In this document: positions 1-64,000 of the stretch, piece after piece
How positions within the stretch are numbered: the stretch's first letter is position 1
How the letters are laid out: each line of letters opens with the position of its first letter
Origin: Parcubacteria group bacterium
GTDB taxonomy: Bacteria > Patescibacteriota > Minisyncoccia > UBA10092
Direction of reading: 5' to 3'
DNA: 64,000 bases
Assembly (NCBI GenBank): GCA_016186325.1
Contig: JACPLW010000002.1
Location: 1,485 to 65,484 of the forward strand
Program-made: the position numbers and the translations under genes
Notes under the pieces: generated by a model
Told to the model about the DNA's origin: nothing
What the model saw: the letters and a program-made list of their open reading frames with translations, nothing else
Databases searched by the model: none

Positions 1-236
1 GTTCGAGGCCCTGATGGGCCCTCAGGCCCTAGAAGGGAGCTTGTCGAGGGGTCGCCGACATTTTTTATTTCCGGATAGCGCGCAATTAAAGCATTGGCGA
101 TTGTTCTGCTTGGCTCGTTTATGGAAGGATGGACCGAGATTCCCGCTTGTTTGTTCAAAACCACAACATCGTTGTCTTCATAAACAATAATAAGCGGAAT
201 ATTAAAATCCGGTTTTAATTTTAGTTGACTAGTCAT
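1..236 (-). CDS. RluA/RluD-family pseudouridine synthase, N-terminal part (runs off window)
   Basis: Manual translation from ATG at 236: MTSQLKLKPDFNIPLIIVYEDNDVVVLNKQAGISVHP..., the typical RluD 'IVYED..VVNKPAG..VHP' motif. Confidence 0.8.
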   Translation of the reverse strand, partial: MTSQLKLKPDFNIPLIIVYEDNDVVVLNKQAGISVHPSINEPSRTIANALIARYPEIKNVGDPSTSSLLGPEGPSGPR

Positions 237-261
237 AACGTTTAAACCAAACCGTCTCAAT

Positions 262-900
262 TTAGTCGGGCTTGTATTGTTTAATATATTTATTTTCTTC
301 AATCTGTTCATATCCCATTTTTTTAGCTAATGTCGTGGTCAAACCTTCGTATTGTCTATCTGAATTTTGACTCCTGGAGTTATCAACAATTTCGCTTCGT
401 AAACCACTGGCAGAAATTTTATCAGAATATTTTTTCATAATATTTTTAATAATTCCCCCTCTCATTAATAGCATTGCGCTTCCATACCCCAATCCTTCGT
501 AATCTTTATTGGTTTCGAATTCTCCCTTTACAGTGTTTTTTTCGAAATTGAACATTAATCTTGTCATAGAAATTTCACCTTCGTTGAATAGGCTTGTATT
601 TCCGATATTTGCTGGTGGAACTTCTTGGAATAAACCGACCCTAATCCATATATTTCCGGATTTTCTTGGATAAATTTCATACAATAAAGTAAATATTTTT
701 CCATCAATTTCCAGCGATTCTTCGAAGCGTAGCTGTTCCTGTAATGTAGATTGTAAAAGTCTATATGCGTGCTCCAATATTTTTCTGGTTGATTCTTTAG
801 AAATTTCTCCCTCTATCTCGAAATAACTTAAAATAAGTTTTAATTCTTCAGAATCTATAGTTTCTAATTTATGTAAACTATTCTTTGGCTCTTGCTCCAT
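262..900 (-). CDS. hypothetical protein, possible GNAT-like fold
   Basis: 212-aa ORF; YEGLGYGSAML resembles an acetyl-CoA binding loop. Confidence 0.55.
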   Translation of the reverse strand: MEQEPKNSLHKLETIDSEELKLILSYFEIEGEISKESTRKILEHAYRLLQSTLQEQLRFEESLEIDGKIFTLLYEIYPRKSGNIWIRVGLFQEVPPANIGNTSLFNEGEISMTRLMFNFEKNTVKGEFETNKDYEGLGYGSAMLLMRGGIIKNIMKKYSDKISASGLRSEIVDNSRSQNSDRQYEGLTTTLAKKMGYEQIEENKYIKQYKPD

Positions 901-932
901 AATATATGTTAAAATATTTATTTTCTAAAATG

Positions 933-1004
933 TGGGCGCAGAAGGGATCGAACCTTCGATCTTTACAATGTCAATGTAACGCTTTACCACTAAGCTATGC
1001 GCCC
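933..1004 (-). tRNA. tRNA-Val(GAC), copy B
   Basis: GGGCGCA acceptor, anticodon arm TTACA-TTGACAT-TGTAA, T-loop TTCGATC. Confidence 0.92.
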
Positions 1005-1027
1005 TTATTAAATTATCAACTTAGTGG
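993..1027. repeat. 35-bp direct repeat, copy 1 (copy 2 at 2534-2568)
   Basis: AGCTATGCGCCCTTATTAAATTATCAACTTAGTGG is identical at both positions. Confidence 0.92.
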
Positions 1028-1221
1028 TGTTTTTTGATTGAAGTTCGAACATTTTTTGACGAAAATCCGAATTCCGAATTTTAAAATCCACTCGCTCGGG
1101 CGGGCAAAAAGGAAGAGGGTTGGGGGGGAAGGAATTTTTGCCCGCCCTCGCTTTCCGATTCCGATTTTCCCGCCGCCGAATTTCGTGCCAGTAAAACTGG
1201 CGCGCCGCTTACATTTAAAGA

Positions 1222-2400
1222 TTATAATTCTTTTCCCTCGGCTTCAACTTCTTTCTTAAATTTTACCTTATCCAAATTTTCCAGTTGCTTTTCCGTTAAT
1301 CTTACATCAACAATTTTTCCGATACCAACTTTTAGCCCGGTGGCATTTAATAATCTAATCAAGGCCAATTGGTTCATAAGCTGATTTCGCATTTTCTCGT
1401 CTTGATTCAAAAAATCTGGGTTTTCTTCCAGCGCACTCATAGCTTCTTCCATTACTTGTTTATTTTCACCCTTAACAACGCTACCGAGTTTAAATGTCCA
1501 TTTGCCGTCTTGTTGATGAAATAAAACATTTTCCTGACCAACTAAATCAATAAATTTGCCCGATGCTTCAAAATATTCCTTGAATCTCAATAAAAATTCT
1601 CTCGCACAATCTGCAAATTCTTTATCTTTATCCGCTAGCTCAAAAATTGGTTTCAGCTTTTCGTTAAATTTCAAAAAATCTTTTTCATCAAATTCACCAC
1701 CGCCTAAAAGTGCCCTATTCATTTTGTCATAGACTTCTCTATTTTCCTCAATAGATGGGTCTCGCTCGGTATAGCCAGCACTAAAATCTTTTTTATTCGG
1801 GTCTTTAAAAATATCACTCGCTTCCTGTATTGAAATTACACCCTCAATATTTTGCGAAATACCGTTCTGCTCAACACTTATTTTTTGCACCATTACTTTT
1901 TCACGCAAGCAATGTTCTTGTCCGAAATGTTTGTATAATTGTTCATTTTTACCATTTTCACCTTCTACGTATTCATCTGCCATTTTTCTTATTTCAGGGG
2001 GCAACTCAGCTTGTCCAATACTGCTCGCTTTTTCTAAAGCACTTCTATTTAACTTTATAACAAAAGCTGGATTTTGGGGATAAATAAAAACATCATGAGT
2101 GCCACCATGTCCGACTCTTTGCAACTGATTAAAATCAATAAATCCTTCTTTGTTTGGCAATTCACTTATAAAGGATTGAATTTTTATATCTTCACTTTCT
2201 ATGCCGAACTGCTCTCTAATCTCCTCAATCTTATTTTCGTCATCAATTTTTCTTTGGATAGCTTCTATTCGCTTGGTGTTATCAACGCCCTCTTCTTGTG
2301 GCGGTTGACTTGAAACTATTTCAGCTTGTGGTATTTCCGCGGCTTTCTTCTCTTCTTCCGGATTTTTTGGTTGCCTAAATTTTACTTCAAAATTTTCCAT
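1222..2400 (-). CDS. hypothetical protein with kinase-like motifs
   Basis: 392 aa; GHGGTHDVF (Gly loop), VIK, DLVGQENV (catalytic-loop-like). Confidence 0.55.
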   Translation of the reverse strand: MENFEVKFRQPKNPEEEKKAAEIPQAEIVSSQPPQEEGVDNTKRIEAIQRKIDDENKIEEIREQFGIESEDIKIQSFISELPNKEGFIDFNQLQRVGHGGTHDVFIYPQNPAFVIKLNRSALEKASSIGQAELPPEIRKMADEYVEGENGKNEQLYKHFGQEHCLREKVMVQKISVEQNGISQNIEGVISIQEASDIFKDPNKKDFSAGYTERDPSIEENREVYDKMNRALLGGGEFDEKDFLKFNEKLKPIFELADKDKEFADCAREFLLRFKEYFEASGKFIDLVGQENVLFHQQDGKWTFKLGSVVKGENKQVMEEAMSALEENPDFLNQDEKMRNQLMNQLALIRLLNATGLKVGIGKIVDVRLTEKQLENLDKVKFKKEVEAEGKEL

Positions 2401-2404
2401 AAAA

Positions 2405-2470
2405 TTATTTCATTAAATCATCAATTGAAACACCTAGCCCTTTAGCAATTTTCGCCATAGTTTCAATTTG
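2405..2470 (-). pseudogene. C-terminal remnant of an XRE-family HTH gene fused to the tRNA-Val 3' end
   Basis: Translates QIETMAKIAKGLGVSIDDLMK*, a typical XRE C-terminus; no N-terminal part. Confidence 0.6.
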
Positions 2471-2545
2471 TGGGCGCATCTGGATTTGAACCAGAGACCT
2501 TCTCAATGTCAATGAGACGCTCTAACCGGGCTGAGCTATGCGCCC
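2471..2545 (-). tRNA. tRNA-Val(GAC), copy A
   Basis: Anticodon arm TCTCA-TTGACAT-TGAGA, T-loop TTCAAAT; body sequence differs from copy B. Confidence 0.92.
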
Positions 2546-2565
2546 TTATTAAATTATCAACTTAG

Positions 2566-2637
2566 TGGGCGCACTAGGATTCGAACCTAGAACCGGTCGT
2601 GTATAAGACGACTGCTCTGCCATTGAGCTATACGCCC
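2566..2637 (-). tRNA. tRNA-Ile(TAT)
   Basis: Cloverleaf with anticodon arm GTCGT-CTTATAC-ACGAC. Confidence 0.85.
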
Positions 2638-2896
2638 GTTCAATCTATCATAATTTACAACAAAAATCCCGCTTTGGCAACGGGATTTTTGTTATTCCGA
2701 TTTTTAAATAAAAAATGATAAATAAATTATTTTCCGAAGCTTATGAAAGCGTTTTAGCATGGTTTCACCCCGCAGTTGCGGGGTGAATAAAACGCTTTCA
2801 TCGGACAGCGAGGTCGCCGCTGGGCGAATGAGCGCGCGAGAAAAATGATTTATTTATTATTTTAGCGCGCGAAGAAAAATGTGGCGAGAATTCCAA

Positions 2897-4738
2897 TTAC
2901 GCCCCAACCATAATCGCTTCAAACTCATCCCGTTCAATCGTTTCTTTTTCTATCAGCCGCATGGCAATTTCTTTAAGTTTTTTCCTTCTTTGGGAAATGA
3001 TTTTCTTTGCCGTGTCATAAGCAATAGAAAGAAAACTCGTAATTTCTCTGTCAATAAGCTGGGCTACCGATTCTGAATAGTTTTTTTCTGATCCGAGTCC
3101 TCTGCCTAGAAACACCATTTCGTTTTCTTCGCCCAAAGAAATTGGGCCTAGTTTTTCCGACATCCCAAATTCGGTAACCAACTTTCTCGCCAGGTCGGTT
3201 GCTTTTTTAAGATCACTCGCGGCACCGGTAGTAAGTTCTTTGAAAACAATTTTTTCGGCCGCATAGCCCCCCATCAAAACGGCAAGATCGGCCAAAAATT
3301 GGCCTTTGGAATGAAGATGGCGGTCTTCAATCGGGAGCTTTAAAGTATAGCCGGCGGCACTGCCACGGGAAACAATCGAAATTTTATGAACCGGGTCGGC
3401 ATTGGGCAAAACGCCGGCAACCAACGCATGGCCCGCTTCGTGATAAGAAGCAATTTCTTTTTCTTTTTCTGAAAGAATGTGGCTTTTGCGTTCCGGCCCT
3501 AAAAGAACTTTTTCAATGGCATAGTAAAAAGTTTCTTGCTCAACGATTTTTTTGTTCTGGCGGGCGGTTAAAATCGCCGCCTCGTTTATGACGTTAGCCA
3601 AATCGGCGCCGGAAAAACCCGGAGTTCTTTCGGCAACCCTTCTCAAGTTAACTTCCGGAGCCATGGGCTTATCAAGCGCGTGGATTTTTAAAATCGCCTC
3701 GCGATCGTTTATATCCGGAATATCAATCATGATTCGGCGGTCAAACCGTCCGGGGCGAAGCAACGCTGGATCCAAAATGTCGGGACGGTTTGTAGCCGCC
3801 ACAATAATAACGTTGGTCTCACGGTCAAACCCGTCCATTTCAACTAGAATTTGATTGAGCGTTTGCTCTCTTTCATCATGACCGCCGCCAAGGCCCGCGC
3901 CTCTTTGCCTGCCAACCGCGTCAATTTCGTCAATAAAAATGATAGAAGGTGCGAATTTTTTTGCCATATTGAATAAATCTCTAACTCTTGAAGCGCCAAC
4001 CCCGACAAACATTTCCACAAACTCGGAACCGGAAATGTAGAAAAAAGGCACGTTGGCTTCGCCGGCAACAGCTCGAGCTAAGAGGGTTTTGCCGGTGCCC
4101 GGCGCGCCTACAAGAAGAGCGCCTCTTGGAATTCTGGCGCCAATATCTAAAAATTTTTTTGGATTTTTCAAAAAATCAACAATTTCAACGAGTTCTTCCT
4201 TGGCTTCGTTCGCTCCGGCAACATCGGAAAACATAACTTTTTTGCGTCCATCAAACGGCCCGGAAAGTTTGGCTTGCGATTTGCCAAATGAAAATGCACC
4301 CATATTGGCGCGACCGGCCTGCCGCATCATGTACCATATTAAAAATCCGACGAAGATAAACGGCAAAATAATGGGAAGAACCGTGCCGGCCCAAAAACTA
4401 AAACCAACGCTTTGTTCAACTTGAATATTTACATTTTTTAACTTAGCGCCGTCAACGCCATAGTTTTTCAGGGTTTCGGAGAGCGAACTTTCAATTTCTT
4501 TTTTGGCAAAAAATTTATCGTTGTTTTTAGAAGTTATTTCCAAATCATCGTTTTTAACGACAATTTTCGAGATTTCTTCGTTATTTATTTTACTAACCAG
4601 CTCGGAAAGAGCAATCACGTTCGGCTTTTCAAAAGCCGAATTAAGATAAGCAAAAATAAACGCGATCAAAAATAACGCGCCCAAGACAATAAGAATCTGA
4701 TTGATAAACTTTTTATAATTGAATTTAATTATTTTCAT
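2897..4738 (-). CDS. ftsH: ATP-dependent zinc metalloprotease FtsH
   Basis: Two TM segments, [20 protein letters not shown]. Confidence 0.97.
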
Positions 4739-4870
4739 AATCGGTTTTTGGTTATATTATCATAAAATTCAGAAATAGGCAATTTAATACCCCGTCCCGC
4801 AGCCCCGACGTTGTAGTCGGGGCTCCGACCATAATGCGTCGGAGCTGCGGGACGGGGTTATCCTAGAATC

Positions 4871-6208
4871 TTACAAATCTCTAATTTCTTGGCCATTATA
4901 ACCGCCTAAAACTCGAATACATTGGTTATGATCTCTAATTTTCCTCATCAGCCCTTGAAAAGCTGAAAGAGTGGCATGGGTAACAATTACCTGCCACGGA
5001 TTTATCTTGTATACCCATTCAGACAGCTCTTTTCCGGAAGCATGCGACGAGAGATGAAATCTCTCCACATCGCAATGTCTGGGAATTTGCTGACGGTTTA
5101 CTTGGAACTGATGGCCGCGCTCAAGCTCTAAGAGCCGCCGGCCGCCGGTGCCCTCTACTTGATAACCCGGCAAAAGCACCGCGCTTTTATGGTCTGTCAG
5201 AATGTGGGGCAGATAAAACATCGCGAGTCCGCCCTCAAGCATTCCATGGGAAGAAACGATTACCGCCGGACCGCTTTTAAGAAGTTCTTGGCGGTAAGCG
5301 TAGGCCTCTTCCTGCTCTTCGGGAACGGCAATCAAATTTCTGGGAAAAGCTAAGCCATTATCATTAGGACTCCATTCATTAGAGTCGTTGATGATACCGG
5401 CCGCCGTTCTAATCATCCCATCAATATGAACCGGAACATCAATTCCGGCCTTGGCTAAGCCATTGGCCAAAATAATGCCTATGTTCGGTCCAGTGATGGA
5501 AAAAGACGGGACCAAAACCTTTCCACCCCGGCCTAGAATCCCGATAACCCGATTAACAAACCGTTGTTCCTCATGTTCACGGTCCGGCAAATTCCGGTCG
5601 CCGTAAGTTCCCTCCGTGATTAAAACCTCCGGAGAAAAAATATCATTGATAACTTCAGCCCCCTTAATGGTCGGCTGGTCGTGAAAACTAATGTCTCCCG
5701 AATGAGTTATCCTAAAACCGCTTGGGGAAACGATATCGATGCTCGCCGCTCCATTAATGTGGCCGGATGACCGAAATCTCATTTTCCAGCCCGGCCAAGG
5801 CGAAAACCATTCCGGCTTATGGACTAACTTAAATCTTTTGGGACTCACCGCCTTACTTATATCGGAAGCGGAGAAATATATATCAACTTTTTCTCCTCTA
5901 TCCAGTTTACGAGTTACGACTTTGTAAGAATCCCACAAAAGCATGCGGGTAAAGCGCCAAGTAACTTTGGTGCTGTAAACAGGCGTATCGGGATGCGCGT
6001 TCGTAAAAAGAGGCAGCATTCCGATGTGGTCAAGATGGCCGTGAGTTAAAAGCAACGCATCAACATGGCCTTCCACTATCGGCGGAGGCAAAATCTTTCC
6101 GCCTCTTTGCACTGCTCCGCAGTCAATAACAATCCTTTTGTTGTCAAGTTCAATTAAGTAATGAGACCCCGAGATGGGGACTCCGCCACTGAGCGCAGTA
6201 AACCTCAC
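4871..6208 (-). CDS. MBL-fold beta-CASP ribonuclease
   Basis: THGHLDH, SGHING, EGTYG, SSHA motifs. Confidence 0.88.
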   Translation of the reverse strand: MRFTALSGGVPISGSHYLIELDNKRIVIDCGAVQRGGKILPPPIVEGHVDALLLTHGHLDHIGMLPLFTNAHPDTPVYSTKVTWRFTRMLLWDSYKVVTRKLDRGEKVDIYFSASDISKAVSPKRFKLVHKPEWFSPWPGWKMRFRSSGHINGAASIDIVSPSGFRITHSGDISFHDQPTIKGAEVINDIFSPEVLITEGTYGDRNLPDREHEEQRFVNRVIGILGRGGKVLVPSFSITGPNIGIILANGLAKAGIDVPVHIDGMIRTAAGIINDSNEWSPNDNGLAFPRNLIAVPEEQEEAYAYRQELLKSGPAVIVSSHGMLEGGLAMFYLPHILTDHKSAVLLPGYQVEGTGGRRLLELERGHQFQVNRQQIPRHCDVERFHLSSHASGKELSEWVYKINPWQVIVTHATLSAFQGLMRKIRDHNQCIRVLGGYNGQEIRDL

Positions 6209-6452
6209 CTTTCCCTCCTTTTGGGCTTTTCTTAAGTTTTTTATTTATTTTAAAACTGATATAAAAGAGCTGATAAATATCATTTATCCCAGGAATGTTG
6301 GAAACCGAGCTTCCAACATGATAGATAACATTTATCAGGTCTTTTTAAAAATTTTCCCGCCTTTGGCGGGATCAGCCTCGGGCTGAAAAAATTTGGGGCG
6401 GCGAGACCGAGTGTCTCGCCGCCCCGCCGCCCCCGCCAATTGCGAAGGGTTA

Positions 6453-7484
6453 TTACTTCTTGCCGCGAGCGCGGTCGCGCTTCCAGTCGGAACTCTTATG
6501 AGTTCCGAACTCAGCGCCGAAGGTGCGCCGGTTCGCGGCGCCGCCTTCCAGCGAGCGCGCCTGGCTGACGCGCCCGGCGCTCTCCGCCTCACGCTTGACC
6601 ACGAGGCGAAGCCCCGCGACCGTATAGAACGTGAGAACTGCCCGCCGCTCCACCCAGTCAGGGTGGTCTTGCGGCAGATCCTTGCGGGCCCGGAAGTCCT
6701 CGAGGGCCTCCGAGCGGCACGTGCCGCAGCAGCGAATGCCGTAGGCGAGCGTCTTGCCCGCCTCCTCGATCTTGACCACTCCCGGAGGGATTTCTCCCGG
6801 AGGGATTTCCCACGGGAAGTTCTCCGCGTCGGCGCGGAGAAGCTCGCCGGCGACGATGTCGCCGCCGTCGCCCTTGCCGTGCTGACGGCGGTGAAGCTTG
6901 CCATCGTCTCCCCGCTCGAGGAGGAAACGCTGGGTCAGCTCCACCGGCTCGTTGTAACCGCGATGCCGCGGAGTGGCGCACGGCATCTTCTTGCCGGCCA
7001 CGAGCGGATCGGGATCCGGCTGCTCGGCGACCAGCTCCGCGATCGCCGCCTTCTCCGCGGCCAGCTCGGAAAGATAGTGCCTGAACATGGACCGGGTGAT
7101 CTCCACCCCGTCCTTGGCCTCGGCAGCAAACCGCTGCCGAATCCCACGGACCGTCGCCTGGCCCTTGTAGAGCCCGGCGTCCCAGTCCGCCTGCATCTCG
7201 CTGTCGAAGAGCAGCCGGTCGTCGTTGGCCGGCCTGCTGCTGCCGTCCTTCTCGGCCTTCTCGCGCTTGCCGCGCGAGATGATCTCGGCCGTCGCAGCCT
7301 CGATCTCAGCCACGGTCACGTCGGCCGGCATCCGCGGCTTGACCACCTCCGAGGCGGCCCACACCGCGAAACCGAGCGACCACCCCTGCTTCTCGGCGAT
7401 ACGCTTGAGCGCCTCGATGACGCCCTGCTGGCTGAACCGCTTCTTGTCATCCGCTGCTACAACTATCTTCCTGGGCTTGGCCAT
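6453..7484 (-). CDS. GC-rich hypothetical protein
   Basis: GGAGG RBS before ATG at 7484; strongly GC-biased codons; Cys cluster CCGTC. Confidence 0.65.
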   Translation of the reverse strand: MAKPRKIVVAADDKKRFSQQGVIEALKRIAEKQGWSLGFAVWAASEVVKPRMPADVTVAEIEAATAEIISRGKREKAEKDGSSRPANDDRLLFDSEMQADWDAGLYKGQATVRGIRQRFAAEAKDGVEITRSMFRHYLSELAAEKAAIAELVAEQPDPDPLVAGKKMPCATPRHRGYNEPVELTQRFLLERGDDGKLHRRQHGKGDGGDIVAGELLRADAENFPWEIPPGEIPPGVVKIEEAGKTLAYGIRCCGTCRSEALEDFRARKDLPQDHPDWVERRAVLTFYTVAGLRLVVKREAESAGRVSQARSLEGGAANRRTFGAEFGTHKSSDWKRDRARGKK

Positions 7485-7799
7485 GATTGGCCTCCGTTGT
7501 CCCGCCAAAGGCAGGGACTTTTGTATTGGTTGTCGCTCTTGAGGGCCGTTATTGGCCTCTTGAGCTTAAACCCTGTTTAGGAACTATTAACCACATTATA
7601 TCAAATATACAGAATATGTCAAGTACCTACTTATGCCGGCAGGTAGGCTTGACAATATAGCTAAAAAGGCGTACTATAAAAACAATCCGAGCACCTGCTT
7701 TCGCTCGTCGTCGGCGGATCGTGTTTCGCCGAAGCCGAGCTTCAGCGAGGCGAAGGCGGGGAAGATTCTTTGACAACAATAATAAACAAGGAAGAGGCG

Positions 7800-8531
7800 A
7801 TGGAAACACTGCCTAAAACGATGTCTTGTTTCGGAGTGATTATAGAACATAATCAAAGCCCGCCAAGAATTTATCTGGTCCATAATACCGCAGACCCTTT
7901 GGGGCCGAATGGCGAGGAAGGCAAGCCGACTGGCTGGGGACTTCCCGGCGGCGGCAGTTTGGATGGCGAAAGCCCTGATGAAACTGTTCGCCGAGAAGTG
8001 CTTGGCGAAGCCGGATTGGTTACCGAAATTGCGACACGAGGAAAAAATTCCGAATTCGGCGAAATCCTTTTTGAAGATAAACCGCTCATCAATAACAAAG
8101 TTTACATTTTTCATCTTAAAAGGATTGGCGAGGGATTTAGAAATATTGAGGAAACCGGCGAAACCGGAAGGGTTATGCTGGCAGATTTGGGAAGCATTCT
8201 AAAAATGCCCTTGGCTATTAAGAACATCCGTCATGAAGACGGAACAACGGAACAAATCAAAAACCCGGAAGGGATTTATTTTTCCGTCAGAGAAAGAATT
8301 TTCGGGGTACTGGATTATCTGGGTTATGATTTTTATAATCTCATTCCCGATCTTGATAAACTAATCAGTGAAATCAGCCGAAAGGAAGTCGGTAATTACA
8401 TTTACAACTTGCTTGCCGAGGTGATTGCAAAAAAGAATGAACTTTACGAGCGCCGGGCGCGGCGTCTGCGACCTGACGACGACGAGCTTTTGGAAAGATA
8501 CAGCGAGTGGGCCGTAAGGCAGGAGGGATGA
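7800..8531 (+). CDS. NUDIX hydrolase
   Basis: WGLPGGG...GESPDETVRREVLGEAG Nudix-box variant. Confidence 0.8.
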   Translation: METLPKTMSCFGVIIEHNQSPPRIYLVHNTADPLGPNGEEGKPTGWGLPGGGSLDGESPDETVRREVLGEAGLVTEIATRGKNSEFGEILFEDKPLINNKVYIFHLKRIGEGFRNIEETGETGRVMLADLGSILKMPLAIKNIRHEDGTTEQIKNPEGIYFSVRERIFGVLDYLGYDFYNLIPDLDKLISEISRKEVGNYIYNLLAEVIAKKNELYERRARRLRPDDDELLERYSEWAVRQEG

Positions 8532-9142
8532 CAATGGGAGAGCAAAAGTTCGTCAGAATGTTTGGCCGACCCGAAATCCACATTACCGCCTGCGCTGTTA
8601 CCAGAGATCGGGATTTCAACAATGTTATTAGCGACATTATTATTGAGACCAACCAGTTTTGGGACAGATATCCTCCTCATCATGAAAGAGCGTTGCTTAA
8701 AATGTATCAACAGAACCCGGGAAAGAACCTGATTTGTAACGATAGTACTCAAACCCTAAGAATCCCGATGTTGTTTTTGGGCAATAATTCCAACGATGGC
8801 TGGGGAGAATTGCAATTCCTTATTAAAGCGCCGAGATTGGTGAGACTAGCCCGTCACCGCTGTTTTGATACCAGGGTCAATCAATGGGTTCCAGAAACTA
8901 AACTGATCCAGCCAAAAACCAATATGGAAACCCACGCTTATCTGGCCCTGCGGTTTTACCACAATAGTTATCTGCCGCCGAAGATGCCGAAAACGCGGCG
9001 ATGGTACTTTGAGCCGGTATATGTGTCAATAAGAAATTCGGATTTTTACAAAATTGATGTTTTGTGGGAAAAGGAAAAAATCAAGATTACGGTAACCGTA
9101 TTAGACAAAAATTCGCCCGAAATTCCGAAACATTTGAGGTAA
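8528..9142 (+). CDS. hypothetical protein
   Basis: ATGA overlap with the NUDIX gene, GGAGG RBS. Confidence 0.6.
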   Translation: MTMGEQKFVRMFGRPEIHITACAVTRDRDFNNVISDIIIETNQFWDRYPPHHERALLKMYQQNPGKNLICNDSTQTLRIPMLFLGNNSNDGWGELQFLIKAPRLVRLARHRCFDTRVNQWVPETKLIQPKTNMETHAYLALRFYHNSYLPPKMPKTRRWYFEPVYVSIRNSDFYKIDVLWEKEKIKITVTVLDKNSPEIPKHLR

Positions 9143-9182
9143 ATAAATTCGCCCCGTCTGCAATTTGCAGGACGGGGTATTT

Positions 9183-10418
9183 TTAAACTTTTTCTTCTTT
9201 CCCGCCCGTCATTGCCTGCGCCTGCCCGCCAGTCGCTGATGCTCCAGGCATCTGCAGGCGGGGCTCAGACTGCTCACGGACAGGCAAAAGACCCAAACTC
9301 ATCCGGTGTTCATCGGGAATAAAAGTTAAAACTTGAAATTTATATTTTTTGCCCGCTTCAAGCGCGGCTTTCATTTTATCGCCTGTGCCAAACTCCGAAA
9401 TATGACAAAGTCCTTGCAAAGATTCGTTATCCGGACAAACCACCTCAACAAAAGCGCCAAATGGATTAAACTTTTTAACCAGACCTTCAACTGTTTTGCC
9501 TTTTTCAAAATGAGGAATGGCCACTTTCCAAGGATCGGGCTTTAACCGCTTTAAAGACAGAGAAATCCTGTCATTGGTGATGTCAATAATCTGGGCAGAA
9601 ACATCATCACCGACTTTCACAAAATCAGCCGGATTTTCTATTAATTGCCAATCAAGTTCGGAAATGTGAATTAGCCCTTCGAGCTTGTCTTCACCAGCGG
9701 GCTTGCCCTCCGTAACCACGCTTTGCGGGGTGAAGGAGGACCATTTTATAAACGCGCCCCAATCAACAATGCCGGAAATCTCACCTTTGACAATATCGCC
9801 TATTTGATAATGGCCGATGGCCTCTTTAAAGTTTTCTTCTTCGGCCGCTTTTTCCGAAACAATCAGTTTGCCTTCTTTAGAATCAAAGTCTAAAACGCGC
9901 ACCTTAAAGTCACAGCCTATGAATTTTAACAGCTCTTCTAATATCTTTGTTTTGTCTCCGCCCTCAACCCGCGGGTAATGTTCGTTTGAGAGCTGACTAA
10001 CCGGAAGAAATCCGGCAACGCCGCTGATTTCAATCATCAGTCCGCCGCGATTGGCGTTAATTATTTTTGTGACAACTGCTTTATTTGTCTTTTTCAGTTC
10101 ACGAATCAAATCCCATGATTTCTGACTTTGAGCTTCCGCGAGAGACAACTCTCTTAAACCGGCCTCATTTTCGACTTCCACAATTTTGGCAAAAACACTA
10201 TCGCCGATTTTCAGGTTCTTTATTATGTTTTGGGCATTGGCAAATTCTATGCCGTAAACAATGCCAATACCGAAAATGCCAAGATCAATATATAAATTCT
10301 TGGCGGTTTTATTTAGCACTCTTCCTTCAATTACCTCGCCGGCCTTGGGCATGTTAAATGCTTTTGGCAGTTTGGCCAGAAGATTTTGCATATTTAAAAT
10401 TCCTATTTGAGCTTCCAT
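9183..10418 (-). CDS. rpsA: 30S ribosomal protein S1
   Basis: Repeated S1 domains (GFLPVSQL, GLIHISEL, GLCHISEF). Confidence 0.9.
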   Translation of the reverse strand: MEAQIGILNMQNLLAKLPKAFNMPKAGEVIEGRVLNKTAKNLYIDLGIFGIGIVYGIEFANAQNIIKNLKIGDSVFAKIVEVENEAGLRELSLAEAQSQKSWDLIRELKKTNKAVVTKIINANRGGLMIEISGVAGFLPVSQLSNEHYPRVEGGDKTKILEELLKFIGCDFKVRVLDFDSKEGKLIVSEKAAEEENFKEAIGHYQIGDIVKGEISGIVDWGAFIKWSSFTPQSVVTEGKPAGEDKLEGLIHISELDWQLIENPADFVKVGDDVSAQIIDITNDRISLSLKRLKPDPWKVAIPHFEKGKTVEGLVKKFNPFGAFVEVVCPDNESLQGLCHISEFGTGDKMKAALEAGKKYKFQVLTFIPDEHRMSLGLLPVREQSEPRLQMPGASATGGQAQAMTGGKEEKV

Positions 10419-10485
10419 ACCTCACCAAGGTTATCATAAAATATCTTCTTGTCAACTGTCATAAAATCTGATAACATTTTCTCAT

Positions 10486-11208
10486 ATGACAATTTCTTGG
10501 TATGGAGAGGCCTGCTTTTTACTTGAAAGCGGGGGCATAAGAATCTTAATCGAACCGCCGCAAAAAGAATCCGGAATTAATCCACCTCGCTTAAAAAGCG
10601 ATGTTTTGGTTTATTCCCGCCCCAAAGGGGCGCCGCCGGAGGCGAGCCTCGCCAAGGGCGGGAGGCTCGCCTCATCAAATGAGGCGGCGAAACCTCGCGC
10701 CGAGAGAGTGGCTTTTTCCGACCCAGAATCAGGAGCGTTTATAATCGAATCGCCGGGCGAATACGAAGTTAAGGGCGCCAATATCCTAGGGATTGCCGAC
10801 CCCGCAGCTGCGGGGCAAGCAAATATTATATATAGCATTGAAATGGACGAAATAAAAATCGCCCATCTCGGTTTTGCGAATAAAAAATTTAATAGTGAAA
10901 AATTAGCAGAGCTTGACGATCCGGACATTGTTCTCGCGCCTGTTGGCGGAGGCGACATTTTGGACGCCGAAGGAGCAATGAACGTTATAAACCAGCTGGA
11001 ACCGAGCATTGCCATTCCAATGCTCTATGATATAAAGGGATTGAAAACCAAAAAAGCCCCTCTTTCCATGTTTCTTAAAGAAAGCGAGGCGAAAGAATCT
11101 CCCCAGCCAAAATTAATAATTAAGAAAAAGGACTTGGTCGAGGAAGAAACAAAAATTATAATTTTATCCCCCTACGGGGGATCTCCCGCAGGGAGAGAAC
11201 AATCATAA
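10486..11208 (+). CDS. MBL-fold metallo-hydrolase-like protein with in-frame palindromic inserts
   Basis: ISWYGEACF, PGEYEV, IAHLG, PVGG, IPM motifs. Confidence 0.75.
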   Translation: MTISWYGEACFLLESGGIRILIEPPQKESGINPPRLKSDVLVYSRPKGAPPEASLAKGGRLASSNEAAKPRAERVAFSDPESGAFIIESPGEYEVKGANILGIADPAAAGQANIIYSIEMDEIKIAHLGFANKKFNSEKLAELDDPDIVLAPVGGGDILDAEGAMNVINQLEPSIAIPMLYDIKGLKTKKAPLSMFLKESEAKESPQPKLIIKKKDLVEEETKIIILSPYGGSPAGREQS

Positions 11209-11456
11209 TGAAACGAATACTGGAAAACATCCAAACCAAACCTGGCGCCGTAAAACACGTAGTAATGTGGGTCGGAATTTTTTTAATAATGACCGCGATT
11301 TTTAGCTTTTGGCTTATGACTTTTTCCTGGCAAGTATCTCAAACTGCGGAAAATAACTCCGCTTCAGAACTTGAAAAAGAGCTGCCATCGGTTTTTAACA
11401 GTTTAAAATCACAGACCGGCCTTCTTTTTGAAACTATGAAAAACTTAGGCAAATAA
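11208..11456 (+). CDS. small membrane protein
   Basis: One TM helix; translationally coupled to the upstream gene. Confidence 0.6.
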   Translation: MKRILENIQTKPGAVKHVVMWVGIFLIMTAIFSFWLMTFSWQVSQTAENNSASELEKELPSVFNSLKSQTGLLFETMKNLGK

Positions 11457-11506
11457 AATGGTCCCCCCACCCTTTGCGGATTTTGCTCTAAGTTTAAAAA
11501 TGGATA

Positions 11507-14044
11507 ATGACTAAAAAAATAATCACAAACTCTAAAGAAACCCCTAAAAACGAAAGAGATTCGCAAAACTTAAACTTATCCGCAAAGGGTGGGGGAGAAA
11601 CGGGCTACGTAAAACCGCGGGAAATCGTCCGCGAGATGGAAGATTCGTATCTTGAGTACGCGATGTCGGTTATTATTTCCCGCGCTCTTCCCGATGTCAG
11701 AGACGGACTAAAGCCGGTTCACCGCCGGATTCTTTATGCCATGCACGATCTGGGCCTGACCCATCAGGCAAAATTCCGCAAATCGGCTCTTGTTGTCGGC
11801 GAGGTTTTGGGTAAATATCATCCGCACGGCGATATTTCGGTTTACGACGCCTTAACCCGGTTGGCGCAGGACTTTTCTTTGCGTTACCCGCTGGTAAACG
11901 GACAAGGTAATTTCGGAAGCATTGACGCCGACGCGCCGGCGGCGATGCGTTACACGGAGGCGCGGCTTACTTCGCTCGCCGAGGAAATGCTAAAAGACAT
12001 AGATAAAAACACTGTAGATTTTATTGATAATTATGACGCCACCCGCAAAGAGCCAAAAGTTCTTCCGGCCGCTGTTCCCCAGCTTCTTTTAAACGGCACC
12101 GTGGGTATAGCCGTAGGTATGGCTACAAATATTCCGCCCCATAATCTTGGGGAGATAATTGACGCTACTTGCCAACTTATTAAACATCCTAAAAGTTCGG
12201 TTGAAGACCTTTTGGAATTCGTAAAGGGTCCCGACTTTCCGACCGGCGGCATTATTTATTCCAAAAAAGATATTGCCGCCGCTTACGCCACCGGTAGGGG
12301 GCCTATTATCGCCCGCGGCGTAGCCGAAGCGGTTGAGGATAAAAAAGGCCGCGCTCAAATAATAATTACCGAAATTCCGTATCAGGTAAATAAATCAACC
12401 CTTCTTGAAAAAATTGCCGAGCTTGTCAGCGAGAAAAAAATTGACGGTATCCGCGACTTACGCGACGAATCGGACAGGGAGGGCATGAGAATTGTCATTG
12501 AGCTCAAAAGCGACGCCGCGCCGCAAAAGATTTTGAATAACCTCTACAAGCACACCGATCTTCAAAAAACTTTCCACTTAAACATGCTGGCTTTAGTTGA
12601 CGAAATCCAACCGCAAGTTCTTTCGCTTAAGGCCGTTTTGGAATATTACCTAAAACACCGAGAAGAAGTGGTGGTGCGTCGCGTAAAATACGATTTGGTA
12701 AAAGCGCAAGAGCGAGCGCATATATTAGAGGGCTTAAAAAAAGCGCTTGATTCAATTGATGAAGTAATTAAGGTTATAAAGAAATCGCAAGACAGGAGCG
12801 AGGCCTTAAAAAATCTTATAAACAGGTTCAAACTCACGGAAATTCAGGGGAGCGCTATTTTGGAAATGAAACTTGCCACTCTAGCCAATCTTGAAAGAAA
12901 AAAGATTGAAGATGAACTTATTGAAAAGGTAAAATTGATTAAAGAATTGACCCTTATTTTAAAAAGCCGCGAAAAAATACTGGAAATAATTTATCAAGAG
13001 CTTCAGGCAATAAAAGAAAAATATAACGACCAGAGAAAAACGAAAGTTATGGCCTCGTCTCTGGGCGAATTCAGAGAAGAAGATTTGGTACCGCTTGAAG
13101 AAGCTGTCGTAGTCTTAACCGAATCCGGATACATTAAAAGAATGAATCCCTCTCTAGTCCGCTCACAGCATCGCGGCGGCAAGGGCATGACCGGAATGTC
13201 TACAAAAGAAGAGGACGCTGTCACCCACTTTGTTTCAGCAAAAACCCACGATAACGTTTTGTTCTTCACCAACACCGGCCGCGTTTTCCAAACTAAGGTC
13301 TGGGAAATTCCGGAGGCCAGCCGGCAATCGCGCGGCAAAGCCGCAGTAAACTTTTTGGCCTTGAGCGGCGATGAAAGAGTTAACGCGATTCTGACATACA
13401 ACGAAAAACAGCTAAAGGAGAAGGGCACTGAAAAGTTCTTGGTGATGGCAACCAAGAGCGGACTAGTCAAAAAAACACCGATCGCCGACTTCGGTTCGGT
13501 TCGTCATTCCGGCCTCATTGCCATAAAACTTAAGAAGGGCGACTCTCTCAAGTGGGTAAAAGGCTCTTCGGGCGAAGACCAAATAATTTTTGTAACTATG
13601 CTCGGGCAAGCGATAAGATTTTCGGAAAAAGACGCGCGGCCATTGGGGCGGGCGACAGCCGGAATGCATGGCATCCGCCTGCATCAGGGCGACGAAGTTG
13701 TCAGCATGGATGTAATAACCGCCTCGGCCGCAAAAGACCAAAACACCAAATTCTTGGTGATTATGGAAAACGGTTTCGGCAAAAAAACATTCATTAAATT
13801 TTACAAAAAACAAAACCGGGGCGGTTCCGGCGTTAAAACCGCTAAAGTTACCCCTAAGACCGGAAAAATCGTTTCGGCGTTCATTATAGGACCAGACACT
13901 AAGGAAATGATTGCCATTTCAAAAAAAGGCGTAGTAATCCGCCTTGATCTTGAGTCAATTTCAACCGTTTCACGTGTAACCCAAGGCGTCCGTATAATGA
14001 GAGTTGAAGCGGGAGATAAAGTAGTTTCAGCAACGTTGTTGTAG
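11507..14044 (+). CDS. gyrA: DNA gyrase subunit A
   Basis: [28 protein letters not shown], GyrA box QHRGGKG. Confidence 0.98.
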
Positions 14045-14185
14045 CGACTTTACCATAGGAACTATTCTGCAGTGATCATATAGTGTATTTCAAAAGTTAC
14101 AACTTAAGAACCGATCGGAAATTAAGTTGTTAAAAATTTAAATTATGTCAAAACCTATAAAAGTTAAAAAGACATTAAAATAATT

Positions 14186-14213
14186 GAGGGCCCTCGCATT
14201 GCGCGGGGGCCCT
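14186..14213. terminator. intrinsic terminator-like hairpin between convergent genes
   Basis: AGGGCCCTCGC-ATTGC-GCGGGGGCCCT. Confidence 0.55.
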
Positions 14214-14223
14214 TATATTTATT

Positions 14224-14715
14224 TCACCTGAGTCGCTTCTGGCAGCAACCCAGATCCCCCATCCATCCGCACGACGTGCGGAGATGGGCGATCCTACTGC
14301 TGCTCGTCACCCTGGGAGGAGACTCCATGGTGATGAACGGCACCGGCTCGACTGCCGCCGGCTTCCGTGGAGGAAGAGCGACGAGCTTGACGCTCACCAG
14401 CCGGCGCGGCCTCTCCTTCCTGGGCAGTGCCCAAGAATGGTGGCCGTTCGAAACTGCGTCCGCGGCCACACCAGCGAAGGTTGCGCCGTGCGCAACCTCC
14501 TCGAGGATTTCGCGGCGCTCCTTGCCCTGACGGTTGTAACCGCAGAGCAACTTGAACGGATCGGAACTATCGAGATTAAGGATAGACCCACGACGCGTGA
14601 TGCCGCGTGAGGCCTTACTCCCGATGAGTTTCGCATCTCCTCGCCGCCGCCGTCTCGTGTCCAGGCGGCGGTTGTTGCCGTCGTCGTAGGTGTTCCTGAA
14701 CCGCCCAAATTGCAT
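14224..14715 (-). CDS. GC-rich basic hypothetical protein
   Basis: AAGGAGGAGG RBS before ATG; frame uncertain in the distal part. Confidence 0.45.
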   Translation of the reverse strand: MQFGRFRNTYDDGNNRRLDTRRRRRGDAKLIGSKASRGITRRGSILNLDSSDPFKLLCGYNRQGKERREILEEVAHGATFAGVAADAVSNGHHSWALPRKERPRRLVSVKLVALPPRKPAAVEPVPFITMESPPRVTSSSRIAHLRTSCGWMGDLGCCQKRLR

Positions 14716-14779
14716 CTTCGCCTCCTCCTTCTTCTTTATTTAAAAAAACAGGGGGGGGTCGAACCGCCCCCCTCGGATC

Positions 14780-15034
14780 CTAGACGACGACGCGCTTCGC
14801 GCTCGACGCGTGGAGCTCGTCGAGCGCCGCCTGGGTGAGGTTCTTGCGGACCCACATGTGGGCTCCGCAGAAGAGCGGCCGCACGCCCGGACGGCGCGCC
14901 TTCGTCGCGCGCTCGCCGCCGTTGCCCCGCTTCTGACGGCGGGGGTTGTCGCAATCGGCGACGCGGCACGACGCCTTGAAATGCGCGAGCCACTCTTCGC
15001 GAGGTGGAATGACGGCCACGATTTCGTAGCCCAT
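14780..15034 (-). CDS. GC-rich small protein with Cys/His (possible Zn binding)
   Basis: AAAGGAG RBS; CRVADC...FCGAH. Confidence 0.6.
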   Translation of the reverse strand: MGYEIVAVIPPREEWLAHFKASCRVADCDNPRRQKRGNGGERATKARRPGVRPLFCGAHMWVRKNLTQAALDELHASSAKRVVV

Positions 15035-15172
15035 GGTCCTCTCTCCTTTTGCCCCGCAACTGCAGGGCTTGTAAGAGTTTCGTGAAAGAACGGTTAACTA
15101 TGCTTAATTATTATAATCTATATTCAACAATTTGTCAATACCGCGCCCAATGTGCTAAAATAGGCAACATAT

Positions 15173-16633
15173 ATGACTAAAGAAAGTTTAAATATCCCAA
15201 AAGAAGTTAGAGAAACAATAAAGGCGCTAAATGACGCGGGGTTTGAGGCGTATGCCGTTGGCGGGTGCGTGCGCGATTTTATTTTGGGCCGGGAACCGAA
15301 CGATTGGGATATAACCACCAACGCTAAACCGGATGAAATCCAGAAAATATTTAAAAACAGCGTTTACGAAAATGATTTTGGCACGGTAGCGATAAACACA
15401 GAAAGCCAAAACGAACGGCTTAAAATAATAGAAATTACCACTTACCGGATAGAAGAAAAATACACCGACAAAAGACACCCCGATGCCGTTAAATTCACGA
15501 CAAAGCTTGAAGACGATTTGGCAAGGCGCGATTTTACCGTAAACGCCATCGCTTACGACGGAAAAAAATTTATTGATCCTTTCGGCGGACAAAAAGACAT
15601 CGCCTCTAAAATTATCAGAACCGTTGGCAACCCGAAAGAAAGATTTAATGAAGATGCCTTGCGCCTGATGCGCGCCATCCGCTTCGCCGTCCAGCTGAAT
15701 TTTAAAATTGATAAAAAAACCGTAGAAGGTATTGGGGAAAATTCCGGCGATATCGTGGCCATATCCAAAGAGCGCATCCGCGACGAAGTAATAAAAATCA
15801 TAAAAACAGAAAACGCCATGGCCGGCATTGAGATGTTAAGCGAATTCGGGCTTTTGAAACACATCATGCCAGAAATGGAAGAAGGGATTAATGTGGGTCA
15901 AAACAAACATCATATTTATACCGTCTGGGAACATAATTTAAGAGCTTTAGATTGGGCAGCAAAAAATGATTATAAAATGGAAGTTAGAATGGCTTCCCTG
16001 CTTCACGATGTCGGAAAGCCCAGAGCCAAACAGGGAGACGGGCCCGATTCCACTTTTTATAATCATGAAGTAGTCGGCGCTAAAATGACCGCTCAAATTT
16101 TGGAACGGTTAAAGTTCCCTAAAAAATTCGTTGAAAAAGTAACGCTTTTGGTACGCTATCACTTATTTTACTATAATGTTGAAGAAGTCAGCGAAAGCTC
16201 GGTGCGCCGGCTGGTAAAAAACGTCGGTCCGGAAAACATGGACGATCTTTTGGAAGTAAGAATGGCCGATAGAAAAGGTTCGGGCGTCCCCAAAGCCGAG
16301 CCATATAAGTTGCGCCACCTCCGCGCTATTATTGAAAAAGTATCGCGCGACCCGATTTCTGTAAAAATGCTTAAAATCAACGGAAATGATTTAATGAAAG
16401 AGTTGAAAATGGAACCGGGGCCGCGCTTGGGCTATATACTAAATATCCTTCTTGACGAAGTTTTAGACAACCCGAATAAAAACACAAAGGAGCATCTTTT
16501 AGAGAACGCTAAAAAATTAAATAAAGAACCGCTTGAAAAACTGGAAAAATTATTTAAAATGGCTCAAGCTAAAACACAGGAAGCGGCGGAAGAAGAATTT
16601 AAGGGAATTAAGGAGAAATATTACGTAAAATGA
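15173..16633 (+). CDS. cca: CCA tRNA nucleotidyltransferase (polyA polymerase family) with HD domain
   Basis: VGGCVRD, DWDITT, RRDFTVNA, EDALRLMRA, LLHDVGK. Confidence 0.92.
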   Translation: MTKESLNIPKEVRETIKALNDAGFEAYAVGGCVRDFILGREPNDWDITTNAKPDEIQKIFKNSVYENDFGTVAINTESQNERLKIIEITTYRIEEKYTDKRHPDAVKFTTKLEDDLARRDFTVNAIAYDGKKFIDPFGGQKDIASKIIRTVGNPKERFNEDALRLMRAIRFAVQLNFKIDKKTVEGIGENSGDIVAISKERIRDEVIKIIKTENAMAGIEMLSEFGLLKHIMPEMEEGINVGQNKHHIYTVWEHNLRALDWAAKNDYKMEVRMASLLHDVGKPRAKQGDGPDSTFYNHEVVGAKMTAQILERLKFPKKFVEKVTLLVRYHLFYYNVEEVSESSVRRLVKNVGPENMDDLLEVRMADRKGSGVPKAEPYKLRHLRAIIEKVSRDPISVKMLKINGNDLMKELKMEPGPRLGYILNILLDEVLDNPNKNTKEHLLENAKKLNKEPLEKLEKLFKMAQAKTQEAAEEEFKGIKEKYYVK

Positions 16634-17496
16634 AACATCAAGAAAAATTAGGAAGGCCGGTCATTGAAGACCCGGAAAATGGGAAGGATAAAGAATTGGG
16701 CCAGCCGGTAATTGAAGAGGAATTTGAAAAGGAGTCGGTTGAAGCAACACTTGCCGTGGTTAGAGAAGCGCTTGAGGAATTTTACAGCCGCCGGTCAAGT
16801 CGCGAAGATCAAACTGCTCTCTTTTTGCAAACCATGCGTGATCCGACGGAGCCCCTTACGATATCTGTGGAAGAAATAAAAAAAGAAGATGGCGACGTAA
16901 CTATTCCGCTTGCCATATTAGAAGCGGTAAGAGGCGAGATACAGTACGAATACGATGCCTTGAACTCGTTTGAGCTTGACGCGGAAAACCGGAGCGAAAA
17001 TGAAAAAATTGAAACGCTGCGCCGAGATGACTTTGAAAAAGAACTGCATTATCAGGAAGCCAGCGACGTTCTTTTTTCACATGCCGATTATGAAAGGCCG
17101 ACCCACGACGATCTTTTGAAATACCTTAGCAAAATAAAAGGATATATTAGGAAACTTGCAAAAGAAGAAGAGGAAAAATATAAAGGCGCGGGAGAGAGCG
17201 AGAGCAAGAACAGGATTCTTCGTTCACGGCTTTTAACCGATGTCCCGGCAATCGAGAGGTATGAAACCGGACGGCATACAACCCGCGACTATCGGGAAAT
17301 TATGGATGCAATCGATGCTAATCTTTTGGGTTATCGGGACCAAATAGGCGCCGCACTTCTTCAGTATGCGAACGATCCGCAAGAAATGTTTGTAAGCTAT
17401 ATAAAACAGAGTCTTAAAGAAACCAGAAGGCTAGAACTTATTCTTTCACAGCTTGAAGGCGAGCGAAACGAACGTGTCGCCAAAAAACAGCCATAA
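16630..17496 (+). CDS. hypothetical protein
   Basis: 288-aa acidic ORF overlapping the cca stop. Confidence 0.6.
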   Translation: MKHQEKLGRPVIEDPENGKDKELGQPVIEEEFEKESVEATLAVVREALEEFYSRRSSREDQTALFLQTMRDPTEPLTISVEEIKKEDGDVTIPLAILEAVRGEIQYEYDALNSFELDAENRSENEKIETLRRDDFEKELHYQEASDVLFSHADYERPTHDDLLKYLSKIKGYIRKLAKEEEEKYKGAGESESKNRILRSRLLTDVPAIERYETGRHTTRDYREIMDAIDANLLGYRDQIGAALLQYANDPQEMFVSYIKQSLKETRRLELILSQLEGERNERVAKKQP

Positions 17497-17502
17497 TTTT
17501 AT

Positions 17503-17527
17503 CGGGGCATAGTATACCGGCAGTACG
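17503..17527 (+). pseudogene. 5' fragment (acceptor strand + D arm) of a tRNA-Pro
   Basis: CGGGGCA-TA-GTAT-ACCGGCA-GTAC-G; acceptor complement TGCCCCG lies at 18660-18666. Confidence 0.65.
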
Positions 17528-17576
17528 CAGAAGAAAAATTTTATTATTTCTATAATCGGGCAATTAAAATCTAAAA

Positions 17577-17649
17577 CAGGGTGTGGTCTAGCAGCTATGA
17601 CGCCGGCTTCGGGAGTCGGAAATCGAGGGTGCAAGCCCCTCCACCCTGA
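17577..17649 (+). tRNA. tRNA-Pro(CGG)
   Basis: CAGGGTG/CACCCTG acceptor, CCGGC-TTCGGGA-GTCGG, atypical T-loop TGCAAGC. Confidence 0.82.
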
Positions 17650-17653
17650 CAGG

Positions 17654-18550
17654 TCAAGCAGTAAGAAACTTTTTAAACTTATTTTTCAGGTTCTTCTCTG
17701 AAAATTCCTTAGGGTAAATGTCTTTAGAATAAATCGCTATTAAAGCAATTTTATTTTTATAACAAAGTTTCTTTTTTTCTTTTATGGCCCGGTCATATCT
17801 GGGGCTATCGTTTGCTAACCCAAAATATTCTACAAAAGTTTCTTTATTTTTAGCGAATACTTTCCAATCCGTTTTATGGTGTGTTTTTGGATAACACGCA
17901 TCTCTTTCGTGTAATATATTATTTTTATAAAGCCAGTTATCAATCAAAAGCTCCGAAACGGAATCGCATAAATGACCATCTATAGCCGTAGCATTAATAC
18001 GCCTATACATCCGATTGTCGTGTGAGCGATTGGGGATAAACCCTGCCGCCTGAATAGTATTATTCCAAGAACCAAAAATTTTTATACACGACTTAGTAAT
18101 TCTTTCCATCTCTCGCCTCGCGGGTACTCTTTCAAATTTCTGCGTAAACTGTTTTATGATATCTATAAGTTGTTCAGAGGTATGGCTCCTTGTTTCTATC
18201 CGGCACTTCATAGAGCAATATTTTAGATTTCCATTACCCTTTTTGAAATGCTCTTTGCAATTTATGCAAGTTTTTAATTGCGCCTTTCTCTTCGGACTTT
18301 TTTTATTATTTACTATTGCGGCACAAGACCGAGAACAATAACTATGTGGAGAGATTTCGTTGGGTGTTCGTTTGAAAATCTTGCCGCAATTTTCACATAT
18401 CAATTTTTGTTTTTTCGTTTTATAGTAGTATTCGCACTTTCTTGAACAATAAAAATTCCACTTAAATTTTAAATTTTCATTAAATCGACCGACACTTCGA
18501 TAAACTGGCTTTTTACAATTTTTACAAAAAACTTTTTTAAGATTGGTCAT
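17654..18550 (-). CDS. putative homing-type endonuclease (multiple CxxC/YCSxxC Zn modules + C-terminal PD-(D/E)xK-like domain)
   Basis: CKNC, YCSRKC, CENC, YCSRSC, FGSWN repeat, DSVSE..IDNWL..TDW..VEYFG. Confidence 0.65.
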   Translation of the reverse strand: MTNLKKVFCKNCKKPVYRSVGRFNENLKFKWNFYCSRKCEYYYKTKKQKLICENCGKIFKRTPNEISPHSYCSRSCAAIVNNKKSPKRKAQLKTCINCKEHFKKGNGNLKYCSMKCRIETRSHTSEQLIDIIKQFTQKFERVPARREMERITKSCIKIFGSWNNTIQAAGFIPNRSHDNRMYRRINATAIDGHLCDSVSELLIDNWLYKNNILHERDACYPKTHHKTDWKVFAKNKETFVEYFGLANDSPRYDRAIKEKKKLCYKNKIALIAIYSKDIYPKEFSEKNLKNKFKKFLTA

Positions 18551-18628
18551 GGGTATTATTTACTATTTTGTGTTTTATAAATTAATGTTAAATTAAAAGA
18601 GCTTAGTCTTTATTGATTATACCATAAA

Positions 18629-18670
18629 TGGGAGGATTTAGCACTGGTTCGATTCCCAATGCCCCGACCA
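18629..18670 (+). pseudogene. 3' fragment of a tRNA-Pro (anticodon to CCA), degenerate T stem
   Basis: TGGGA-GGATT-TAGC...TTCGATT...TGCCCCG-A-CCA, collinear with tRNA-Pro(TGG) at 39447. Confidence 0.65.
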
Positions 18671-18746
18671 GTTGAAATAAAACTATTTCGCTTTTGCAAT
18701 AGTTTAAAGTATGGTAGAGTTGTTGAATTAAGATGCGCAACAATAA

Positions 18747-19352
18747 ATGAACTTCCTTGAAGAATCCGTAAAAGAAGACCTAAGTCAGCCAAAGGATGAG
18801 GAAATTTTGATTTTATCGCTTGATAAGCCGGCGCTTTTTAAAATTTTAATTGACCGTTACGAAGCGGCTTTTTTAAGAAAAGCGTTTGATATCCTGAAAC
18901 AACATGAAGAGGCCGAGGATATAGTTCAGGAAACATTCGTAAAAATTTATTTTAACGCCAAAAAATTCAAAAAAATGGCGGGGATTGAGTTTAAGAGCTG
19001 GGCTTACAAGATCCTCGTAAATACCGCCATCAGCCGATATCGGAAAACGAGCAAAAAATGGCAGGCCGAATCTACCAATCCGCTTGATTTGGAGCTAGCA
19101 AGCGAGCGAAACTTATCAACCGAAGATATCGTTTTAGAAAGCGAGACAAAAAGCTTGGCGTCTGAATTATTGTCGCGCCTTCCCGAACAACTCGGCCGCT
19201 TGCTTTCAAAATACTATATTGAAGACAAGCCGTATAAGGATATAGCAAAAGAAGAGTCAATAACTGTTCCGGCCTTAAAAATGAAGTTATTTCGAGCCAA
19301 AAAAATTCTAAAAAATCTTACCAAAAACGATGAAAACGGACATAAAATATAA
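18747..19352 (+). CDS. ECF-type RNA polymerase sigma factor
   Basis: AEDIVQETFVK, FKSWAYKI, region 4 YKDIA...KMKLFRAK. Confidence 0.9.
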   Translation: MNFLEESVKEDLSQPKDEEILILSLDKPALFKILIDRYEAAFLRKAFDILKQHEEAEDIVQETFVKIYFNAKKFKKMAGIEFKSWAYKILVNTAISRYRKTSKKWQAESTNPLDLELASERNLSTEDIVLESETKSLASELLSRLPEQLGRLLSKYYIEDKPYKDIAKEESITVPALKMKLFRAKKILKNLTKNDENGHKI

Positions 19353-19710
19353 AAATCAGTTAAGTGACCGCGTAATGAGGCGAGTTTATTTCATATGGTT
19401 TTCAAGGCGCGTTTTGCCTTATCTTGCGGCAGAAGCCATGTTGTTCTCGGCATTCCTTTATCTGATCGGCCAACAGGTTTACGTGGCCAAAGTTTTGGAA
19501 TATGCGACATCGGTATTGGCCTCAAATATAGCCCATCCGGCGACTTTTGCGTCTTTTGCTATAGACCTATTTATCAGAACCGGCATTGGCGTACAAATTT
19601 CAGTAATAGGCTCTTTAGCCATGGTTTTCTTTCTCTTTAGAAACTTAATCAGCTCCACGTTCCAACTAATGGCGGCAAAAGAAACCAAATTGAATAATCA
19701 GATGTTATAG
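19330..19710 (+). CDS. membrane protein, candidate anti-sigma factor
   Basis: Overlaps the ECF sigma gene; hydrophobic segments. Confidence 0.55.
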   Translation: MKTDIKYKNQLSDRVMRRVYFIWFSRRVLPYLAAEAMLFSAFLYLIGQQVYVAKVLEYATSVLASNIAHPATFASFAIDLFIRTGIGVQISVIGSLAMVFFLFRNLISSTFQLMAAKETKLNNQML

Positions 19711-19740
19711 AGTAGTAAAGGTCGTTTTTACAAAAATATT

Positions 19741-19781
19741 AAACAAACCAGTCCCGCATATGCGGGACTGGTTTGTTTTTT
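19741..19781. terminator. bidirectional terminator
   Basis: AAACAAACCAGTCCCGC-ATAT-GCGGGACTGGTTTGTTT. Confidence 0.75.
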
Positions 19782-19795
19782 CACTATAAATTTTA

Positions 19796-19866
19796 AGCGG
19801 GTAGGGGGAATCGAACCCCCGTCATTAGCTTGGAAAGCTAAGGTAATTCCATTATACGATACCCGC
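19796..19866 (-). tRNA. tRNA-Gly(TCC)
   Basis: GCGGGTA acceptor, TTAGC-TTTCCAA-GCTAA. Confidence 0.92.
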
Positions 19867-19921
19867 CTTCGTCCCGCCTCGGCGGGACTTCGGCGGGGCA
19901 AGCCCGCCAAAACTAAAGCCA

Positions 19922-20194
19922 TTATCTTACCGCTTCTTTTAAGTTTTTTCCGGCGCGGAACTTTGGAACTTTTACCGCCGCAATCTGAATTTTTTCTCCG
20001 GTGCGGGGATTAACTCCAACCCGGGCCTTTCTTGATGAAACGCTAAAAGCGCCGAAACCGGTTAAAGAAACTTCTTCGCCTCTAGAAAGCGAGGATGTAA
20101 TTTCATCCAATGTAGCGTCTATAGCTCTTTCGGCTTCAGCTTTAGTAGAGCCGAGTTTTGCCGCTACCATATCAACTAATTTATCTTTGTTCAT
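19922..20194 (-). CDS. hup: DNA-binding protein HU
   Basis: GFGAF, RKARVGVNPRTGE, PKFRAGK. Confidence 0.95.
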   Translation of the reverse strand: MNKDKLVDMVAAKLGSTKAEAERAIDATLDEITSSLSRGEEVSLTGFGAFSVSSRKARVGVNPRTGEKIQIAAVKVPKFRAGKNLKEAVR

Positions 20195-20233
20195 ATGATT
20201 CTTTTAATAATACTATTTTAGATTTTATAATTT

Positions 20234-21757
20234 TTACCGAGCATACTCAATAGCTCTCGTTTCTCTAATAACGTTAACTTTAATTTCGCCCGGGTATTTC
20301 AGTTCGCTTTCAATTCTTTTGGCAATTTCCTTCGCCAATTGAAGCGCTTTCAAATCATCAATAGTCTGCGGAGCAACGAAAACCCTGATTTCCCGGCCGG
20401 CAGAAATGGCGTATGATTTTTCAACGCCTTCAAAAGAGTTAACAATACCCTCGAGTTCGGTAAGCCGCTTGACATAGTTTTCAATCGTATCGCGCCGCGC
20501 GCCGGGCCGGCCTCCGGAAATGCCGTCGGCGGCAGTTACGATATACGATTCAAGAGTAGAAAAAGGATAATCCTCATGATGCGACTCCATTCCTCTAATA
20601 ACGGCCTCATCAACGCCGTATTTTTTAAGAATTTTTCTTCCCAATTCAACATGGGTACCCTCAATTTCATGGTCAACCGCCTTGCCGATATCGTGGAGCA
20701 AGGCCGCTTTTTTAGAAATCTCAACATTGGCGCCGAGCTCCTTTGCCATCATTCCGGAGATATGAGCCATTTCAATTGAGTGAATAAGAACATTTTGACC
20801 GTAGCTGGTGCGAAACGCCAAACGGCCTAAAAGTACAACAATTTCTTTCGGCAAGCCTAAAATGCCGACCTCGTAAGCCGCGGCCTCACCTGCTTCCACC
20901 AATTTTTTGTTTACCTCTTTTTTTGCTTCTTCAACTTTTTCTTCAATTCTGGCCGGTTGAATCCGTCCGTCGCTCATCAGCTTTATTAAAGCGGTTTTAG
21001 CAATCTCCCGCCTTAACGGATCAAATGAAGAAAGAGTTATAGCTCCGGGCGTTTCATCAACTATTACTTCCACGCCGGTTAATCTTTCAAGCGTGCGGAT
21101 ATTGCGGCCTTCTTTTCCGATAATCCGACCCTTTAAATCGTCTGACGGAAGGTTAACAGTAGAAGTAGTAATTTCGCTAACGTGAGAGCGGGCGTATCTT
21201 TGAACCGCCACAGTCATAATTTCCCGCGCCCTTTTTTCCAACTCTTCAATTCGGTTTTTTTCCATTTTGGAAATAGCCGCAACAAGATCGGTTTTAGAAT
21301 CTTCTTCTACTTTTTTAAATAAACTGTTCTTCGCTTCTTCGCCCGACATTCCGGCAACATGTTCAAGCATTTCTTCGCTTTTTGCTTTGAAAACCTCGGC
21401 TTCTTGCTTGATGGTTTTAACCGCGTTAACCTGGCCTTCAATGTCCGCCTTCAAGTTTTCGAGCTCGCTTTCTTTCTGATCAATTTTTCTAATTTGAGAG
21501 TTTAATCGCTCTTCTTGGCGCGTTAAAACCGCGAGTTTTTCCCGCTCTTGATTTTTCGCGTCTTCAAAAATTTTTACTGCCTGGTCTTTTGCTTGAAGCA
21601 AAAGTTCTTTGCTTTTGGTTTTTGCTTCTTCAAGCTGGTTCTTGATCTTAGTTTCTGCCGAATTTAAACTTCTTGTAGCAAAAATCTGGCGAGTAAGATA
21701 GCCCAAAGCCGCACCCAATGCCAAGGCCAGGGCGCCGATTATAAAATAGAAGGTCAT
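20234..21757 (-). CDS. rny: ribonuclease Y
   Basis: N-terminal TM, coiled coil, KH GRIIGKEGRNIR, HD LLHDIGK. Confidence 0.96.
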   Translation of the reverse strand: MTFYFIIGALALALGAALGYLTRQIFATRSLNSAETKIKNQLEEAKTKSKELLLQAKDQAVKIFEDAKNQEREKLAVLTRQEERLNSQIRKIDQKESELENLKADIEGQVNAVKTIKQEAEVFKAKSEEMLEHVAGMSGEEAKNSLFKKVEEDSKTDLVAAISKMEKNRIEELEKRAREIMTVAVQRYARSHVSEITTSTVNLPSDDLKGRIIGKEGRNIRTLERLTGVEVIVDETPGAITLSSFDPLRREIAKTALIKLMSDGRIQPARIEEKVEEAKKEVNKKLVEAGEAAAYEVGILGLPKEIVVLLGRLAFRTSYGQNVLIHSIEMAHISGMMAKELGANVEISKKAALLHDIGKAVDHEIEGTHVELGRKILKKYGVDEAVIRGMESHHEDYPFSTLESYIVTAADGISGGRPGARRDTIENYVKRLTELEGIVNSFEGVEKSYAISAGREIRVFVAPQTIDDLKALQLAKEIAKRIESELKYPGEIKVNVIRETRAIEYAR

Positions 21758-21960
21758 ATTGATATTTTCCTAAAATCTTTAAAGTCATTTTAGTACTTGT
21801 ACATGATAACAAAAATAAATATTTTTGTCAAAGGTGTTTATTTATGAAAAATTTGATTTAAAAAAAACCGCTTAATGACCAAGCGGAACTATTTTTATAA
21901 TTAGTTTTTTCTTTCTTTTAACGTTCTGCCGATTTTATATTCCGTCCCTATCTTTCTCTT

Positions 21961-22263
21961 TCATGCGCTGTCTCCTGTACGAAACAAATGACGAAATGGT
22001 TCAAGATATTTCTTAGAAATCTTCTTATCCCTGACTAGGGTCATAAGATCTCGGTTTTCCTTTGGATCTTTGTGATGAGCGGTAATAGTTGCGCCTTGTG
22101 TCTGTTCAAATAGTATCCACATATAGGTGCGGAGGGCATCGCTTATAACTTCAACGTTCTTTCGTCTTGTAATCTTAGTAAATTCTCTAATTGCATCAAC
22201 GGCTTTACCTGTAACTTCAATAGTTAATTTCTTTTTCTTTGCCATTTCTGTCTCCATTATCAT
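21961..22263 (-). CDS. small hypothetical protein (ribbon-helix-helix-like)
   Basis: KKLTIEV...EVISDALRTY pattern. Confidence 0.5.
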   Translation of the reverse strand: MIMETEMAKKKKLTIEVTGKAVDAIREFTKITRRKNVEVISDALRTYMWILFEQTQGATITAHHKDPKENRDLMTLVRDKKISKKYLEPFRHLFRTGDSA

Positions 22264-22295
22264 TTGATTTAGTTTTTAAATAACAAACTTCGTTT

Positions 22296-22443
22296 AAAAC
22301 AAAAATAGCACCTGGTGCTATTTTTGTAAAGTGAGCGGGCCGCCTCGTCCGCCAACAAGGTTGGCGAGACGAGCGAGACATTGCACGCCCCTCCTTCGCC
22401 CCGCTTTGCGGGGCTTCGGACGGGCAAGCGTTAGAACTTGTTT
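22296..22443. repeat. 148-bp direct repeat, copy 1 (copy 2 at 24361-24508)
   Basis: About 6 mismatches by eye; terminator hairpin plus a conserved site invaded by two palindromes. Confidence 0.9.
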
Positions 22444-22506
22444 GGCGGGTGTAGTAAATGATTGGTTTGTGCCAAGTTTCAAATAAAAAATAGCCGCAGA
22501 GCGGCT

Positions 22507-22983
22507 TTATTTCTGATACCTCACAATATCTATACCCAAATCGATTGGGCCGAAAGCAAGGGGCAGAAGTTCCCTAATAGTAGTGAGAACAATTAACTCT
22601 TTCTTGGTGGTTGAAAGAACAATCTGTAAATCACAACCGGATATTTGGGATATTTCGTAAAGCACTTGTCTGCAACTTCCACAGGGTCCTGTAACCTCGG
22701 TCGTATCAAAGTTCTCACCACGAGCAATGACGGCAATGCCTATGAATTTTCGTATTCCCATTGCATTCGCCCTAAGTACCGCCGAGCGTTCTGCACAAAT
22801 TGTTGAACCATAAGCGGCGTTTTCAAAATTCGTTCCTGATATTAATTGTCCATCTTGTGCAATGAGCGTTGCCCCAACATAGAAGTGAGAATAAGGATTA
22901 TATGAATTTTTGAGAACTTCCAATGCTGAATTTAATGCTTCTCGTTGTAGTTGACTCAACAATTCATATTTTACTGTCTGCAT
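22507..22983 (-). CDS. cdd: cytidine deaminase
   Basis: PYSHFYVGA, NFENAAY, CAERSA, PCGSCRQ. Confidence 0.93.
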   Translation of the reverse strand: MQTVKYELLSQLQREALNSALEVLKNSYNPYSHFYVGATLIAQDGQLISGTNFENAAYGSTICAERSAVLRANAMGIRKFIGIAVIARGENFDTTEVTGPCGSCRQVLYEISQISGCDLQIVLSTTKKELIVLTTIRELLPLAFGPIDLGIDIVRYQK

Positions 22984-23245
22984 TTTTGCCTCCACTATTA
23001 CTGCAGCATGAATGTGTCAACTGTAAATTGTATAACATATTTATTTTTTTGCAAGCAGTTTAAAATTTCCTTTCATCACTCGTAACCGCAACAAAAACAA
23101 CCGCGCAATTGCGCGGTTGTTTTTATAACAAGCAGGACATTGCACGCTTGCCCACATTGTTTATTTTTGTGAAATGAGAAAACCGCATGGCGTACCATGC
23201 GGCTTCTCGGTGAACGTTGTTACCGAGTTGTTTCTACTGCGACGG

Positions 23246-23830
23246 CTAGTTAGCCGTCGATATCTTCATCCGTACCGTAGGTCGGTGGATGAAAAGAAGG
23301 TACATCATCATGGTGTTGCCAGTCAGGAATCCGACCGGCTGGATCAAGTGCTCCCAGTTAAGCGTTGGGATTGCGAGCATCGCGGGGATACAAGAAGCCC
23401 AGAAGAAGCACCAGCCTGCACGAGACTCATCCTGTGGCCTGTACCATATATTCACGAAAGTCGGGATTGTTCCGACCAATCCCGTGACTTGCGCCGCCAA
23501 CATTCCAAGAATGGGGCTGTCAAAAATCCCCCAGAGCGCGATGCCGACCAGCGCGCCTACGAGCGACCACGTGTCCACTCGCGTCCATCCTGACTTGCCG
23601 TACTTGAGCGACAGTAGGAAGACGAGACACGCTCCGGTGATCGCTCCGACAATTTGTCCATTCACTGCATCCTTCACATACATCCCCGCGAAGGTGATAC
23701 CGTCTATGACCAACCAGATCAACCACGAGGCTTTCATTGGTTGGGTCTGCCGCTTGATTATTGCGGCAACGTAGGGCACGAACCCTAGTAAGAAGATGAC
23801 TCCAGAGAGCTGTGACAGAAACGTCCGCAT
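23246..23830 (-). CDS. multi-pass membrane protein (PQ-loop-like), GC-rich
   Basis: GGAGG RBS; 6-7 hydrophobic segments. Confidence 0.7.
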   Translation of the reverse strand: MRTFLSQLSGVIFLLGFVPYVAAIIKRQTQPMKASWLIWLVIDGITFAGMYVKDAVNGQIVGAITGACLVFLLSLKYGKSGWTRVDTWSLVGALVGIALWGIFDSPILGMLAAQVTGLVGTIPTFVNIWYRPQDESRAGWCFFWASCIPAMLAIPTLNWEHLIQPVGFLTGNTMMMYLLFIHRPTVRMKISTAN

Positions 23831-23995
23831 TGCGCACCTCCATTTTGTCTGTGAGTGTTTGGGGATTTAATAAGTATGATCTCTGCGACACAATAAAGCT
23901 CAGGATTTCTTCAGCTCAATTGTGTCGCAGGGATGAATTTAAAGATCCAATATTGATACATGCAATTATACCATATAAACTTGATGCTTGTCAAA

Positions 23996-24030
23996 TGAGC
24001 GGGACATTGCACGACGTTAGAACCTGTTTT
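23996..24030. repeat. uninterrupted core of the repeated inter-cassette site
   Basis: TGAGCGGGACATTGCACGACGTTAGAACCTGTTTT; partial copy at 23131-23146. Confidence 0.75.
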
Positions 24031-24101
24031 GAGCAAAATAAAACTGCCCTGGTCTATGCCTTGTCGACAGTTGTTATGATAAAGTGATGGACAGAGTAGT
24101 A

Positions 24102-24320
24102 TTATCGATAATCTCGATTACCGGGTGGTTCTAAAATTAAGACACTGTTCTCGGAAATGTTTAATTCTTTAAGCTTTGGTTTCAAGCCACCGTAGTTGTC
24201 TTTTTCGTATTGCTCATCTAGAAGCCTTTTTGCTTCCAGCTCATCATTAGCAGTTATCAAGAGCACTTGAGGTGTGCTGTAGAAGTCTCTTTCACAGTAA
24301 AATACGCACTTGTTGGCCAT
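24102..24320 (-). CDS. small hypothetical protein
   Basis: 72-aa ORF between repeat sites. Confidence 0.55.
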   Translation of the reverse strand: MANKCVFYCERDFYSTPQVLLITANDELEAKRLLDEQYEKDNYGGLKPKLKELNISENSVLILEPPGNRDYR

Positions 24321-24360
24321 TTTTCTTCCCCTTGTCTCTTAACTTTTAAGATTAAAGAAC

Positions 24361-24508
24361 AAAACAAAAATAGCACCAGGTGCTATTTTTGTAAAGTGAG
24401 CGGGCCGCCTCGTCCGCCAACAAGGTTGGCGAGACGAGCGAGACACTGCACAACCCTCCTTCGCCCCGCTTTGCGGGGCTTCGGACGGACAAGCGTTAGA
24501 ACCTGTTT
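24361..24508. repeat. 148-bp direct repeat, copy 2
   Basis: Matches 22296-22443. Confidence 0.9.
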
Positions 24509-24616
24509 TGAATAAAAGATTCAAAATACTTGGCATTCGCTACAGCGATTTAGTTACCCTATCGTGTATTGCACTATTTTTTTCGCCGTGATACAAAATA
24601 CCGTCAGGAGGCGAAA

Positions 24617-24946
24617 ATGGCCAAGGCGCATCTAAGTTCAATCTCTGTAACTATGCCAGACGGCGACATCCTAGTTTGTAGTATTAACTGCGGCGAACTC
24701 GTAGACGGGTTGAAGCTCATGTCCTCTCCGTCCGTGCGAGAAGTCCGCTTCAGCATAGTGGACGAAGAAGGAAGAGACGGAACTCTTCTTTTCGTTAAGG
24801 ATAGTCAACGAGCAATAGCGGTCTACGCGATTCCTATGGCTTTGCAAGATCCGAAGGTCTATTACGACAACCTTGCGACCCGAGCTAAAGCCGCTGCGAT
24901 GGGAGGAGTGATGGGCTGTCTCGAAGAGTTACGTGGAGATGATTGA
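24617..24946 (+). CDS. hypothetical protein
   Basis: AGGAGG RBS before ATG at 24617. Confidence 0.6.
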   Translation: MAKAHLSSISVTMPDGDILVCSINCGELVDGLKLMSSPSVREVRFSIVDEEGRDGTLLFVKDSQRAIAVYAIPMALQDPKVYYDNLATRAKAAAMGGVMGCLEELRGDD

Positions 24947-25052
24947 CGCATACGACGACCAAAGAGTATCTCGGCCGTCTTTTTACTTAGCGGTTAGATT
25001 TCTACCTACTTTTAATTCAGAACACCATATTATGTGCAGCACTCTGACGGCA

Positions 25053-25080
25053 AGCGGGTGAGCAGAATCGAACTGCCGTT
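25053..25080 (-). pseudogene. 3' fragment (T arm + acceptor strand) of a tRNA-Gly
   Basis: Reverse complement: GGCAG-TTCGATT-CTGCT-CACCCGC-T. Confidence 0.65.
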
Positions 25081-25162
25081 AATCTTTTTAAGATAACGGG
25101 CTATCCACAAGACAAAACCGAACCATTGTGATATTATTTATAGGTGGTAACAACACGTCATT

Positions 25163-25834
25163 ATGCGTAATGATAAGCATATTGCTATAAAATTAAGAAA
25201 GCAAGGGAAAAGTTACAGTAAGATAAGCAAAGAGTTGAACGTGCCTAAAAGCACGTTGTCTGCTTGGCTTTCGGATATAAATTGGTCTAGGTTTATAAAA
25301 ATTGGTCTTACGAGAAGAGCTAATTATATTGCTAGAAAACGATTACGATCATACAATAAAAAACAGAAAATATTTTGGGAAGCGTGGCGAGCACAGGCAA
25401 GACAACAAGCTCGCAGTAGCTTTCCGAAACTTAAGTCAAATCCTCTCTTTATATCAGGAATAATGATTTATTGGGGCGAAGGTGATAGTAAAATAGAAAA
25501 TTCCAACGTCAGGATATCAAACACTAATCCAGATATGATCAGGGTTTTTAATTTATTTTTGCGGATAATTTGTAAGGTCCCAAAAGAAAAAATAAAAATG
25601 GCAATGATTTTATACCCTGATCTCAATGAAATCAAATGTAAAAATTTTTGGAGTAAGACTTCTGGTGTGCCTAAGGGTCAATTTATAAAAACTCAATTTA
25701 TCAGGGGTAAACATCCTACCAAAAGATTGACTCACGGAATTGCTTTAGTATACTACCCTAGTAGAGAACTAAAAGAAAAAATATTCGTCTGGATTGAGCT
25801 TTTCCACAAACAATTTCCGCTCATGCGGGTGTAG
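25163..25834 (+). CDS. HTH + LAGLIDADG-like protein
   Basis: N-terminal GKSYSKISKELNVPKSTLSAW HTH; GIMIYWGEGD...ISNTNPDMI. Confidence 0.65.
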   Translation: MRNDKHIAIKLRKQGKSYSKISKELNVPKSTLSAWLSDINWSRFIKIGLTRRANYIARKRLRSYNKKQKIFWEAWRAQARQQARSSFPKLKSNPLFISGIMIYWGEGDSKIENSNVRISNTNPDMIRVFNLFLRIICKVPKEKIKMAMILYPDLNEIKCKNFWSKTSGVPKGQFIKTQFIRGKHPTKRLTHGIALVYYPSRELKEKIFVWIELFHKQFPLMRV

Positions 25835-25898
25835 CACAATGGTAGTGCGCTTGGTTGCCAATCAAGATACGTGGGTTCGATTCCCATCACCCGCTCCA
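25825..25898 (+). tRNA. tRNA-Gly(GCC), CCA encoded
   Basis: GCGGGTG acceptor, CTTGG-TTGCCAA-TCAAG. Confidence 0.92.
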
Positions 25899-26025
25899 TA
25901 ACACAAAAAGCCCTGTAAATGGGCTTTTTGTGTTGACCCACTTACCCATTGCCAAAAGATATTTTTTGCGTTATTATGATAGCACATAACGATAGTGGAT
26001 AAGTTGTTATTAATTTTACCTAATT

Positions 26026-26808
26026 ATGCGCACAAAAATAAGAAAAATCACTCAAATTTTGGCTTTATCGGGCCTTTTTGCCGTATTTAGCTTTATCGGT
26101 TTAAAGTTCGCCGTGGCCCAAGAATTGCCGATGACAACCGCCGCCGACAAAGTTCCGTCTCTTAAAATTTTGCCGGCCGGCTTTTATCAATTTAACAATT
26201 TAAACATTTTAAAAGGACCCACTTTGGATGAGCCGCCGGCGACCATAGAAGCCATTCAAAAAAATGAAGATTCCTGCGTCGTTTATGAAAACGGTAAAAC
26301 CGACCGTCCTTTACCATGTGTCTTTAATAGCGAAGCGAGCAATAACTTTATAATTCAGATAGATGAAAGAACGACACTTCTTGGCAGTAATCAAGAGCCG
26401 GCGCTTTTAAGCGATTTTGCGGCCGGCGATCATGTTAATGTTTTGGGTTGGCTATTGGCTGATTCAAAAACCATCCGGGCGGCTGTTTTAAGAAGTTTAG
26501 AACAGAATAAAGATTTTCATCAGTCATTTTCGGGAACTATAAAAAAAGTTGACGCCAACGGCTTTATAATAACTCTTGATAATGGCGATGAAATTTCGGT
26601 ACAAACCCCGATTGTTGAAGGAGCGCAAGTTACAGTAAAGGGCGTTTTTGATAAAGTTAATATGGCAGTAAGCAATGTTTTATCGATGGCTTTCAGGTCG
26701 AATATAGTATTGGAAGCTCCCGCGGAAAAACCGGGGGTAGAAAAACCGGCGCCGGCCGCCAAGCCCTCTATTTTGTTTAAGAATTTCCTCAAAGTTTTCG
26801 GATTGTAA
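26026..26808 (+). CDS. exported hypothetical protein
   Basis: Signal-peptide-like N-terminus (AVAQ). Confidence 0.7.
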   Translation: MRTKIRKITQILALSGLFAVFSFIGLKFAVAQELPMTTAADKVPSLKILPAGFYQFNNLNILKGPTLDEPPATIEAIQKNEDSCVVYENGKTDRPLPCVFNSEASNNFIIQIDERTTLLGSNQEPALLSDFAAGDHVNVLGWLLADSKTIRAAVLRSLEQNKDFHQSFSGTIKKVDANGFIITLDNGDEISVQTPIVEGAQVTVKGVFDKVNMAVSNVLSMAFRSNIVLEAPAEKPGVEKPAPAAKPSILFKNFLKVFGL

Positions 26809-26834
26809 ATTACAATTAAACCAATTAAAAAAAT

Positions 26835-27056
26835 ATGAAAAAAGAAAAACTTATAAAAACTTACGATGGTAAAGATTATTGTTTTGGAGGCCTTGGATGC
26901 CCAATTGTTGAGTTTTCGCCGGGTAAAAAAATTGTTAAGTTAAGCGACCCGGAAAAACCGCAAAACGGGCAATTTACTATGGGGGCGGTAGAGTACAACT
27001 TATTAATTAAAAACGCCAAAAAAGTTAAGGAAAAGACAGTCAAAATTTTGAAGTAA
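26835..27056 (+). CDS. small hypothetical protein
   Basis: 73 aa, CFGGLGCP. Confidence 0.55.
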   Translation: MKKEKLIKTYDGKDYCFGGLGCPIVEFSPGKKIVKLSDPEKPQNGQFTMGAVEYNLLIKNAKKVKEKTVKILK

Positions 27057-27128
27057 CAACCCCGCTCCGCAGTTGCGGGGCGGGGTTGTTTTAAAGTTTA
27101 CACTGAGCGAGTAAAACGAGTCGAAGTG

Positions 27129-27199
27129 TGCCGCGGGGCAGAATCGAACTGCCTTCAGATGCTCTTCAGGCACCTGCTTTACCATTAAGCTACCGCGGC
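27129..27199 (-). tRNA. tRNA-Phe(GAA)
   Basis: GCCGCGG acceptor, GGTGC-CTGAAGA-GCATC. Confidence 0.92.
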
Positions 27200-27246
27200 C
27201 TATTTTGGTTATTTTATCGTGTTTTCTATTCAAAAACAAGGCGTTT

Positions 27247-27732
27247 TTAGAGATCTCGTTTCAGCTTAGGATTCCACAGCGTCAATTCGATTTTTCTTTT
27301 CCCTCCGAATGTAAAGTGATGCCGGGCAGGGTAACCTGATTTAGACGTGTTACTTATTGCCTTATTACCACCTATATAGAAACCGATATGTTTATGCGCA
27401 TTACCATTTCTAAAATCTGTTTTTTCCCATACTATTACACTTCCGATTTCGGGTTTTTTTATTTCTTTCCATCCGGATTTTTTTAAATCCTTAACGGTAG
27501 AATCAACGGTCGCGTGCCCTTCTTTAATAAACCTAAACAACAGTAAAATTGACGAAACATAAAACGCGCATGAAAGTTCGCCGTTTCTCGTAATATCGGT
27601 TTTTTTGCCATTTACTTTTGCGTATAAATTACGAAACAGCTTAGAACCGACACTGTTTTTAATAACAGCAATATACGTGTCGAAAATAATTAGAATTACT
27701 TTTTGTTTTTTTGCTGAAGTCGCCGAATTCAT
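27247..27732 (-). CDS. NlpC/P60-like (Cys-His) protein
   Basis: LSCAFYVS, GSVIVW, HKHIGFY. Confidence 0.6.
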   Translation of the reverse strand: MNSATSAKKQKVILIIFDTYIAVIKNSVGSKLFRNLYAKVNGKKTDITRNGELSCAFYVSSILLLFRFIKEGHATVDSTVKDLKKSGWKEIKKPEIGSVIVWEKTDFRNGNAHKHIGFYIGGNKAISNTSKSGYPARHHFTFGGKRKIELTLWNPKLKRDL

Positions 27733-28319
27733 CGCTTCTCGTATTCTTTGTGCACTTTGCCGGATTTTTTAATTGACGGCGTGAGCGCTATTTTATCTTC
27801 GTCCCATTTGGCGGGGCAAACTTTTCCCGGATTTTTAGAAACGAACTCAAGCGCCTTGAGCTTGCGGAGCGTTTCAACAGCGCTTCGCCCGATCGAATCG
27901 GAAACAATGTCAACGGCGCGCAGTATGCCCCCTGGGTCAATAATAAAAGTTGCCCGCTCTGCCATGCCATTTTCTTCGCTATAAATGCCTAATTCTTTAG
28001 AAAAATTTCCATTATGGTCTGACGCGAGCGGATATTTAATTCCGGACAGCAGTTTTTCAATTTCCAGCCAAGCCTTGTGGGTATAAACCGTGTCGGTGCT
28101 CACTGCCACGATTTCAGCTTTGAGCTTTTTAAATTCGGGGTAAAGATGATTTAAATCGGCAAGTTCGGTCGGGCAAACAAAAGTAAAGTCCGCCGGATAG
28201 AACAAAATAACCGTCCATTTGCCGGCAAGGTCTTTTGAAGCGAGCCGCCCGACTTCGTCTTTAAGAGGCCAATAAACCTCCAAAGAGAAGTGGGGAAATT
28301 TTTTATCAATTTGAAACAT
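27729..28319 (-). CDS. ahpC: 2-Cys peroxiredoxin
   Basis: FYPADFTFVCPTE and VCPAKW; start moved to ATG at 28319. Confidence 0.93.
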   Translation of the reverse strand: MFQIDKKFPHFSLEVYWPLKDEVGRLASKDLAGKWTVILFYPADFTFVCPTELADLNHLYPEFKKLKAEIVAVSTDTVYTHKAWLEIEKLLSGIKYPLASDHNGNFSKELGIYSEENGMAERATFIIDPGGILRAVDIVSDSIGRSAVETLRKLKALEFVSKNPGKVCPAKWDEDKIALTPSIKKSGKVHKEYEKR

Positions 28320-28419
28320 AATTTTATATATTTTAATTTTACCAGAAAATCGTTGAAATGAAATAGGGACAGGCGGTGCTGAAACACTGCCTGTCCCCCC
28401 TGAATCTGACCGGCCGGCA

Positions 28420-29502
28420 TCAAACCTTGCCTTTCGAAATTTTCGTATCATTTCTCCAGCATCCCCGAGTACTACCCAATCCATACCTATGCAACTTACT
28501 GTACAAAGTTTTTAGGGCTATTCCAAGGCTTATAGCGGTTAGTTTTTTATCACCGCCCGAATTTTTTAGCGCCGCCGAAATCATCTCAGCCTCGAGACTG
28601 GCCATGGCCTCTGAGAGAGATCTGCCCCTCTCTGGATGAGAAACTGCGCTATTGACTTGATTGATTTGGGCAGATTCGCCAACCGCCACCTCGGTGTCCA
28701 TCTTACCAAGCGCGGTTCGCACTGCCTCAACGGTCAAAACCCCAATGTCTTTATTTGAAAACAACTTTGAATGTTTGATAACATTTTTCAGCTCGCGGAC
28801 ATTGCCCGGCCAGCGGTGCTGGCACAAAAGCGCGAGCACGCCTTCCTCAATCTCTTCCTCTTCAGATTCAGATATCTGAAGGAAATGGCGCGTAAGAAGC
28901 CCGAGATCGCCATCACGTTCCCGAAGCGGCACAATTGGCACGGGGAATTCGTAGAGCCGATAGAAGAGATCGCTGCGAAACTTGCCATTCTTAACCATTG
29001 CGTAAAGATTTGCGCCCGTCGCAACAATCAATCGAACATCCACCGGCCTGTACTTCGTCTCGCCGATTCTGCGAACCTCATGATTCTCGGTAGCCCGAAG
29101 AAACCGAGCCTGAAGATGCGGCGGCATATCCTCGACCTGATCAATAAAGAGTGTCCCGCCATTCGCGGCCTCAATAAGGCCTATTGCTGGATGATGTGCG
29201 CTTGTGAATGCGCCTCGATCATGGCCAAAGAGCTCGTTCTCCATAAGTTCCATTGCTAGCGAGGCACAATCAACTATAATGAACGGCTCATTCGCGCGAT
29301 TACTCATCGCGTGAATCTCATGCGCGGCCACTTCTTTGCCGACGCCGGTCTCGCCCTGGAGGACAATGGTTTCCTCCGTCGGCGCGAGCTGCTCAAGCGT
29401 CCTCTTCATCTTCTGTATTCCGGCGCTTTCTCCTATAAATCTGGACCATCTTACTTGAGTCTCTGTTCGCAATCCAATGCCTTGCATCCCAATCCTATTC
29501 AT
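28420..29502 (-). CDS. sigma-54-interaction AAA+ / Fis-HTH regulator with no sensory domain
   Basis: GETGVGKE, ELFGH.RGAFTSA, FRSDLFYRL, WPGNVREL, C-terminal HTH. Confidence 0.88.
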   Translation of the reverse strand: MNRIGMQGIGLRTETQVRWSRFIGESAGIQKMKRTLEQLAPTEETIVLQGETGVGKEVAAHEIHAMSNRANEPFIIVDCASLAMELMENELFGHDRGAFTSAHHPAIGLIEAANGGTLFIDQVEDMPPHLQARFLRATENHEVRRIGETKYRPVDVRLIVATGANLYAMVKNGKFRSDLFYRLYEFPVPIVPLRERDGDLGLLTRHFLQISESEEEEIEEGVLALLCQHRWPGNVRELKNVIKHSKLFSNKDIGVLTVEAVRTALGKMDTEVAVGESAQINQVNSAVSHPERGRSLSEAMASLEAEMISAALKNSGGDKKLTAISLGIALKTLYSKLHRYGLGSTRGCWRNDTKISKGKV

Positions 29503-29642
29503 TATTATCCCCCTCGGTGTTAAGGTTCAACTTCCTGTCACTACCGACAAAATACAATAAAAACATAGAAAAGTCAAATAATAAAACAACTCGTAATTTA
29601 CTCTTTGAATTAATAAGGACGCGGCGTATTCAGGTGAGCCAT

Positions 29643-30395
29643 TTAAAAAAGATCAATTTTGCTTTTCCAATCGTCCATAATATTTACCATTTTCTCGTTA
29701 TCAGAACGGCCGAGTTTTTTCAACTGCTTCTTGTCGTCTACCCATTCGCCCCCGTCCCAATATTCAACATTGTCAAATACTGTTTTGTATAATGCTTTTT
29801 CACCGTACACGGTACCTACATAAAAATAATTCCTGACGGCTTTTTGAGCATGCCTCACACCGTCTAACATCAACCACATACCGAGTGACTGGAAAACAAG
29901 AGAAAGATCATAAAAAGAATACCAAAAATGAGTCATATCTTTATCTGAAACCTCAAAGACATAAGCTAATGGCTTATTATTCATACTATATGAAACTATG
30001 TCGGTTATAAGGCCATGATTGAGTATCGTTTTCAAACGCTCTTCAGGCATCACCAAGGGTCCATGCCGTTTTGAAAAATAATCAGAACAAAAATTAATGA
30101 AACCTTTGTTGCTTATGTCAAAATTCTTAAGTGGCACCAATTCGCGAATCAGTTTACCGTCAAATTTTCTTGCAACTCGGCGATTTTCGCTTGAAAGTTT
30201 AAATGACCCCAACGGAACACGCGCGCTTCGAGCCATATAAAAAATATCCTTAACTCCAGGACTGCCAGAATACGGCAAATAGCCGGCAGTATAGATGTCA
30301 GAGAGTTTGTCTTTTTTGTTCCGAATACAATAATTCGCGTAACCAAAAGAATATGTTTTATAATTGTGTCCAAATTCACTTTGAAACTTTTTCAT
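29643..30395 (-). CDS. aminoacyl-tRNA--protein transferase-like (ATE/Bpt C-terminal, GNAT-like)
   Basis: YSFYD...SLGMWLML...YFYVG...ALYK pattern. Confidence 0.55.
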   Translation of the reverse strand: MKKFQSEFGHNYKTYSFGYANYCIRNKKDKLSDIYTAGYLPYSGSPGVKDIFYMARSARVPLGSFKLSSENRRVARKFDGKLIRELVPLKNFDISNKGFINFCSDYFSKRHGPLVMPEERLKTILNHGLITDIVSYSMNNKPLAYVFEVSDKDMTHFWYSFYDLSLVFQSLGMWLMLDGVRHAQKAVRNYFYVGTVYGEKALYKTVFDNVEYWDGGEWVDDKKQLKKLGRSDNEKMVNIMDDWKSKIDLF

Positions 30396-31804
30396 TTTTT
30401 ATAATTTTCTTCTAACCACTTTGTTACCAACCCTACAAACCCGTCAAATCCTCCCGAGGACATGGCAAGCACTACCGAGTCCTTATCAACGTTATTCTCC
30501 ATTAATACTATTCCCTTTTGTATACTGTCAAATCCCCTAACCGAATGCCCCGCTTCACTTACTCTGTTTACTATCTCTTTCAATGTTAACCCGCTATCAT
30601 TCGGGGGTTTATATATAAAAATTTGATAAGCGCCGTCAAAAACTCTGTCGTACCAATCAATCGCTTCGCGACTTCTCCAACTTAAAGAGTGTGGCTCGAA
30701 CAAAATTATAAGCTTCTTGCCGGGAAAATGAGCTCTAACTGCTTCTATCGCCGACTTTGCCTTAGGAAGAGACGAACCAAATCCTTCATAAAACGGAACT
30801 GATGTTTTGTCTGATTTTTTGTCCAACCGCCTGTTAATTGCCTTGAAGGAAGCGATGGCTTCAGAAAATTCGCTTGGAACAACCAGATTCAGCGACAGCA
30901 ACAAGACGCCTGCGCCAAGAATATTCTCAACATTATGAAGCCCAAGTAAATTCGTCTTTACATTAACTATAAAACTCTCTCCCTTAAAAATATCGAAACA
31001 GGTTATCTCTCCTAATTTAATATTTTCAATATGCCAGTCGGCATTGCTCTTTGTACTGTAAAAATTTGTTTGTTCCTCAAGGCCGCATTTTGAAATTGTT
31101 TCTTTTACTCCTTCACCGTCGGCACATGCAACAATTAATCCGCCCGGAGGGATTGAGGATAGTAATTCAATAAATGGAGCTTTGTAGTCGTTATGGGTCT
31201 TAAATACATTAACGTGGTCGTGAGCCAAAGACGTCAGTAAAACATGCTTTGGATGATAATGTAAAAATTTAGACGAGTCGTCCCAGTTTGATGTTGGATA
31301 CTCATCACCCTCAAGCACGAATATATTACCGTCTCCCTTCTTGGAACTTTCATCGGGAGTATTGGGTATTGCGCCAATGAAGTAGCTGGGATCCTTTCCG
31401 GCATATTCAAGACACCATGCAACAAGAGCCGCGCAAGTTGATTTACCATAACTGCCAACTGCCACAACATTTTCTTTGCCTATATTTAGCTCTCCCAGAA
31501 CTTCGGGAAATGACTTTACCGAAACACCCGAAGAAAAAGCAGCCTCAACTTCTTTATTCTCTTCCTTCGTTAAACCAGAATGTCTGCCAATTATAATTAA
31601 GCTGGTATCCTTAGGAATATTGCTTGGACTGTATCCTTTTTTAAAATTGATGTTGTGTCTTTTTATGTATTCCGAAACGGGCGGATAAAAGTTGTCGTCA
31701 GAACCGCTCACCTGCCAACCATAGTCAATAAGCAGTTTTGCAACCGCGCTCATCCCAGCACCGCAAATACCAATAAAGTGAGCTTTTTTGTTTTGAGAAG
31801 ACAT
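30392..31804 (-). CDS. Mur ligase (Mpl/MurC-like)
   Basis: HFIGICGAGMSAVA, GSYGKST, EGDEY, DHVNVF, GLHNVEN, FEPH. Confidence 0.88.
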   Translation of the reverse strand: MSSQNKKAHFIGICGAGMSAVAKLLIDYGWQVSGSDDNFYPPVSEYIKRHNINFKKGYSPSNIPKDTSLIIIGRHSGLTKEENKEVEAAFSSGVSVKSFPEVLGELNIGKENVVAVGSYGKSTCAALVAWCLEYAGKDPSYFIGAIPNTPDESSKKGDGNIFVLEGDEYPTSNWDDSSKFLHYHPKHVLLTSLAHDHVNVFKTHNDYKAPFIELLSSIPPGGLIVACADGEGVKETISKCGLEEQTNFYSTKSNADWHIENIKLGEITCFDIFKGESFIVNVKTNLLGLHNVENILGAGVLLLSLNLVVPSEFSEAIASFKAINRRLDKKSDKTSVPFYEGFGSSLPKAKSAIEAVRAHFPGKKLIILFEPHSLSWRSREAIDWYDRVFDGAYQIFIYKPPNDSGLTLKEIVNRVSEAGHSVRGFDSIQKGIVLMENNVDKDSVVLAMSSGGFDGFVGLVTKWLEENYKK

Positions 31805-31811
31805 TTTTCGG

Positions 31812-31882
31812 TGGACCTACGGGGAATCGGACCCCGGATTTGATCATGCCATGATCACGTGTTACCACTATACCATAGGCCC
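31812..31882 (-). tRNA. tRNA-Ala(GGC)
   Basis: G3.U70 acceptor GGGCCTA/TAGGTCC, TGATC-ATGGCAT-GATCA. Confidence 0.88.
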
Positions 31883-31893
31883 CTATTGTAAAA

Positions 31894-32562
31894 TTAAATT
31901 ATTTCTGCAATTTTCATTAACTCATTAAATATATCTGCAGAAAAATAATCAATTCTGCAAACACCCTTATAATCCAATTTTTTGGATGGCCTCCCTAATG
32001 TTCTTGGATCTATTTGTGCTTTATAAAATTTTTTAAGAGGAATTCCTGTTGTTTTAGACCAAAATTTTTCTAGAGTTTTTATATCTTGGTCGGCTCTACA
32101 TTGTAAGGTGCATCGAAATTTATTTTCATCAATATTATAACAGCGTCGTAATAATCGTAAAAATAAGCTAATTACTTTTGGATCAGAGTTCCCGAAAACT
32201 ACGGAACAATTCGATTTTTTTCCTTCGCCCATATATAGCATTGCGACAACGATTTTAGCAATATTTTTATCTTCAATAAGTTTTTTAAGATGCCAAACGC
32301 GATCAGATACTAATTTTAAGTACTGTTCTCGTTTTTTTCTGTTTGTCGCCAAAGCCAATTTTCGACTTCTATTAACATTATCTATGACCCGATTTTTTAA
32401 TACTTGTTTTTGATCTTCAGACAATACAATATTTTTAAACCAAACTGATAACGTACTCTTGGAAATTGGATGATTTAATTTATTCTGAATTTCACCGTAT
32501 GTTTTTCCATTTTTTCGCAACAATACGGCTTTATTTTTTAAGTGGTAGTATCTTGATTTCAT
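31894..32562 (-). CDS. HTH + LAGLIDADG-like protein (homolog of 25163-25834)
   Basis: GKTYGEI..ISKSTLSVW; MLYMGEG..FGNSDPKVI..FWSKTTGIP. Confidence 0.65.
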   Translation of the reverse strand: MKSRYYHLKNKAVLLRKNGKTYGEIQNKLNHPISKSTLSVWFKNIVLSEDQKQVLKNRVIDNVNRSRKLALATNRKKREQYLKLVSDRVWHLKKLIEDKNIAKIVVAMLYMGEGKKSNCSVVFGNSDPKVISLFLRLLRRCYNIDENKFRCTLQCRADQDIKTLEKFWSKTTGIPLKKFYKAQIDPRTLGRPSKKLDYKGVCRIDYFSADIFNELMKIAEII

Positions 32563-32604
32563 AAGCAGATTGTAATTGTACTATAGAACTATACCATGTT
32601 CAAG

Positions 32605-32925
32605 TCAACTCTTCAATTTTTGGTCGTCAAATCTATGCTTGTCTCTCGTCATCGATTTTCTAAAACTTTTCTTTATCGCCCTATCTAAATCAAGATTATT
32701 GGAATTGGCAAAACAAATTAAAGTATAAAGAATATCGCCGATTTCTTCCTCCAGGTCTTGTTCCGCTTCGGTTTTCTTTTTTGATTTTTTACCGTAAAGA
32801 TGGTTTACAATACGCGCAAACTCTCCACATTCTTCAAAAAGGCAGGCCAAAATAACCAATGGCGGCCAATATGGCCACTTGTTTTCTTTAAAAAATTTAT
32901 CTAATTCTTTTTGATATTTTTTCAT
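32605..32925 (-). CDS. MazG-like nucleotide pyrophosphohydrolase
   Basis: EECGEF...EEEIGD. Confidence 0.85.
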   Translation of the reverse strand: MKKYQKELDKFFKENKWPYWPPLVILACLFEECGEFARIVNHLYGKKSKKKTEAEQDLEEEIGDILYTLICFANSNNLDLDRAIKKSFRKSMTRDKHRFDDQKLKS

Positions 32926-32928
32926 AAC

Positions 32929-33195
32929 TTATTCCCCAAGAAGTTCTTCGCGCTCGGAAATCTCCTGACGCAATTCTTCTACCTCAATTCTAAGAGTTTC
33001 TATTTCTTGAGCATTTGCACTCGCGTCTTTCTCTAATTCTGAAAGTTTTACTTCTCGTTCTTGCAACATTTCTTTTAAAGCAGGGATCTGATCGATCATT
33101 TCGGCAAAATCTTCGGGAGACATTTCCGCAGCGCCTTCCGTTTCTTCAACACTTTTTACTTCTTCTGACTTGTTTTGTGGCATTTCTATACTCAT
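32929..33195 (-). CDS. acidic coiled-coil hypothetical protein
   Basis: 88-aa ORF directly upstream of the MazG-like gene. Confidence 0.55.
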   Translation of the reverse strand: MSIEMPQNKSEEVKSVEETEGAAEMSPEDFAEMIDQIPALKEMLQEREVKLSELEKDASANAQEIETLRIEVEELRQEISEREELLGE

Positions 33196-33234
33196 ATGTT
33201 ATTTATCTTTATTTAATAATAAACATTAGCCCTA

Positions 33235-33306
33235 TGCCCTCGAGAGGAATTGGACCCCTATCTTACCCTTAGGACGGGTCTGCTCTGTCCGTTGAGCTAC
33301 GAGGGC
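33235..33306 (-). tRNA. tRNA-Arg(CCT)
   Basis: GCCCTCG acceptor, anticodon loop GTCCTAA, T-loop TCCAATT. Confidence 0.85.
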
Positions 33307-33393
33307 AACATGAATAAAAATTAATTTGCGTTAACTGCGTTATATATTATACTATATATAAACAAACAATATTAAACCTTAAATTTTAATAAT

Positions 33394-34446
33394 ATGCCAG
33401 AAAAATCTCCTATTATAAAATTAGTTAAAAAATGCGCGCCGGCAGTTGTTTCAATTGTTATTGCCAAAGATCTTCCGAAATTGGAAAATTTTCCGGATTT
33501 TTTCCCTTTTTTGCCTTTTAATCCCGCCGAATTATACAAACAAATCCCGCCGGAAATGTTTGACGAACACGGGCGGGTGAAAATTGGCGGCGGTTCGGGA
33601 TTTATAATTTCCGAAGACGGCTTTGTTCTGACAAACAAGCATGTAGTGGTTGACCCGAAGGCCGATTACACGGTTGTAACCAATAATGGCGCGAAACATC
33701 ATGCTAAAGTTGTGGCTCGTGATCCAATTAATGACGTTGCTGTTCTTAAATTTGAAGGAAAAAGCCAGCCGTACATTGAACTAGGCGATTCTACAAATCT
33801 TGAGCTGGGGCAAACAGCTATCGCTATTGGCAACGCTTTGGGACAATTCCAGAATACTATTTCATCCGGAATCGTTTCCGGCCTTTCGCGAAACATTTCG
33901 GCTCAAACTGAAGTAGGTGGTCAGAAACAGGAATTGCGAGGCGTAATTCAAACCGATGCCGCAATCAACCCGGGAAATTCCGGCGGCCCATTGGTTGACA
34001 TTAACGGCGAAGCTATTGGAATTAACTCCGCCGTTGTTTTCGGCGCTCAAAACATTGGTTTCGCTATTCCCATAAATGCCGCAAAGAAAGCACTGGCCGA
34101 TATTAAAAAATATGGCCGCATCCGCGCCCCATTTTTAGGTTTGCGATACATATTAATAGATCCGGTTTTGAAAATGAGGCACAATTTACCGGTAGATTAC
34201 GGCGCCCTGGTTGTCCCCGAAGCCACGCCGGGTGATTACGGCGTTCTTCACAACAGTCCGGCAGAAAAAGCCGGAATAGAAGAACATGATATTATTTTGG
34301 AAGTCGACAACAAAAAAGTAACCAAAGATCTACCTCTTTCGGATATTATTCAAGCTCATGAAGTCGGCGATAAATTGGGCCTAAAATTGTTAAGACGGGG
34401 CGGAAAAGAACTGGAAACAACGATAGTTCTTGAGGAAATGAAGTAA
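33394..34446 (+). CDS. htrA: HtrA/DegP-family serine protease with PDZ domain
   Basis: GSGFII, TNKHVV, QTDAAINPGNSGGPL. Confidence 0.93.
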   Translation: MPEKSPIIKLVKKCAPAVVSIVIAKDLPKLENFPDFFPFLPFNPAELYKQIPPEMFDEHGRVKIGGGSGFIISEDGFVLTNKHVVVDPKADYTVVTNNGAKHHAKVVARDPINDVAVLKFEGKSQPYIELGDSTNLELGQTAIAIGNALGQFQNTISSGIVSGLSRNISAQTEVGGQKQELRGVIQTDAAINPGNSGGPLVDINGEAIGINSAVVFGAQNIGFAIPINAAKKALADIKKYGRIRAPFLGLRYILIDPVLKMRHNLPVDYGALVVPEATPGDYGVLHNSPAEKAGIEEHDIILEVDNKKVTKDLPLSDIIQAHEVGDKLGLKLLRRGGKELETTIVLEEMK

Positions 34447-34527
34447 ATTTTAAAGATTTGACTTTTTGTTTGAAATTTCTTAACTTTTAAAGAAAGTTCT
34501 TAAAATCAACCCAAAATTGGAGAAAGA

Positions 34528-34779
34528 ATGGGCGGATTAAGGGCTTTGGAACTTTGTTTAGAGTGTAGTAACGCAATTGAAGTGATTACCGTAGATTCTG
34601 TAATGACACCGGGCAGATGCTGTCCGCAAGAAGTAGAATGCGTTCATTTAAATAGACACTGGCCGGGTTGCAAGGTTGGAGAGGATATCTTTTCGAGAGA
34701 ACCAGTATGCAATCAATTAGCTACAGGTTCTCCCACCAAAATTTTTCCTCCATTTAGAATTATTGCACAGTCCCAATAA
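34528..34779 (+). CDS. Cys-rich small hypothetical protein
   Basis: GGAG RBS; several Cys. Confidence 0.45.
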   Translation: MGGLRALELCLECSNAIEVITVDSVMTPGRCCPQEVECVHLNRHWPGCKVGEDIFSREPVCNQLATGSPTKIFPPFRIIAQSQ

Positions 34780-34840
34780 CCCCATAATTTCGGGGTTTAT
34801 CCCCACACCCATGCATGGGTGTGGGGATTTACTTATTAAT

Positions 34841-35602
34841 TTATTCCGTTTTACCCTCAATTTTTTCAGGTCGGCATTTCCACAACATTTCAAATATTTG
34901 ACGCAAGGTTTTAGCCACATCCGGATTTTGCATAAAAACTCCTTGCATATGTCGAAGTGAAAATATCTGAATAAAATCATCACCGATTTCTATGGAAGAA
35001 TCGCTAAAATAATCTTTCGGATCCAGATATTTCATAGCCCATCCGAAATAACTCTCTCGCCCCTTATACCACGAAAGCGAAGGGTCATTCGGTGTCATGC
35101 CCCGAAGTTTAATGCCGGCTTTTTTGCAATCCTCATTCCATTGATGAAATATTTCCTGCATTTCAGGCGAAATATTTTCAGTTTCCCGCGCATAAAATCC
35201 GAGGATTTCCTGGCCGGCCATTCGTTTAACCGATTCGGTTATCATGTTTTTAATTCCTCGCTCGCCCTCATAATAGAGTGTTTTAAATTGCGGGCCGGTT
35301 TTATCTGCCATTGCCATAAGTTGAGGTAAAACACTTTTTGAAAGATTAAGGCGTTCTTCCGCTTCTGCAAAAAACTCATCAGGAGATTTTGCAATATATA
35401 GCTTTTTTCGTGTTCTGGGGATTTTTAACGCAAGACCCTTGTTTATAAGATTTTCAAGAATGACATATGTCGTGGGCCGCTTAACTTGCGCCTGATCAGC
35501 AATCATTTGAGCAGAACCGCGCCCAAATTGAACTAAAGCCATGTATACTTTAGCTTCTTTTTCATCAAGTCCTAAATTTTTTAACGCTTCTTCAATTTTC
35601 AT
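34841..35602 (-). CDS. TrmB-family transcriptional regulator
   Basis: LGLDEKEAKVY...KRPTTYVILENL. Confidence 0.85.
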   Translation of the reverse strand: MKIEEALKNLGLDEKEAKVYMALVQFGRGSAQMIADQAQVKRPTTYVILENLINKGLALKIPRTRKKLYIAKSPDEFFAEAEERLNLSKSVLPQLMAMADKTGPQFKTLYYEGERGIKNMITESVKRMAGQEILGFYARETENISPEMQEIFHQWNEDCKKAGIKLRGMTPNDPSLSWYKGRESYFGWAMKYLDPKDYFSDSSIEIGDDFIQIFSLRHMQGVFMQNPDVAKTLRQIFEMLWKCRPEKIEGKTE

Positions 35603-35889
35603 AATAAGAACAGTATAGTCTATTTAAAAAAGTTTGTCAATAATTTTGACAAATAAATGTTGTAAAATGTAAAAATTGGCTTAAATTAAGGTAAAAGTTG
35701 AGCTTTTTTAGTTATAAATTCCGATATATTTATTGACATAATCACAAATAAATGCTATACTACAGGCAGAACATTAAGATTCATTAAACGTACTCCGAGC
35801 GCGAAAACTGATCTGGCACGCGAGAGGGCGCGGCGGATTGGCTAGTAGATAAGACTTGGGGGAATAACATCCATAAAGGAGGTGATTTC

Positions 35890-36180
35890 ATGGATAAACG
35901 GCACTGCTACCTTTCAGTAGCAGGCTGGCGCTACCCGCGTCATACCATCATTGATGGAAATGTCATCATGATGGAAGTGGCGATGGGAAGCTGCCAACAC
36001 TGTCCTACTTGCTCTCGGCGAGTAGAGATGGTGTCATCTCGGCTTCGGGGTACCAACTCCAAGTGGAGTTGGGAGGGGTTCGGTAACGGACTTTACCTCA
36101 AAGTCGAGATGCCCGATGACGCTGAACAAGTAGAACAATACTTGTCTCGGCTAATCGGAGTCTCTGTCTGGCTCAGATAG
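35890..36180 (+). CDS. hypothetical protein (CxxCxxC)
   Basis: AAAGGAGGTGA RBS; TTGACA..TATACT promoter upstream. Confidence 0.65.
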   Translation: MDKRHCYLSVAGWRYPRHTIIDGNVIMMEVAMGSCQHCPTCSRRVEMVSSRLRGTNSKWSWEGFGNGLYLKVEMPDDAEQVEQYLSRLIGVSVWLR

Positions 36181-36352
36181 CTAGACAGAAAGCCAGTACC
36201 GGCGTCGGAGTGGAACCGACGTGACAACAGAAGGCTCGACTGACCCTCCACCAGTCGGACCAAACCAAGAGACGATTCCATATGCCGAGTCCGGTCGGCT
36301 TATCCCAGGAATCTCTCGGGGCGCGCGGCTGCCTTCAAAAGAAAACCGCAAT

Positions 36353-36416
36353 GGTCGAGCAAAAAACCGCTCGACCTCCCACCAAAGTTTTTGAAGCTTT
36401 CGAAAATTTTGGTGGG
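36353..36416. repeat. hairpin pair GGTCGAG..CTCGACC + CCACCAAAGTT..GAAAATTTTGGTGG
   Basis: Same architecture at 37028-37096; reverse-oriented relatives at 60371-60433 and 60864-60904. Confidence 0.7.
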
Positions 36417-36474
36417 GGAATAATGAAAGTTCTTTAATCAAGAAATAAAAAAGAAGAGGGGGTGAGGCCTTATT

Positions 36475-36717
36475 GTGGTGAAATTCATCGTTACATGCGA
36501 TTGGATTGTCTTCGGAGATCGTCCTTTTGGCGGCGACATGCACACAGATGTCGCTCGCCGAAACGGCATCCCGAAAACATCCGTCCGGGGCGGTGGACTC
36601 TCCGATCTGACAGAGCGCCGGATATTTGGGACATCGTATGGTTTCGGATCATACGATCCCGAAGCAATCCGAGCGCTTCTGCCAGATTGGCAGATCGCCG
36701 AGCCCTCTGACTACTAG
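36475..36717 (+). CDS. GC-rich small hypothetical protein
   Basis: GAGGGGGTGA RBS, GTG start. Confidence 0.6.
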   Translation: MVKFIVTCDWIVFGDRPFGGDMHTDVARRNGIPKTSVRGGGLSDLTERRIFGTSYGFGSYDPEAIRALLPDWQIAEPSDY

Positions 36718-36747
36718 AACAAATCCAAAATGGAAGGAGGTGAGTGC

Positions 36748-36882
36748 ATGGTAGAGGACATGGAGTTTTTCTTCGAGGAAGACGACATCGACATCTCCTT
36801 CGAGGAACTCGGACTCTGCCCCCACTGCGGAGCGGCAGATGACGAGGGATGTGAGGGTAGTTGCCCCAGCTTTCTGGAGTAA
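36748..36882 (+). CDS. 44-aa acidic CPxCG-type microprotein
   Basis: AAGGAGGTGA RBS; MVEDMEFFFEEDDIDISFEELGLCPHCGAADDEGCEGSCPSFLE*. Confidence 0.6.
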   Translation: MVEDMEFFFEEDDIDISFEELGLCPHCGAADDEGCEGSCPSFLE

Positions 36883-37240
36883 CTGCCTCACTAACCCCAT
36901 CCATCGGGGATATAGGTGGAGTAGTCGGAGCCTGCGGTGTCCGACGAAAAACTCTGATGCAATGTTAGAGCGGCTAAAAAGCCGAATCAGGCTAGGAGAG
37001 TCCATAGAAACGGCAAAACTCTCCACGGGTCGAGTGAAAAAAGAAATCTCGACCTCCTACCAAAGTTCTCAAAAAGTATTTTGAAAATTTTGGTAGTTTA
37101 TTTTTTTCTCTTTTTTAAGTGTTTGAAAAATTCGATTTGCCGCAATCGTTTTTTTGCTTCGGCAAGAGTTTTGTATGAACCGAAAGAACGGCCGGTAGTT
37201 TCTGATAAAACAACATACTTGCCTTTTATTTTTTTAATCA

Positions 37241-37315
37241 TGGGGTGCCTAACGGGATTCGAACCCGTTCTTAGACTGCCACAGAGTCTAGTGCTGCCAT
37301 TACACCATAGGCACC
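37241..37315 (-). tRNA. tRNA-His(GTG), G-1 and CCA encoded
   Basis: AGACT-CTGTGGC-AGTCT. Confidence 0.92.
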
Positions 37316-37383
37316 ATACGCAAAGAAATATACGTTTTTAATTGACGCTTGTAAAATTTACCTGCCCAGAAACGAGGCATTAT

Positions 37384-37632
37384 TTATTCCTCTACCAAAA
37401 AAACTTCGAAGCCGTCGCCGATTTTTTCATCAACTTTTATTCCAACAATGTCGCCTTTTTTTGCCGAATCAATATCTTTATGTTCCATTTGCATTGAACT
37501 GACCGTTTGTTCAACTTCCTTGTCTCCGTGAACAAATTTAACTTTATCGCCAACAGCCAGCTTGCCTGAAAGCTCAATAATAGCAACACCTATGTTGCCG
37601 TAATAATGAGTAATTTTGCCGATTTTTTTCAT
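37384..37632 (-). CDS. translation-factor-like beta-barrel protein
   Basis: IGKITHYYGNIGVA...SMQMEH...GDIVGIKV. Confidence 0.75.
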   Translation of the reverse strand: MKKIGKITHYYGNIGVAIIELSGKLAVGDKVKFVHGDKEVEQTVSSMQMEHKDIDSAKKGDIVGIKVDEKIGDGFEVFLVEE

Positions 37633-37761
37633 AAAATGAATTTAATGCTAATTATAACTAATATATACCATAAAATTTCAATTATTACAATAACTTGACA
37701 AGATTAGAGTTATTTGGTATAATTTAAATGCAGGATGTAAATTTCTCAGTAGGAGAAGAAA

Positions 37762-37968
37762 ATGCAGATCAGGAAGCAGTTGAGGCGGATGGCCAACGCG
37801 GCTAACGCGATCGCGGCGGGTCGCGAAAGGCCGATCACCCCGGAGCCAAACGGGTACGCCGGCGAGCATCACCGGATTCGCCACAAGTCCAACAAGGGAC
37901 CGCGGATGCGCGGTTCCGGGACCGCGCCGCGCCGCACGAAGAAGAAGGGTGGTGGCGCCGGCCAGTAG
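37762..37968 (+). CDS. GC-rich basic small protein
   Basis: TTGACA-17-TATAAT promoter and AGGAG RBS upstream; hairpin downstream. Confidence 0.55.
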   Translation: MQIRKQLRRMANAANAIAAGRERPITPEPNGYAGEHHRIRHKSNKGPRMRGSGTAPRRTKKKGGGAGQ

Positions 37969-38038
37969 CCGGCGCCCCACACGCCTTGGAGCGATTCGTC
38001 CGTCAGTCGACGGACGGACTCGCTCCGGGGCGCTTTTT

Positions 38039-38431
38039 TTATCCCCTCCTTACCACAGAAGCTTTGATGGTTTTGCAACCCCAATGTTGTTTTATAAGAC
38101 GAACGGTTTTTTTATCATCAAAATCCCGACAAGAATAGACGTCCATTGAAACGTAGCCTAACTCCGGCCAGGTATGAGCTGAAATGTGGCTTTCGTAAAT
38201 CATAACAAAACCAGAAAGTCCCCAATCGCCTTTTTTATCAGCTTCTTCGCAAAAAACCACGTAAGGAATCGTTAATTTTCGCATCCCGATTTTTTGGGGC
38301 AAATCGTTAAGAAAATCAAAAACTATTTTATGATTTTCGAGTTTTTTTCGCTCGATGCCGCGAGCGTCAATCATTAAATGTTTTCCGTAAACCTTATAGT
38401 TACTCTTCGATACGGTTTTTTTTCTGTTCAT
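38039..38431 (-). CDS. speD: S-adenosylmethionine decarboxylase proenzyme family
   Basis: GKHLMID, ESHISAHTWPE, DVYSC. Confidence 0.85.
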   Translation of the reverse strand: MNRKKTVSKSNYKVYGKHLMIDARGIERKKLENHKIVFDFLNDLPQKIGMRKLTIPYVVFCEEADKKGDWGLSGFVMIYESHISAHTWPELGYVSMDVYSCRDFDDKKTVRLIKQHWGCKTIKASVVRRG

Positions 38432-38567
38432 CGCATTTCAGTTTAAAAAATTTTTTGATATTAATGAACATTTTACAATACACTTTAAAAAGTGTAAACG
38501 TGTGGATAAATAAAATTAAGAAAAAACTTTACGGGAACAAGTTTTTCTTTGTTTACACCGAGCCTGC

Positions 38568-39137
38568 TTACTTTGTAAATTTGAAAGTGGAAAGTATTTG
38601 TTTAAGAATTTCTTTTGATTCAGATGTAACGGGTTGAAGGTTAAAGGTAACGACTCCTCCATTGGGATGAGAAATCCACGCGCTGGCACTGTCGTCAGCA
38701 CCCGTTCCCCAATCAATTGACGCGATAACTTTACCTATCTTAAACGATTCGCACCTCAAGGAATCATTGGGGTATGCGCTACAATAAGTTATTCCCATAA
38801 CACTAAGTTGGCTTTGGGAAATAAAGCCAAGAGTTATAACATACCCGTTATTATATTTCGCTCCTCCGTCACTTCCTTTTGGTAAATAACAAAGAGCGAG
38901 CGATGTATCCCCTAATTCTCTTTGCGATTCACAGGAGGTAGGCGGATATTGAAAAGAATAGTTCAAATTACTGTCGGTATATGTTTTCAAATTTACGGTT
39001 TTATCTGGCGTTGGTGACTGTTGCGCGACAGGTTCTGACTTCTTTACAAAAGCAAAGTATCCTACTGCGCCGGCAAGAGCGGCAACAATAAACAGAATCA
39101 AAATAATGTTTGCAAAATTTTTTCGGTTGATATTCAT
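38568..39137 (-). CDS. membrane-anchored hypothetical protein
   Basis: N-terminal TM, YSFQYP, QILSTFKF. Confidence 0.7.
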   Translation of the reverse strand: MNINRKNFANIILILFIVAALAGAVGYFAFVKKSEPVAQQSPTPDKTVNLKTYTDSNLNYSFQYPPTSCESQRELGDTSLALCYLPKGSDGGAKYNNGYVITLGFISQSQLSVMGITYCSAYPNDSLRCESFKIGKVIASIDWGTGADDSASAWISHPNGGVVTFNLQPVTSESKEILKQILSTFKFTK

Positions 39138-39297
39138 ATGTTAGTTAACAATTTAATTTTTTGATTTTATGATTAAAAAACTTTCTCTTCCCTCTTTTTT
39201 ATATACTATCCGTAAAACACGGTCTCTGTCAAAATTTCAAATTTGTTTTCTGCGTGTTTAGTAAAAATTACCATAAAAATTAAATTTTTTACCGTTG

Positions 39298-39369
39298 CGC
39301 CCTCGAAGGGAATCGAACCCCTATCAACGCCTTAGAAGAGCGCTGCTCTGTCCATTGAGCTACGAGGGC
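39298..39369 (-). tRNA. tRNA-Arg(TCT)
   Basis: GCGCT-CTTCTAA-GGCGT. Confidence 0.9.
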
Positions 39370-39446
39370 AATAATTTAGAATAAACGTAAAATAACATAA
39401 AACGGGTTGAAATTCAACTAAAATTTTGCTATAATATTTAAAATAT

Positions 39447-39517
39447 CGGGGTATAGTGTAATGGCAGCACGAGTCTTTTGGGAAGATTTAGTCTCGGTTC
39501 GAATCCGAGTACCCCGA
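39447..39517 (+). tRNA. tRNA-Pro(TGG)
   Basis: CGGGGTA acceptor, AGTCT-TTTGGGA-AGATT. Confidence 0.92.
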
Positions 39518-39592
39518 CAGAGAAAAACTAAATTTTGGGCCTATAGTCTAGTGGTAGAACACGTCATTCGTCCCGATTTATTAAATTTTTAA

Positions 39593-39847
39593 ATGTTTTA
39601 TTGCTATATATTAAAATCGAGAATAAATGGTGCTTATTATGTAGGAAGTTGCCAAAGCATTGCTATAAGGCTTGACCAACATAATAAATTTTTAGTTCCT
39701 TCCACAAAAAGATATGTTCCATGGGATTTAGTCTATCAAGAAAAATTTGTTACATTAAAAGAAGCTAGAAACAAGGAACTAAAAATAAAGTCCTGGAAGA
39801 AAAGAAGTTCTATAGAAAAATTAGTTAAAACATTTCAAAATTTTTAA
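39593..39847 (+). CDS. small GIY-YIG nuclease
   Basis: YCYIL...YYVG...RLDQHN...EARNKELKIK. Confidence 0.9.
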   Translation: MFYCYILKSRINGAYYVGSCQSIAIRLDQHNKFLVPSTKRYVPWDLVYQEKFVTLKEARNKELKIKSWKKRSSIEKLVKTFQNF

Positions 39848-39884
39848 TAAATCGAGGATCCGCGATAACCTTGGTGGGCCCAGA

Positions 39885-39958
39885 GGGCCCATAGTTAAGT
39901 GGTATAACGGCGCATTCGCATTGCGTAAGCGGGAGTTCGATTCTCCCTGGGTCCACCA
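39885..39958 (+). tRNA. tRNA-Ala(CGC), nested, CCA encoded
   Basis: GGGCCCA/TGGGTCC acceptor, GCGCA-TTCGCAT-TGCGT. Confidence 0.9.
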
Positions 39959-40456
39959 AGGTTATCGGGACATTGACGAAACGGCGGTCCGATTCCGCCT
40001 AGGTCCACCAAACAGGAAATTGCAAGCAAGAGGGAGTCGCCTTGCCCGTCTCGCTCCCGCGCTCCGCGCGGAAAAATGGTGGCGCAATTCTTGAACAAGC
40101 CCTAAGAGGCTATTTTGTTTTCTAAGAAAACAAAATTCAAATAATGACAAGGTTTTGGGCATAATTATTGAGGTTTTAGGCCATATTTTTGATTATGCCC
40201 AAAACCTTGACAAACTGACGTAAATTTGCTATAATAAAGATATAAAAATTGATGTAGTTTTAGATCAATTTTTGCTCTTGTTCTTTGCAAATTTGCGAGC
40301 GAATCTCCTTGAGATTTTGAAATGAGCAGCGCATTGAGTGGCTGAAACACCACTTGTTGCGCTAACAGATATTTAATGCACTGCTTATAACGAGTTAGAC
40401 CTCGTCGTGGTCGTGTAGGACACACGATTCAAAATCGCAAACCAAAGGAGGAGCCG

Positions 40457-41133
40457 ATGGAAGTAGGAGTGCTGTTCTCAAGCGACGGCATTCTGGCGCT
40501 AAACAAACCGCCCGGGATGTGCAGTCAGGGACCCAAGACTTCGGATATCCCGGAGTTGTGGGAACTGCTACGAACACACCACCCTGGCGGTCATGTCGCT
40601 CATCGGATCGATCAGTACACATCTGGTATCAATCTAGCTGGTGCTTCAAAACGGCAGATCAGTTATCTGATGCGTAACTGGCACCAGATCACGCGAAAGA
40701 ACTACCTGTCTGTCTCATCAACAACCCGACGTGGAGCGAGAAGGTTGTGGACACGCCCCTCAAGGGTAAGTCCGCAATCACTGCGTTCACGGTGCTTGAG
40801 CGTTCTGGATCGTTGGCGTTGATTCAATGCCAGCTAGTCCAAAACGGGCGGACTCATCAAATCCGGCGACACCTGAAGTCGATCGGTGCACCGATCGTCG
40901 GAGACCGAAAGTACAAGGGTCCGACAACCAGGGTGCGGTCTGGTCAACTGCTTCATGCGTGGCGCATGGAGGTCAGACTGCCGGACGATTCTGGTAAGCC
41001 CGGCCCTTGGATTACCATTCAGGCGCCGATCCCCAACGATTTCAAGCAGATCAACTTCGATTGGAGTCGCTGGGATGCCAACGCCAACACAACGCTGGAG
41101 ATCTGGGCAGTTCCCTCCGGTTGGCGACACTAA
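40457..41133 (+). pseudogene. frameshifted RluA-family pseudouridine synthase
   Basis: LNKPPG and HRIDQYTSG in one frame; GRTHQIRRHL and PIVGDRKY in another; shift near 40705-40716. Confidence 0.8.
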
Positions 41134-41301
41134 CTCGCCCCTCTCAACTCAAAAGGCCCCCGTGGTAGCAACATCACCACGCGGGGCCTTTTTCATTTTT
41201 ACAAAGAACTTTTGATAGCAGAAAAATAATTTTTCTGCTATCATCTAAAAGAAAATTTTTCATAAGATTTGATACAACGAACAGCAGAAATGCTGATTTT
41301 T

Positions 41302-41334
41302 TGTTTCACGTGAAACATTGTTTGACGTGAAACA
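41302..41334. promoter_or_regulatory. two tandem parS sites
   Basis: TGTTTCACGTGAAACA (perfect) and TGTTTGACGTGAAACA. Confidence 0.85.
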
Positions 41335-41389
41335 ATGTAATTGTTAATCTTCAACTCAAAGAAATTGGACTTTAAAATTGGGGGAAAAC

Positions 41390-42001
41390 ATGAATAGCAA
41401 TTGTGTTTTCTGCGACCGAACCAAGATTGAGGAGCGTATTATTGCCGAAACGGAAGATTGGTACTTAATAGCTACCATTGGCCAAATAACAGAAGGCGGC
41501 TATGTTCTCATAATCCCCAAGCGGCATGTACCTTGCGCCGGAGCGATGAAAGAGCAAGAGATTGTTAAAATGGACGACATATCGCGCATTGCAAGCGATT
41601 ACACAGAGGTAGAGTACGGCGTAAGACCTATCATCTTTGAACATGGCATTGTGGGCCAGACGATTCAACATGCCCATCTTCATCTTTTACCCGCCCGGAT
41701 TCGCATGTGCGGCAGAATCTATCGGGATTTTCCCAACGCGCAGATCTGCTTCTTAGATTCGCTCAAACTGCTTCGATGGACTTATGATGCAATGGGAGGA
41801 AAAAAGTATCTCCTTTGGAGCACCCCGGAAAACCTGTTGAAGACCGTTATTGATCCGCCAGCGCCGTTGCAATATTTACGGCTAATTGCAGCCGAACTTG
41901 TTGGCCATCCGGAGCGCGCAAATTGGCGCGATTGTGATCCTGAAACCGACAAAAAACTGTGGCAGGAGACCGTTAGCCGCCTTAAGCCATATTTTTCATG
42001 A
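41390..42001 (+). CDS. HIT-family hydrolase
   Basis: CVFC, IIPKRH, GQTIQHAHLH. Confidence 0.85.
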   Translation: MNSNCVFCDRTKIEERIIAETEDWYLIATIGQITEGGYVLIIPKRHVPCAGAMKEQEIVKMDDISRIASDYTEVEYGVRPIIFEHGIVGQTIQHAHLHLLPARIRMCGRIYRDFPNAQICFLDSLKLLRWTYDAMGGKKYLLWSTPENLLKTVIDPPAPLQYLRLIAAELVGHPERANWRDCDPETDKKLWQETVSRLKPYFS

Positions 42002-42031
42002 ATTTTAAAAAAATAACCCGAATAGCAAGCG

Positions 42032-42850
42032 CTATTCTGGGTTTTTTAATTTTTTATTCCTTAATAACAGGCGTATTTTGTACATTTTATCTTCATATTC
42101 CGCTTGAAAAACCTCATGAAGATAAAATCCTAAAGAAACAAGTTGAATTATCAGAAGAATAATACCTGTATAAAGGTAAAAATTGTTTTTCCATATTATG
42201 CCGGCTAAATAGAAAATCATGCTGAAAGCGGTAAGACCGGTGTGAAACCGCGCCCCGATCGTCGTTACTAAGTCATTTAGCAGAAATTCTTGCATAAACT
42301 CAAAATACAGCTGATCCCGCCTTTCGCGACGCTTTTCTCGCTGATAAAGCCACGTACCCAGCAAAATCAAAAACATACATGTTGCAGTGACTAGTAGAAT
42401 CGTGTTCATAATAAATAATGCCGGCCATCCAAACGATTTTGTCGCGTAAATGCTTAAAAATATCATCCATAAGATAAGTAAAAAATCTCTGGTATGATCC
42501 AAGAGAGTCCCCAAAGCTGTAACTTCATTGTTATTTCTCGCGACTGGGCCGTCTAAAAGATCGGTAATCCACGCAAAAGCTAAAAGCCATACTTGACGCC
42601 CAACATCATCCCCAAAATAAAACAGATCAAAAATCGCCCAAATAAGAACAACGAATCCCACCACGGTTAAATGATTTGCTCTTATTCCTATGGCTGCAAA
42701 AATATCGGTTATTTTTGTCCGCTTAAAGAACCGGTCGCGCCACTTTTTCTCAAGCGGTGTCCAATATCCCTCCTTCGTTAAAGCTTCCGCTGACGCCAAG
42801 GCTTTGGCGGACAAGTCGGCGGGCAAGCTCTCTTTTTCCTCTTCGGCCAT
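42032..42850 (-). CDS. CDP-alcohol phosphatidyltransferase
   Basis: DLLDGPVAR...GTLLDHTRD. Confidence 0.88.
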   Translation of the reverse strand: MAEEEKESLPADLSAKALASAEALTKEGYWTPLEKKWRDRFFKRTKITDIFAAIGIRANHLTVVGFVVLIWAIFDLFYFGDDVGRQVWLLAFAWITDLLDGPVARNNNEVTALGTLLDHTRDFLLILWMIFLSIYATKSFGWPALFIMNTILLVTATCMFLILLGTWLYQREKRRERRDQLYFEFMQEFLLNDLVTTIGARFHTGLTAFSMIFYLAGIIWKNNFYLYTGIILLIIQLVSLGFYLHEVFQAEYEDKMYKIRLLLRNKKLKNPE

Positions 42851-42962
42851 TATTGTCCCTCCAAGTTTTTAAGGGTCTGATTTTTAATAAAAGAGTAAAC
42901 GAAATGTGAAAAAAAATCAATCTGCCAGCTGGTAAATTGATTTTTTTTCACCACAAATGATA

Positions 42963-43002
42963 TGTTTCACGTGTAACATTTGATAATGTTACACGTGAAA
43001 CA
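42963..43002. promoter_or_regulatory. two parS sites
   Basis: TGTTTCACGTGTAACA and TGTTACACGTGAAACA. Confidence 0.82.
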
Positions 43003-43407
43003 ATGACCACCGAGAAACAAAACATAGGAAGATTAGGTGAAGATATTGCCGTAAAATACCTTGAAAACAAAGGTTATAGCATTTTAACTCGCAATTATCG
43101 CAAGCCATGGGGCGAAATTGACGTAATCGCATCGGAAAACGTTGGTAAAAACCAGTTCTTGGCTCTAAAGAGCCAAGAACTGGTTTTTTTTGAAGTCAAA
43201 ACCCAAAACCAAAGATTTGAATGGCGGCCGGAAGAAAATATAACAAGACATAAAAAACACCAATTATCAAGAATTGTCGCAACTTACATGAAAGAACATG
43301 AAATTTCAGAAAGTCAAGATTGGAGAATTGACGTTTTGGCAATAAAACTAGACTTTGAAACAAAAAATGCTCAAATTGAGCACATCAAAAACATTGCTCT
43401 AAATTAA
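43003..43407 (+). CDS. yraN: YraN-family endonuclease
   Basis: GRLGEDIA, RNYR..GEIDVI, FFEVKT. Confidence 0.88.
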   Translation: MTTEKQNIGRLGEDIAVKYLENKGYSILTRNYRKPWGEIDVIASENVGKNQFLALKSQELVFFEVKTQNQRFEWRPEENITRHKKHQLSRIVATYMKEHEISESQDWRIDVLAIKLDFETKNAQIEHIKNIALN

Positions 43408-43590
43408 ATCCACTTATCCCCAACTTACCCACCCCTCCGCCCAGAAATTGGGCGAGGCTTGCCCTGCAACTGCGGGATGGCAAAACTATTGATGTCGGAC
43501 ATCAATAGTGGGTGTTGACAGCAAAGTTTAAAGTTATATGCTATGAGCATAAACAGAACTTTAAAATTTTAAGAGAGAAGGGTCTCTGAA

Positions 43591-44826
43591 ATGGGAAAGA
43601 AAACGCAACGTTTAGTTGAATTAGCCCATAAGCACTTGCCCAGAAATTACGCTCCACCGGATGATCTTGTTTTAAGAAGAGGACATGGCTGTTATCTTGA
43701 AGACGTTAATGGTAATACCTACCTTGATATGCTTTCTTGCTATTCTGCCGCAAACTCCGGTTACGGCAATAAATCGGCAAATACGGCAATATTACGGCAA
43801 ATTGCCAAAGGTATTTTGTGCAACGCCAATTGTTTCTGGGAAGAGCAGAAAATTCTTTTTGCCCATGACTTGGCCAAATTCTGCAACGATTTTGGCTTAA
43901 ACGGACTTGATGTAGTTTTACCTATGAATAGCGGCGCCGAAGCGGTTGAAACGGCTATAAAAATAGCGCGTAAATGGCGTTACTGTTATTTAGCAAAAGG
44001 TATTGCCTATGACACAGCAGAAATTATTTGCTGCGAAAACAACTTTCATGGCAGAACTCTCGGCGCTATTAGCATGTCAACAGTAGATCAATATAAAAAA
44101 TACTTTGGTCCGCTAATCCCAGGCATAAAAATCGTTCCTTTCGGTAATGTAGACGCTTTAAAAAAGACAATTAATAACAATACAGCCGCATTTTTAGTTG
44201 AACCGATACAAGGCGAGGGCGGAGTTATTATCCCGCCCAATGACTACCTTTCCGAAGTAAGGAAAATTTGCGATGAACAAAATGTTTTATTTATTTTGGA
44301 TGAAATCCAGAGCGGTTTTGGCCGAACCGGTAGAATGTTTGCCTGCAACTACGATAATGTTGTTCCGGATATGATAATTTTGGGCAAGGCCTTGGGCGGC
44401 GGACTTCCGATTTCCGCGGTTGTCGGCAAAGAAGAGATAATGGATGTTCTTGATCCGGGAGATCACGGTTCTACATTTGGCGGCAATCCTTTGGCTTGCG
44501 CCGCGGCGCGGGCCTCGCTAAGTTTTATGCGGCGCCGTCGGCCGGATAGGCGAGCGGCTGAATTAGGGTTTTACTTTAAAAATAAGCTTAACAAGGTGGC
44601 GGCGCAAAGTCCGCACATTAAAGAAATAAGAGCACTTGGTCTTTGGATTGGCATTGAAGTTCACCATAGCGGCCCAACGGCTCATGAATTTTGCAAAGAG
44701 CTTTATAAAGAGAAAATACTCTGCAAAGAAACTAGAGAATATACCATTCGCATGAGCCCGCCCCTTACAATCACTAGAAAAGAGCTTGATTTTGCGCTTT
44801 CAAAAATCCAAAAAGTTTTTACATAA
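43591..44826 (+). CDS. rocD: ornithine aminotransferase (class III)
   Basis: MNSGAEAVETAIK, FHGRT, EPIQGEGG, DEIQSG, GKALGGG, HGSTFGGNPL. Confidence 0.88.
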   Translation: MGKKTQRLVELAHKHLPRNYAPPDDLVLRRGHGCYLEDVNGNTYLDMLSCYSAANSGYGNKSANTAILRQIAKGILCNANCFWEEQKILFAHDLAKFCNDFGLNGLDVVLPMNSGAEAVETAIKIARKWRYCYLAKGIAYDTAEIICCENNFHGRTLGAISMSTVDQYKKYFGPLIPGIKIVPFGNVDALKKTINNNTAAFLVEPIQGEGGVIIPPNDYLSEVRKICDEQNVLFILDEIQSGFGRTGRMFACNYDNVVPDMIILGKALGGGLPISAVVGKEEIMDVLDPGDHGSTFGGNPLACAAARASLSFMRRRRPDRRAAELGFYFKNKLNKVAAQSPHIKEIRALGLWIGIEVHHSGPTAHEFCKELYKEKILCKETREYTIRMSPPLTITRKELDFALSKIQKVFT

Positions 44827-44880
44827 TAAATTTTACCTCCATTGCATTTGGAGGTTTTATTATGTAAATTTATAGCCATA

Positions 44881-44953
44881 GGGCGACTAGCTCAATCGGC
44901 AGAGCGTCTCGTTTACACCGAGAAGGCAATAGGTTCGAATCCTATGTCGCCCA
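44881..44953 (+). tRNA. tRNA-Val(TAC)
   Basis: TCTCG-TTTACAC-CGAGA. Confidence 0.92.
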
Positions 44954-45054
44954 TAATTTAGCAAAGTGGGCCAAAGCCAAATGTTTGGCTTTGGCGGGAA
45001 TTTTAGTGAGCTTTAGCGAGCGTTAAAAAATTCCCCGGAAGAGCGACTCGTTTA

Positions 45055-45209
45055 TTCCCGATTTGTCTAAAAATTCAAGTTCTTGTAGAATTTTTAGCAA
45101 CAAATCGCAATCCCGCTTAAAGTGGGCGCATAGCTCAGCTGGTTAGAGCGTCGCATTTACACTGCGAAGGCCCTCCGTTCGAATCGGAGTGCGCCCACTT
45201 TGTGCGGGA
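45055..45209 (+). mobile_element. 155-bp anticodon insertion (TTCCCGA...GCGGGA) carrying a tRNA-Val(TAC), no ORF
   Basis: Same position and similar termini as the Ala insert. Confidence 0.72.
45124..45197 (+). tRNA. tRNA-Val(TAC), nested
   Basis: GGGCGCA/TGCGCCC acceptor, TCGCA-TTTACAC-TGCGA. Confidence 0.9.
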
Positions 45210-45339
45210 CACCGAGTAGGTCCGAGGTTCAATCCCTCGAACGCCCATCAAAATTTGATATTTGACACAACAAAAATAAGAAGTTATAATAGAAAAATTA
45301 GATCCGATAGCTCTTTTCAAATGTAAATGAGGGAACTAA

Positions 45340-45642
45340 ATGGCGACATCTGTTGGTAAAGCGGCCTCTAGAAAATCTGACAACTCCGAGCTTGTAAAAG
45401 CTCAGAAGAAAATAAAAAAATTAGAGGGTCTTTTGGCGATAGAACTTGAAAGAGCCGCCGAACTTCTGAAAGAAAACACGGAGCTTGAATCAAAGTTAGA
45501 AGAAACTCGTAAACAGCGTGATTGCTGGCAAAAACTTTACAGAGAGATAAATCCGGACAAAAAGATTGACTGTAATCGGCAGAATGCCCTAATTGTGAGG
45601 GGTGAAATAGATATGAGCGAAGTATTGGGACAGGAAAAATAA
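45340..45642 (+). CDS. coiled-coil hypothetical protein
   Basis: TTGACA..TATAAT promoter and GAGGG RBS upstream. Confidence 0.6.
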   Translation: MATSVGKAASRKSDNSELVKAQKKIKKLEGLLAIELERAAELLKENTELESKLEETRKQRDCWQKLYREINPDKKIDCNRQNALIVRGEIDMSEVLGQEK

Positions 45643-45699
45643 AAAGATTAAAAGTCCCAGTATTACACTCCGTGAGACAAGCGTTGTCTTATGGGGTTT

Positions 45700-46596
45700 T
45701 TATTTTCTCTGTTTTCCGTGAAAAGCGTTGTGGACTTCTCTTAATTTTTTATCGGTTATGTGGGTGTAAATTTGAGTCGTGGTTATATTTGAGTGTCCCA
45801 AAAGTTCCTGAACCGAGCGGATATCGGCGCCATTCATTAAAAGATCTGTGGCAAACGAGTGGCGCAAAGTATGGGGCGTGACTTTTTTTGAAAGCCCGGC
45901 TTTAGCCGCATAATGCTTCATCAACCGTTCAACACTTCGGCTTGTCAACCGCAGATTATCGGTCTTGGCCGGATTTTTTGTTTGCCTGATGAAAAGTGCC
46001 TCGTCAACGTCCTCTCGTCTTTCCAAATAGTTTTTTAGCGCTTCTTTGGCGGTATCGGAGATGAAAACCAGGCGGACTTTATCTCCTTTGCCGCGCACCG
46101 AAAACTCGCCGGATTTAAGGTTGACCGAATCGCGGTTTAAATTGCAAAGTTCAGAAACCCGCAGTCCGGTGGAAAATAATAGTTCCAAGATAGCTTTATC
46201 ACGAGCGTTGGTTGGAGATGTTAGTAGGCGCTCAATTTCGTTCCCTTCAAGGAAAGATACCTGCCTCTCCGATTGTTTCCCCAGCTCAATTTTGTCGGCC
46301 GGCATAACCTTGAAATCCCGCCGTGCCAGATATTTTAAAAAATTCCTAAGCCCTATTAAATAATAATTCTGGGTGATCTTTTTAAGCCCTCTTCCGTCCT
46401 GATTTGCCTGCCGGTTCAGCCAAAGACGGTATTGCCTGACCATTTCCGGTGTGATTTGTTCCGGTTTTAAAACCTTAGAAAACTCAAAGAATTTTTTTAA
46501 ATACCGTTCGTAATTCACCCGCGTTTTAATTGACCGGTTTTTTTCTATTTCCAGATAATCCAAATAGTCTTTTAGCAATTCGCCTATGTTTGTCAT
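45700..46596 (-). CDS. XerC/XerD-family tyrosine recombinase
   Basis: TGLRVSEL, GKGDK, HTLRHSFAT, LLGH, TTQIYT. Confidence 0.93.
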   Translation of the reverse strand: MTNIGELLKDYLDYLEIEKNRSIKTRVNYERYLKKFFEFSKVLKPEQITPEMVRQYRLWLNRQANQDGRGLKKITQNYYLIGLRNFLKYLARRDFKVMPADKIELGKQSERQVSFLEGNEIERLLTSPTNARDKAILELLFSTGLRVSELCNLNRDSVNLKSGEFSVRGKGDKVRLVFISDTAKEALKNYLERREDVDEALFIRQTKNPAKTDNLRLTSRSVERLMKHYAAKAGLSKKVTPHTLRHSFATDLLMNGADIRSVQELLGHSNITTTQIYTHITDKKLREVHNAFHGKQRK

Positions 46597-46638
46597 TATT
46601 TTGATAATAAAATATTTTCCGACATTCTACAACGACAG

Positions 46639-46682
46639 AAAAATGTAGCTCCTCCGGCGATCGCCGGAGGAGCTACATTTTT
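46639..46682. repeat. 44-bp perfect palindrome
   Basis: AAAAATGTAGCTCCTCCGGCGA|TCGCCGGAGGAGCTACATTTTT. Confidence 0.85.
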
Positions 46683-46726
46683 ATAATCTTTACTAGACTA
46701 GAATTATATGATATTATCTTCATACG

Positions 46727-46993
46727 ATGCTAAAAACCAAGGAAAAGTCAAAAATTATTGAGAAACATAAGATTCATCCGACCGATACCGGTTCGACTGA
46801 TGTCCAGATTGCCATTTTAAGCGAAGAAATCGAAAGATTGGCAAAACACCTCAAAAAACACGCCAAAGACAACCACTCGCGGCGCGGGCTTTTGGGAATG
46901 GTTTCCCAAAGAAAACAGCTTTTGAGCTACCTGCAGAAAACCAACGAAAAAAGATATAACACTTTGGTTAAAAAGGTGGGATTAAAAAAGTAA
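46727..46993 (+). CDS. rpsO: 30S ribosomal protein S15
   Basis: DTGSTDVQIA, KDNHSRRGL. Confidence 0.96.
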   Translation: MLKTKEKSKIIEKHKIHPTDTGSTDVQIAILSEEIERLAKHLKKHAKDNHSRRGLLGMVSQRKQLLSYLQKTNEKRYNTLVKKVGLKK

Positions 46994-47533
46994 ATGCCAA
47001 TAATAAAACATAAAGACCAGCGTGTCGCGATTTTAATAGATGTCCAAAACCTTTACCACTCGGCAAAAAACATTTACAATGGCCGGGTAAATTTTTCCAA
47101 AGTTCTGGAAGCAGCTTTGGCGGGCCGAAAGTTGGTTCGCGCCTTGGCTTACGTGATAAAAACCGAAACTGGGGAAGAATCGGCGTTTTTTGAAGCATTA
47201 ACCAAAATGGGGATTGAAACAAAGATAAAAGATCTTCAAATTTTCCCCGGCGGCATGAAAAAAGGCGACTGGGATGTGGGAATGGCGGTAGACGCGATTC
47301 GACTTAGCGAATTCACGATAGATTCAATAGTACTTGGTACCGGCGATGGCGACTTTGTCCCGCTGGTTGACTATCTAAGAGGAAGGGGCCGTCAAGTGGA
47401 GGTTATTGCTTTTGGCAGATCTACTTCGGCAAAGCTAAGAGAGGCGGCGGATGATTTTATCGACATGTCGGCCGACCCAAGAAAGTTCACAATCCCAATA
47501 AAGAAATCCAAACGGAAACCAATGAAAAAATAA
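46994..47533 (+). CDS. NYN-domain (LabA-like) protein
   Basis: IDVQNL, KGDWDV, GDGDFVP. Confidence 0.9.
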   Translation: MPIIKHKDQRVAILIDVQNLYHSAKNIYNGRVNFSKVLEAALAGRKLVRALAYVIKTETGEESAFFEALTKMGIETKIKDLQIFPGGMKKGDWDVGMAVDAIRLSEFTIDSIVLGTGDGDFVPLVDYLRGRGRQVEVIAFGRSTSAKLREAADDFIDMSADPRKFTIPIKKSKRKPMKK

Positions 47534-47636
47534 TTAAAAAAATTAAATAAAATAATAATTAATGGTTCGTCTGTGGATAGGTAGTTCAGGACCTTTAGGT
47601 GCTGACCTAAAATCTATAGACGGACCTGCAAAAAAT

Positions 47637-49748
47637 ATGCAGGAAGTAAAAAAATATTCTCTGGATTTTGCCCCGCCATCAGCGGGACGAGCCGGCCAGA
47701 CGCTAAAAATTGAAATAGGCAAACTGGCAAGTCAAGCTAATGGCGCCGTAACCGCACAACTCGGTGATACGGTAGTTTTGGCAACGTGCGTAATGTCAAA
47801 AAATCAGAAAATCGGAGTGAATTATATGCCGCTCACGGTTGATTATGAAGAAAAGTTTTATGCCCGCGGCAAAATTTTGGGCTCAAGATTTATGAGGCGG
47901 GAAGGCCGGCCTTCGGATGAAGCCATTCTAAACGGCCGTTTGATTGACCGGGCCCTGCGTCCGCTTTTTGATACAAGTATTCGCAATGAAATTCAAATTG
48001 TCACCACGGTTCTTTCGGTAGACGATAAAAATGACCCGGATATCGTTGCCATGATCGCTTCCTCGATAGCTCTTGCGATTTCTGACATCCCGTGGAACGG
48101 GCCTATCGCGGCTGTAAGAATTGGTCGCGCCGATTCAAAATGGATCTTGAATCCGAGTTTTGAAGAACGCCGATCGGGCATTACCGATTTAGTTGTTTCG
48201 GTCTCTCCGGACTTAAAAATAAATATGATCGAGGCCGGCGGATCTGAAATAAAAGAAGAAGAACTTTTGGAAGGATTCAAATTCGCCGAAGAAACTCTTA
48301 AAAATATCGTTGAGTTTATCAAAAAGATCGCCGGTGATTTTAATACACCAAAAGCGACGGCTGTTCTTGAGGCTACCGATAGCGAACTAGAAGAAAAAGC
48401 AAATGAATTTTTAAATGAAGACAACGCTCTTGAGAGCGCTCTTAACGAAAAGAAAAAAACGCAGTTGTGGATGAATTTAGACGTTTTAAAAGAAAAATTG
48501 ACGGCTTATATCAATACCATTGATGAATCAAAAGTAAAAATGGCAGAAAACTTTTTTGAAAAGGCAGTTGATAAAATGGTTCATAAAAATATTTTGGAAA
48601 AAGAATTGAGGCCAGACGGGAGATCTCTCGACGAATTGAGAGATTTAAGTTCTGAAATATCGTTTCTTCCCCGCACCCACGGTAGCGGCCTATTTCAGAG
48701 AGGCGAAACCCAAGTTTTGTCGGTTTTGACTTTGGGCGCTCCTTCCGATGAACTTATTATTGAGGGAATGGTAATAAGCACTAAAAAACACTTTGTCCAC
48801 CAATATAACTTTCCGCCTTTTTCGGTCGGAGAAATTGGCCGGATGGGCGGGCCGAAAAGAAGAGATATAGGCCATGGCGCTTTAGCCGAAAAAGCGCTTC
48901 AAATGATGGTGCCTGAAAAAGAAGAATTTCCTTATGCCATAAGAATCGTCTCCGAAGTTTTATCGTCCAACGGTTCTTCATCTATGGCATCAACTTGCGC
49001 CTCAACATTGGCGCTTATGGATGCCGGCGTGCCTCTTAAAAAACCGGTGGCCGGCATCGCCATGGGTTTGATGAGCGACGGGAAAAACGTTCATAAAATT
49101 TTAACCGACATTCAAGGCCCGGAAGACCACTATGGCGACATGGATTTTAAAGTGGCCGGCACGCGCGACGGTGTTACCGCCCTGCAAATGGATGTAAAAA
49201 TTGATGGAGTGGATATAGAAACACTCGAAAAAGCCCTGGCGCAGGCAAAAAAAGCGCGGCTCCAAATTTTGGATCATATGGCAAAAACCATCGCCGAGCC
49301 AAAAAAAGAATTATCGCCACTCGCGCCAAGAATTATTACCATGCAAGTTCATGTTGACAAAATTAGAGAGGTTATCGGCCCGGGCGGCAAAGTGATTAAC
49401 GATATCATCGCCAAAACCGGCGCCACGGTTGACATTGAAGATTCCGGCTTAATTTTCATAACCGCCGAAAATGAAGAAAGCGGGCTCAAAGCCAAACAAA
49501 TGGTTGAAGATATCGTTAAAGAGTACAAAATCGGCGATATCGTCACCGGTAAAGTAATTCAAATTCTTGATTTTGGCGCCATTGTTGAAATTGGCCGCGG
49601 AAAAGACGGAATGATACACATTTCGGAGCTCGCTCCGCGCCGAGTAGAAAAAGTCACCGACATCGTAAACATCGGCGACGAAGTAACAGTGAAAATAAAG
49701 AGGGTTGAAGGCGGAAAAATCAGTTTGTCGTTAAAAGACGTGAGTTAA
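47637..49748 (+). CDS. pnp: polyribonucleotide nucleotidyltransferase
   Basis: RREGRP, RTHGSGLFQRGETQ, SNGSSSMA, GDMDFKVAG, KH and S1 domains; start moved to ATG at 47637. Confidence 0.97.
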   Translation: MQEVKKYSLDFAPPSAGRAGQTLKIEIGKLASQANGAVTAQLGDTVVLATCVMSKNQKIGVNYMPLTVDYEEKFYARGKILGSRFMRREGRPSDEAILNGRLIDRALRPLFDTSIRNEIQIVTTVLSVDDKNDPDIVAMIASSIALAISDIPWNGPIAAVRIGRADSKWILNPSFEERRSGITDLVVSVSPDLKINMIEAGGSEIKEEELLEGFKFAEETLKNIVEFIKKIAGDFNTPKATAVLEATDSELEEKANEFLNEDNALESALNEKKKTQLWMNLDVLKEKLTAYINTIDESKVKMAENFFEKAVDKMVHKNILEKELRPDGRSLDELRDLSSEISFLPRTHGSGLFQRGETQVLSVLTLGAPSDELIIEGMVISTKKHFVHQYNFPPFSVGEIGRMGGPKRRDIGHGALAEKALQMMVPEKEEFPYAIRIVSEVLSSNGSSSMASTCASTLALMDAGVPLKKPVAGIAMGLMSDGKNVHKILTDIQGPEDHYGDMDFKVAGTRDGVTALQMDVKIDGVDIETLEKALAQAKKARLQILDHMAKTIAEPKKELSPLAPRIITMQVHVDKIREVIGPGGKVINDIIAKTGATVDIEDSGLIFITAENEESGLKAKQMVEDIVKEYKIGDIVTGKVIQILDFGAIVEIGRGKDGMIHISELAPRRVEKVTDIVNIGDEVTVKIKRVEGGKISLSLKDVS

Positions 49749-49760
49749 GAAATATAAAAT

Positions 49761-50135
49761 ATGAACGAGAATTTGCCAAAATCTGAAACTAACGAAGAAA
49801 GTGAGAAACATCTATTAAGTGACGCAAAACGTGTAATAAATTCTATGTGGAAAAAAGCGATGGACGCGGGCGATCTTCCATTGAGCGTAGATCCGAGTTA
49901 TCAGGTTTGGCTAGAAGATTTGGAAAAGCGTAAAAGCGAATTCGCAAGAGTTTTGTTTAACAAAGCTAGAGAATCGGTTGGAGAGGATAAACTTCGTTCA
50001 GCGCAGACACTTAAACATCTTATGGAGCTTCTCAATAACTCGGAGCGGCACGAATTGTTAAAAGAACTCATGACAACAGATGAAGCGATACAAAAATTGA
50101 TTGCGGATGCGGAGCAGCAGGTGAGATCAAAATAA
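49761..50135 (+). CDS. hypothetical protein
   Basis: 124-aa ORF inside a putative island. Confidence 0.6.
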   Translation: MNENLPKSETNEESEKHLLSDAKRVINSMWKKAMDAGDLPLSVDPSYQVWLEDLEKRKSEFARVLFNKARESVGEDKLRSAQTLKHLMELLNNSERHELLKELMTTDEAIQKLIADAEQQVRSK

Positions 50136-50150
50136 ATACTTCTCAATCAA

Positions 50151-50189
50151 ATTACGGATTTTCAACCGATCGGAATAATGTCCGTAATT
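50151..50189. repeat. 39-bp palindromic direct repeat (copy at 50855-50893)
   Basis: ATTACGGATTTTCAACCGATCGGAATAATRTCCGTAATT, one mismatch. Confidence 0.9.
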
Positions 50190-50233
50190 TGAAGTAAGTG
50201 CAAAAATAAATAAAGTTCTTTTTATAAAAATTT

Positions 50234-50782
50234 TTATAGACGAAATCTCTCTTTAAGATCTAACTCAATATCAACATCTTTAATTCTTAAAAATCTTACG
50301 TAGGGAGCGAGGTTAAACATTTCTACAATAAAATCTATTTCATTTTTACATTCATATGGATGAATAAATACACTTTTCTGCATTGGGTAAAAGCCAAGCT
50401 CTTTTAACTTAGCTGCCAGGGCTTTTCTCCCAACATTTTTATCTTCGGGTATATCAAAAATTACTAAACGCCATAATTTGTCCCATTGCGTTGGTTTTTT
50501 AATTTCTATTTTATCCAAATCATATTTTAAAATTCTGCTTTTCCCTTTTGCGCTCAAAGTAAGCATAACCGTTCCGTCTTTATCTTCTTTATAGTCAACA
50601 AGCTTTGATCGGTACAATCTTTTTATTGCTTCTCTTAAATACCGCTCATTTATTTTTCCCCATTCTTTAGAAACTTTCTTTAGAATACGAAAATAATGAT
50701 CTGGCCGACGTGTTAAAGATAAAGCAAATCCAGCTTCTAAGAGAAGTAAAACTTTTTTACTTGCCGGTCCTAAATGTTTCAT
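50234..50782 (-). CDS. PaaX-like protein (wHTH + Cas2-like domain)
   Basis: WDKLWRLVIFDIPE...LKELGF.PMQKSVF. Confidence 0.8.
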   Translation of the reverse strand: MKHLGPASKKVLLLLEAGFALSLTRRPDHYFRILKKVSKEWGKINERYLREAIKRLYRSKLVDYKEDKDGTVMLTLSAKGKSRILKYDLDKIEIKKPTQWDKLWRLVIFDIPEDKNVGRKALAAKLKELGFYPMQKSVFIHPYECKNEIDFIVEMFNLAPYVRFLRIKDVDIELDLKERFRL

Positions 50783-51004
50783 GTATTTCCTTTACTTTAT
50801 TATTTTTGATAATTTAATTTTTTTTATTATTTAAATTTAAATAATATCACAAAGATTACGGATTTTCAACCGATCGGAATAATATCCGTAATTGGCAATA
50901 GACACAAAAATAGAAAAATCAGTTTGTCGCTGAAGGATGCCGCAGATAGAAAATAGAAACAAAAAAAAGCCGTTGGAATTATATCCCACCGGCAAGAAGT
51001 TATT

Positions 51005-51181
51005 TTATCTTCTAACTTTAGCTCCGCAATCCCAGCAACGCTTATCGTCACTTGTCCAAGTATCGTGATCACAAGCAAATTTACCAACATCTTCAACAGG
51101 AATTATTTTCTCAAAGCCCCTTGAACGAATCCGGAGTACAAGATATTTACCTTGCGCATCACGCCGATACTCTGTTTTCAT
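51005..51181 (-). CDS. small Zn-ribbon-like protein
   Basis: AAGGAGG RBS; CDH...CWDCG. Confidence 0.55.
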   Translation of the reverse strand: MKTEYRRDAQGKYLVLRIRSRGFEKIIPVEDVGKFACDHDTWTSDDKRCWDCGAKVRR

Positions 51182-51218
51182 GTTGCCTCCTTGGAGTTGA
51201 AGAGTGCCCCCCAGGGGC

Positions 51219-51401
51219 TTATCTGAAAACATGGCACATATCGTAATCTTTTTTAACTCTTGTCGCGCTATAGCCAGAGATTAGGCGAGCTTCTCGATAC
51301 GCTTGAGGTAAAAATGTATCACATCTTGGCGAGCACCAATTTTTATGGTCTTTTATTTCTTTCTCAACGGCTTTTCGCAGTTCTTGGACAGTTTTTTTCA
51401 T
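51219..51401 (-). CDS. small hypothetical protein
   Basis: GAGGAGG RBS. Confidence 0.55.
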   Translation of the reverse strand: MKKTVQELRKAVEKEIKDHKNWCSPRCDTFLPQAYREARLISGYSATRVKKDYDMCHVFR

Positions 51402-51549
51402 AACGCCTCCTCGTTGTTAAAAAACAGAAAAAGTGCTGTGAACAGAGTCTATAACACAACAGTTTTAAACTCAAGTTTTATGTTGCTGTGGATAAACGAA
51501 CAACATTGTCCTGCAGCTGCGAGGTGGTTTTTATGTTATAATAAAAATA

Positions 51550-52650
51550 ATGGCAGACCCAACTACACAAAAAGACGAAAATATTGTTATTCGGACAATG
51601 AAAAGCGACCTGGAAGACTTGAACAATCCTCGTCCAAAAAAAGAGAAGGAACCGATTCCGGTAATGCCGGCGGGATCTATTTCTAAAGAGACGCAATACA
51701 AGGCACCTCAAATGCCAACGCTCCCGCCACTGCCAAAAATAGAAGAGAAAACTAAACCGCCTATTTTAATTGTTCCGCAAAAAATTATTCCTCCAAAGGA
51801 GATCACTGAAATCCCCGCGAGACCTATATATAAAGCTATGCCCGCGTTGATTAAGATTGGCGCCATCGGATTGGGCGTAATTTTAATCACGATTTTTGGA
51901 CTTTATGGCTATTGGAAAGTTTTTATTCAAACTGAACCGCCGGCGCCACCCGTTATTACGCCTAGCGCCACAACCACTGTTCCCGGATTTCCTATAACGC
52001 CATCCGCTACCACAACAGCACCCATAAAATTCTTCAATAAACTACCGAACAAAACGGTGACAATTGATTTGTCTTCAAAAACACCGGGCGCGCTAATTCA
52101 AGCATTACAATCTGAAGCGGCTGTAAGCGAGACACGCGCTTCGGTAAAACAAATTAAAGTAACCTACCTGGGGAAATCTATAACTGCTCAAGAATTCTTT
52201 GACTTGATGTCTATCTTCGCTCCACAGAATTTTCTGTCAAACTATGAAAATGAATTTGCTTTTACTTTTTTCTATCACTTATACCAGCAAAAAAACGAAG
52301 TGCGGCCAATTTTGATTTTAAAAACCAAAAACCGAGACTTGGCTCAAACCCAGCTGCAAGATTGGGAAAAAACCAGCTTAATAAGCGATATGTACCCTTT
52401 GTTTTTATTAGATTTTAAATTACCAACAATAAAATCTTTTAAATCTTACTTATTTATCAATCAACCTGTCCGATATCTAAACATTAATGTCCCGTACGCT
52501 TCATTAAGCTACACAATCTATAACGACTTTGTTATTTTATCGACTTCCAGTGCCGGAATGTTTGTAATTTTGCAAGACTTGACGGGACAAAGCATTTCCG
52601 CCGATTACTTAAAGCGTCTCGAGGCTTCACTCGGAAATTTAACCAGATAA
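51550..52650 (+). CDS. single-pass membrane protein with Pro/Thr-rich linker
   Basis: IRTMKSDL N-terminal motif, TM helix. Confidence 0.75.
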   Translation: MADPTTQKDENIVIRTMKSDLEDLNNPRPKKEKEPIPVMPAGSISKETQYKAPQMPTLPPLPKIEEKTKPPILIVPQKIIPPKEITEIPARPIYKAMPALIKIGAIGLGVILITIFGLYGYWKVFIQTEPPAPPVITPSATTTVPGFPITPSATTTAPIKFFNKLPNKTVTIDLSSKTPGALIQALQSEAAVSETRASVKQIKVTYLGKSITAQEFFDLMSIFAPQNFLSNYENEFAFTFFYHLYQQKNEVRPILILKTKNRDLAQTQLQDWEKTSLISDMYPLFLLDFKLPTIKSFKSYLFINQPVRYLNINVPYASLSYTIYNDFVILSTSSAGMFVILQDLTGQSISADYLKRLEASLGNLTR

Positions 52651-53763
52651 AAAACTCTTTAGCCTTAGAATTCTAAACAAGGATTCATCGATTCTCTTTT
52701 CCGTAATCTCCTTATTGAGCACGGCTTTTTTTAATTGGTTTAAAATTTTAACTTGTTTTTCCGGCGTGAAAGTACTGATAAGCATATCCGCGCCGGCATT
52801 AATAGAATCTACGGCAACTTGTTCGATTGAGCCTCCAACCGATGCCATTTCAAGATCATCGGTAATAATCACGCCCTCAAACTGAAGTTGTTTTCTCAAA
52901 ATACCACCAAGCATTTCTGAAGACAGCGTAGAGGGTTTTTGACTTATAAAAGGAATGGCAATGTGGGCAGTCATAATTGCAGGAACCCGGCTGTCAAGCA
53001 GTATTTTTTTAAATGGTACCAGGTTAATGTCAAATGTTTCCTTATTGATTCTTAGCAACGCTTTATTATTGTGAGGATCCGATAAAATGTCGCTATATCC
53101 CGGAAAATGTTTAACAACCGGCATTACGCCGCCCTTGATATAGCCGTTTACCATAGCTCCCCCTAATTTGCCGCTGTTTTCAGGAGTAGTCTCAAATGTC
53201 CGATGATAAAGATAAGAATTTTTATCCGAAACATAATCCAGAATCGGCGAAAAATTCATATTCACGCCTAATTCTTTCAGTTCTTGCGCTCTTTTAAAAG
53301 CGACGCTTTCTGCTTGAGCTATGCTGATAATTTTGTTTTGCGGCGTTAATTCGCTCAAAAATTTAAAACGCACCATAACCCCTCCTTCTTGATCGGTGGC
53401 AATCAAAAGCGGAATTTGAGAAATTGATTGTAAATCACTAATGAGTTTTCTGACTTGGTTTCGATTTTCTACATTACGGCCCAGTAAATTTATGCCGCCA
53501 ACATGATACTGCTTAATCATCTTTTCAACATGGCTATCGACATATTCATTTTCAAAGCCGATAATCATCATTTGCCCGATTTTTTCATCCAAAGACATTT
53601 TAGAAATTTTTAACTTAACAGGGTCATCTATTGGCGATTTTAAATTTGTTAATTGATTTGGTTCTTTTTCAGATTTTCCTTGCTCCGTACTACCAATAAA
53701 ATAAAATACTGTACTGCCTGCAACTGCGATAAACAACGCGATGATTAAAATATTCTTAAACAT
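52639..53763 (-). CDS. GH3 beta-N-acetylhexosaminidase (NagZ-like)
   Basis: EKIGQM, DQEGG, KHFPG, IITDDLEM. Confidence 0.88.
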   Translation of the reverse strand: MFKNILIIALFIAVAGSTVFYFIGSTEQGKSEKEPNQLTNLKSPIDDPVKLKISKMSLDEKIGQMMIIGFENEYVDSHVEKMIKQYHVGGINLLGRNVENRNQVRKLISDLQSISQIPLLIATDQEGGVMVRFKFLSELTPQNKIISIAQAESVAFKRAQELKELGVNMNFSPILDYVSDKNSYLYHRTFETTPENSGKLGGAMVNGYIKGGVMPVVKHFPGYSDILSDPHNNKALLRINKETFDINLVPFKKILLDSRVPAIMTAHIAIPFISQKPSTLSSEMLGGILRKQLQFEGVIITDDLEMASVGGSIEQVAVDSINAGADMLISTFTPEKQVKILNQLKKAVLNKEITEKRIDESLFRILRLKSFLSG

Positions 53764-53839
53764 ACAAACATAATATACCATGGCCATGTGGATAATTGGT
53801 TATTGACAAAACAACAACATGGTGCTAAGCTTATTATAA

Positions 53840-54054
53840 GTCCTCGTTTCTGATCTGTTAAAAGTTATCCTGGTATTCGTACTGGGAAAAGGCTATCTGC
53901 TAGCCAAAATTGATTAGCTCTTTTCAAAAATTTAGGTCTTGTACCGCAGAGCGGAACAAGGACATTAGGATAGAGAAAGCAGACTCTATCCATACAAGGG
54001 CGACCAACACCCATTTAAACAATAGTTTTACGGGTTCTAACGGCGCCCTTTTTC
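53840..54054 (+). ncRNA. candidate structured RNA (unassigned)
   Basis: Promoter-like TTGACA upstream; several stems including a UUCG-capped hairpin. Confidence 0.3.
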
Positions 54055-54208
54055 GTTGTTGTCAAAAATTTAATAATTTTTGGTATAACAAACAGAACCC
54101 CGCAATCCCGATATTACAGTCGGGACTCCGACCCCAGAGGCGTCGGAGCTGCGGGATTTATACGTTATTGTTGACCGCTTTTTAATTTTCGTATACTATC
54201 TAACCATT

Positions 54209-54607
54209 ATGTTAGACCAACAAACTTTAGAGGAATTAAAATCTGCGCTTGATAAAGAGCGTGAAATTCTAATTGGTGAATTAGAAACCATCGCTACGCC
54301 CGATCCTCACTTAAAGGACGACTGGAACGTCAAACATGAAGAATGGAGTGAAAATCAAATAACAAGCGAGGAAACGCTTGAAAGCGATGAGAGCGTCAAC
54401 GAATCAGACGAAGATATGAAAAATAAAGCTCTTTCCGACCATCTTGAATTAAGATTGAGAGATGTAAATAATGCTTTAAAACGCATGGAAGACGGAACCT
54501 ATGGGACTTGCGAAGTTTGCCAAGAACCAATCGCGCTTGAACGGCTAAAAGCCAACCCGGCAGCTTCAACCGATGTAGAACATGCTGTGAAAAATCATGG
54601 CATCTAA
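54209..54607 (+). CDS. DksA/TraR-family protein
   Basis: ALKRMEDGTYGTCEVC.EPI..ERLKANP. Confidence 0.82.
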   Translation: MLDQQTLEELKSALDKEREILIGELETIATPDPHLKDDWNVKHEEWSENQITSEETLESDESVNESDEDMKNKALSDHLELRLRDVNNALKRMEDGTYGTCEVCQEPIALERLKANPAASTDVEHAVKNHGI

Positions 54608-56135
54608 GCTTTATTCTGCCGCCTTAAGCGGTATAAATGCGAAAATTGTGGAGGTCGAGTGCGATTTGGCGCCCGGCCTCTTTAATTTTTCCATCGTTGG
54701 ATTACCGGATGCGGCAGTTAAAGAATCAAAAGACCGTGTGTCATCTGCTTTAAAAAACTCCGGCGCTTCCCAGCCGTCTAGGCGCAATAAGCGCCTGACC
54801 GTTAATTTAGCGCCGGCCGATTTAAAAAAAGAAGGCCCGGCTTACGACCTGCCGATTGCTTTGGGTTATTTACTGGTTTCCGGCCAAATCAAGTTTGATC
54901 CGGAAAAAAAACTGTTTGCCGGGGAGCTGGCTTTGGACGGAAATTTAAGACCCGTTAACGGCATTCTTTCAATAGTCATGGAAGCTAAAAACCGCGGATT
55001 TAAAACTGTTTTTATCCCAAAATCCAACATGGCTGAAGCATCTCTGGTTAGAGACATTGAAATTATCGGGGCCAATAATTTAGTTGAGATTTTTGAACAC
55101 CTCGAAAACAAAAAAAATATCAGCCCTTGCTTAAATTCCGACTTAGAATCGGAATTTACGAAAAATTCGGAAGAAAACTCCGATGTTGACCTGGCTTTAA
55201 TCCGCGGCCAGGAAAAAGCCAAGCGGGTTTTGGAGATCGCCGCCAGCGGAAATCATAATATTATTTTTTCCGGGCCGCCCGGGTCGGGGAAGACTCTTTT
55301 AGCCAAAGCTCTGGCTTCAATTTTGCCAAAATTAAATCTGGAAGAAGCTATTGAAGTAATGAGAATCTGGAGCGTTGCCGGTTTGCTTAAAGAAGACAAA
55401 TCTCTCCTATATAAAAGGCCCTTTCGGTCGCCTCATCACACCGCTTCGGGGATTTCTCTTGTCGGCGGCGGCGCTTGGCCCCGGCCGGGAGAAATTTCTT
55501 TGGCTCATCGCGGAGTTCTGTTCCTTGATGAATTTCCGGAATTTTCACGAAATGTTTTAGAAAACTTAAGACAGCCGCTCGAAGAAAACACCGTTACTGT
55601 TTCCCGAGCCCAAGGCAGTATAACTTTTCCGGCTCAATTTTTAATGGTCGCTTCAATGAACCCATGCCCCTGCGGATACTTAAACGACTCCTTAAAAGAA
55701 TGTATATGCGCGCCGAGCCAAATCATAAAATATAAAAGGAAACTATCGGGCCCGCTTCTTGATAGGATAGACCTCCACGTTGAGGTGCCCCGCCTAAAAT
55801 ACGAAGAAATGACCGATAGCGGCGCCGGCGAAACCAGCCAAACTATGAGAAAAAGAGTTGAAGAAACCCGCGCGATCCAGGTTTCACGCTTTAGAAACGA
55901 CGGAATTCTAACTAACCGTGAAATGTCGGTTCGCCATATTAAAAAATACTGCGCCCTCGATGAAACTGCGGAAAAAATGATGAGAAACGCCGTTAGTTCT
56001 ATGGGGCTTTCAACCCGCACTTACCACCGCTTGCTGAAAATTTCCCGCACCATCGCCGACTTGGAGGCTTCCGAAAACATAAAACCCCAGCACTTGGCCG
56101 AGGCTCTTCAATACAGACCGAGGGAAGAGGTTTAG
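54597..56135 (+). CDS. comM: YifB/ComM Mg-chelatase-like AAA+ protein
   Basis: VGLPD, NLAPADLKKEG, GPPGSGKT, PHH, LFLDEFPEF, MNPCPCG. Confidence 0.92.
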   Translation: MASKLYSAALSGINAKIVEVECDLAPGLFNFSIVGLPDAAVKESKDRVSSALKNSGASQPSRRNKRLTVNLAPADLKKEGPAYDLPIALGYLLVSGQIKFDPEKKLFAGELALDGNLRPVNGILSIVMEAKNRGFKTVFIPKSNMAEASLVRDIEIIGANNLVEIFEHLENKKNISPCLNSDLESEFTKNSEENSDVDLALIRGQEKAKRVLEIAASGNHNIIFSGPPGSGKTLLAKALASILPKLNLEEAIEVMRIWSVAGLLKEDKSLLYKRPFRSPHHTASGISLVGGGAWPRPGEISLAHRGVLFLDEFPEFSRNVLENLRQPLEENTVTVSRAQGSITFPAQFLMVASMNPCPCGYLNDSLKECICAPSQIIKYKRKLSGPLLDRIDLHVEVPRLKYEEMTDSGAGETSQTMRKRVEETRAIQVSRFRNDGILTNREMSVRHIKKYCALDETAEKMMRNAVSSMGLSTRTYHRLLKISRTIADLEASENIKPQHLAEALQYRPREEV

Positions 56136-56932
56136 CGCGCGAAAGGCTGTGCGGCGCCATCTACTCCAAAATGGAGATGACAACCGGTAGAATTGCCAGA
56201 ACCAGGCTGTCCCGGATAGCCGCCCATGAAGGCAACGATACTGCCTTGATTAACATATTGGCCCGCATTAACAAGAACGTTTTTTAGATGGGCATATAAA
56301 GTGGTAACGCCGTTGGGATGTAAAATTTTAAAATAGCCGCCATAACCGCTATTGGCCCATCTGGCAGTGCTTTGGGTCGGATAAGCAGCGGTAACAACGC
56401 CGGAAGCCGCGGCAAATACCGGAATGTTTTCATGAAGACAATCATCGCCGGCGGAAATATCAACCGCGTTATACGAGTGCAGGCGGCCCTGGTTATGGCC
56501 CGTTGTAGGAAAAATAAAATAGCCGGTAAGAGAAGGGCCATAATAAGGCGCGGGCCGAGGCGCTGCTGGCTTTGATGGTTCGGGAGTGCTAGGTATTGTA
56601 ATCGGATTTTGATTCTGCAAAATTGAATCCTGGCCGGTAATTAAGGGGTTTCTGTCATCGTAATACGGCCCTTCCTCTAAAATACCGCTTGAATCAGAGC
56701 TAGCGCTGGCGGCAAAAGCCAAAAGGGTCGACTGATAACCGACCGCCGGTGAACCTTCGTTCTGTTGCGCACTGTCTGGAGCGGATACGATTTCAATTAT
56801 TTCGCCGCCAATGTTCTCCCCTCCGAGATAAACGAACCGATTTTTAAAACCGGCCGGGCTAGATGAATTAATGGCTAAAACAAGCGAGAAAACTAAAAAC
56901 AACGAAACCCAAAGCGGGCTCTTTTCGGTCAA
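56132..56932 (-). CDS. M23-family metallopeptidase
   Basis: H..AVDI, TLYAHL, STGCHLHF. Confidence 0.85.
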   Translation of the reverse strand: MTEKSPLWVSLFLVFSLVLAINSSSPAGFKNRFVYLGGENIGGEIIEIVSAPDSAQQNEGSPAVGYQSTLLAFAASASSDSSGILEEGPYYDDRNPLITGQDSILQNQNPITIPSTPEPSKPAAPRPAPYYGPSLTGYFIFPTTGHNQGRLHSYNAVDISAGDDCLHENIPVFAAASGVVTAAYPTQSTARWANSGYGGYFKILHPNGVTTLYAHLKNVLVNAGQYVNQGSIVAFMGGYPGQPGSGNSTGCHLHFGVDGAAQPFAR

Positions 56933-57223
56933 GACTCTTATTTTTCCCGCGAGAAATTGTAAAACAGGCGGGATTTGCCCAAAAAGAGTATAAATAAGCC
57001 AAAATTAAGGGTAATAAGCCTGAAGCTAAACAGCAAAATTCACCACTTAATGGTAGCAAAGCTCTTTTTGGCCAGTCAAGGTAGTTATCCCCATGTAGTT
57101 TATGCTATCATATGCTGGACATGGATCCCGTTAGAAATTTATGTTGTTAATCAAACACAAATTAAACGGACAACTTACATTATTTTTTGTAATTAAGAAA
57201 ATTGAAAATAGATTTCTAACGGG

Positions 57224-59143
57224 ATGGATATTTTTGACGATCTAAACGACAAGCAAATAGAAGCAATAAAAGTTTCCGCGGGGCCGGTTTTAATTTTGGC
57301 CGGCGCCGGAAGCGGCAAAACGAAAACTCTGACTCACAGAATAGCCTATCTTATTTCCCAAGGTATTAGACCGGAAAACATTTTGGCCGTCACTTTCACC
57401 AACAAAGCTGCCGAAGAAATGCGTAGCCGTGTTCAGAAATTGCTAACTACTAACTACAAACTACCAACAACTGACTTATTCATCGGGACTTTCCACAGTT
57501 TCGGAGTAAAAATCCTAAGGGAAGAAATTGAAAAACTGGGGTTTAAAAACAACTTCGTCATTTACGACGAAGACGATACCTTCGCGCTGGCAAAAGACAT
57601 TAGAAGCGAGCTTAATTTTCCACAAGATAAACTGAAGGCCGGAATGCTTCTTAATATAGTTTCCAAATCTAAAAACGAACTGAAAGATCTTGAGGAAGTT
57701 TTAACCAACGAGGGCGAATTGTATAGAAACCGAATTTTGCAATTTGGCGAAATTTATAAACAGCGGATGTCCGCCGCCAATGCCGTTGATTTTGATGATT
57801 TAATAGTTTTGCCGGTAAAAATTTTCCAAAAATTTCCGGAAATTTTAAAAAAATACCAGAACCGGTATCAATACATATTAGTTGACGAATATCAAGATAC
57901 CAATCACGCTCAATATACTCTTGTAAATCTCTTAGCCGACAAATATAAGAATCTTTTTGCGATTGGCGACCCTGACCAGGCTATTTACGGATGGCGGCAA
58001 GCCGATTTCAGGAACATTTTGAATTTTGAACACGATTATTCAAACGCCAAAATAATAAAACTGGAGCAAAATTACCGTTCAACCCAAAATATTTTGTCCG
58101 CCGCCTCCCAAATTATTTCAAAAAATGTTGAGCGCAAGGAAAAAACGCTTTGGACCAAAAATCCGCCAGGCGCGCCTATTGAAGTGACCGAAACGGCTAA
58201 CGAGCGAGAAGAGGCTGAGTTTATTATTAACAAGGTGTTGGATTTAAACAAAAATCTTAACATTGGTCTGGATAATGCCGTAGTAATGTACCGAACCAAT
58301 GCCCAATCGAGAACGCTTGAAGAGGCCTGCCTTTACGCCGGCCTGCCTTATCGGGTTATCGGCGCCGTAAAGTTTTTCCAGAGAAAAGAAATTAAAGACA
58401 TTGTAGCGTTTTTGCGCTTGATTCAAAACTCTGATGATGAAATAAGTTTAAAAAGAGTGGTGGGCATTATGGGTAAGAGGGCTTATGCTAACTTTGAAAT
58501 CGAATTTGAAAAATTAAAAAAAACGGCGAAAACATTGTCGCCGGCTGAATTAATTAAAGCCGTAATTAAAAAAACTAGTTATTACGATTACTTGTCTTCT
58601 AAATTTTCGGGAACGGGGCCCGACGGAGAACCGGAATCCGAATCAAGGATAAAAAACGTCAGGGAACTAATCGGTCTGTCTTTCAAATACGATAAAACCG
58701 AACCAGTTTTGGCACTTTCCGAATTCTTGGCAGAAGCAGCATTGATGACAGAAAATCCCCCACCCTTGGGGAATGCGCTTCGCGCTTCAGAAAAAAATAT
58801 TCCCCAAGGGTGGGGGAGTGAAAAATTAAATTTAATGACGCTTCATTCGGCAAAAGGATTGGAATTTGACGCGGTTTTCATAGCTGGCGCCGAAGAAGGA
58901 TTGATGCCCCATTCGCGCTCGGCATTTTCTTTGGGAGAGCTTGAGGAAGAGCGCCGCCTTTGCTATGTCGGGCTTACACGAGCCAAAAAGTACTTATGGC
59001 TTTCGTTTGCAAAACAACGCTCTCTTTGGGGAGAAAGAAACGAAACCATGCCATCTAGGTTCATAATGGAACTGCCGCCGAGCTTGGTTAATTTTAGGTC
59101 GTTAAGTGACGGCTATAATCTTCCCGAAATTAATTTAGAGTAA
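57224..59143 (+). CDS. pcrA: UvrD/PcrA helicase
   Basis: AGAGSGKT, VDEYQDTN, QNYRS, TLHSAKGLEF, EERRLCYVGLTRA. Confidence 0.95.
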   Translation: MDIFDDLNDKQIEAIKVSAGPVLILAGAGSGKTKTLTHRIAYLISQGIRPENILAVTFTNKAAEEMRSRVQKLLTTNYKLPTTDLFIGTFHSFGVKILREEIEKLGFKNNFVIYDEDDTFALAKDIRSELNFPQDKLKAGMLLNIVSKSKNELKDLEEVLTNEGELYRNRILQFGEIYKQRMSAANAVDFDDLIVLPVKIFQKFPEILKKYQNRYQYILVDEYQDTNHAQYTLVNLLADKYKNLFAIGDPDQAIYGWRQADFRNILNFEHDYSNAKIIKLEQNYRSTQNILSAASQIISKNVERKEKTLWTKNPPGAPIEVTETANEREEAEFIINKVLDLNKNLNIGLDNAVVMYRTNAQSRTLEEACLYAGLPYRVIGAVKFFQRKEIKDIVAFLRLIQNSDDEISLKRVVGIMGKRAYANFEIEFEKLKKTAKTLSPAELIKAVIKKTSYYDYLSSKFSGTGPDGEPESESRIKNVRELIGLSFKYDKTEPVLALSEFLAEAALMTENPPPLGNALRASEKNIPQGWGSEKLNLMTLHSAKGLEFDAVFIAGAEEGLMPHSRSAFSLGELEEERRLCYVGLTRAKKYLWLSFAKQRSLWGERNETMPSRFIMELPPSLVNFRSLSDGYNLPEINLE

Positions 59144-60223
59144 TTATTGATTCTCGGAATCAATAGCAGATTCATCAGCAGAAACTTCATCAATAGAGTG
59201 GTCGCGAATTGTTTCTACCTGAATTCGAAGATTCTCTTTGCGACCAAAAATTTGTTTTAATGGGTCATCAATCCTGTCCCAAGCCTTATCACGATACTCG
59301 CTTTTAATCTGTTCCGCGCGTTTCGAATCGTTGGTTTCGTAGGCCTCGCGAAGTTCCTTGATGTAACGCATACTGTCTTGAGGATCGGTATCGAGAATAA
59401 CATAGCGAATTATCTCGCCTTGTTGCACCAAGGCATGAGTGAGCAGCGGAATTCCCCAGTAGTGAGCTTCTTCAACTTTTTCTTGCGAGGTGTGATAATC
59501 GGGACGAAGCAATACAAGATGGTTTGGCTCGCCCGAAGAGCCGTGTTTTGGCCTCGATTCCGTAACGGTATCCAATATGCGCCTTCGAGACGGCTCGGGG
59601 ATGCGAGTCGCGTGAGGCTCTTTTTCATAATGTTTCGCGATTAAACGCGCGACCTCGCCTTCTTCAGAATCTTCAGGAAAATCTTTTTGGACTAATTCTA
59701 CGACATGCTTGATTTCCTCACTTTCCATCCCTTTAACTTGGAGACGGGCAATAGCGGCGGACAATGTTTCAAAAATATTCGCCTCGTCCTTAAAGTGAAT
59801 GTTTTTCGGCTCATCAGCCATTGTTTCCGCGCGTCTTGATTCGCGGCGATGGCTTCCATAATGGGCAAGTATGCCGAGAAAGTATTCTTTTTTTATGGGT
59901 AATTCGGTGACGGCGGTATCAAAAATGATTTCTTGGGTTATCATGTCGGCATCCTCTTTAGTAGGCGCCTCGGCTAAAGATTTAATGAGAAGCTCGTAGG
60001 CATATACTTGAGAACTGGGGTGCCTTCCGCCTACCCCGAGCGCCGCGCCGCCTAACGCGTCCGCAAATTCTTTGGCCGTCATTTTGTTTTCGATATACGA
60101 GTTATAGGCATCTTCAATGAAACCGTATTCTTTCACGAGTCTAGCCCGTTCGGATTCGTAACGGGTGTCGCCGTAGAATCCCTCTTTGGCTTCTTTTAGA
60201 TTTCTGACAGATTCTGGTTTCAT
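59144..60223 (-). CDS. hypothetical protein
   Basis: 359-aa ORF bracketed by 22-bp palindromic repeats. Confidence 0.65.
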   Translation of the reverse strand: MKPESVRNLKEAKEGFYGDTRYESERARLVKEYGFIEDAYNSYIENKMTAKEFADALGGAALGVGGRHPSSQVYAYELLIKSLAEAPTKEDADMITQEIIFDTAVTELPIKKEYFLGILAHYGSHRRESRRAETMADEPKNIHFKDEANIFETLSAAIARLQVKGMESEEIKHVVELVQKDFPEDSEEGEVARLIAKHYEKEPHATRIPEPSRRRILDTVTESRPKHGSSGEPNHLVLLRPDYHTSQEKVEEAHYWGIPLLTHALVQQGEIIRYVILDTDPQDSMRYIKELREAYETNDSKRAEQIKSEYRDKAWDRIDDPLKQIFGRKENLRIQVETIRDHSIDEVSADESAIDSENQ

Positions 60224-60489
60224 AGATGAAATAATTTAAAATTACTATTACATTATCATTGCAATTTTGGAAAATCAAGGCGGCTCACGAAAATCCCACC
60301 GCAACTGCGGGGGATTTTCGTTTATTTGGGGCCAAAGTTTTTTTTATTAATTATGACTTTGGGATTTTAACCCCACCAAAATTTACTATTTCTCAACTAT
60401 TGATTCTCGGAATCAATAGTAAACTTTGGTGGGAAGGCGAGAGTCTCGGACAACCGTTTTCACGATGTCCAGAGTTCTCGCCTCAGTGG

Positions 60490-60786
60490 TCAGCCAGCGA
60501 GTCCGATGGCCCTCGCCTGACTCCAGGTCATGTTGACCATGTTGACAGAGTAGTCGACACCACCGAACTTCTGGTGCAGGTTCGATAGAGCCTCTTCGAG
60601 GTCTTTGACCTCGTAGGGCTCATCGGTCCCGATCCTGACCTCGATGGCGTCATCGCCGACGGCCGAGTCCCTGATGACAAAGGCAACCGAAGCCACCTTC
60701 TTGCCACCAGAAACCAGCAGATACTGCTCTGACACGACGCTGTTATACGGAAACCTCGTCACACGCACGAGCACCAGCTGATCCAT
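60490..60786 (-). CDS. GC-rich hypothetical protein
   Basis: GAGGAG RBS; hairpin downstream. Confidence 0.65.
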   Translation of the reverse strand: MDQLVLVRVTRFPYNSVVSEQYLLVSGGKKVASVAFVIRDSAVGDDAIEVRIGTDEPYEVKDLEEALSNLHQKFGGVDYSVNMVNMTWSQARAIGLAG

Positions 60787-60958
60787 GGCTTCTCCTCATT
60801 TGCCGCGCGTTCCGCGCGGCGGTATGTATTTTACAATTTCTGTCTCAAAGAACTTTTAGGCCTCCCCGCCAAAATTTTCAAATCCCTTTAAAAACTTTGG
60901 TAGGGTGGGGCACTCGAGATGAGCGCCCCGAAAAGAGTTAGAGCAAGGACAAGAAGAC

Positions 60959-61057
60959 CTACCTCTTGGTCTTCTTGTCGGCCTCGGCGGCTTTCGCCGT
61001 CAAGGCCTCCTGGCGCGACTGGTACACCACGCCTCCTACGACATGGTACTTGGTCAT
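60959..61057 (-). CDS. 32-aa microprotein
   Basis: GGGAGGTGAG RBS; MTKYHVVGGVVYQSRQEALTAKAAEADKKTKR*. Confidence 0.5.
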   Translation of the reverse strand: MTKYHVVGGVVYQSRQEALTAKAAEADKKTKR

Positions 61058-61209
61058 CGCTGGCTCACCTCCCTCTTTCTCCCGGATTTTGTTATTAATG
61101 TGGGGGAAGATTAATCTCCCCGCTAAAGCCCATGGCTGGCTTTGCCTCGCCGAAGCCCCGCCGAGGCGGGACGAAGACGGGCTTTCTTTTAAAAAAAACA
61201 TGGGCTTTA

Positions 61210-61790
61210 GTGGAGAGGCGAGGGGGCGGCCGCGCCACTCTCGAGGTGATCGCCGGCATCCGTGCCGGTCGGTCCTCTTGCGCCTACCTCAAACCCCCTC
61301 GCCAGAGATGTGCGGGTATGCCTCCTTCATCGGGTTTGGCCTCACACGGGGGTCCGCCCCATGATCTATTGGCCGTTTCGCCCCGCAACTGCGGGGCTGT
61401 GCTCCGCCGAGCACCCGATTTCTCCGTCACCATGCCGCACGCATGGCGGGAGTTTCCCAGGTAGTGTCTGTAACAATGATCGCCGGCGGGCGGTCACTAT
61501 CACAGACCGCTATCGCCGCGACCTTAATCGCCGAGCGACCCTGGGATTCCGCCCTCGCACGGGGACGGAAGGAGGCCCTCTTACAGAGGATTGTGAGAAC
61601 AAGGGACACTGAAGGGATATAAACTTAATTAAATGATTGGAACGGAGGAGGTACAATTGCAATATGCTATTTATTACCTCGCATCCACTTGTTCCTTGCC
61701 CGCCGTAGCCTTGGCGAAGGCAGGCGCTGGCTAAAATCCCTTATTCACACGATCCTCTGTGAGAGATTTAAATTACTTAACAAGAACTAT
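61210..61790 (-). ncRNA. candidate large structured RNA or leader (unassigned)
   Basis: Many nested long-range stems, no convincing ORF, consensus promoter upstream. Confidence 0.4.
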
Positions 61791-61799
61791 TATAATTAC

Positions 61800-61828
61800 A
61801 TTATATACCATAATTAAAATCTTGTCAA
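61800..61828 (-). promoter_or_regulatory. consensus sigma70 promoter
   Basis: TTGACA-17 nt-TATAAT on the minus strand. Confidence 0.75.
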
Positions 61829-62181
61829 GTCCTGCCAACAACTTTTTGCTATAAGAACAAAAATATGGCTCATTTAAGCCATAATCCTATAACTATATTT
61901 TGTTATTTTTTATTAACTATTCTAAAAATCAACTCTGAAACTATCATTATAAATAAATCTGACACATTACAAGCCGAACGGTTCTAAAGTGGTAAAATTT
62001 GACAGATTTCTAACGATGGAGTATAATTGAAACAATCAAATTCTCTACTATAGGTAGTAGGGAGTGAGAGATGCTCTTCGAACAAACACGGCAAAAACCA
62101 AAATATTTTCTGCGCCTCGTGGCGCATTGCAGAGAAGGCCACTAGAGACCGCTCAAAAAAAGGGCTCTTTGCCTTCTTTTT

Positions 62182-62919
62182 TTATTTAAGAAACTTCCAC
62201 AAAGCCTCAAAAAAAACTTTCATAGTCAGAGAAATAGCAGAATCATCAACGATTACGCCGATTGGTTTTTTCTTAGTATTAATAAAAGCGATTTTTTCCC
62301 CATAGATAATAATCTCGGTTTCAAATTCATCGGACCAAAATTTATACTCCGCTTTACCCAACTTTTTTGGGAAAACACCGTTTTTTTGAGCGCAATAAAT
62401 AGATTTTGAAGGGATATTATAAAGTTTTTTAAGCTTCTTATCTTGAAGTTTCTTTTCTGAACTCGGAGCCTGCGCGACATCAAGGGGCAAAAGCTGATAT
62501 AAAAACTTAGTTTTCGTTTTTAAAATGTCCTCACGAAGGGAATCAATGCCTTCTTTGCCTTCAAAAAGACGAATTTTAGGATGTTTACCGCGGGATTCGT
62601 ATAACTTATTTAAATCCGGCAAAATGTTTTTTAAGCCCGAAAAACTTTCTTTAATTCTGCGGTCTTCAATTTCAAATAAATTTTTCAGCCGTTCCGGCGG
62701 CTCAATCGCAAAATATGTTTTTTTACCTTTAATGAAGGTGCTGACAAGCCCTTTCCTTTTCAACTCCTCCAAAACTATGTAAGTTGTGGCGCGGTTAATG
62801 CCGCTGTGAACAGTAATTTCCGCCGCCGGCGCTTGGCCCAATTTTAAAATCGCAACATAAACTTTTGCTTCTTTATTAGAAAGACCCAACTTTTTGATTT
62901 CTGATTCAATATTTGCCAT
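62182..62919 (-). CDS. TrmB-family transcriptional regulator
   Basis: LGLSNKEAKVY...NRATTYIVLEEL. Confidence 0.85.
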   Translation of the reverse strand: MANIESEIKKLGLSNKEAKVYVAILKLGQAPAAEITVHSGINRATTYIVLEELKRKGLVSTFIKGKKTYFAIEPPERLKNLFEIEDRRIKESFSGLKNILPDLNKLYESRGKHPKIRLFEGKEGIDSLREDILKTKTKFLYQLLPLDVAQAPSSEKKLQDKKLKKLYNIPSKSIYCAQKNGVFPKKLGKAEYKFWSDEFETEIIIYGEKIAFINTKKKPIGVIVDDSAISLTMKVFFEALWKFLK

Positions 62920-62985
62920 ACTATATCGTAATTATATCACAATTTCACTTATTACGCAATTTTTGTCAAAAATTATTAACAAAAC

Positions 62986-63912
62986 ATGGACCTAACGAAT
63001 AAATCAGTAATAAAAAATTTGTTAAAGAAGTATAACGCCAGACCGGAAAAATACCTTGGCCAGCATTTCATTTTATCAAAAAAAACTCTCACTTCAATAA
63101 TCGCGGCCGCGGAAATTAAAAAAGCTGACACGATTATTGAAGTCGGCCCGGGATTGGGGACATTAACCCAAGAACTTGCCAAGACCGACACTAATGTTAT
63201 TGCCATAGAGAAAGACATCCAAATGATTGAAATTCTAAAAGAAACTGTGACGGCAAATCACAAAAACATCAAAGTCATCAAAGCCGATGCCCGCCAAATA
63301 TGGCGAGGCTCGCCAGAGGCGGCCCGCCAATTATCGATGTCGGACATCGATAGTTTTGTGGATAAGATGGGGATAAGCGATGGGAAGTATCCATATAAAA
63401 TTGTGGCGAATTTACCATATAATGCAGCGACTTTTCTAATCCGCCAGTGGTTAGAATCAAATAATCCGCCAAAAATGATGGTTTTAATGATCCAAAAAGA
63501 AGTGGCGCGACGCATTGTAGCCAAACCTCCCGACTCAAACCTTCTTGGTATAAGTGTTCAGTTTTACGCCAACGCGGAAATTGTTGACTACGTAAAAAAA
63601 GAATCGTTTTGGCCCAAACCAAAAGTTGACGCGGCGATAATTAAAATTGTCCCAAAAAATCTGCAGATAACTCTACAATCGCAAGAAAAACAGAGTTTTT
63701 TTAGAATTGTAAAAGCGGGGTTTTCGAGCCCGAGAAAGCAATTAGCCGGAAATCTCTCAAAAAAACTAAGTATTCCTAAGGAAAAAATTATTTCGATATT
63801 TAAAGATTTGGGTATTCCGGAGAAAGCAAGGGCGGAAAATTTAGATCTAAAACACTGGCAAAATCTCACCTCTGAATTAAACAAAAAACGACCCGTTTCA
63901 GGCCGTCAGTAG
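62986..63912 (+). CDS. rsmA: 16S rRNA dimethyltransferase
   Basis: LGQHF, EVGPGLG, VANLPY, MIQKEVA, PKPKVD. Confidence 0.95.
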   Translation: MDLTNKSVIKNLLKKYNARPEKYLGQHFILSKKTLTSIIAAAEIKKADTIIEVGPGLGTLTQELAKTDTNVIAIEKDIQMIEILKETVTANHKNIKVIKADARQIWRGSPEAARQLSMSDIDSFVDKMGISDGKYPYKIVANLPYNAATFLIRQWLESNNPPKMMVLMIQKEVARRIVAKPPDSNLLGISVQFYANAEIVDYVKKESFWPKPKVDAAIIKIVPKNLQITLQSQEKQSFFRIVKAGFSSPRKQLAGNLSKKLSIPKEKIISIFKDLGIPEKARAENLDLKHWQNLTSELNKKRPVSGRQ

Positions 63913-64000
63913 GCATATTTGCTGTGATATGGAATCTTTTCAAGATATTCCCGAAGATGCCCAACCTCGTGGTTTATACAGGGATAATCGCCCATCCGGA

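Follow-up and report, generated by a model that had tools for sequence, protein, structure and literature searches.

Two tRNA genes in the window (the whole 64,000-nt stretch of DNA analysed) are broken by inserts that hold an intact tRNA gene of the same type and, judged by their sequences, the inserts at the Ala and Val loci are one family of small selfish double-hairpin DNA elements. The preferred explanation, which we hold at a probability of roughly two in three, is that they are nuclease-driven selfish DNA that would persist in essential genes by bringing a replacement along and would spread by homing-type recombination. It draws on features established by sequence comparison, namely the anatomy of the elements, their insertion after a G without duplication, cargo that matches the invaded tRNA in type, decay seen in the outer gene (the shell), co-inheritance of nuclease and scaffold, and a patchy spread. 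The broken tRNA gene is the scar of an invasion and not an intron-bearing gene.

Nested tRNA Genes in the Window

The features of the nested loci and of the other nuclease genes are given in Table 1. The window belongs to a tiny-genome groundwater bacterium.

Table 1. Positions of nested tRNA genes, inserted elements and nuclease genes in the window.
Feature	Position	Strand	Remarks
Outer tRNA-Pro 5' piece	17503..17528	+	Acceptor strand and D arm only
Inner intact tRNA-Pro(CGG)	17577..17650	+	
Putative nuclease, 298 aa	17654..18550	-	Cys-rich repeats and homing-endonuclease-associated repeat; PF18780 above cut-off
Outer tRNA-Pro 3' piece	18629..18670	+	T stem damaged
HTH and LAGLIDADG-like protein, 223 aa	25163..25834	+	Overlaps start of tRNA-Gly(GCC) (25825-25898)
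Second member of this family, 222 aa	31894..32562	-	Ends 11 nt before tRNA-Ala(GGC) (31810-31882)
Outer (shell) tRNA-Ala(CGC), positions 1-35	39537..39570	+	5' half of rejoined ARAGORN tRNA
Double-hairpin element, 400 nt, TCCCG…CGGGA	39571..39970	+	At 35/36, without target duplication
Catalytic-domain-only GIY-YIG nuclease gene, 84 aa	39593..39847	+	Loop of hairpin 1; PF01541
Central palindrome TCGNGGATCCNCGA	39852..39865	.	Links hairpins 1 and 2
Inner intact tRNA-Ala(CGC)	39885..39958	+	Top of hairpin 2
Outer (shell) tRNA-Ala(CGC), positions 36-76	39971..40010	+	
Intact tRNA-Val(TAC)	44881..44953	+	Upstream of nest
Outer tRNA-Val(TAC) 5' debris	44966..45054	+	Interrupted by two further palindromes
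Non-autonomous double-hairpin element, 155 nt	45055..45209	+	At 35/36, without nuclease gene
Inner intact tRNA-Val(TAC)	45124..45198	+	On stalk; CCA not encoded
Outer tRNA-Val(TAC), position 36 to end	45210..45250	+	

At the Ala locus, excision of 39571-39970 fuses 39537-39570 with 39971-40010 into a 74-nt tRNA-Ala(CGC) with CCA, split at 35/36 (ARAGORN), and the inner gene (39885-39958) is the sole intact Ala(CGC) called in the assembly. The 5' half of the shell is identical at 32-33 of 34 positions to the shells of the closest elements (L251, L252) and at no more than 30 of 34 to any of 41 intact Ala(CGC) genes; by these likenesses, it travels with the element. Its 3' half matches an uninterrupted syntenic Ala(CGC) of a same-family genome (G010) at 35/37 positions, and empty syntenic Ala(CGC) sites were found directly after Pro(TGG) in four same-family genomes (L007, L011, L016, L020). 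The Ala 5' junction is crossed with zero differences by contigs from two studies, one run of which may be the window's own source, and no piece among the matches listed crosses the Ala 3' junction or either Val junction by 31 nt without differences. Runs X3 and X4 contain a precise empty-site joint (39570-39971). It was not counted as an allele of the same population, since its 85% likeness, its short side of 34 letters and a depth above that of the organism indicate that it probably derives from other organisms. The listing of runs that contain this DNA included no RNA sample, which is uninformative as to expression.

The 84-aa protein encoded at 39593..39847 scored 50.6 bits against PF01541 (cut-off 22.6) in a profile search and lies nearly entirely within this domain, without a separate DNA-binding domain. 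On TIGR01453 (215 positions), only residues 5-33 were matched, and comparison with PDB sequences gave weak matches to a UPF0213 protein (E 0.039) and to SLX1 (E 0.56, not significant). Fold prediction placed the start codon of its gene inside the stem of hairpin 1. In the predicted RNA fold, the acceptor strand of the inner Ala tRNA pairs with a duplicated upstream strand rather than with its own 5' end, and the inner gene may therefore be poorly processed.

The Val nest is real but further decayed than that of Ala. Its 5' debris starts with a piece resembling the left stalk arm of the element, two palindromes break the outer 5' half again in the D-arm region, and the outer halves form no tRNA when joined. 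The Val element shares 80-88% identity with elements in L209, L065 and L186, and in one study two runs contain a relative that lacks the whole nest. A Xer-type recombinase is encoded 450 nt past the nest, outside the insert. The junctions bear out the earlier proposal, made in a sequence-only reading, that the Ala and Val inserts have in common the 35/36 site and TCCCG…CGGGA ends.

Nesting at the Pro locus is only loose. Both outer pieces have tRNA-Pro genes as their best matches and their acceptor strands pair at 7/7 positions; the 5' piece ends after the D arm, and none of 625 joins gave a tRNA. The outer 3' piece is nearest to Pro(TGG) genes, whereas the inner gene is Pro(CGG), and TCCCG/CGGGA ends are absent. 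Of the three nested loci initially put forward, Ala proved exact, Val was upheld except that its shell does not rejoin, and Pro is nested only in this loose sense. Their treatment as one system did not stand either: Pro differs in its ends and in its nuclease family, and the Val element is without a nuclease gene and adjoins a spare intact Val(TAC), which makes rescue unneeded there.

Nuclease Genes of Other Families next to tRNA Genes

The family of the 298-aa protein at Pro occurs beside tRNA-Pro genes. The two HTH proteins, 29% identical to each other, form a separate tRNA-adjacent family without nested tRNA, in which E106-G107 is invariant. The model of the HTH protein (pLDDT 93.9) had no Foldseek match at E 0.001 or better; its residues 84-221 align with an intein homing endonuclease (Z 6.6, rmsd 3.5, 91 aligned) and with I-DmoI (Z 5.8, rmsd 2.9, 84 aligned), both at middling Z, and a profile match to I-DmoI was obtained at E 0.0078. 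The suggestion of four nuclease-like genes from three families thus agrees with the assignments made here: GIY-YIG (PF01541), HNH-repeat (PF18780) and two HTH proteins in which the C-terminal domain is similar to LAGLIDADG folds at middling Z.

A Family of Double-Hairpin Elements

Members of the family are laid out as TCCCGA, loop 1, central palindrome, loop 2 and TCGGGA, and their hairpins may carry a GIY-YIG gene limited to the catalytic domain, a tRNA, the two together or no cargo. Autonomous members have the minimal GIY-YIG nuclease in loop 1, and the others carry a tRNA only or are empty. No target duplication was present in 24/26 elements (1 nt in the other 2/26), and the base before the insert was G in 25/26. 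The stems are Watson-Crick paired at 893/930 positions, with a G·U:A·C ratio of 14:7 as compared with 192:10 in tRNA stems (p 2.5e-4); the G·U bias of RNA is missing from them.

Insertion sites of the scaffold include 10/11, the D loop, 26/27, 35/36, the T loop and the ends of protein genes, and cargo-free copies of about 65-85 nt were found in the D and T loops of shells (L225, L226, L254, L261), for which the initial description of the elements as anticodon-targeting is too narrow. The same scaffold and nuclease occur at the 3' ends of two genes that we take, from their translated ends, to be uvrA (L223) and uvrB (L227), and at the start of another gene (L228), each with a duplicated piece of the gene beside the element. 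Derivatives with only the left part (L252, L225) or only the right part (L210, L163) were also detected, and these could equally have arisen by later deletion between repeats.

Nuclease and scaffold tend to occur together. The central motif adjoins 24/27 GIY-YIG matches at 46.9% identity or more and 3/44 below that value, and on a 61-row nuclease tree the scaffold label changes 4 times compared with 17.1 when shuffled, although the rows were selected for their likeness to a single query and the clustering is inflated by near-copies. Element identity was 75-78% across hosts (L252, L255, L257) in which the identity of the flanking proteins is 44-66%. Close nuclease homologues were present in 82/151 genomes, and one scan of viral contigs returned no close relative. 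The strict central palindrome is rare phylum-wide (6/201 genomes, the window's included); in the five other genomes, two cases are elements at tRNA shells and three look like chance occurrences in coding DNA. Of 300 genomes in the class, at least 24 have verified nests with TCCCG/CGGGA ends, which are therefore not rare there; such nests also occur in records labelled Bacteroidota, Elusimicrobiota and other phyla, whose bins may be mislabelled.

Correspondence of Cargo and Shell

The proposal of a class of mobile cassettes that disrupt a tRNA gene and bring a tRNA of the same kind, with inner and outer genes matching more often than chance, is supported by junctions elsewhere: the tRNA type agreed in 78/84, as compared with a shuffled mean of 15.8 and a maximum of 29 in 10,000 shuffles. 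The anticodon was also the same inside and outside in 14/14 fully traced 35/36 elements (17 rows minus two at other sites and one with a wrong boundary). The 3'-junction pattern had 107 matches in 301 genomes of the class versus 41 for the reversed pattern; a strict early shell finder was blind to the Val and Pro nests.

Many shells are decayed. At most 13/53 with enough upstream DNA rejoined to the right tRNA under a relaxed threshold (8/14 among scaffold-set elements at 35/36), and the 5' anticodon strand is lost in many of them. The cargo is itself invaded: the outer 17-mer of L255 is the inner 17-mer of L257 and L258, that of L257 is the inner one of L253, inner and outer 17-mers are identical in L197, and a further nested 3' half was present in 8/84 nests. 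In the window, inner and outer Ala(CGC) have identical central 11 bp around the insertion site. The idea that the cargo is a cleavage-resistant isoacceptor is not supported, because these 11 bp do not differ and inner genes are re-invaded, their 17-mers recurring as targets; yet in 13/14 cases the anticodon stem of the cargo gene is not identical to that of its own shell.

Proposed Mechanism and Alternative Explanations

Under the nuclease-driven explanation, the nuclease would nick or cut target DNA and repair would copy the element in. An insertion in a needed gene would persist only with a replacement, either an entire tRNA within a loop or, at protein genes, a duplicated gene end, and established cassettes would subsequently use the tRNA halves to spread by homing-type recombination. 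The cassette DNA is probably acquired through competence, and the genome has a competence (ComEC-family) gene. Ordinary tRNA processing would release the inner tRNA from the transcript and the shell would never be spliced. Other nuclease families may provide parallel cases, at the Pro locus and in the two HTH-LAGLIDADG-like genes. As for a homing endonuclease with replacement, a GIY-YIG gene (Ala only), a copy of the disrupted gene and empty alleles in relatives were found. However, an 84-aa GIY-YIG protein without a separate DNA-binding domain leaves specificity unaccounted for, no sign of the sequence immunity that classic homing needs is seen in the cargo, and homing cannot explain the first insertion of cargo-free copies at new sites.

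In a transposon-like process, a structure-specific GIY-YIG nuclease would recognise the four-armed double hairpin and move autonomous and non-autonomous copies, the cargo tRNAs being survivors of selection and homing a minor contribution. Near-identical scaffolds at many different sites without duplication, four arms with two possible pairings, the weak UPF0213/SLX1 similarity of the nuclease and stems without RNA-type G·U bias are consistent with it. It is nevertheless considered rather unlikely: the element holds no strand-joining enzyme, the SLX1 match falls short of significance, the closest nucleases are nearly all at one site (Ala 35/36), and the shell 5' half shared by the closest elements points to homologous recombination. 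Neither an integrase nor a HUH (Y1) transposase was found in the inserts, and one weak PF01797 match lies on another contig.

A new type of tRNA intron, with the insert removed from RNA and two tRNAs made per transcript, would fit the perfect rejoining of the window's Ala shell with its CCA, the 8/14 scaffold elements at 35/36 that rejoin, and the use of tRNA position 35/36 by group I introns in Patescibacteria. It is very improbable. Most shells are beyond rejoining, many without the 5' anticodon strand, and the stems lack the G·U bias. Rfam models gave no intron family at E up to 10 across 39200-45400, or at E up to 0.5 in 12 related loci, although they may miss divergent cores. In the only possible join, the base before the insert is G (Ala) or A (Val) rather than the U that precedes a group I intron, the last base of the insert is A rather than the G of group I, and the group II ends GUGYG…AY are lacking. 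With the ends paired, the two Ala junctions would fall within a helix and not in the 3-nt bulges of a BHB layout. Neither splicing endonuclease (PF01974) nor RtcB (PF01139) was matched in the assembly, which is about 99.5% complete, and no reverse transcriptase (PF00078) was matched in the genome. The inserts are thus not introns, given the lack of a model match, of splicing enzymes found and of shells that rejoin, and the sequence-only reading was right that they contain no integrase, target duplication or group I/II core.

Local duplication and decay, with a tRNA duplicated in place, palindromes settling later in the spare copy and the nuclease a bystander, is equally improbable. The outer 3' halves resemble the inner gene of their own nest somewhat more than they do other same-anticodon genes (mean +3.0 of about 38 positions, likeness above the mean in 74% of 81), and the genome is rich in partial tRNA copies and palindromes. 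Against this, inner and outer Ala are identical at 52/70 positions and differ at 18/70, the inner gene being nearest to cargo and genes of distant hosts (69/71, 67/71 and 66/71); the inner gene always lies within the element's hairpin; and scaffold, site and nuclease clade recur across families. Local duplication is largely refuted for Ala and Val and could still apply to Pro.

A further proposal, advanced tentatively and at clearly less than even odds, is that the elements form a new class of bacterial mobile element, whose sole enzyme would be a minimal GIY-YIG nuclease (UPF0213/SLX1-like) acting on a four-armed double hairpin. It would have non-autonomous copies of 30-150 nt, insert after G without duplication, capture tRNAs or protein-gene ends as rescue cargo and re-invade its own cargo to give Russian-doll nests. 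If this were true, it would provide a function for the common small genes annotated as 'GIY-YIG family' and account for many palindromes and tRNA fragments of CPR genomes.

Implications

Splicing and att duplication would be joined by a third way of settling in an essential tRNA gene, nuclease-driven DNA that brings the whole gene along, and this would imply horizontal swapping of tRNA genes. The annotation of tRNAs in reduced genomes is affected, because shells mimic intron-bearing genes. The 400-nt Ala element, with its 84-aa nuclease and known empty site, is a compact system that could be tested in vitro.

Comparison with Known Systems

GIY-YIG homing endonucleases of the Seg/I-TevI type combine a catalytic domain with a separate DNA-binding domain, which the 84-aa nuclease lacks. 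REP/RAYT and IS200/IS605 elements have hairpin ends, no target duplication, and an autonomous gene with short palindromic derivatives, and use a HUH (Y1) transposase; the elements described here resemble them in ends and derivatives but have a GIY-YIG gene in place of that transposase. The literature searched, with most subscription journals outside its reach, yielded no account of same-type tRNA nests with GIY-YIG genes. The class had been suggested to be undescribed; the nested tRNA form is absent from the literature searched, whereas its logic, a replacement brought along, is already known from fungal mitochondrial endonuclease elements.

In fungal mitochondria (Allomyces atp6; Glomus atp6, atp9, cox2 and nad3), a free-standing LAGLIDADG or GIY-YIG gene is described as inserted into an essential gene along with foreign DNA that replaces the part it displaces, the native piece remaining (PMC3630166). 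The protein-gene cases L223 and L227 have the same layout as these endonuclease ORFs with a replacement gene end; as far as that account goes, the present elements differ in their bacterial host, mostly tRNA targets, whole gene inside the insert, 84-aa nuclease and conserved double-hairpin scaffold with non-autonomous copies (PMC3630166). SegB of phages T4/T6 is likewise a free-standing GIY-YIG endonuclease tied to tRNA genes; it cuts tRNA gene DNA at a 27-bp site at the T stem-loop, and its gene, located between intact tRNA genes, spreads with the neighbouring ones by recombination, while a nested gene, a broken shell and hairpin ends are not described for it in the available text (PMC2330249, PMC13096335). 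The rRNA genes of CPR bacteria contain group I introns and other nuclease-bearing inserts, including GIY-YIG genes in inserts unlike either intron class, and the word 'tRNA' is absent from the main text of that report (PMC11270868). Hosts and nuclease-bearing inserts in structural RNA genes are thus alike, but in contrast to the group I introns described there, the present inserts have no intron core or terminal G, lie in decaying shells and carry a replacement gene (PMC11270868). Finally, the DHEs of Allomyces and fission-yeast mitochondria are short, apparently mobile, gene-less double-hairpin DNAs, which the cargo-free copies resemble in described shape; the DHEs are organellar, and the portion of the source available names no mobilising enzyme or tRNA cargo for them (PMC10085805).

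Nested tRNA Genes in the Window and Its Genome

The window belongs to a 751 kb assembly (99.5% complete), and the runs containing it come from groundwater metagenomes. Homologues indicate an origin in Patescibacteria (CPR). A sequence-only reading had proposed three loci (Ala, Val, and Pro) at which a tRNA gene broken near the anticodon encloses an intact tRNA for the same amino acid. At Ala this was borne out, as excision of 400 nt joins two halves, split at 35/36, into a full tRNA-Ala(CGC), and the insert carries an 84-aa GIY-YIG gene and the sole intact Ala(CGC) called in the assembly. Contigs from two studies cross the 5' junction without differences. The 155-nt Val insert has ends and a site of the same kind, as had been noticed, and an intact Val(TAC) lies within it. 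The outer 5' half, however, is interrupted again, and there is a third Val(TAC) upstream of the nest. The two outer pieces at Pro resemble tRNA-Pro as claimed, but none of 625 joins tried works, the end sequences are unlike those of Ala and Val, and the inner and outer anticodons may differ.

Related arrangements occur on other contigs (table below). The Arg shell has a short palindrome in place of its anticodon arm, a substitution also found in several of the partial 3' tRNA copies. An element similar to the Glu nest sits at Ala(CGC) in another genome (L006), and the ends of these two constitute a second end family. ARAGORN called neither tRNA-Ala(TGC) nor tRNA-Ile(GAT) in any contig of the assembly; both are possibly unassembled along with the rRNA operon.

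Features located in the window, in its assembly (G000, contigs C2 to C13) and at comparison loci in other genomes (L numbers)
Feature	Location	Strand	Remarks
Ala insert	window 39571-39970		
Glu(CTC) nest in split Glu-like shell	G000:C5:29627-29812	+	CCCGCC…GGCGGG ends
tRNA-Arg(TCG) on stalk in Arg-like shell	G000:C9:about 45080-45255	-	D-loop insertion; ends unlike Ala/Val
tRNA-Cys 5' fragment split by 30-nt double hairpin, then GIY-YIG gene, then intact tRNA-Cys	G000:C2:95010-95397	+	
Partial 3' copies of tRNA-Leu, -Lys, -Trp, -Asp	G000:C5:150-373, C9:27740-27800, C5:42440-42545, C13:about 18730-18800, C9:79370-79440		
Xer-type tyrosine recombinase	window 45700-46596	-	450 nt past Val nest; NF040815 above cut-off; probably housekeeping
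RNA pseudouridine synthase-like gene	window 40457-41133	+	apparently frameshifted; GC-richer stretch, contig depth about 2x its neighbours; possibly foreign or present in two copies
tRNA-Gly-like 3' fragment, inverted	window 25053-25095	-	upstream of HTH-LAGLIDADG-like gene
Other small GIY-YIG groups	G000:C8:68588, C12:41658; L235, L243, L250, L119		each bounded by an inverted repeat of its own, in many cases not near a tRNA gene

Anatomy of the Double-Hairpin Element

A single plan was found in 27 fully traced elements: TCCCGA, hairpin 1, a central palindrome, hairpin 2, and TCGGGA, with a nuclease gene or short filler in loop 1 and a tRNA or filler in loop 2, except at L226, where the tRNA occupies loop 1. 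The Val family, aligned by eye, has a variant centre. Among 26 elements (the traced set minus L211, which had a wrong boundary), target duplication was 0 nt in 24 and one base in two, and the base before the insert was G in 25. Arm sequences vary (20 and 23 distinct 12-mers among the 26), with Watson-Crick pairing at 893 of 930 positions and a G·U:A·C ratio of 14:7, against 192:10 in 346 tRNAs. Because pairing is kept despite differing arms and the ratio departs from that of tRNAs, the arms fit better with inverted repeats maintained as DNA than with structured RNA, with the caveat that local alignment favours matches.

Correspondence of Inner and Outer tRNAs in Other Genomes

Across 301 genomes of the class, CGGGA followed by a tRNA 3' half was matched 107 times, against 41 for the reversed pattern; 30 returned loci were taken together with 40 of the 73 remaining non-own matches, picked by eye for a tRNA-like 3' piece with the upstream DNA unseen, and the other 33 were left out. 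A second pattern, also requiring an upstream T arm, gave at least 120 loci in a species-wide collection. Among the matches listed, 90 distinct junctions had a good T stem; an intact tRNA lay no more than 150 nt upstream of 84 of them and was absent there from six, three of the latter near a contig end. With outer type assigned from the outer 3' half alone via nearest neighbours, the correspondence seen in the window extended to 78 of the 84 listed junctions (shuffles: mean 15.8, at most 29), which represent 20 anticodons but include relatives and are not independent. By set, again among the matches listed, it held in 28/28 of the class set (24 genomes) and 50/56 of the other. The inner anticodon starts with T or C in 78/78, a site preference within that register, since the search pattern fixes the register. 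In Leu nests (e.g., L092, L130, L155, L158, L171), the terminal helix of the element replaces the whole anticodon arm of the shell, and several such nests come from records whose label is Bacteroidota or another phylum outside CPR.

Associated Nucleases and Their Sites

Of the 27 nuclease hits with at least 46.9% identity, 24 have the central motif alongside, against 3 of the 44 below that value; two of these three are neighbouring elements, the other a second fragment of one locus. The scaffold label requires four changes on a 61-protein tree against 17.1 when shuffled. Among less closely related small GIY-YIG genes, many carry their own inverted repeats and many adjoin a tRNA gene. The scaffold clade occupies mostly Ala 35/36, but also the ends of genes that we take, from their translated ends, to be uvrA (L223) and uvrB (L227), and an unnamed gene start (L228). 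Beside each of these three elements lies a duplicate of the displaced gene piece; none was seen at scaffold-clade sites L262 and L263. The same layout is described for fungal mitochondrial endonuclease elements (PMC3630166).

Two other families appear to be tRNA-linked nucleases that parallel this one but lack the double hairpin. The 298-aa putative nuclease of the Pro locus has five homologues in 80 other genomes, three within 50 nt of tRNA-Pro, one about 600 nt away, and one near none. The HTH family, whose C-terminal domain resembles LAGLIDADG folds with middling scores, adjoins a tRNA gene at 19 of 24 other loci, its three best-scoring homologues lying beside Gly(GCC) as in the window.

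Mobility and Cargo Immunity

An uninterrupted Ala(CGC) directly follows Pro(TGG) in four same-family genomes. The outer Ala 3' half is identical to one of these at 35/37 positions, and the outer 5' half agrees at 32-33/34 with the shells of the two most similar elements, better than with any of 41 intact genes. As the 5' half resembles other shells and the 3' half the uninterrupted gene, part of the shell moved with the element, an outcome that recombination through the tRNA halves would give. The inner Ala gene is nearest to cargo and genes of other hosts. Flanking proteins are 44-66% identical in hosts that share the Ala element at 75-78% identity; a further host, whose flanks gave no hit, shares it at 86%. 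For the Val element, identity to copies in three other records is 80-88%. A relative in two runs of one study has 12 letters instead of the whole Val nest. The host genome carries a ComEC-family gene, and PMC12455944 reports competence to be common in this phylum. One Val element (L065), 84% identical to that of the window, is found in what is labelled a Nanoarchaeota bin, reflecting either transfer between domains or a misbinned contig.

The suggestion that the cargo resists cleavage found no support: the central 11 bp are common to inner and outer genes, 17-mers of cargo recur as invaded targets (inner and outer 17-mers being identical in one element), and 8 of 84 nests among the matches listed are nested again. 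Some element-specific immunity may exist, since the anticodon stem differs between cargo gene and own shell in 13 of 14 cases. In the predicted fold the nuclease start codon is buried in the stem of hairpin 1, a position that could limit its expression, and the inner Ala acceptor may mispair with a duplicated strand.

Interpretation and Relation to Known Systems

Sequence comparisons establish the anatomy, precise insertion, matching cargo, shell decay, nuclease-scaffold co-inheritance, and patchy spread. We assign a probability of about two in three to a replacement-carrying nuclease element that spreads mainly through homing-type repair: nuclease activity would start insertion, the carried replacement would let it survive, recombination would spread the element, and ordinary processing would release the inner tRNA. 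Transposon-like movement of the hairpin scaffold is unlikely. That the inserts are a new kind of intron is very improbable, although the Ala shell of the window is still perfect and, at 35/36, rejoining works for 8 of 14 scaffold elements. No Rfam intron model matched, in line with the initial impression; the ends fit neither group I, group II, nor bulge-helix-bulge rules; and searching the genome for a splicing endonuclease, RtcB, or reverse transcriptase gave no hit. Even with a relaxed threshold, no more than 13 of 53 shells can be rejoined to give the inner anticodon, some of them by chance; the 5' anticodon strand is gone from many Thr, Leu, and Arg shells, and further cargo-free copies accumulate in the D and T loops of shells. 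Rejoinable shells are read here as younger insertions. Local duplication as the source of the nests is just as improbable as the intron.

A literature search found no published description of this bacterial form of the replacement-carrying element. The present tests contribute the definition of the scaffold and its link to one nuclease group, the protein-gene targets, the G·U test, and the immunity test. The replacement-carrying logic is already known from fungal mitochondrial elements (PMC3630166) and SegB (PMC2330249, PMC13096335), and mobile double-hairpin DNA from mitochondria (PMC10085805).

Follow-up and report, generated by a model that had tools for sequence, protein, structure and literature searches.

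The locus raises the question of why a tRNA-Ala(CGC) gene in a small bacterial genome is interrupted by a 400-bp insert which itself holds a nuclease gene and a second, complete tRNA-Ala(CGC). The preliminary description of the window, by which we mean the whole analysed stretch of 64,000 nucleotides, had offered an autonomous element and, possibly, a novel spliced or processed intron yielding two tRNAs. Judged by sequence comparison, the mobile-element half of this reading appears to hold and the intron half does not. The host genome (G000) measures 751 kb, is 99.46% complete and encodes proteins whose nearest relatives are from Patescibacteria.

The insert (39571..39970) interrupts the resident gene between G35 and C36. 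The 5' half, positions 1-35, lies at 39537..39570 (+) and the 3' half, from C36 and with the CCA included, at 39971..40010 (+). The basic observations reported earlier are all confirmed on the sequence: the first bases of the insert are TCCCGA and the last TCGGGA, there is no target duplication, and deleting the insert restores a tRNA-Ala(CGC) with CCA, as the rejoined halves are called by ARAGORN. At the corresponding site, a genome of the same family (G010) has an uninterrupted gene with 87% identity to the rejoined one, and the empty allele is seen in same-family relatives (L014, L015, L024, L029), in which tRNA-Pro(TGG) is directly followed by an uninterrupted Ala(CGC). In our genome the tRNA-Pro(TGG) found by the tRNA calls is at 39447..39518 (+). 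Upstream of the pair is a sigma-70-like promoter, TTGAAA-17-TATAAT (39407..39435, +; 11/12 consensus match), which probably transcribes Pro, split Ala, nuclease gene and inner tRNA as one unit. Downstream of the split gene lies an inverted repeat of 21 bp (40145-40212), inside which a 21-nt stretch is directly repeated; the inverted repeat extends over the -35 box of a perfect promoter (40207-40235). It is followed by an RluA-type pseudouridine synthase gene split over two frames (40457-41133, +), with parts of PF00849 in both ORFs, the result of a frameshift or a sequence error.

The structure is not an assembly artefact. Contigs of run X4, from another sample of what may be the source study, bridge both junctions with no differences and at an even depth of about 37.5, and the left junction is also bridged by a contig in run X5, from another study; no single contig of these two runs spans the entire structure. 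Joints skipping exactly the 400 bases are present in X4 and X9. We discarded them as evidence of excision, as with 85% likeness they are probably the uninterrupted genes of other organisms.

The insert folds into two adjoining hairpins. Hairpin 1 (39571..39858, +; from inverted repeats and folding) has the ends TCCCGAT / ATCG(A)GGA, and hairpin 2 (39859..39970, +) has the ends TCC(G)CGAT / ATCGGGA and a 16-bp stem. Between them lies a conserved junction, ATCGAGGA directly followed by TCCGCGAT (39851..39866, +), which is the signature of the element family described below. The fold of the whole structure has a z of -5.94, with 0/100 shuffles as good. The inverted repeat first noticed around the nuclease ORF is borne out and turns out to be longer than the 12 bp given for it, pairing 39574-39590 with 39838-39854 and 39583-39600 with 39826-39843. 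The ORF sits in the loop of hairpin 1 and extends into the stem with its start codon and its last codons. Pairing of 39863-39883 with 39947-39967 over 21 nt, also part of the preliminary description, is found to be 95% complementary. The inner end of the hairpin 2 stem pairs with the ACC of the tRNA and is continuous with its acceptor stem, so the tRNA occupies the position of a loop. A 9-nt spacer (39876..39884, +; folding and alignment) repeats the first bases of the inner tRNA and can pair with its 3' acceptor strand. This spacer is peculiar to the present copy among those aligned, with 79 nt between the arms against 70-73.

Both passengers of the insert are intact in sequence. The inner tRNA-Ala(CGC) at 39885..39958 (+) is intact with an encoded CCA (ARAGORN; Rfam 66.8 bits) and, as had been claimed, divergent: it lies on the same strand as the outer gene and is 75% identical to it. 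The single-domain GIY-YIG gene (39593..39847, +; PF01541, E 2.4e-13) has an intact frame of 84 aa and 27% GC. Residues Y5, Y16, G18, R26, H30 and E62 of its product are invariant in 25 homologues. An NCBIfam search with the protein gave a sub-threshold group I endonuclease match, and a PDB sequence search gave weak UPF0213 and SLX1 matches only. GIY-YIG is the sole ORF seen in the 400-bp insert, where no integrase was found, and PF01541 its sole Pfam match, with no HUH tyrosine transposase. Five further small GIY-YIG genes occur in this genome (C8:68588, C12:41658, C8:13846, C2:95081 and C2:40639), three of them bracketed by other inverted repeats and two adjoining tRNA-Cys or tmRNA.

The 16-base junction motif is found in 57 of 401 genomes of the class, while its reversed control gave 2 matches. 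We examined 107 junctions in 104 loci, comprising the matches listed (81 others were left out) and three added loci. Among these, 92 junctions could be delimited as two hairpins, most of them 24-29 or 42-44 nt long; the 15 that the script could not delimit are left out of the counts, and a few of the 92 have a misplaced end, for example L090. Most of the copies among the matches listed are cargo-less and only 42-100 bp long. Within the same set, the target duplication is 0-1 base in 91 of 92 elements, position -1 is G in 71 of 91 and position +1 is C in 67 of 92, giving the consensus TTG^CAA. The Ala anticodon loops TTG^CAA and TCG^CAT match this family target. The end triplets covary, TCC with GGA and TTC with GAA (13 T-A, 72 C-G and 7 other pairs among the matches listed), and although the sequence of the hairpin 2 arms around Ala cargo varies, pairing is complete in 8 of 13 copies. 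These shared features make the insert one member of a family of double-hairpin elements. A GIY-YIG match is present in 13 of the 92 delimited copies among the matches listed, and its frame is often broken in copies other than ours. Most copies do not have the nuclease, so its link to the element comes from co-occurrence. Phages were considered as a vector and rejected, as the junction motif has three matches in viral contigs, none with the hairpins of the element or a tRNA. No description of the nested arrangement was found in the literature searched, which covered little of the subscription literature, and this kind of element is apparently common in related bacteria without having been described there.

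Copies in protein genes are informative on whether the family is removed from RNA. Among the matches listed, the emptied site lies in an open frame, defined as one that stays open over 50 codons to either side, in 18 copies, of which 15 are in frame and free of stops. The length is divisible by 3 in 16 of these 18, and elsewhere lengths are evenly distributed modulo 3 (26/22/26). The three exceptions are two chance frames over tRNA genes and one out-of-frame, nuclease-bearing copy (L080). The 15 in-frame cases come from related genomes; five of them share a single LeuRS site, and the frame of L110 is a chance one. Of the 12 in-frame sites tested, Pfam assigns 11 to real genes, among them LeuRS, DnaG, Dus, trigger factor, H+-PPase and UvrA. 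At the LeuRS site, which follows EELW/EEIW, different variants of 51-66 bp stand in frame in five genomes (L040, L041, L130, L132, L145). An element spliced from RNA needs no retention of frame, so these copies speak against removal from RNA, and as far as comparison tells the family is not removed in this way.

The tRNA genes among the targets show a second regularity, namely that the cargo matches the gene that was hit. We searched the 401 genomes for the left junction with a 13-base Ala(CGC) pattern, for which a control pattern gave 8 matches. Seven of the 18 matches are split Ala(CGC) genes, and 7/7, including the present copy, carry an intact Ala(CGC), while the outer gene is broken in four of them; the remaining 11 lie outside tRNA genes and were dropped as chance matches. 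For metagenomes, 7 of 8 matches are split Ala(TGC) genes, each with an inner Ala(TGC), and the eighth, outside tRNA genes, was likewise dropped as chance. All 14 Ala genes found split at the Ala junction hold an intact tRNA with the same anticodon. A tRNA is carried by 18 of the 92 elements among the matches listed, and in 17 of these 18 what is left in the flanks, compared by eye, comes from the same isoacceptor: Ala, Glu(CTC), Cys or Thr(CGT). ARAGORN recognises the rejoined outer gene in only 6 of the 18 tRNA-carrying copies in that set. Other copies show second insertions, lost halves and broken GIY-YIG frames, and two copies are reduced to an ordinary tRNA with a scar, having lost the right arm and the 3' half of the outer gene. 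Cargo-less copies in tRNA sequence lie, among the matches listed, in remnants with an intact copy close by. Among the loci examined we find no split gene without an intact copy inside or beside it. The outer halves of the present copy show no clear decay. C12.A23 and the TCCGATT T-loop had been candidate signs of such decay, and were rejected because intact relatives have a 12.23 mismatch and the same loop.

The inner tRNA is the sole uninterrupted Ala(CGC) that we found in the genome. Genes of other families match it at 93-94% identity, and it differs from the outer gene by compensatory changes in the acceptor, anticodon and T stems. These changes, together with the low identity, suggest that it was not copied from the interrupted gene. 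Two genomes of the same genus (G001 and G002) have a third type of allele, 73-77% identical to both inner and outer genes. The tRNA tree is poorly supported (1 of 28 branches), so the argument for a foreign origin is drawn from these identities. The tree of the nucleases tends to place proteins of different host families together when they share a cargo; support is mixed, being 91/74 for a Glu trio, 99/97 and 91/91 for pairs with Ala(TGC), and only 83/65 for the Ala(CGC) group.

Direct comparison of sequences shows that the family exists, that its ends are conserved and its G^C junctions blunt, that empty alleles occur, that cargo and target match, and that outer halves and nuclease genes decay in other copies. 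We consider it probable that a selfish element acting at the DNA level inserted bluntly at G35^C36 and inactivated the resident tRNA gene, and that the cargo tRNA rescues the function. The double-hairpin element would have inserted between G35 and C36 of the host tRNA-Ala(CGC), while a complete Ala(CGC) of foreign origin would have arrived in hairpin 2 and taken over, read from the host tRNA promoter. The 84-aa GIY-YIG protein may recognise the hairpin ends, probably as single-stranded or cruciform DNA by analogy with the nuclease Ssn discussed below, and may make the cuts that mobilise the element. This role is suggested by the location of the gene inside hairpin 1, the invariant catalytic residues and the Ssn precedent. 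Cargo-less copies might be mobilised in trans. The inner tRNA could be freed from the long stem by RNase III, RNase P and trimming, given that an RNase III gene and the RNase P RNA are both found in the genome. The cycle may end with the loss of the nuclease and the outer halves, which would leave a swapped tRNA allele. With its frame and outer halves intact, the present copy looks young. The multi-copy family, conserved ends, blunt junctions, empty alleles and intact nuclease frame thus bear out the proposed element, whereas its autonomy is something we infer.

Group I introns reportedly occur at 35/36 in tRNA-Asn and tRNA-Asp of Patescibacteria, and one may ask whether the insert is instead a new type of intron, cut from the precursor RNA with ligation of the outer halves, so that both tRNAs are made. 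Once rejoined, the outer gene does give a well-formed tRNA that includes CCA; in the folded precursor the outer cloverleaf is preserved, with both hairpins stacking on its anticodon arm; and site 35/36 is in the anticodon loop, where group I introns sit according to the part of 10.1101/2020.01.27.920355 used here. We nevertheless find this very unlikely. The insert has no Rfam Intron_gpI core, the sole weak match of the genome being on another contig, and there are 0 group II domain V/VI matches in the genome; nor were RtcB and EndA, the tRNA-intron endonuclease, found in this nearly complete genome. The in-frame copies in protein genes also argue against splicing, as do the outer halves, broken by ARAGORN in 12 of 18 copies among the matches listed and in four of the seven Ala(CGC) cases, and the constant presence of an intact copy inside or beside the split genes examined. 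SsnA is moreover inactive on RNA in the portion of PMC11893778 consulted. A group I intron with shifted boundaries, which would yield a tRNA-Val(GAC) or Val(CAC), deserves almost no credence. The earlier statement that the junctions do not fit the group I rule stands for the Ala join, with G at -1 and A at omega, but not for shifted joins. The rules given in the part seen of 10.1101/2020.01.27.920355 are U at -1 with G at omega, and also C at -1 with G at omega; joins after U32 or U33 fit the former and a join after C34 the latter, but all produce Val anticodons. No catalytic core was found in the insert, and the uninterrupted orthologue reads Ala(CGC). The tRNA body has the G3.U70 pair, which is the identity rule of tRNA-Ala. 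Furthermore, the family ends TCCCGA/TCGGGA are fixed in every context, and intact Val(GAC) and Val(CAC) genes exist elsewhere in the genome.

A more serious alternative concerns only the origin of the cargo, and we regard it as improbable for the present copy. Here the element would have inserted cargo-less or with the nuclease only, and the replacement tRNA would have been copied locally into hairpin 2 by template switching or gene conversion, during or after insertion. Local copying fits equally well in L135, L120, L069 and L075, in which inner and outer tRNAs are nearly identical. The nuclease group closest to ours includes a tRNA-less copy after fusA (L002), and leftover duplications of the acceptor end beside the cargo, at 39876-39884 here and on the 3' side in L001 and L108, suggest a turnover of cargo. 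At the present locus, however, 25% of sites distinguish the inner from the outer gene, three stems show compensatory changes, the genome yielded no further Ala(CGC) that could have been the donor, and the nucleases of different host families group by cargo, although the support of 83/65 for the Ala(CGC) group is modest.

If we return to arrival of the tRNA with the element, a bolder version can be formulated, which we put forward tentatively and would not yet bet on. The family might be a new, minimal type of bacterial transposon in which a lone 84-aa GIY-YIG protein moves a double hairpin by blunt insertion without duplication, and in which the tRNA in the loop serves both as the rescue and as an address label, directing the element through homology to the gene of the same anticodon. 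The cargo matches the target even for the C34 isoacceptors Ala(CGC), Glu(CTC) and Thr(CGT), and selection alone explains such a match less well; by the wobble rule, C34 isoacceptors should be dispensable. If true, this would be a cargo-programmed element that repeatedly swaps tRNA alleles between lineages, and if the cargo steers the target, it would be a new class of element.

The closest known counterpart is Ssn with its NTS/SRM repeats (Chenal et al. 2025, PMC11893778). As far as the consulted part of that paper describes it, this is likewise a small single-domain GIY-YIG nuclease tied to a multi-copy hairpin repeat; its catalytic spacing is Y6/Y17/E64, against Y5/Y16/E62 here, and its repeats share a similar TCCCG/CGGGA core. 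The same part relates that the target of Ssn is single-stranded DNA next to its own hairpin repeat, that RNA is left uncut, and that the authors liken NTS-ssnA-NTS to an insertion sequence. Differences are also clear. The nuclease gene described there is flanked by short hairpins, whereas here it is the loop of one long hairpin, and the fixed double-hairpin form is unlike what is described of Ssn/NTS; the word tRNA occurs 0 times in the main text of PMC11893778. The SRM search pattern is found in 0 of the 92 elements among the matches listed and nowhere in 39437-40110. Our protein falls outside the clade of six NTS-adjacent nucleases (support 100/99), which are stand-ins for the Ssn clade (cd10448), and does not have their C-terminal extension; a sister relation to this clade is not rejected (p-AU 0.2). 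We therefore do not file the element as Ssn. By analogy, it may work like the Ssn/NTS pair of nuclease and hairpin, while it lies outside Ssn on both SRM and clade.

Other systems resemble the element in single traits. Integrative elements targeted to tRNA genes, such as phages and genomic islands, often insert at the anticodon loop and leave a working tRNA; they depend on an integrase and restore the gene across the junction by means of a partial duplicate. The present insert has neither an integrase nor a duplicated att core, and the tRNA nested in it is whole and separate. The double-hairpin elements (DHEs) of fungal mitochondria are likewise short, two-hairpin, potentially mobile and patchy, and occur in intergenic DNA and rRNA genes (PMC10085805, in part); they are organellar, no nuclease or tRNA cargo is described for them in that part, and the likeness is one of shape. 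Rickettsia palindromic elements are also found in both intergenic and protein-coding sequence, in-frame in a tRNA synthetase, and are repeats of 100-150 bp with no cargo described in the part of PMC1779305 used. SegB, a free-standing GIY-YIG homing endonuclease of phage T4, likewise targets tRNA gene DNA and spreads with the surrounding tRNA genes. Our element differs from it, as SegB, according to the excerpt of PMC2330249 consulted, cuts double-stranded DNA at a 27-bp site in the T-arm, spreads through gene conversion between phages, and concerns one locus without hairpin ends or nesting. Hairpin ends, non-autonomous copies and the absence of target duplication are shared with REP/RAYT and IS200/IS605, as they are presented in part of PMC11893778, but these use an HUH tyrosine transposase, while here only a GIY-YIG gene is seen.

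Our results point to a widespread, apparently undescribed mobile element in Patescibacteria, down to 42 bp in size, that adds peptide stretches to essential proteins and supplants tRNA genes by nesting new ones within them. Such an element would account for the duplicated and broken tRNA fragments in the streamlined genomes of these bacteria, and would provide a function for the small orphan GIY-YIG genes that are numerous in them. Mobilisation of hairpin repeats by Ssn-like nucleases would become directly testable, because in the present copy the enzyme frame is intact and both ends are there, while its blunt target is defined and its empty allele known.

Some further observations concern the tRNA genes of the genome. 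A tRNA with the anticodon TAT, rare in bacteria, is called Ile, and two different Val(GAC) genes are preceded by the same leader of about 30 bases; the coordinates of the three are listed together as 2565-2637 (-), 932-1004 and 2470-2545 (-). No Ala(TGC) or Ile(GAT) gene was found in the whole genome. Contig C7 ends inside 23S rRNA, so the missing genes are probably in an unassembled rRNA operon. This end of C7 adjoins a weak group I intron match.

Hairpin elements with other ends were also noticed. The family CCCGTTAGA...TCTAACGGG has 28 copies in this genome, many of 95-100 bp and with unrelated AT-rich loops, at sites which include 57127-57223 of the window, C7:22982 and C9:1483; one copy encloses a GIY-YIG gene with an internal stop and another a tRNA-Ser(CGA). 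A single-hairpin family, CCCCGT...ACGGGG, also nests Ala(CGC) in Ala(CGC), with the cut after U33 (L013:1442-1640, L147, L035:1470-1700). In G012 such an element seems to lie inside a TCGGGA-ended one, resulting in two successive outer 3' halves. Finally, the window contains one more case of tRNA nesting, at a 155-bp insert of related double-hairpin type (45055-45209, +; TTCCCGAT...GCGGGA). This insert splits an old tRNA-Val(TAC) in the anticodon loop, of which the outer remains lie at about 45040-45247 with a truncated 5' half, and it carries an intact Val(TAC) at 45124-45198.

Follow-up and report, generated by a model that had tools for sequence, protein, structure and literature searches.

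The window analysed in this study, that is, the whole stretch of 64,000 nucleotides taken from contig JACPLW010000002.1 of a Parcubacteria group bacterium (assembly GCA_016186325.1), contains a tRNA-Val(TAC) gene that is interrupted within its anticodon, at TA|C, by a cassette that itself holds a complete tRNA-Val(TAC) gene (table 1). By direct reading and by script, the left flank of the insert was identified as ACTCG-TTTA (45046-45054) and the right flank as CAC-CGAGT (starting at 45210), and the latter is followed by a full T-arm and an acceptor strand that ends in AACGCCCA (45240-45247). The anticodon stem and the T stem of the outer gene each pair in 5 of 5 positions, which upholds the anticodon arm that a preliminary description of this DNA had rebuilt around the insert. 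The insert begins with TTCCCGATTT, has the centre CAA and ends in A, and tRNA makes up 75 of its 155 nt. Its first hairpin closes at 45107, and the second carries the inner, or cargo, tRNA on an extended acceptor stem; this tRNA was called by ARAGORN and by Rfam (70.5 bits) and is intact, as had been described. The free-standing gene noted earlier at 44881 was likewise recovered by both (69.8 bits). Neither an ORF within the 155 bp nor a target-site duplication at the two junctions was found. When the insert was folded as DNA, its z score was -8.2, and 0 of 200 shuffles were equally stable.

Table 1. Features of the tRNA-Val(TAC) locus and of the sister Ala element in the window
Feature	Coordinates	Strand	Remarks
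Free-standing intact tRNA-Val(TAC)	44881..44953	+	Orthologous to the single gene at the same locus in congener G001
Two extra palindromes (44970-44995 and 44996-45035) replacing the outer acceptor 5' strand and D-stem 5' strand	44970..45035	.	Second palindrome and adjoining tRNA remnant also in L007
Outer tRNA-Val(TAC), 5' remnant: D-loop end, D-stem 3' strand, anticodon stem 5' strand, loop up to 35	45035..45054	+	
Twin-hairpin cassette of 155 bp without ORF, from the CAA-centre subfamily, inserted blunt at 35/36 of the anticodon	45055..45209	.	
Hairpin 1, 53 nt, without ORF	45055..45107	.	Sigma-70-like match TTGTCT-17-TAGAAT at 45063-45091, meaning uncertain
Hairpin 2, left arm	45111..45123	.	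Prolongs the cargo tRNA acceptor stem
Cargo tRNA-Val(TAC), intact	45124..45198	+	Stems 7/7, 4/4, 5/5, 5/5
Hairpin 2, right arm, and end of cassette	45197..45209	.	
Outer tRNA-Val(TAC), 3' half: position 36 to acceptor 3' strand	45210..45247	+	
Sister Ala element: tRNA-Ala(CGC) interrupted at 35/36 by a shell of 400 bp (39571-39970) that holds an intact Ala(CGC)	39537..40010	+	

The outer tRNA-Val(TAC) gene is dead, beyond rebuilding. All that survives of its 5' half is 45035-45054, with CCGGAAGAGCG (45035-45045) as the remnant of the D-loop and D-stem, and palindromes have taken the place of the acceptor region, just as the preliminary description had it. After in silico excision of the insert, no outer gene was called by ARAGORN, whereas excision of the 400-bp Ala insert restored the outer Ala gene. 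The shell of the Ala element encodes, inside its hairpin arms, an 84-aa GIY-YIG protein (39593-39847; PF01541, E 2.4e-13), for which the NCBIfam match was sub-threshold only and the best PDB hit was to a UPF0213 protein (E 0.039). This element is a candidate source of a trans-acting nuclease. The two inserts had been thought to begin alike; in fact, the Ala insert starts with TCCCGATTT and has the centre AGGA, and that likeness had to be corrected.

Other features of this genome, called G000 here, were also recorded. Its genes, together with the closest named relatives of the Ala nuclease, assign the host to Patescibacteria (Parcubacteria). Because a second intact Val(TAC) gene (44881) lies 170 bp upstream, rescue by the cassette is not needed in G000. 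A tyrosine recombinase near the cassette (45700-46596) is also present in congeners without the cassette. A perfect sigma-70 consensus (45262-45290) precedes a 100-aa ORF (45340-45642) that has no Pfam match and also occurs in congeners. Two different tRNA-Val(GAC) genes of the window (932-1004 and 2470-2545, minus strand) are preceded by the same ~23 nt, which begin with a tRNA-like 3' end, and in a minus-strand ORF at 42032-42850 a GC-rich palindrome is apparently read in frame near the N-terminus. Elsewhere in G000, further intact tRNAs with extended stems lie in or beside halves of other tRNA genes, in other shell types: Glu(CTC) at C5:29680, Arg(TCG) at C9:45146-45220, Ser(CGA) at C9:1545, and Leu(CAG) at C5:289-373. 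The intron mode of ARAGORN also called Asp(GTC) at C1:115648-116544 (806 nt), Phe(GAA) at C8:8155-8360, and Gly(TCC) at C7:23399-23758, which may be introns, further nests or false calls. No gene for Ala(TGC) or Ile(GAT) was called in the tRNA list of G000; these possibly lie in an rRNA operon that is missing from the assembly.

An assembler may be misled by tRNA genes and hairpins that resemble one another, and misassembly had been named in the preliminary description as what would overturn its account. No single contig of the four DNA runs searched spans the whole stretch. The right junction was covered in the groundwater runs, with just 17 letters on its left side, and counts as unbridged by our 31-letter rule; the joint 45054-45210 was absent among the joints in contigs of the four runs, contigs showing presence and not absence. 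A groundwater contig (run X4) shows 0 differences from 44917-45118 and extends across the left junction, although these runs may be the window's own source, and further contigs contain joints fitting G002-like and G003-like alleles. Against an artefact, the same cassette with the same junctions, in differing outer and inner genes, was found in four other genomes (G023, G162, and two further complete copies in G203 and G157) and in metagenome contigs of other samples. That the locus was created by assembly is thus hardly credible.

Insert-free alleles, proposed earlier as a check, do occur. At the orthologous position, congener G001 has one plain gene like that at 44881; G002 has one gene that is 99% identical to the cargo and has behind it TTTGT, with which the right arm begins; and in G003 a gene of the 44881 type is broken at TTTA| by a different shell with a different Val(TAC). 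One tRNA-Val locus therefore exists in four different states across four congeneric genomes. The Val cassette was absent from these 3 congeners and from 12 of the 13 genomes of the order of G162, and its presence is patchy, in separate families.

Metagenomes were scanned for the right end of the Val cassette, which gave 36 loci, or 39 together with the window, G023, and G162. Both junctions at TA|C were present in 31 of the 39, representing 17 distinct inserts, in a scan whose pattern also fixed the right junction and whose loci are not independent lineages. The other 8 had no left junction; in several of them the left arm and the 5' half of the outer gene are gone, so that the cargo stands as an ordinary gene followed by the right arm. 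A search for the left junction in 401 genomes returned G000 and one chance match outside tRNA only. A separate pattern search, which pinned the right junction near 35/36, was left out of the evidence on site choice, and several of its 30 loci were ordinary tRNAs or chance matches.

In these alleles the inner gene is kept and the outer gene decays. By stem counts, the innermost tRNA was intact in 15 of 16 distinct alleles, while the outer cloverleaf was intact in 3 and destroyed in 13; excision restored a normal Val(TAC) in 4 of the 17 distinct inserts according to ARAGORN. In L102 and L125 the innermost tRNA is a third-level one, because the cargo itself was invaded. Mean identity among 14 simple alleles was higher in the shell (0.87) than in the cargo (0.77), both values being inflated by a scan pattern that fixed the last bases of each. 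The anticodon stems of the cargos vary between alleles, yet all pair 5/5. Read by eye, at least six different acceptor stems can be told apart among the outer genes, in most cases with two matching strands. Since dead genes cannot co-vary, acceptor stems that differ yet match indicate that the cassette entered live genes repeatedly. In six loci (L101, L102, L103, L109, L125, and L127) the 5' strand of the outer anticodon stem repeatedly ends in GAG or AAG and has lost full pairing (2-3 of 5 pairs), and the 3' strand stays typical; possibly a flank was carried along, or the gene escaped from cutting.

Hairpin 1 is 37-64 nt long and ORF-less in 16 of the 17 distinct Val inserts, and the 17th (L116) has lost it. 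ORF-bearing alleles, which the preliminary description had proposed to look for among relatives, numbered 0 of 17. L116, L131, and L126 were considered as such alleles and rejected, as their ORF sits in place of lost parts: it encodes 223 aa (L116:506-1177), replaces the middle of the Val cassette behind an intact Val(TAC), and has no Pfam match above the cut-off. That hairpin 1 serves as a promoter of the cargo was kept as a minor idea only. A sigma-70-like match occurs in 9 of 16 Val alleles (8 with a 17-nt and 1 with a 16-nt spacer), which share descent, against 4 of 85 long generic hairpins; the idea is weakened by that shared descent and by the 3 of 20 found in other cargo copies of the subfamily. 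The cargo tRNA is presumably expressed.

The subfamily to which the cassette belongs was searched by its centre motif, so that selection was on neither target nor cargo. With one mismatch allowed, the CAA-centre motif was found in 82 of 401 genomes (control, 7). The 30 returned loci and 40 fetched regions contained 53 places with the exact motif, of which 29 were delimited as complete copies and 24, undelimitable, were left out. An intact tRNA was present in 20 complete copies and 9 were empty, and 0 of 29 had a GIY-YIG or other nuclease gene or an ORF-bearing hairpin 1. In all 20 tRNA-bearing copies the anticodon of the cargo is that of the interrupted gene (18 strictly, one via the left half only, and one with a changed base 33). 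The cargos were Cys(GCA) (7), Ser(GGA) (4), Ser(TGA) (3), Ser(CGA) (3), Val(TAC) (2), and Arg(GCG) (1); a single shell subfamily thus holds cargos of six anticodons, and in each case cargo and target agree. The preliminary description had treated 35/36 as the site, a rule that the subfamily does not follow: insertion is at 34/35 in 12 of 20 and at 35/36 in 8 of 20, the shell is reversed in 11 of 20, and a G at -1 or a C at +1 is present in every one of the 20.

The CAA centre and the TT start recur in reversed orientation in a Cys gene, where an extra T equals an extra A at the opposite end, and the 155-bp boundary is therefore fixed; both recur also in a triple Ser nest. This three-level Ser(GGA) nest (L005, in G048) has an outer shell nearly identical to hairpin 1 of the window. 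Empty CAA-centre shells lie at identical sites in different genomes (L242, L247, and L286; L263 and L272; L257 and L259), and these sites resemble other stable RNA genes. G000 contains one copy of the subfamily. Judging by shell ends and centre, which are shared with the Cys, Ser, and Arg cassettes, we regard the Val cassette as a separate old subfamily, sister to the GIY-YIG-bearing Ala element. The earlier term "non-autonomous derivative" of the Ala element can be kept in part: the cassette is ORF-less, belongs to the same hairpin-shell family and is non-autonomous at the family level, while its own ends and centre speak against derivation.

Of 401 genomes of the class, 46 contained matches to a generic twin-hairpin pattern, against 0 in the control. 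From 30 returned loci, which were read, and 79 more listed places, which were fetched, 102 copies of this wider family were delimited; they lie between genes, in frame within leuS, at the fusA 3' end, and in several places within tRNA genes. Position -1 is G in 67% of them and position +1 is C in 74%, within a weak TTG^CAA palindrome, and there is no target duplication in 96 of 102. Targeting of the junctions to predicted DNA hairpin loops was considered and dropped, there being no enrichment (27 of 102 junctions versus 112 of 408 shifted controls). GIY-YIG was the sole protein that the shells were found to contain, and it lay within the arms at 10 of 22 loci with a hit, a count that is not a frequency since loci were picked by shell or protein. 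In L047 a tRNA and a GIY-YIG gene occupy one hairpin. Viral contigs yielded 7 matches to the centre motif, none of them a shell by eye. Copies of 57 nt stand in frame at the same spot of a leuS-like gene, so named from peptide reading, in three genomes (L061, L062, and L191). In L027 (~1390-1870) and L169 a shell splits the last fusA codons at the same site, that of L027 having a GIY-YIG gene; a recoded complete fusA 3' end lies upstream in L027, and replacement therefore would rescue a protein gene too.

Considering that group I introns insert in bacterial tRNA anticodon loops and occur at 35/36 of Patescibacteria tRNAs, the insert might represent a novel type of intron: splicing would remove it from the outer pre-tRNA and release the inner tRNA as a by-product. 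Precise removal would restore a 7-nt loop, and the outer halves are intact in 3 of 16 alleles and in the Ala element. Beyond insertion in the anticodon loop, the resemblance to group I introns ends: these have a ribozyme core (P3-P9) ending in omega-G, a fixed sense orientation and conserved exons, whereas the Val insert has no core match and ends in A, and the cassettes occur at two positions in both orientations with most outer halves destroyed. An Rfam E-value scan of 44800-45350 gave tRNAs only above the gathering score and no group I intron match. Protein-spliced introns of the archaeal type need a splicing endonuclease and a ligase, and G000, which is 99.5% complete, has no match to PF01974 (tRNA-splicing endonuclease) or PF01139 (RtcB). 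Moreover, the outer gene of the window has no 5' acceptor strand, and the leuS copies of the family are in frame and open, like translated inserts. An intron is thus very improbable. Because the cassettes insert in either orientation and at two positions, beside decayed exons, and because no intron match, splicing endonuclease or RtcB was found, the Val cassette is best read as a DNA-level replacement and not a case of splicing, as the preliminary description had suggested. Three or four outer genes that are still intact and restorable by precise removal speak against replacement.

We consider it highly probable that the locus is an ORF-less break-and-replace tRNA cassette, a non-autonomous, MITE-sized, twin-hairpin element of Paceibacteria. 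At the level of sequence, comparison among copies establishes its boundaries, the absence of an ORF, insertion in either orientation, the match of cargo to target, decay of the outer genes, recurrent entry into differing outer genes, and re-invasion. The cassette would insert blunt, without target duplication, into the anticodon loop of tRNA-Val(TAC) and kill the gene. It would be tolerated, and able to spread between genomes, because its second hairpin supplies an entire tRNA gene of identical anticodon. The outer halves, now dead, would decay and gather other palindromes, the shell would be lost bit by bit, and the cargo would become an ordinary resident gene, open to renewed invasion.

Insertion may be started in trans by the small GIY-YIG nuclease of the family, which would act on single-stranded DNA much as SsnA acts beside its hairpin repeats. 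Recombination or repair by the host would complete it, probably on transforming DNA that enters the cell; G000 has ComEC. Against this route, GIY-YIG enzymes hydrolyse DNA and are not known to join strands. The link of GIY-YIG to the CAA-centre cassettes is drawn because their arm sequence is shared with the AGGA-centre subfamily; the 0 of 29 nuclease-bearing CAA-centre copies counts against it. Set against the two alternatives that follow, we would give this route about even odds.

The same replace-what-you-break cassette might be moved by a Y1 (HUH, RAYT-like) transposase through single-strand "peel and paste", with GIY-YIG as mere cargo. HUH chemistry is compatible with blunt, duplication-free insertion and with hairpin ends, one Y1_Tnp gene exists in G000 on another contig, and L047 illustrates that a tRNA and GIY-YIG can share a hairpin. 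Considering that the protein inside the shell arms is GIY-YIG and not Y1 (10 loci and the window) and that shells insert in both orientations, we find a Y1 transposase rather unlikely. It is also conceivable that each isotype cassette arose once by chance, from an empty shell and a rescuing tRNA, and was then passed on passively, through homologous recombination within conserved tRNA sequence and without a targeting nuclease. One arm set is common to all Val cassettes, ComEC is present in G000, and the chimeric outer gene of L127, together with several alleles that have the same odd left flank, is as expected of co-conversion. Yet the outer genes diverge up to the anticodon stem, which leaves little homology, a gene-killing insert without a cut has no drive, and the distribution is patchy, so that passive spread seems to us unlikely, a shade more so than a Y1 transposase.

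Miniature inverted-repeat transposable elements (MITEs) and Rickettsia palindromic elements are short, ORF-less, bounded by inverted ends and present in many copies, with in-frame copies in housekeeping genes. At the family level the cassettes resemble them in size, lack of ORF, terminal inverted repeats, and copy number, and in the 57-nt leuS copies. They differ from MITEs in the missing target-site duplication (window and 96 of 102 wider-family copies), the twin-hairpin build and the target-matched tRNA cargo, and their larger relatives encode GIY-YIG and not a DDE transposase, none having been found with a CAA centre.

Three further described systems share features with the cassettes. In tRNA-dependent lysogeny of actinobacteriophages, a whole prophage integrates by a tyrosine integrase at an attP/attB core of ~10 bp (Guerrero-Bustamante and Hatfull 2024, PMC10865867). 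The logic is shared, in that the element carries a tRNA of the disrupted isotype (in the window and in 20 of 20 subfamily copies), whereas the cassette is 155 bp long, has hairpin ends, nests its cargo where the target is broken and occurs in either orientation; neither an element-encoded integrase nor a duplicated att core was found in the Val cassette, which has no ORF and no junction duplication. Ssn consists of a small single-domain GIY-YIG gene bracketed by hairpin repeats (NTS/SRM) with many ORF-less repeat copies, and its authors remark on an IS-like architecture (Chenal et al. 2025, PMC11893778). SsnA cuts ssDNA only, adjoining the hairpin; NTS is a single 28-nt hairpin rarely found within genes, mobility was not demonstrated for Ssn, and that paper has 0 mentions of tRNA, CPR or Patescibacteria (PMC11893778). 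A single-domain GIY-YIG protein of ~90 aa flanked by hairpins is matched by the 84-aa Ala sister protein and not by the Val cassette. The phage T4 nuclease SegB, also of the GIY-YIG type, recognises a tRNA-gene sequence and spreads itself and neighbouring tRNA genes (Brok-Volchanskaya et al. 2008, PMC2330249). In contrast to the cassette, it is a free-standing double-strand homing nuclease of a phage that recognises a T-arm motif, without hairpin shell, nesting or ORF-less cassettes. No description of nested replacement tRNAs was found in the literature covered, most subscription papers lying outside it.

We put forward, as a tentative proposal that falls somewhat short of probable, that twin-hairpin shells moved in trans by single-domain GIY-YIG proteins form a new class of mobile elements, which would insert blunt, in either orientation, at TTG^CAA-like sites, copy whichever tRNA they break and repeatedly replace core tRNA genes horizontally across Patescibacteria. 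On this view, the Val(TAC) cassette, itself without an ORF, would act as a self-licensing homing unit, with the gene that it destroys as its sole cargo. Genes for tRNA are usually treated as stable core genes, in contrast to the four states of one Val locus. If the nuclease model is true, a very common class of small GIY-YIG genes, as yet uncharacterised, would be assigned a function, and the cassette would be a minimal gene-replacement device of ~80 bp plus cargo, without a recombinase of its own. What is called a tRNA "intron" in these genomes may be a dead gene that encloses its replacement.
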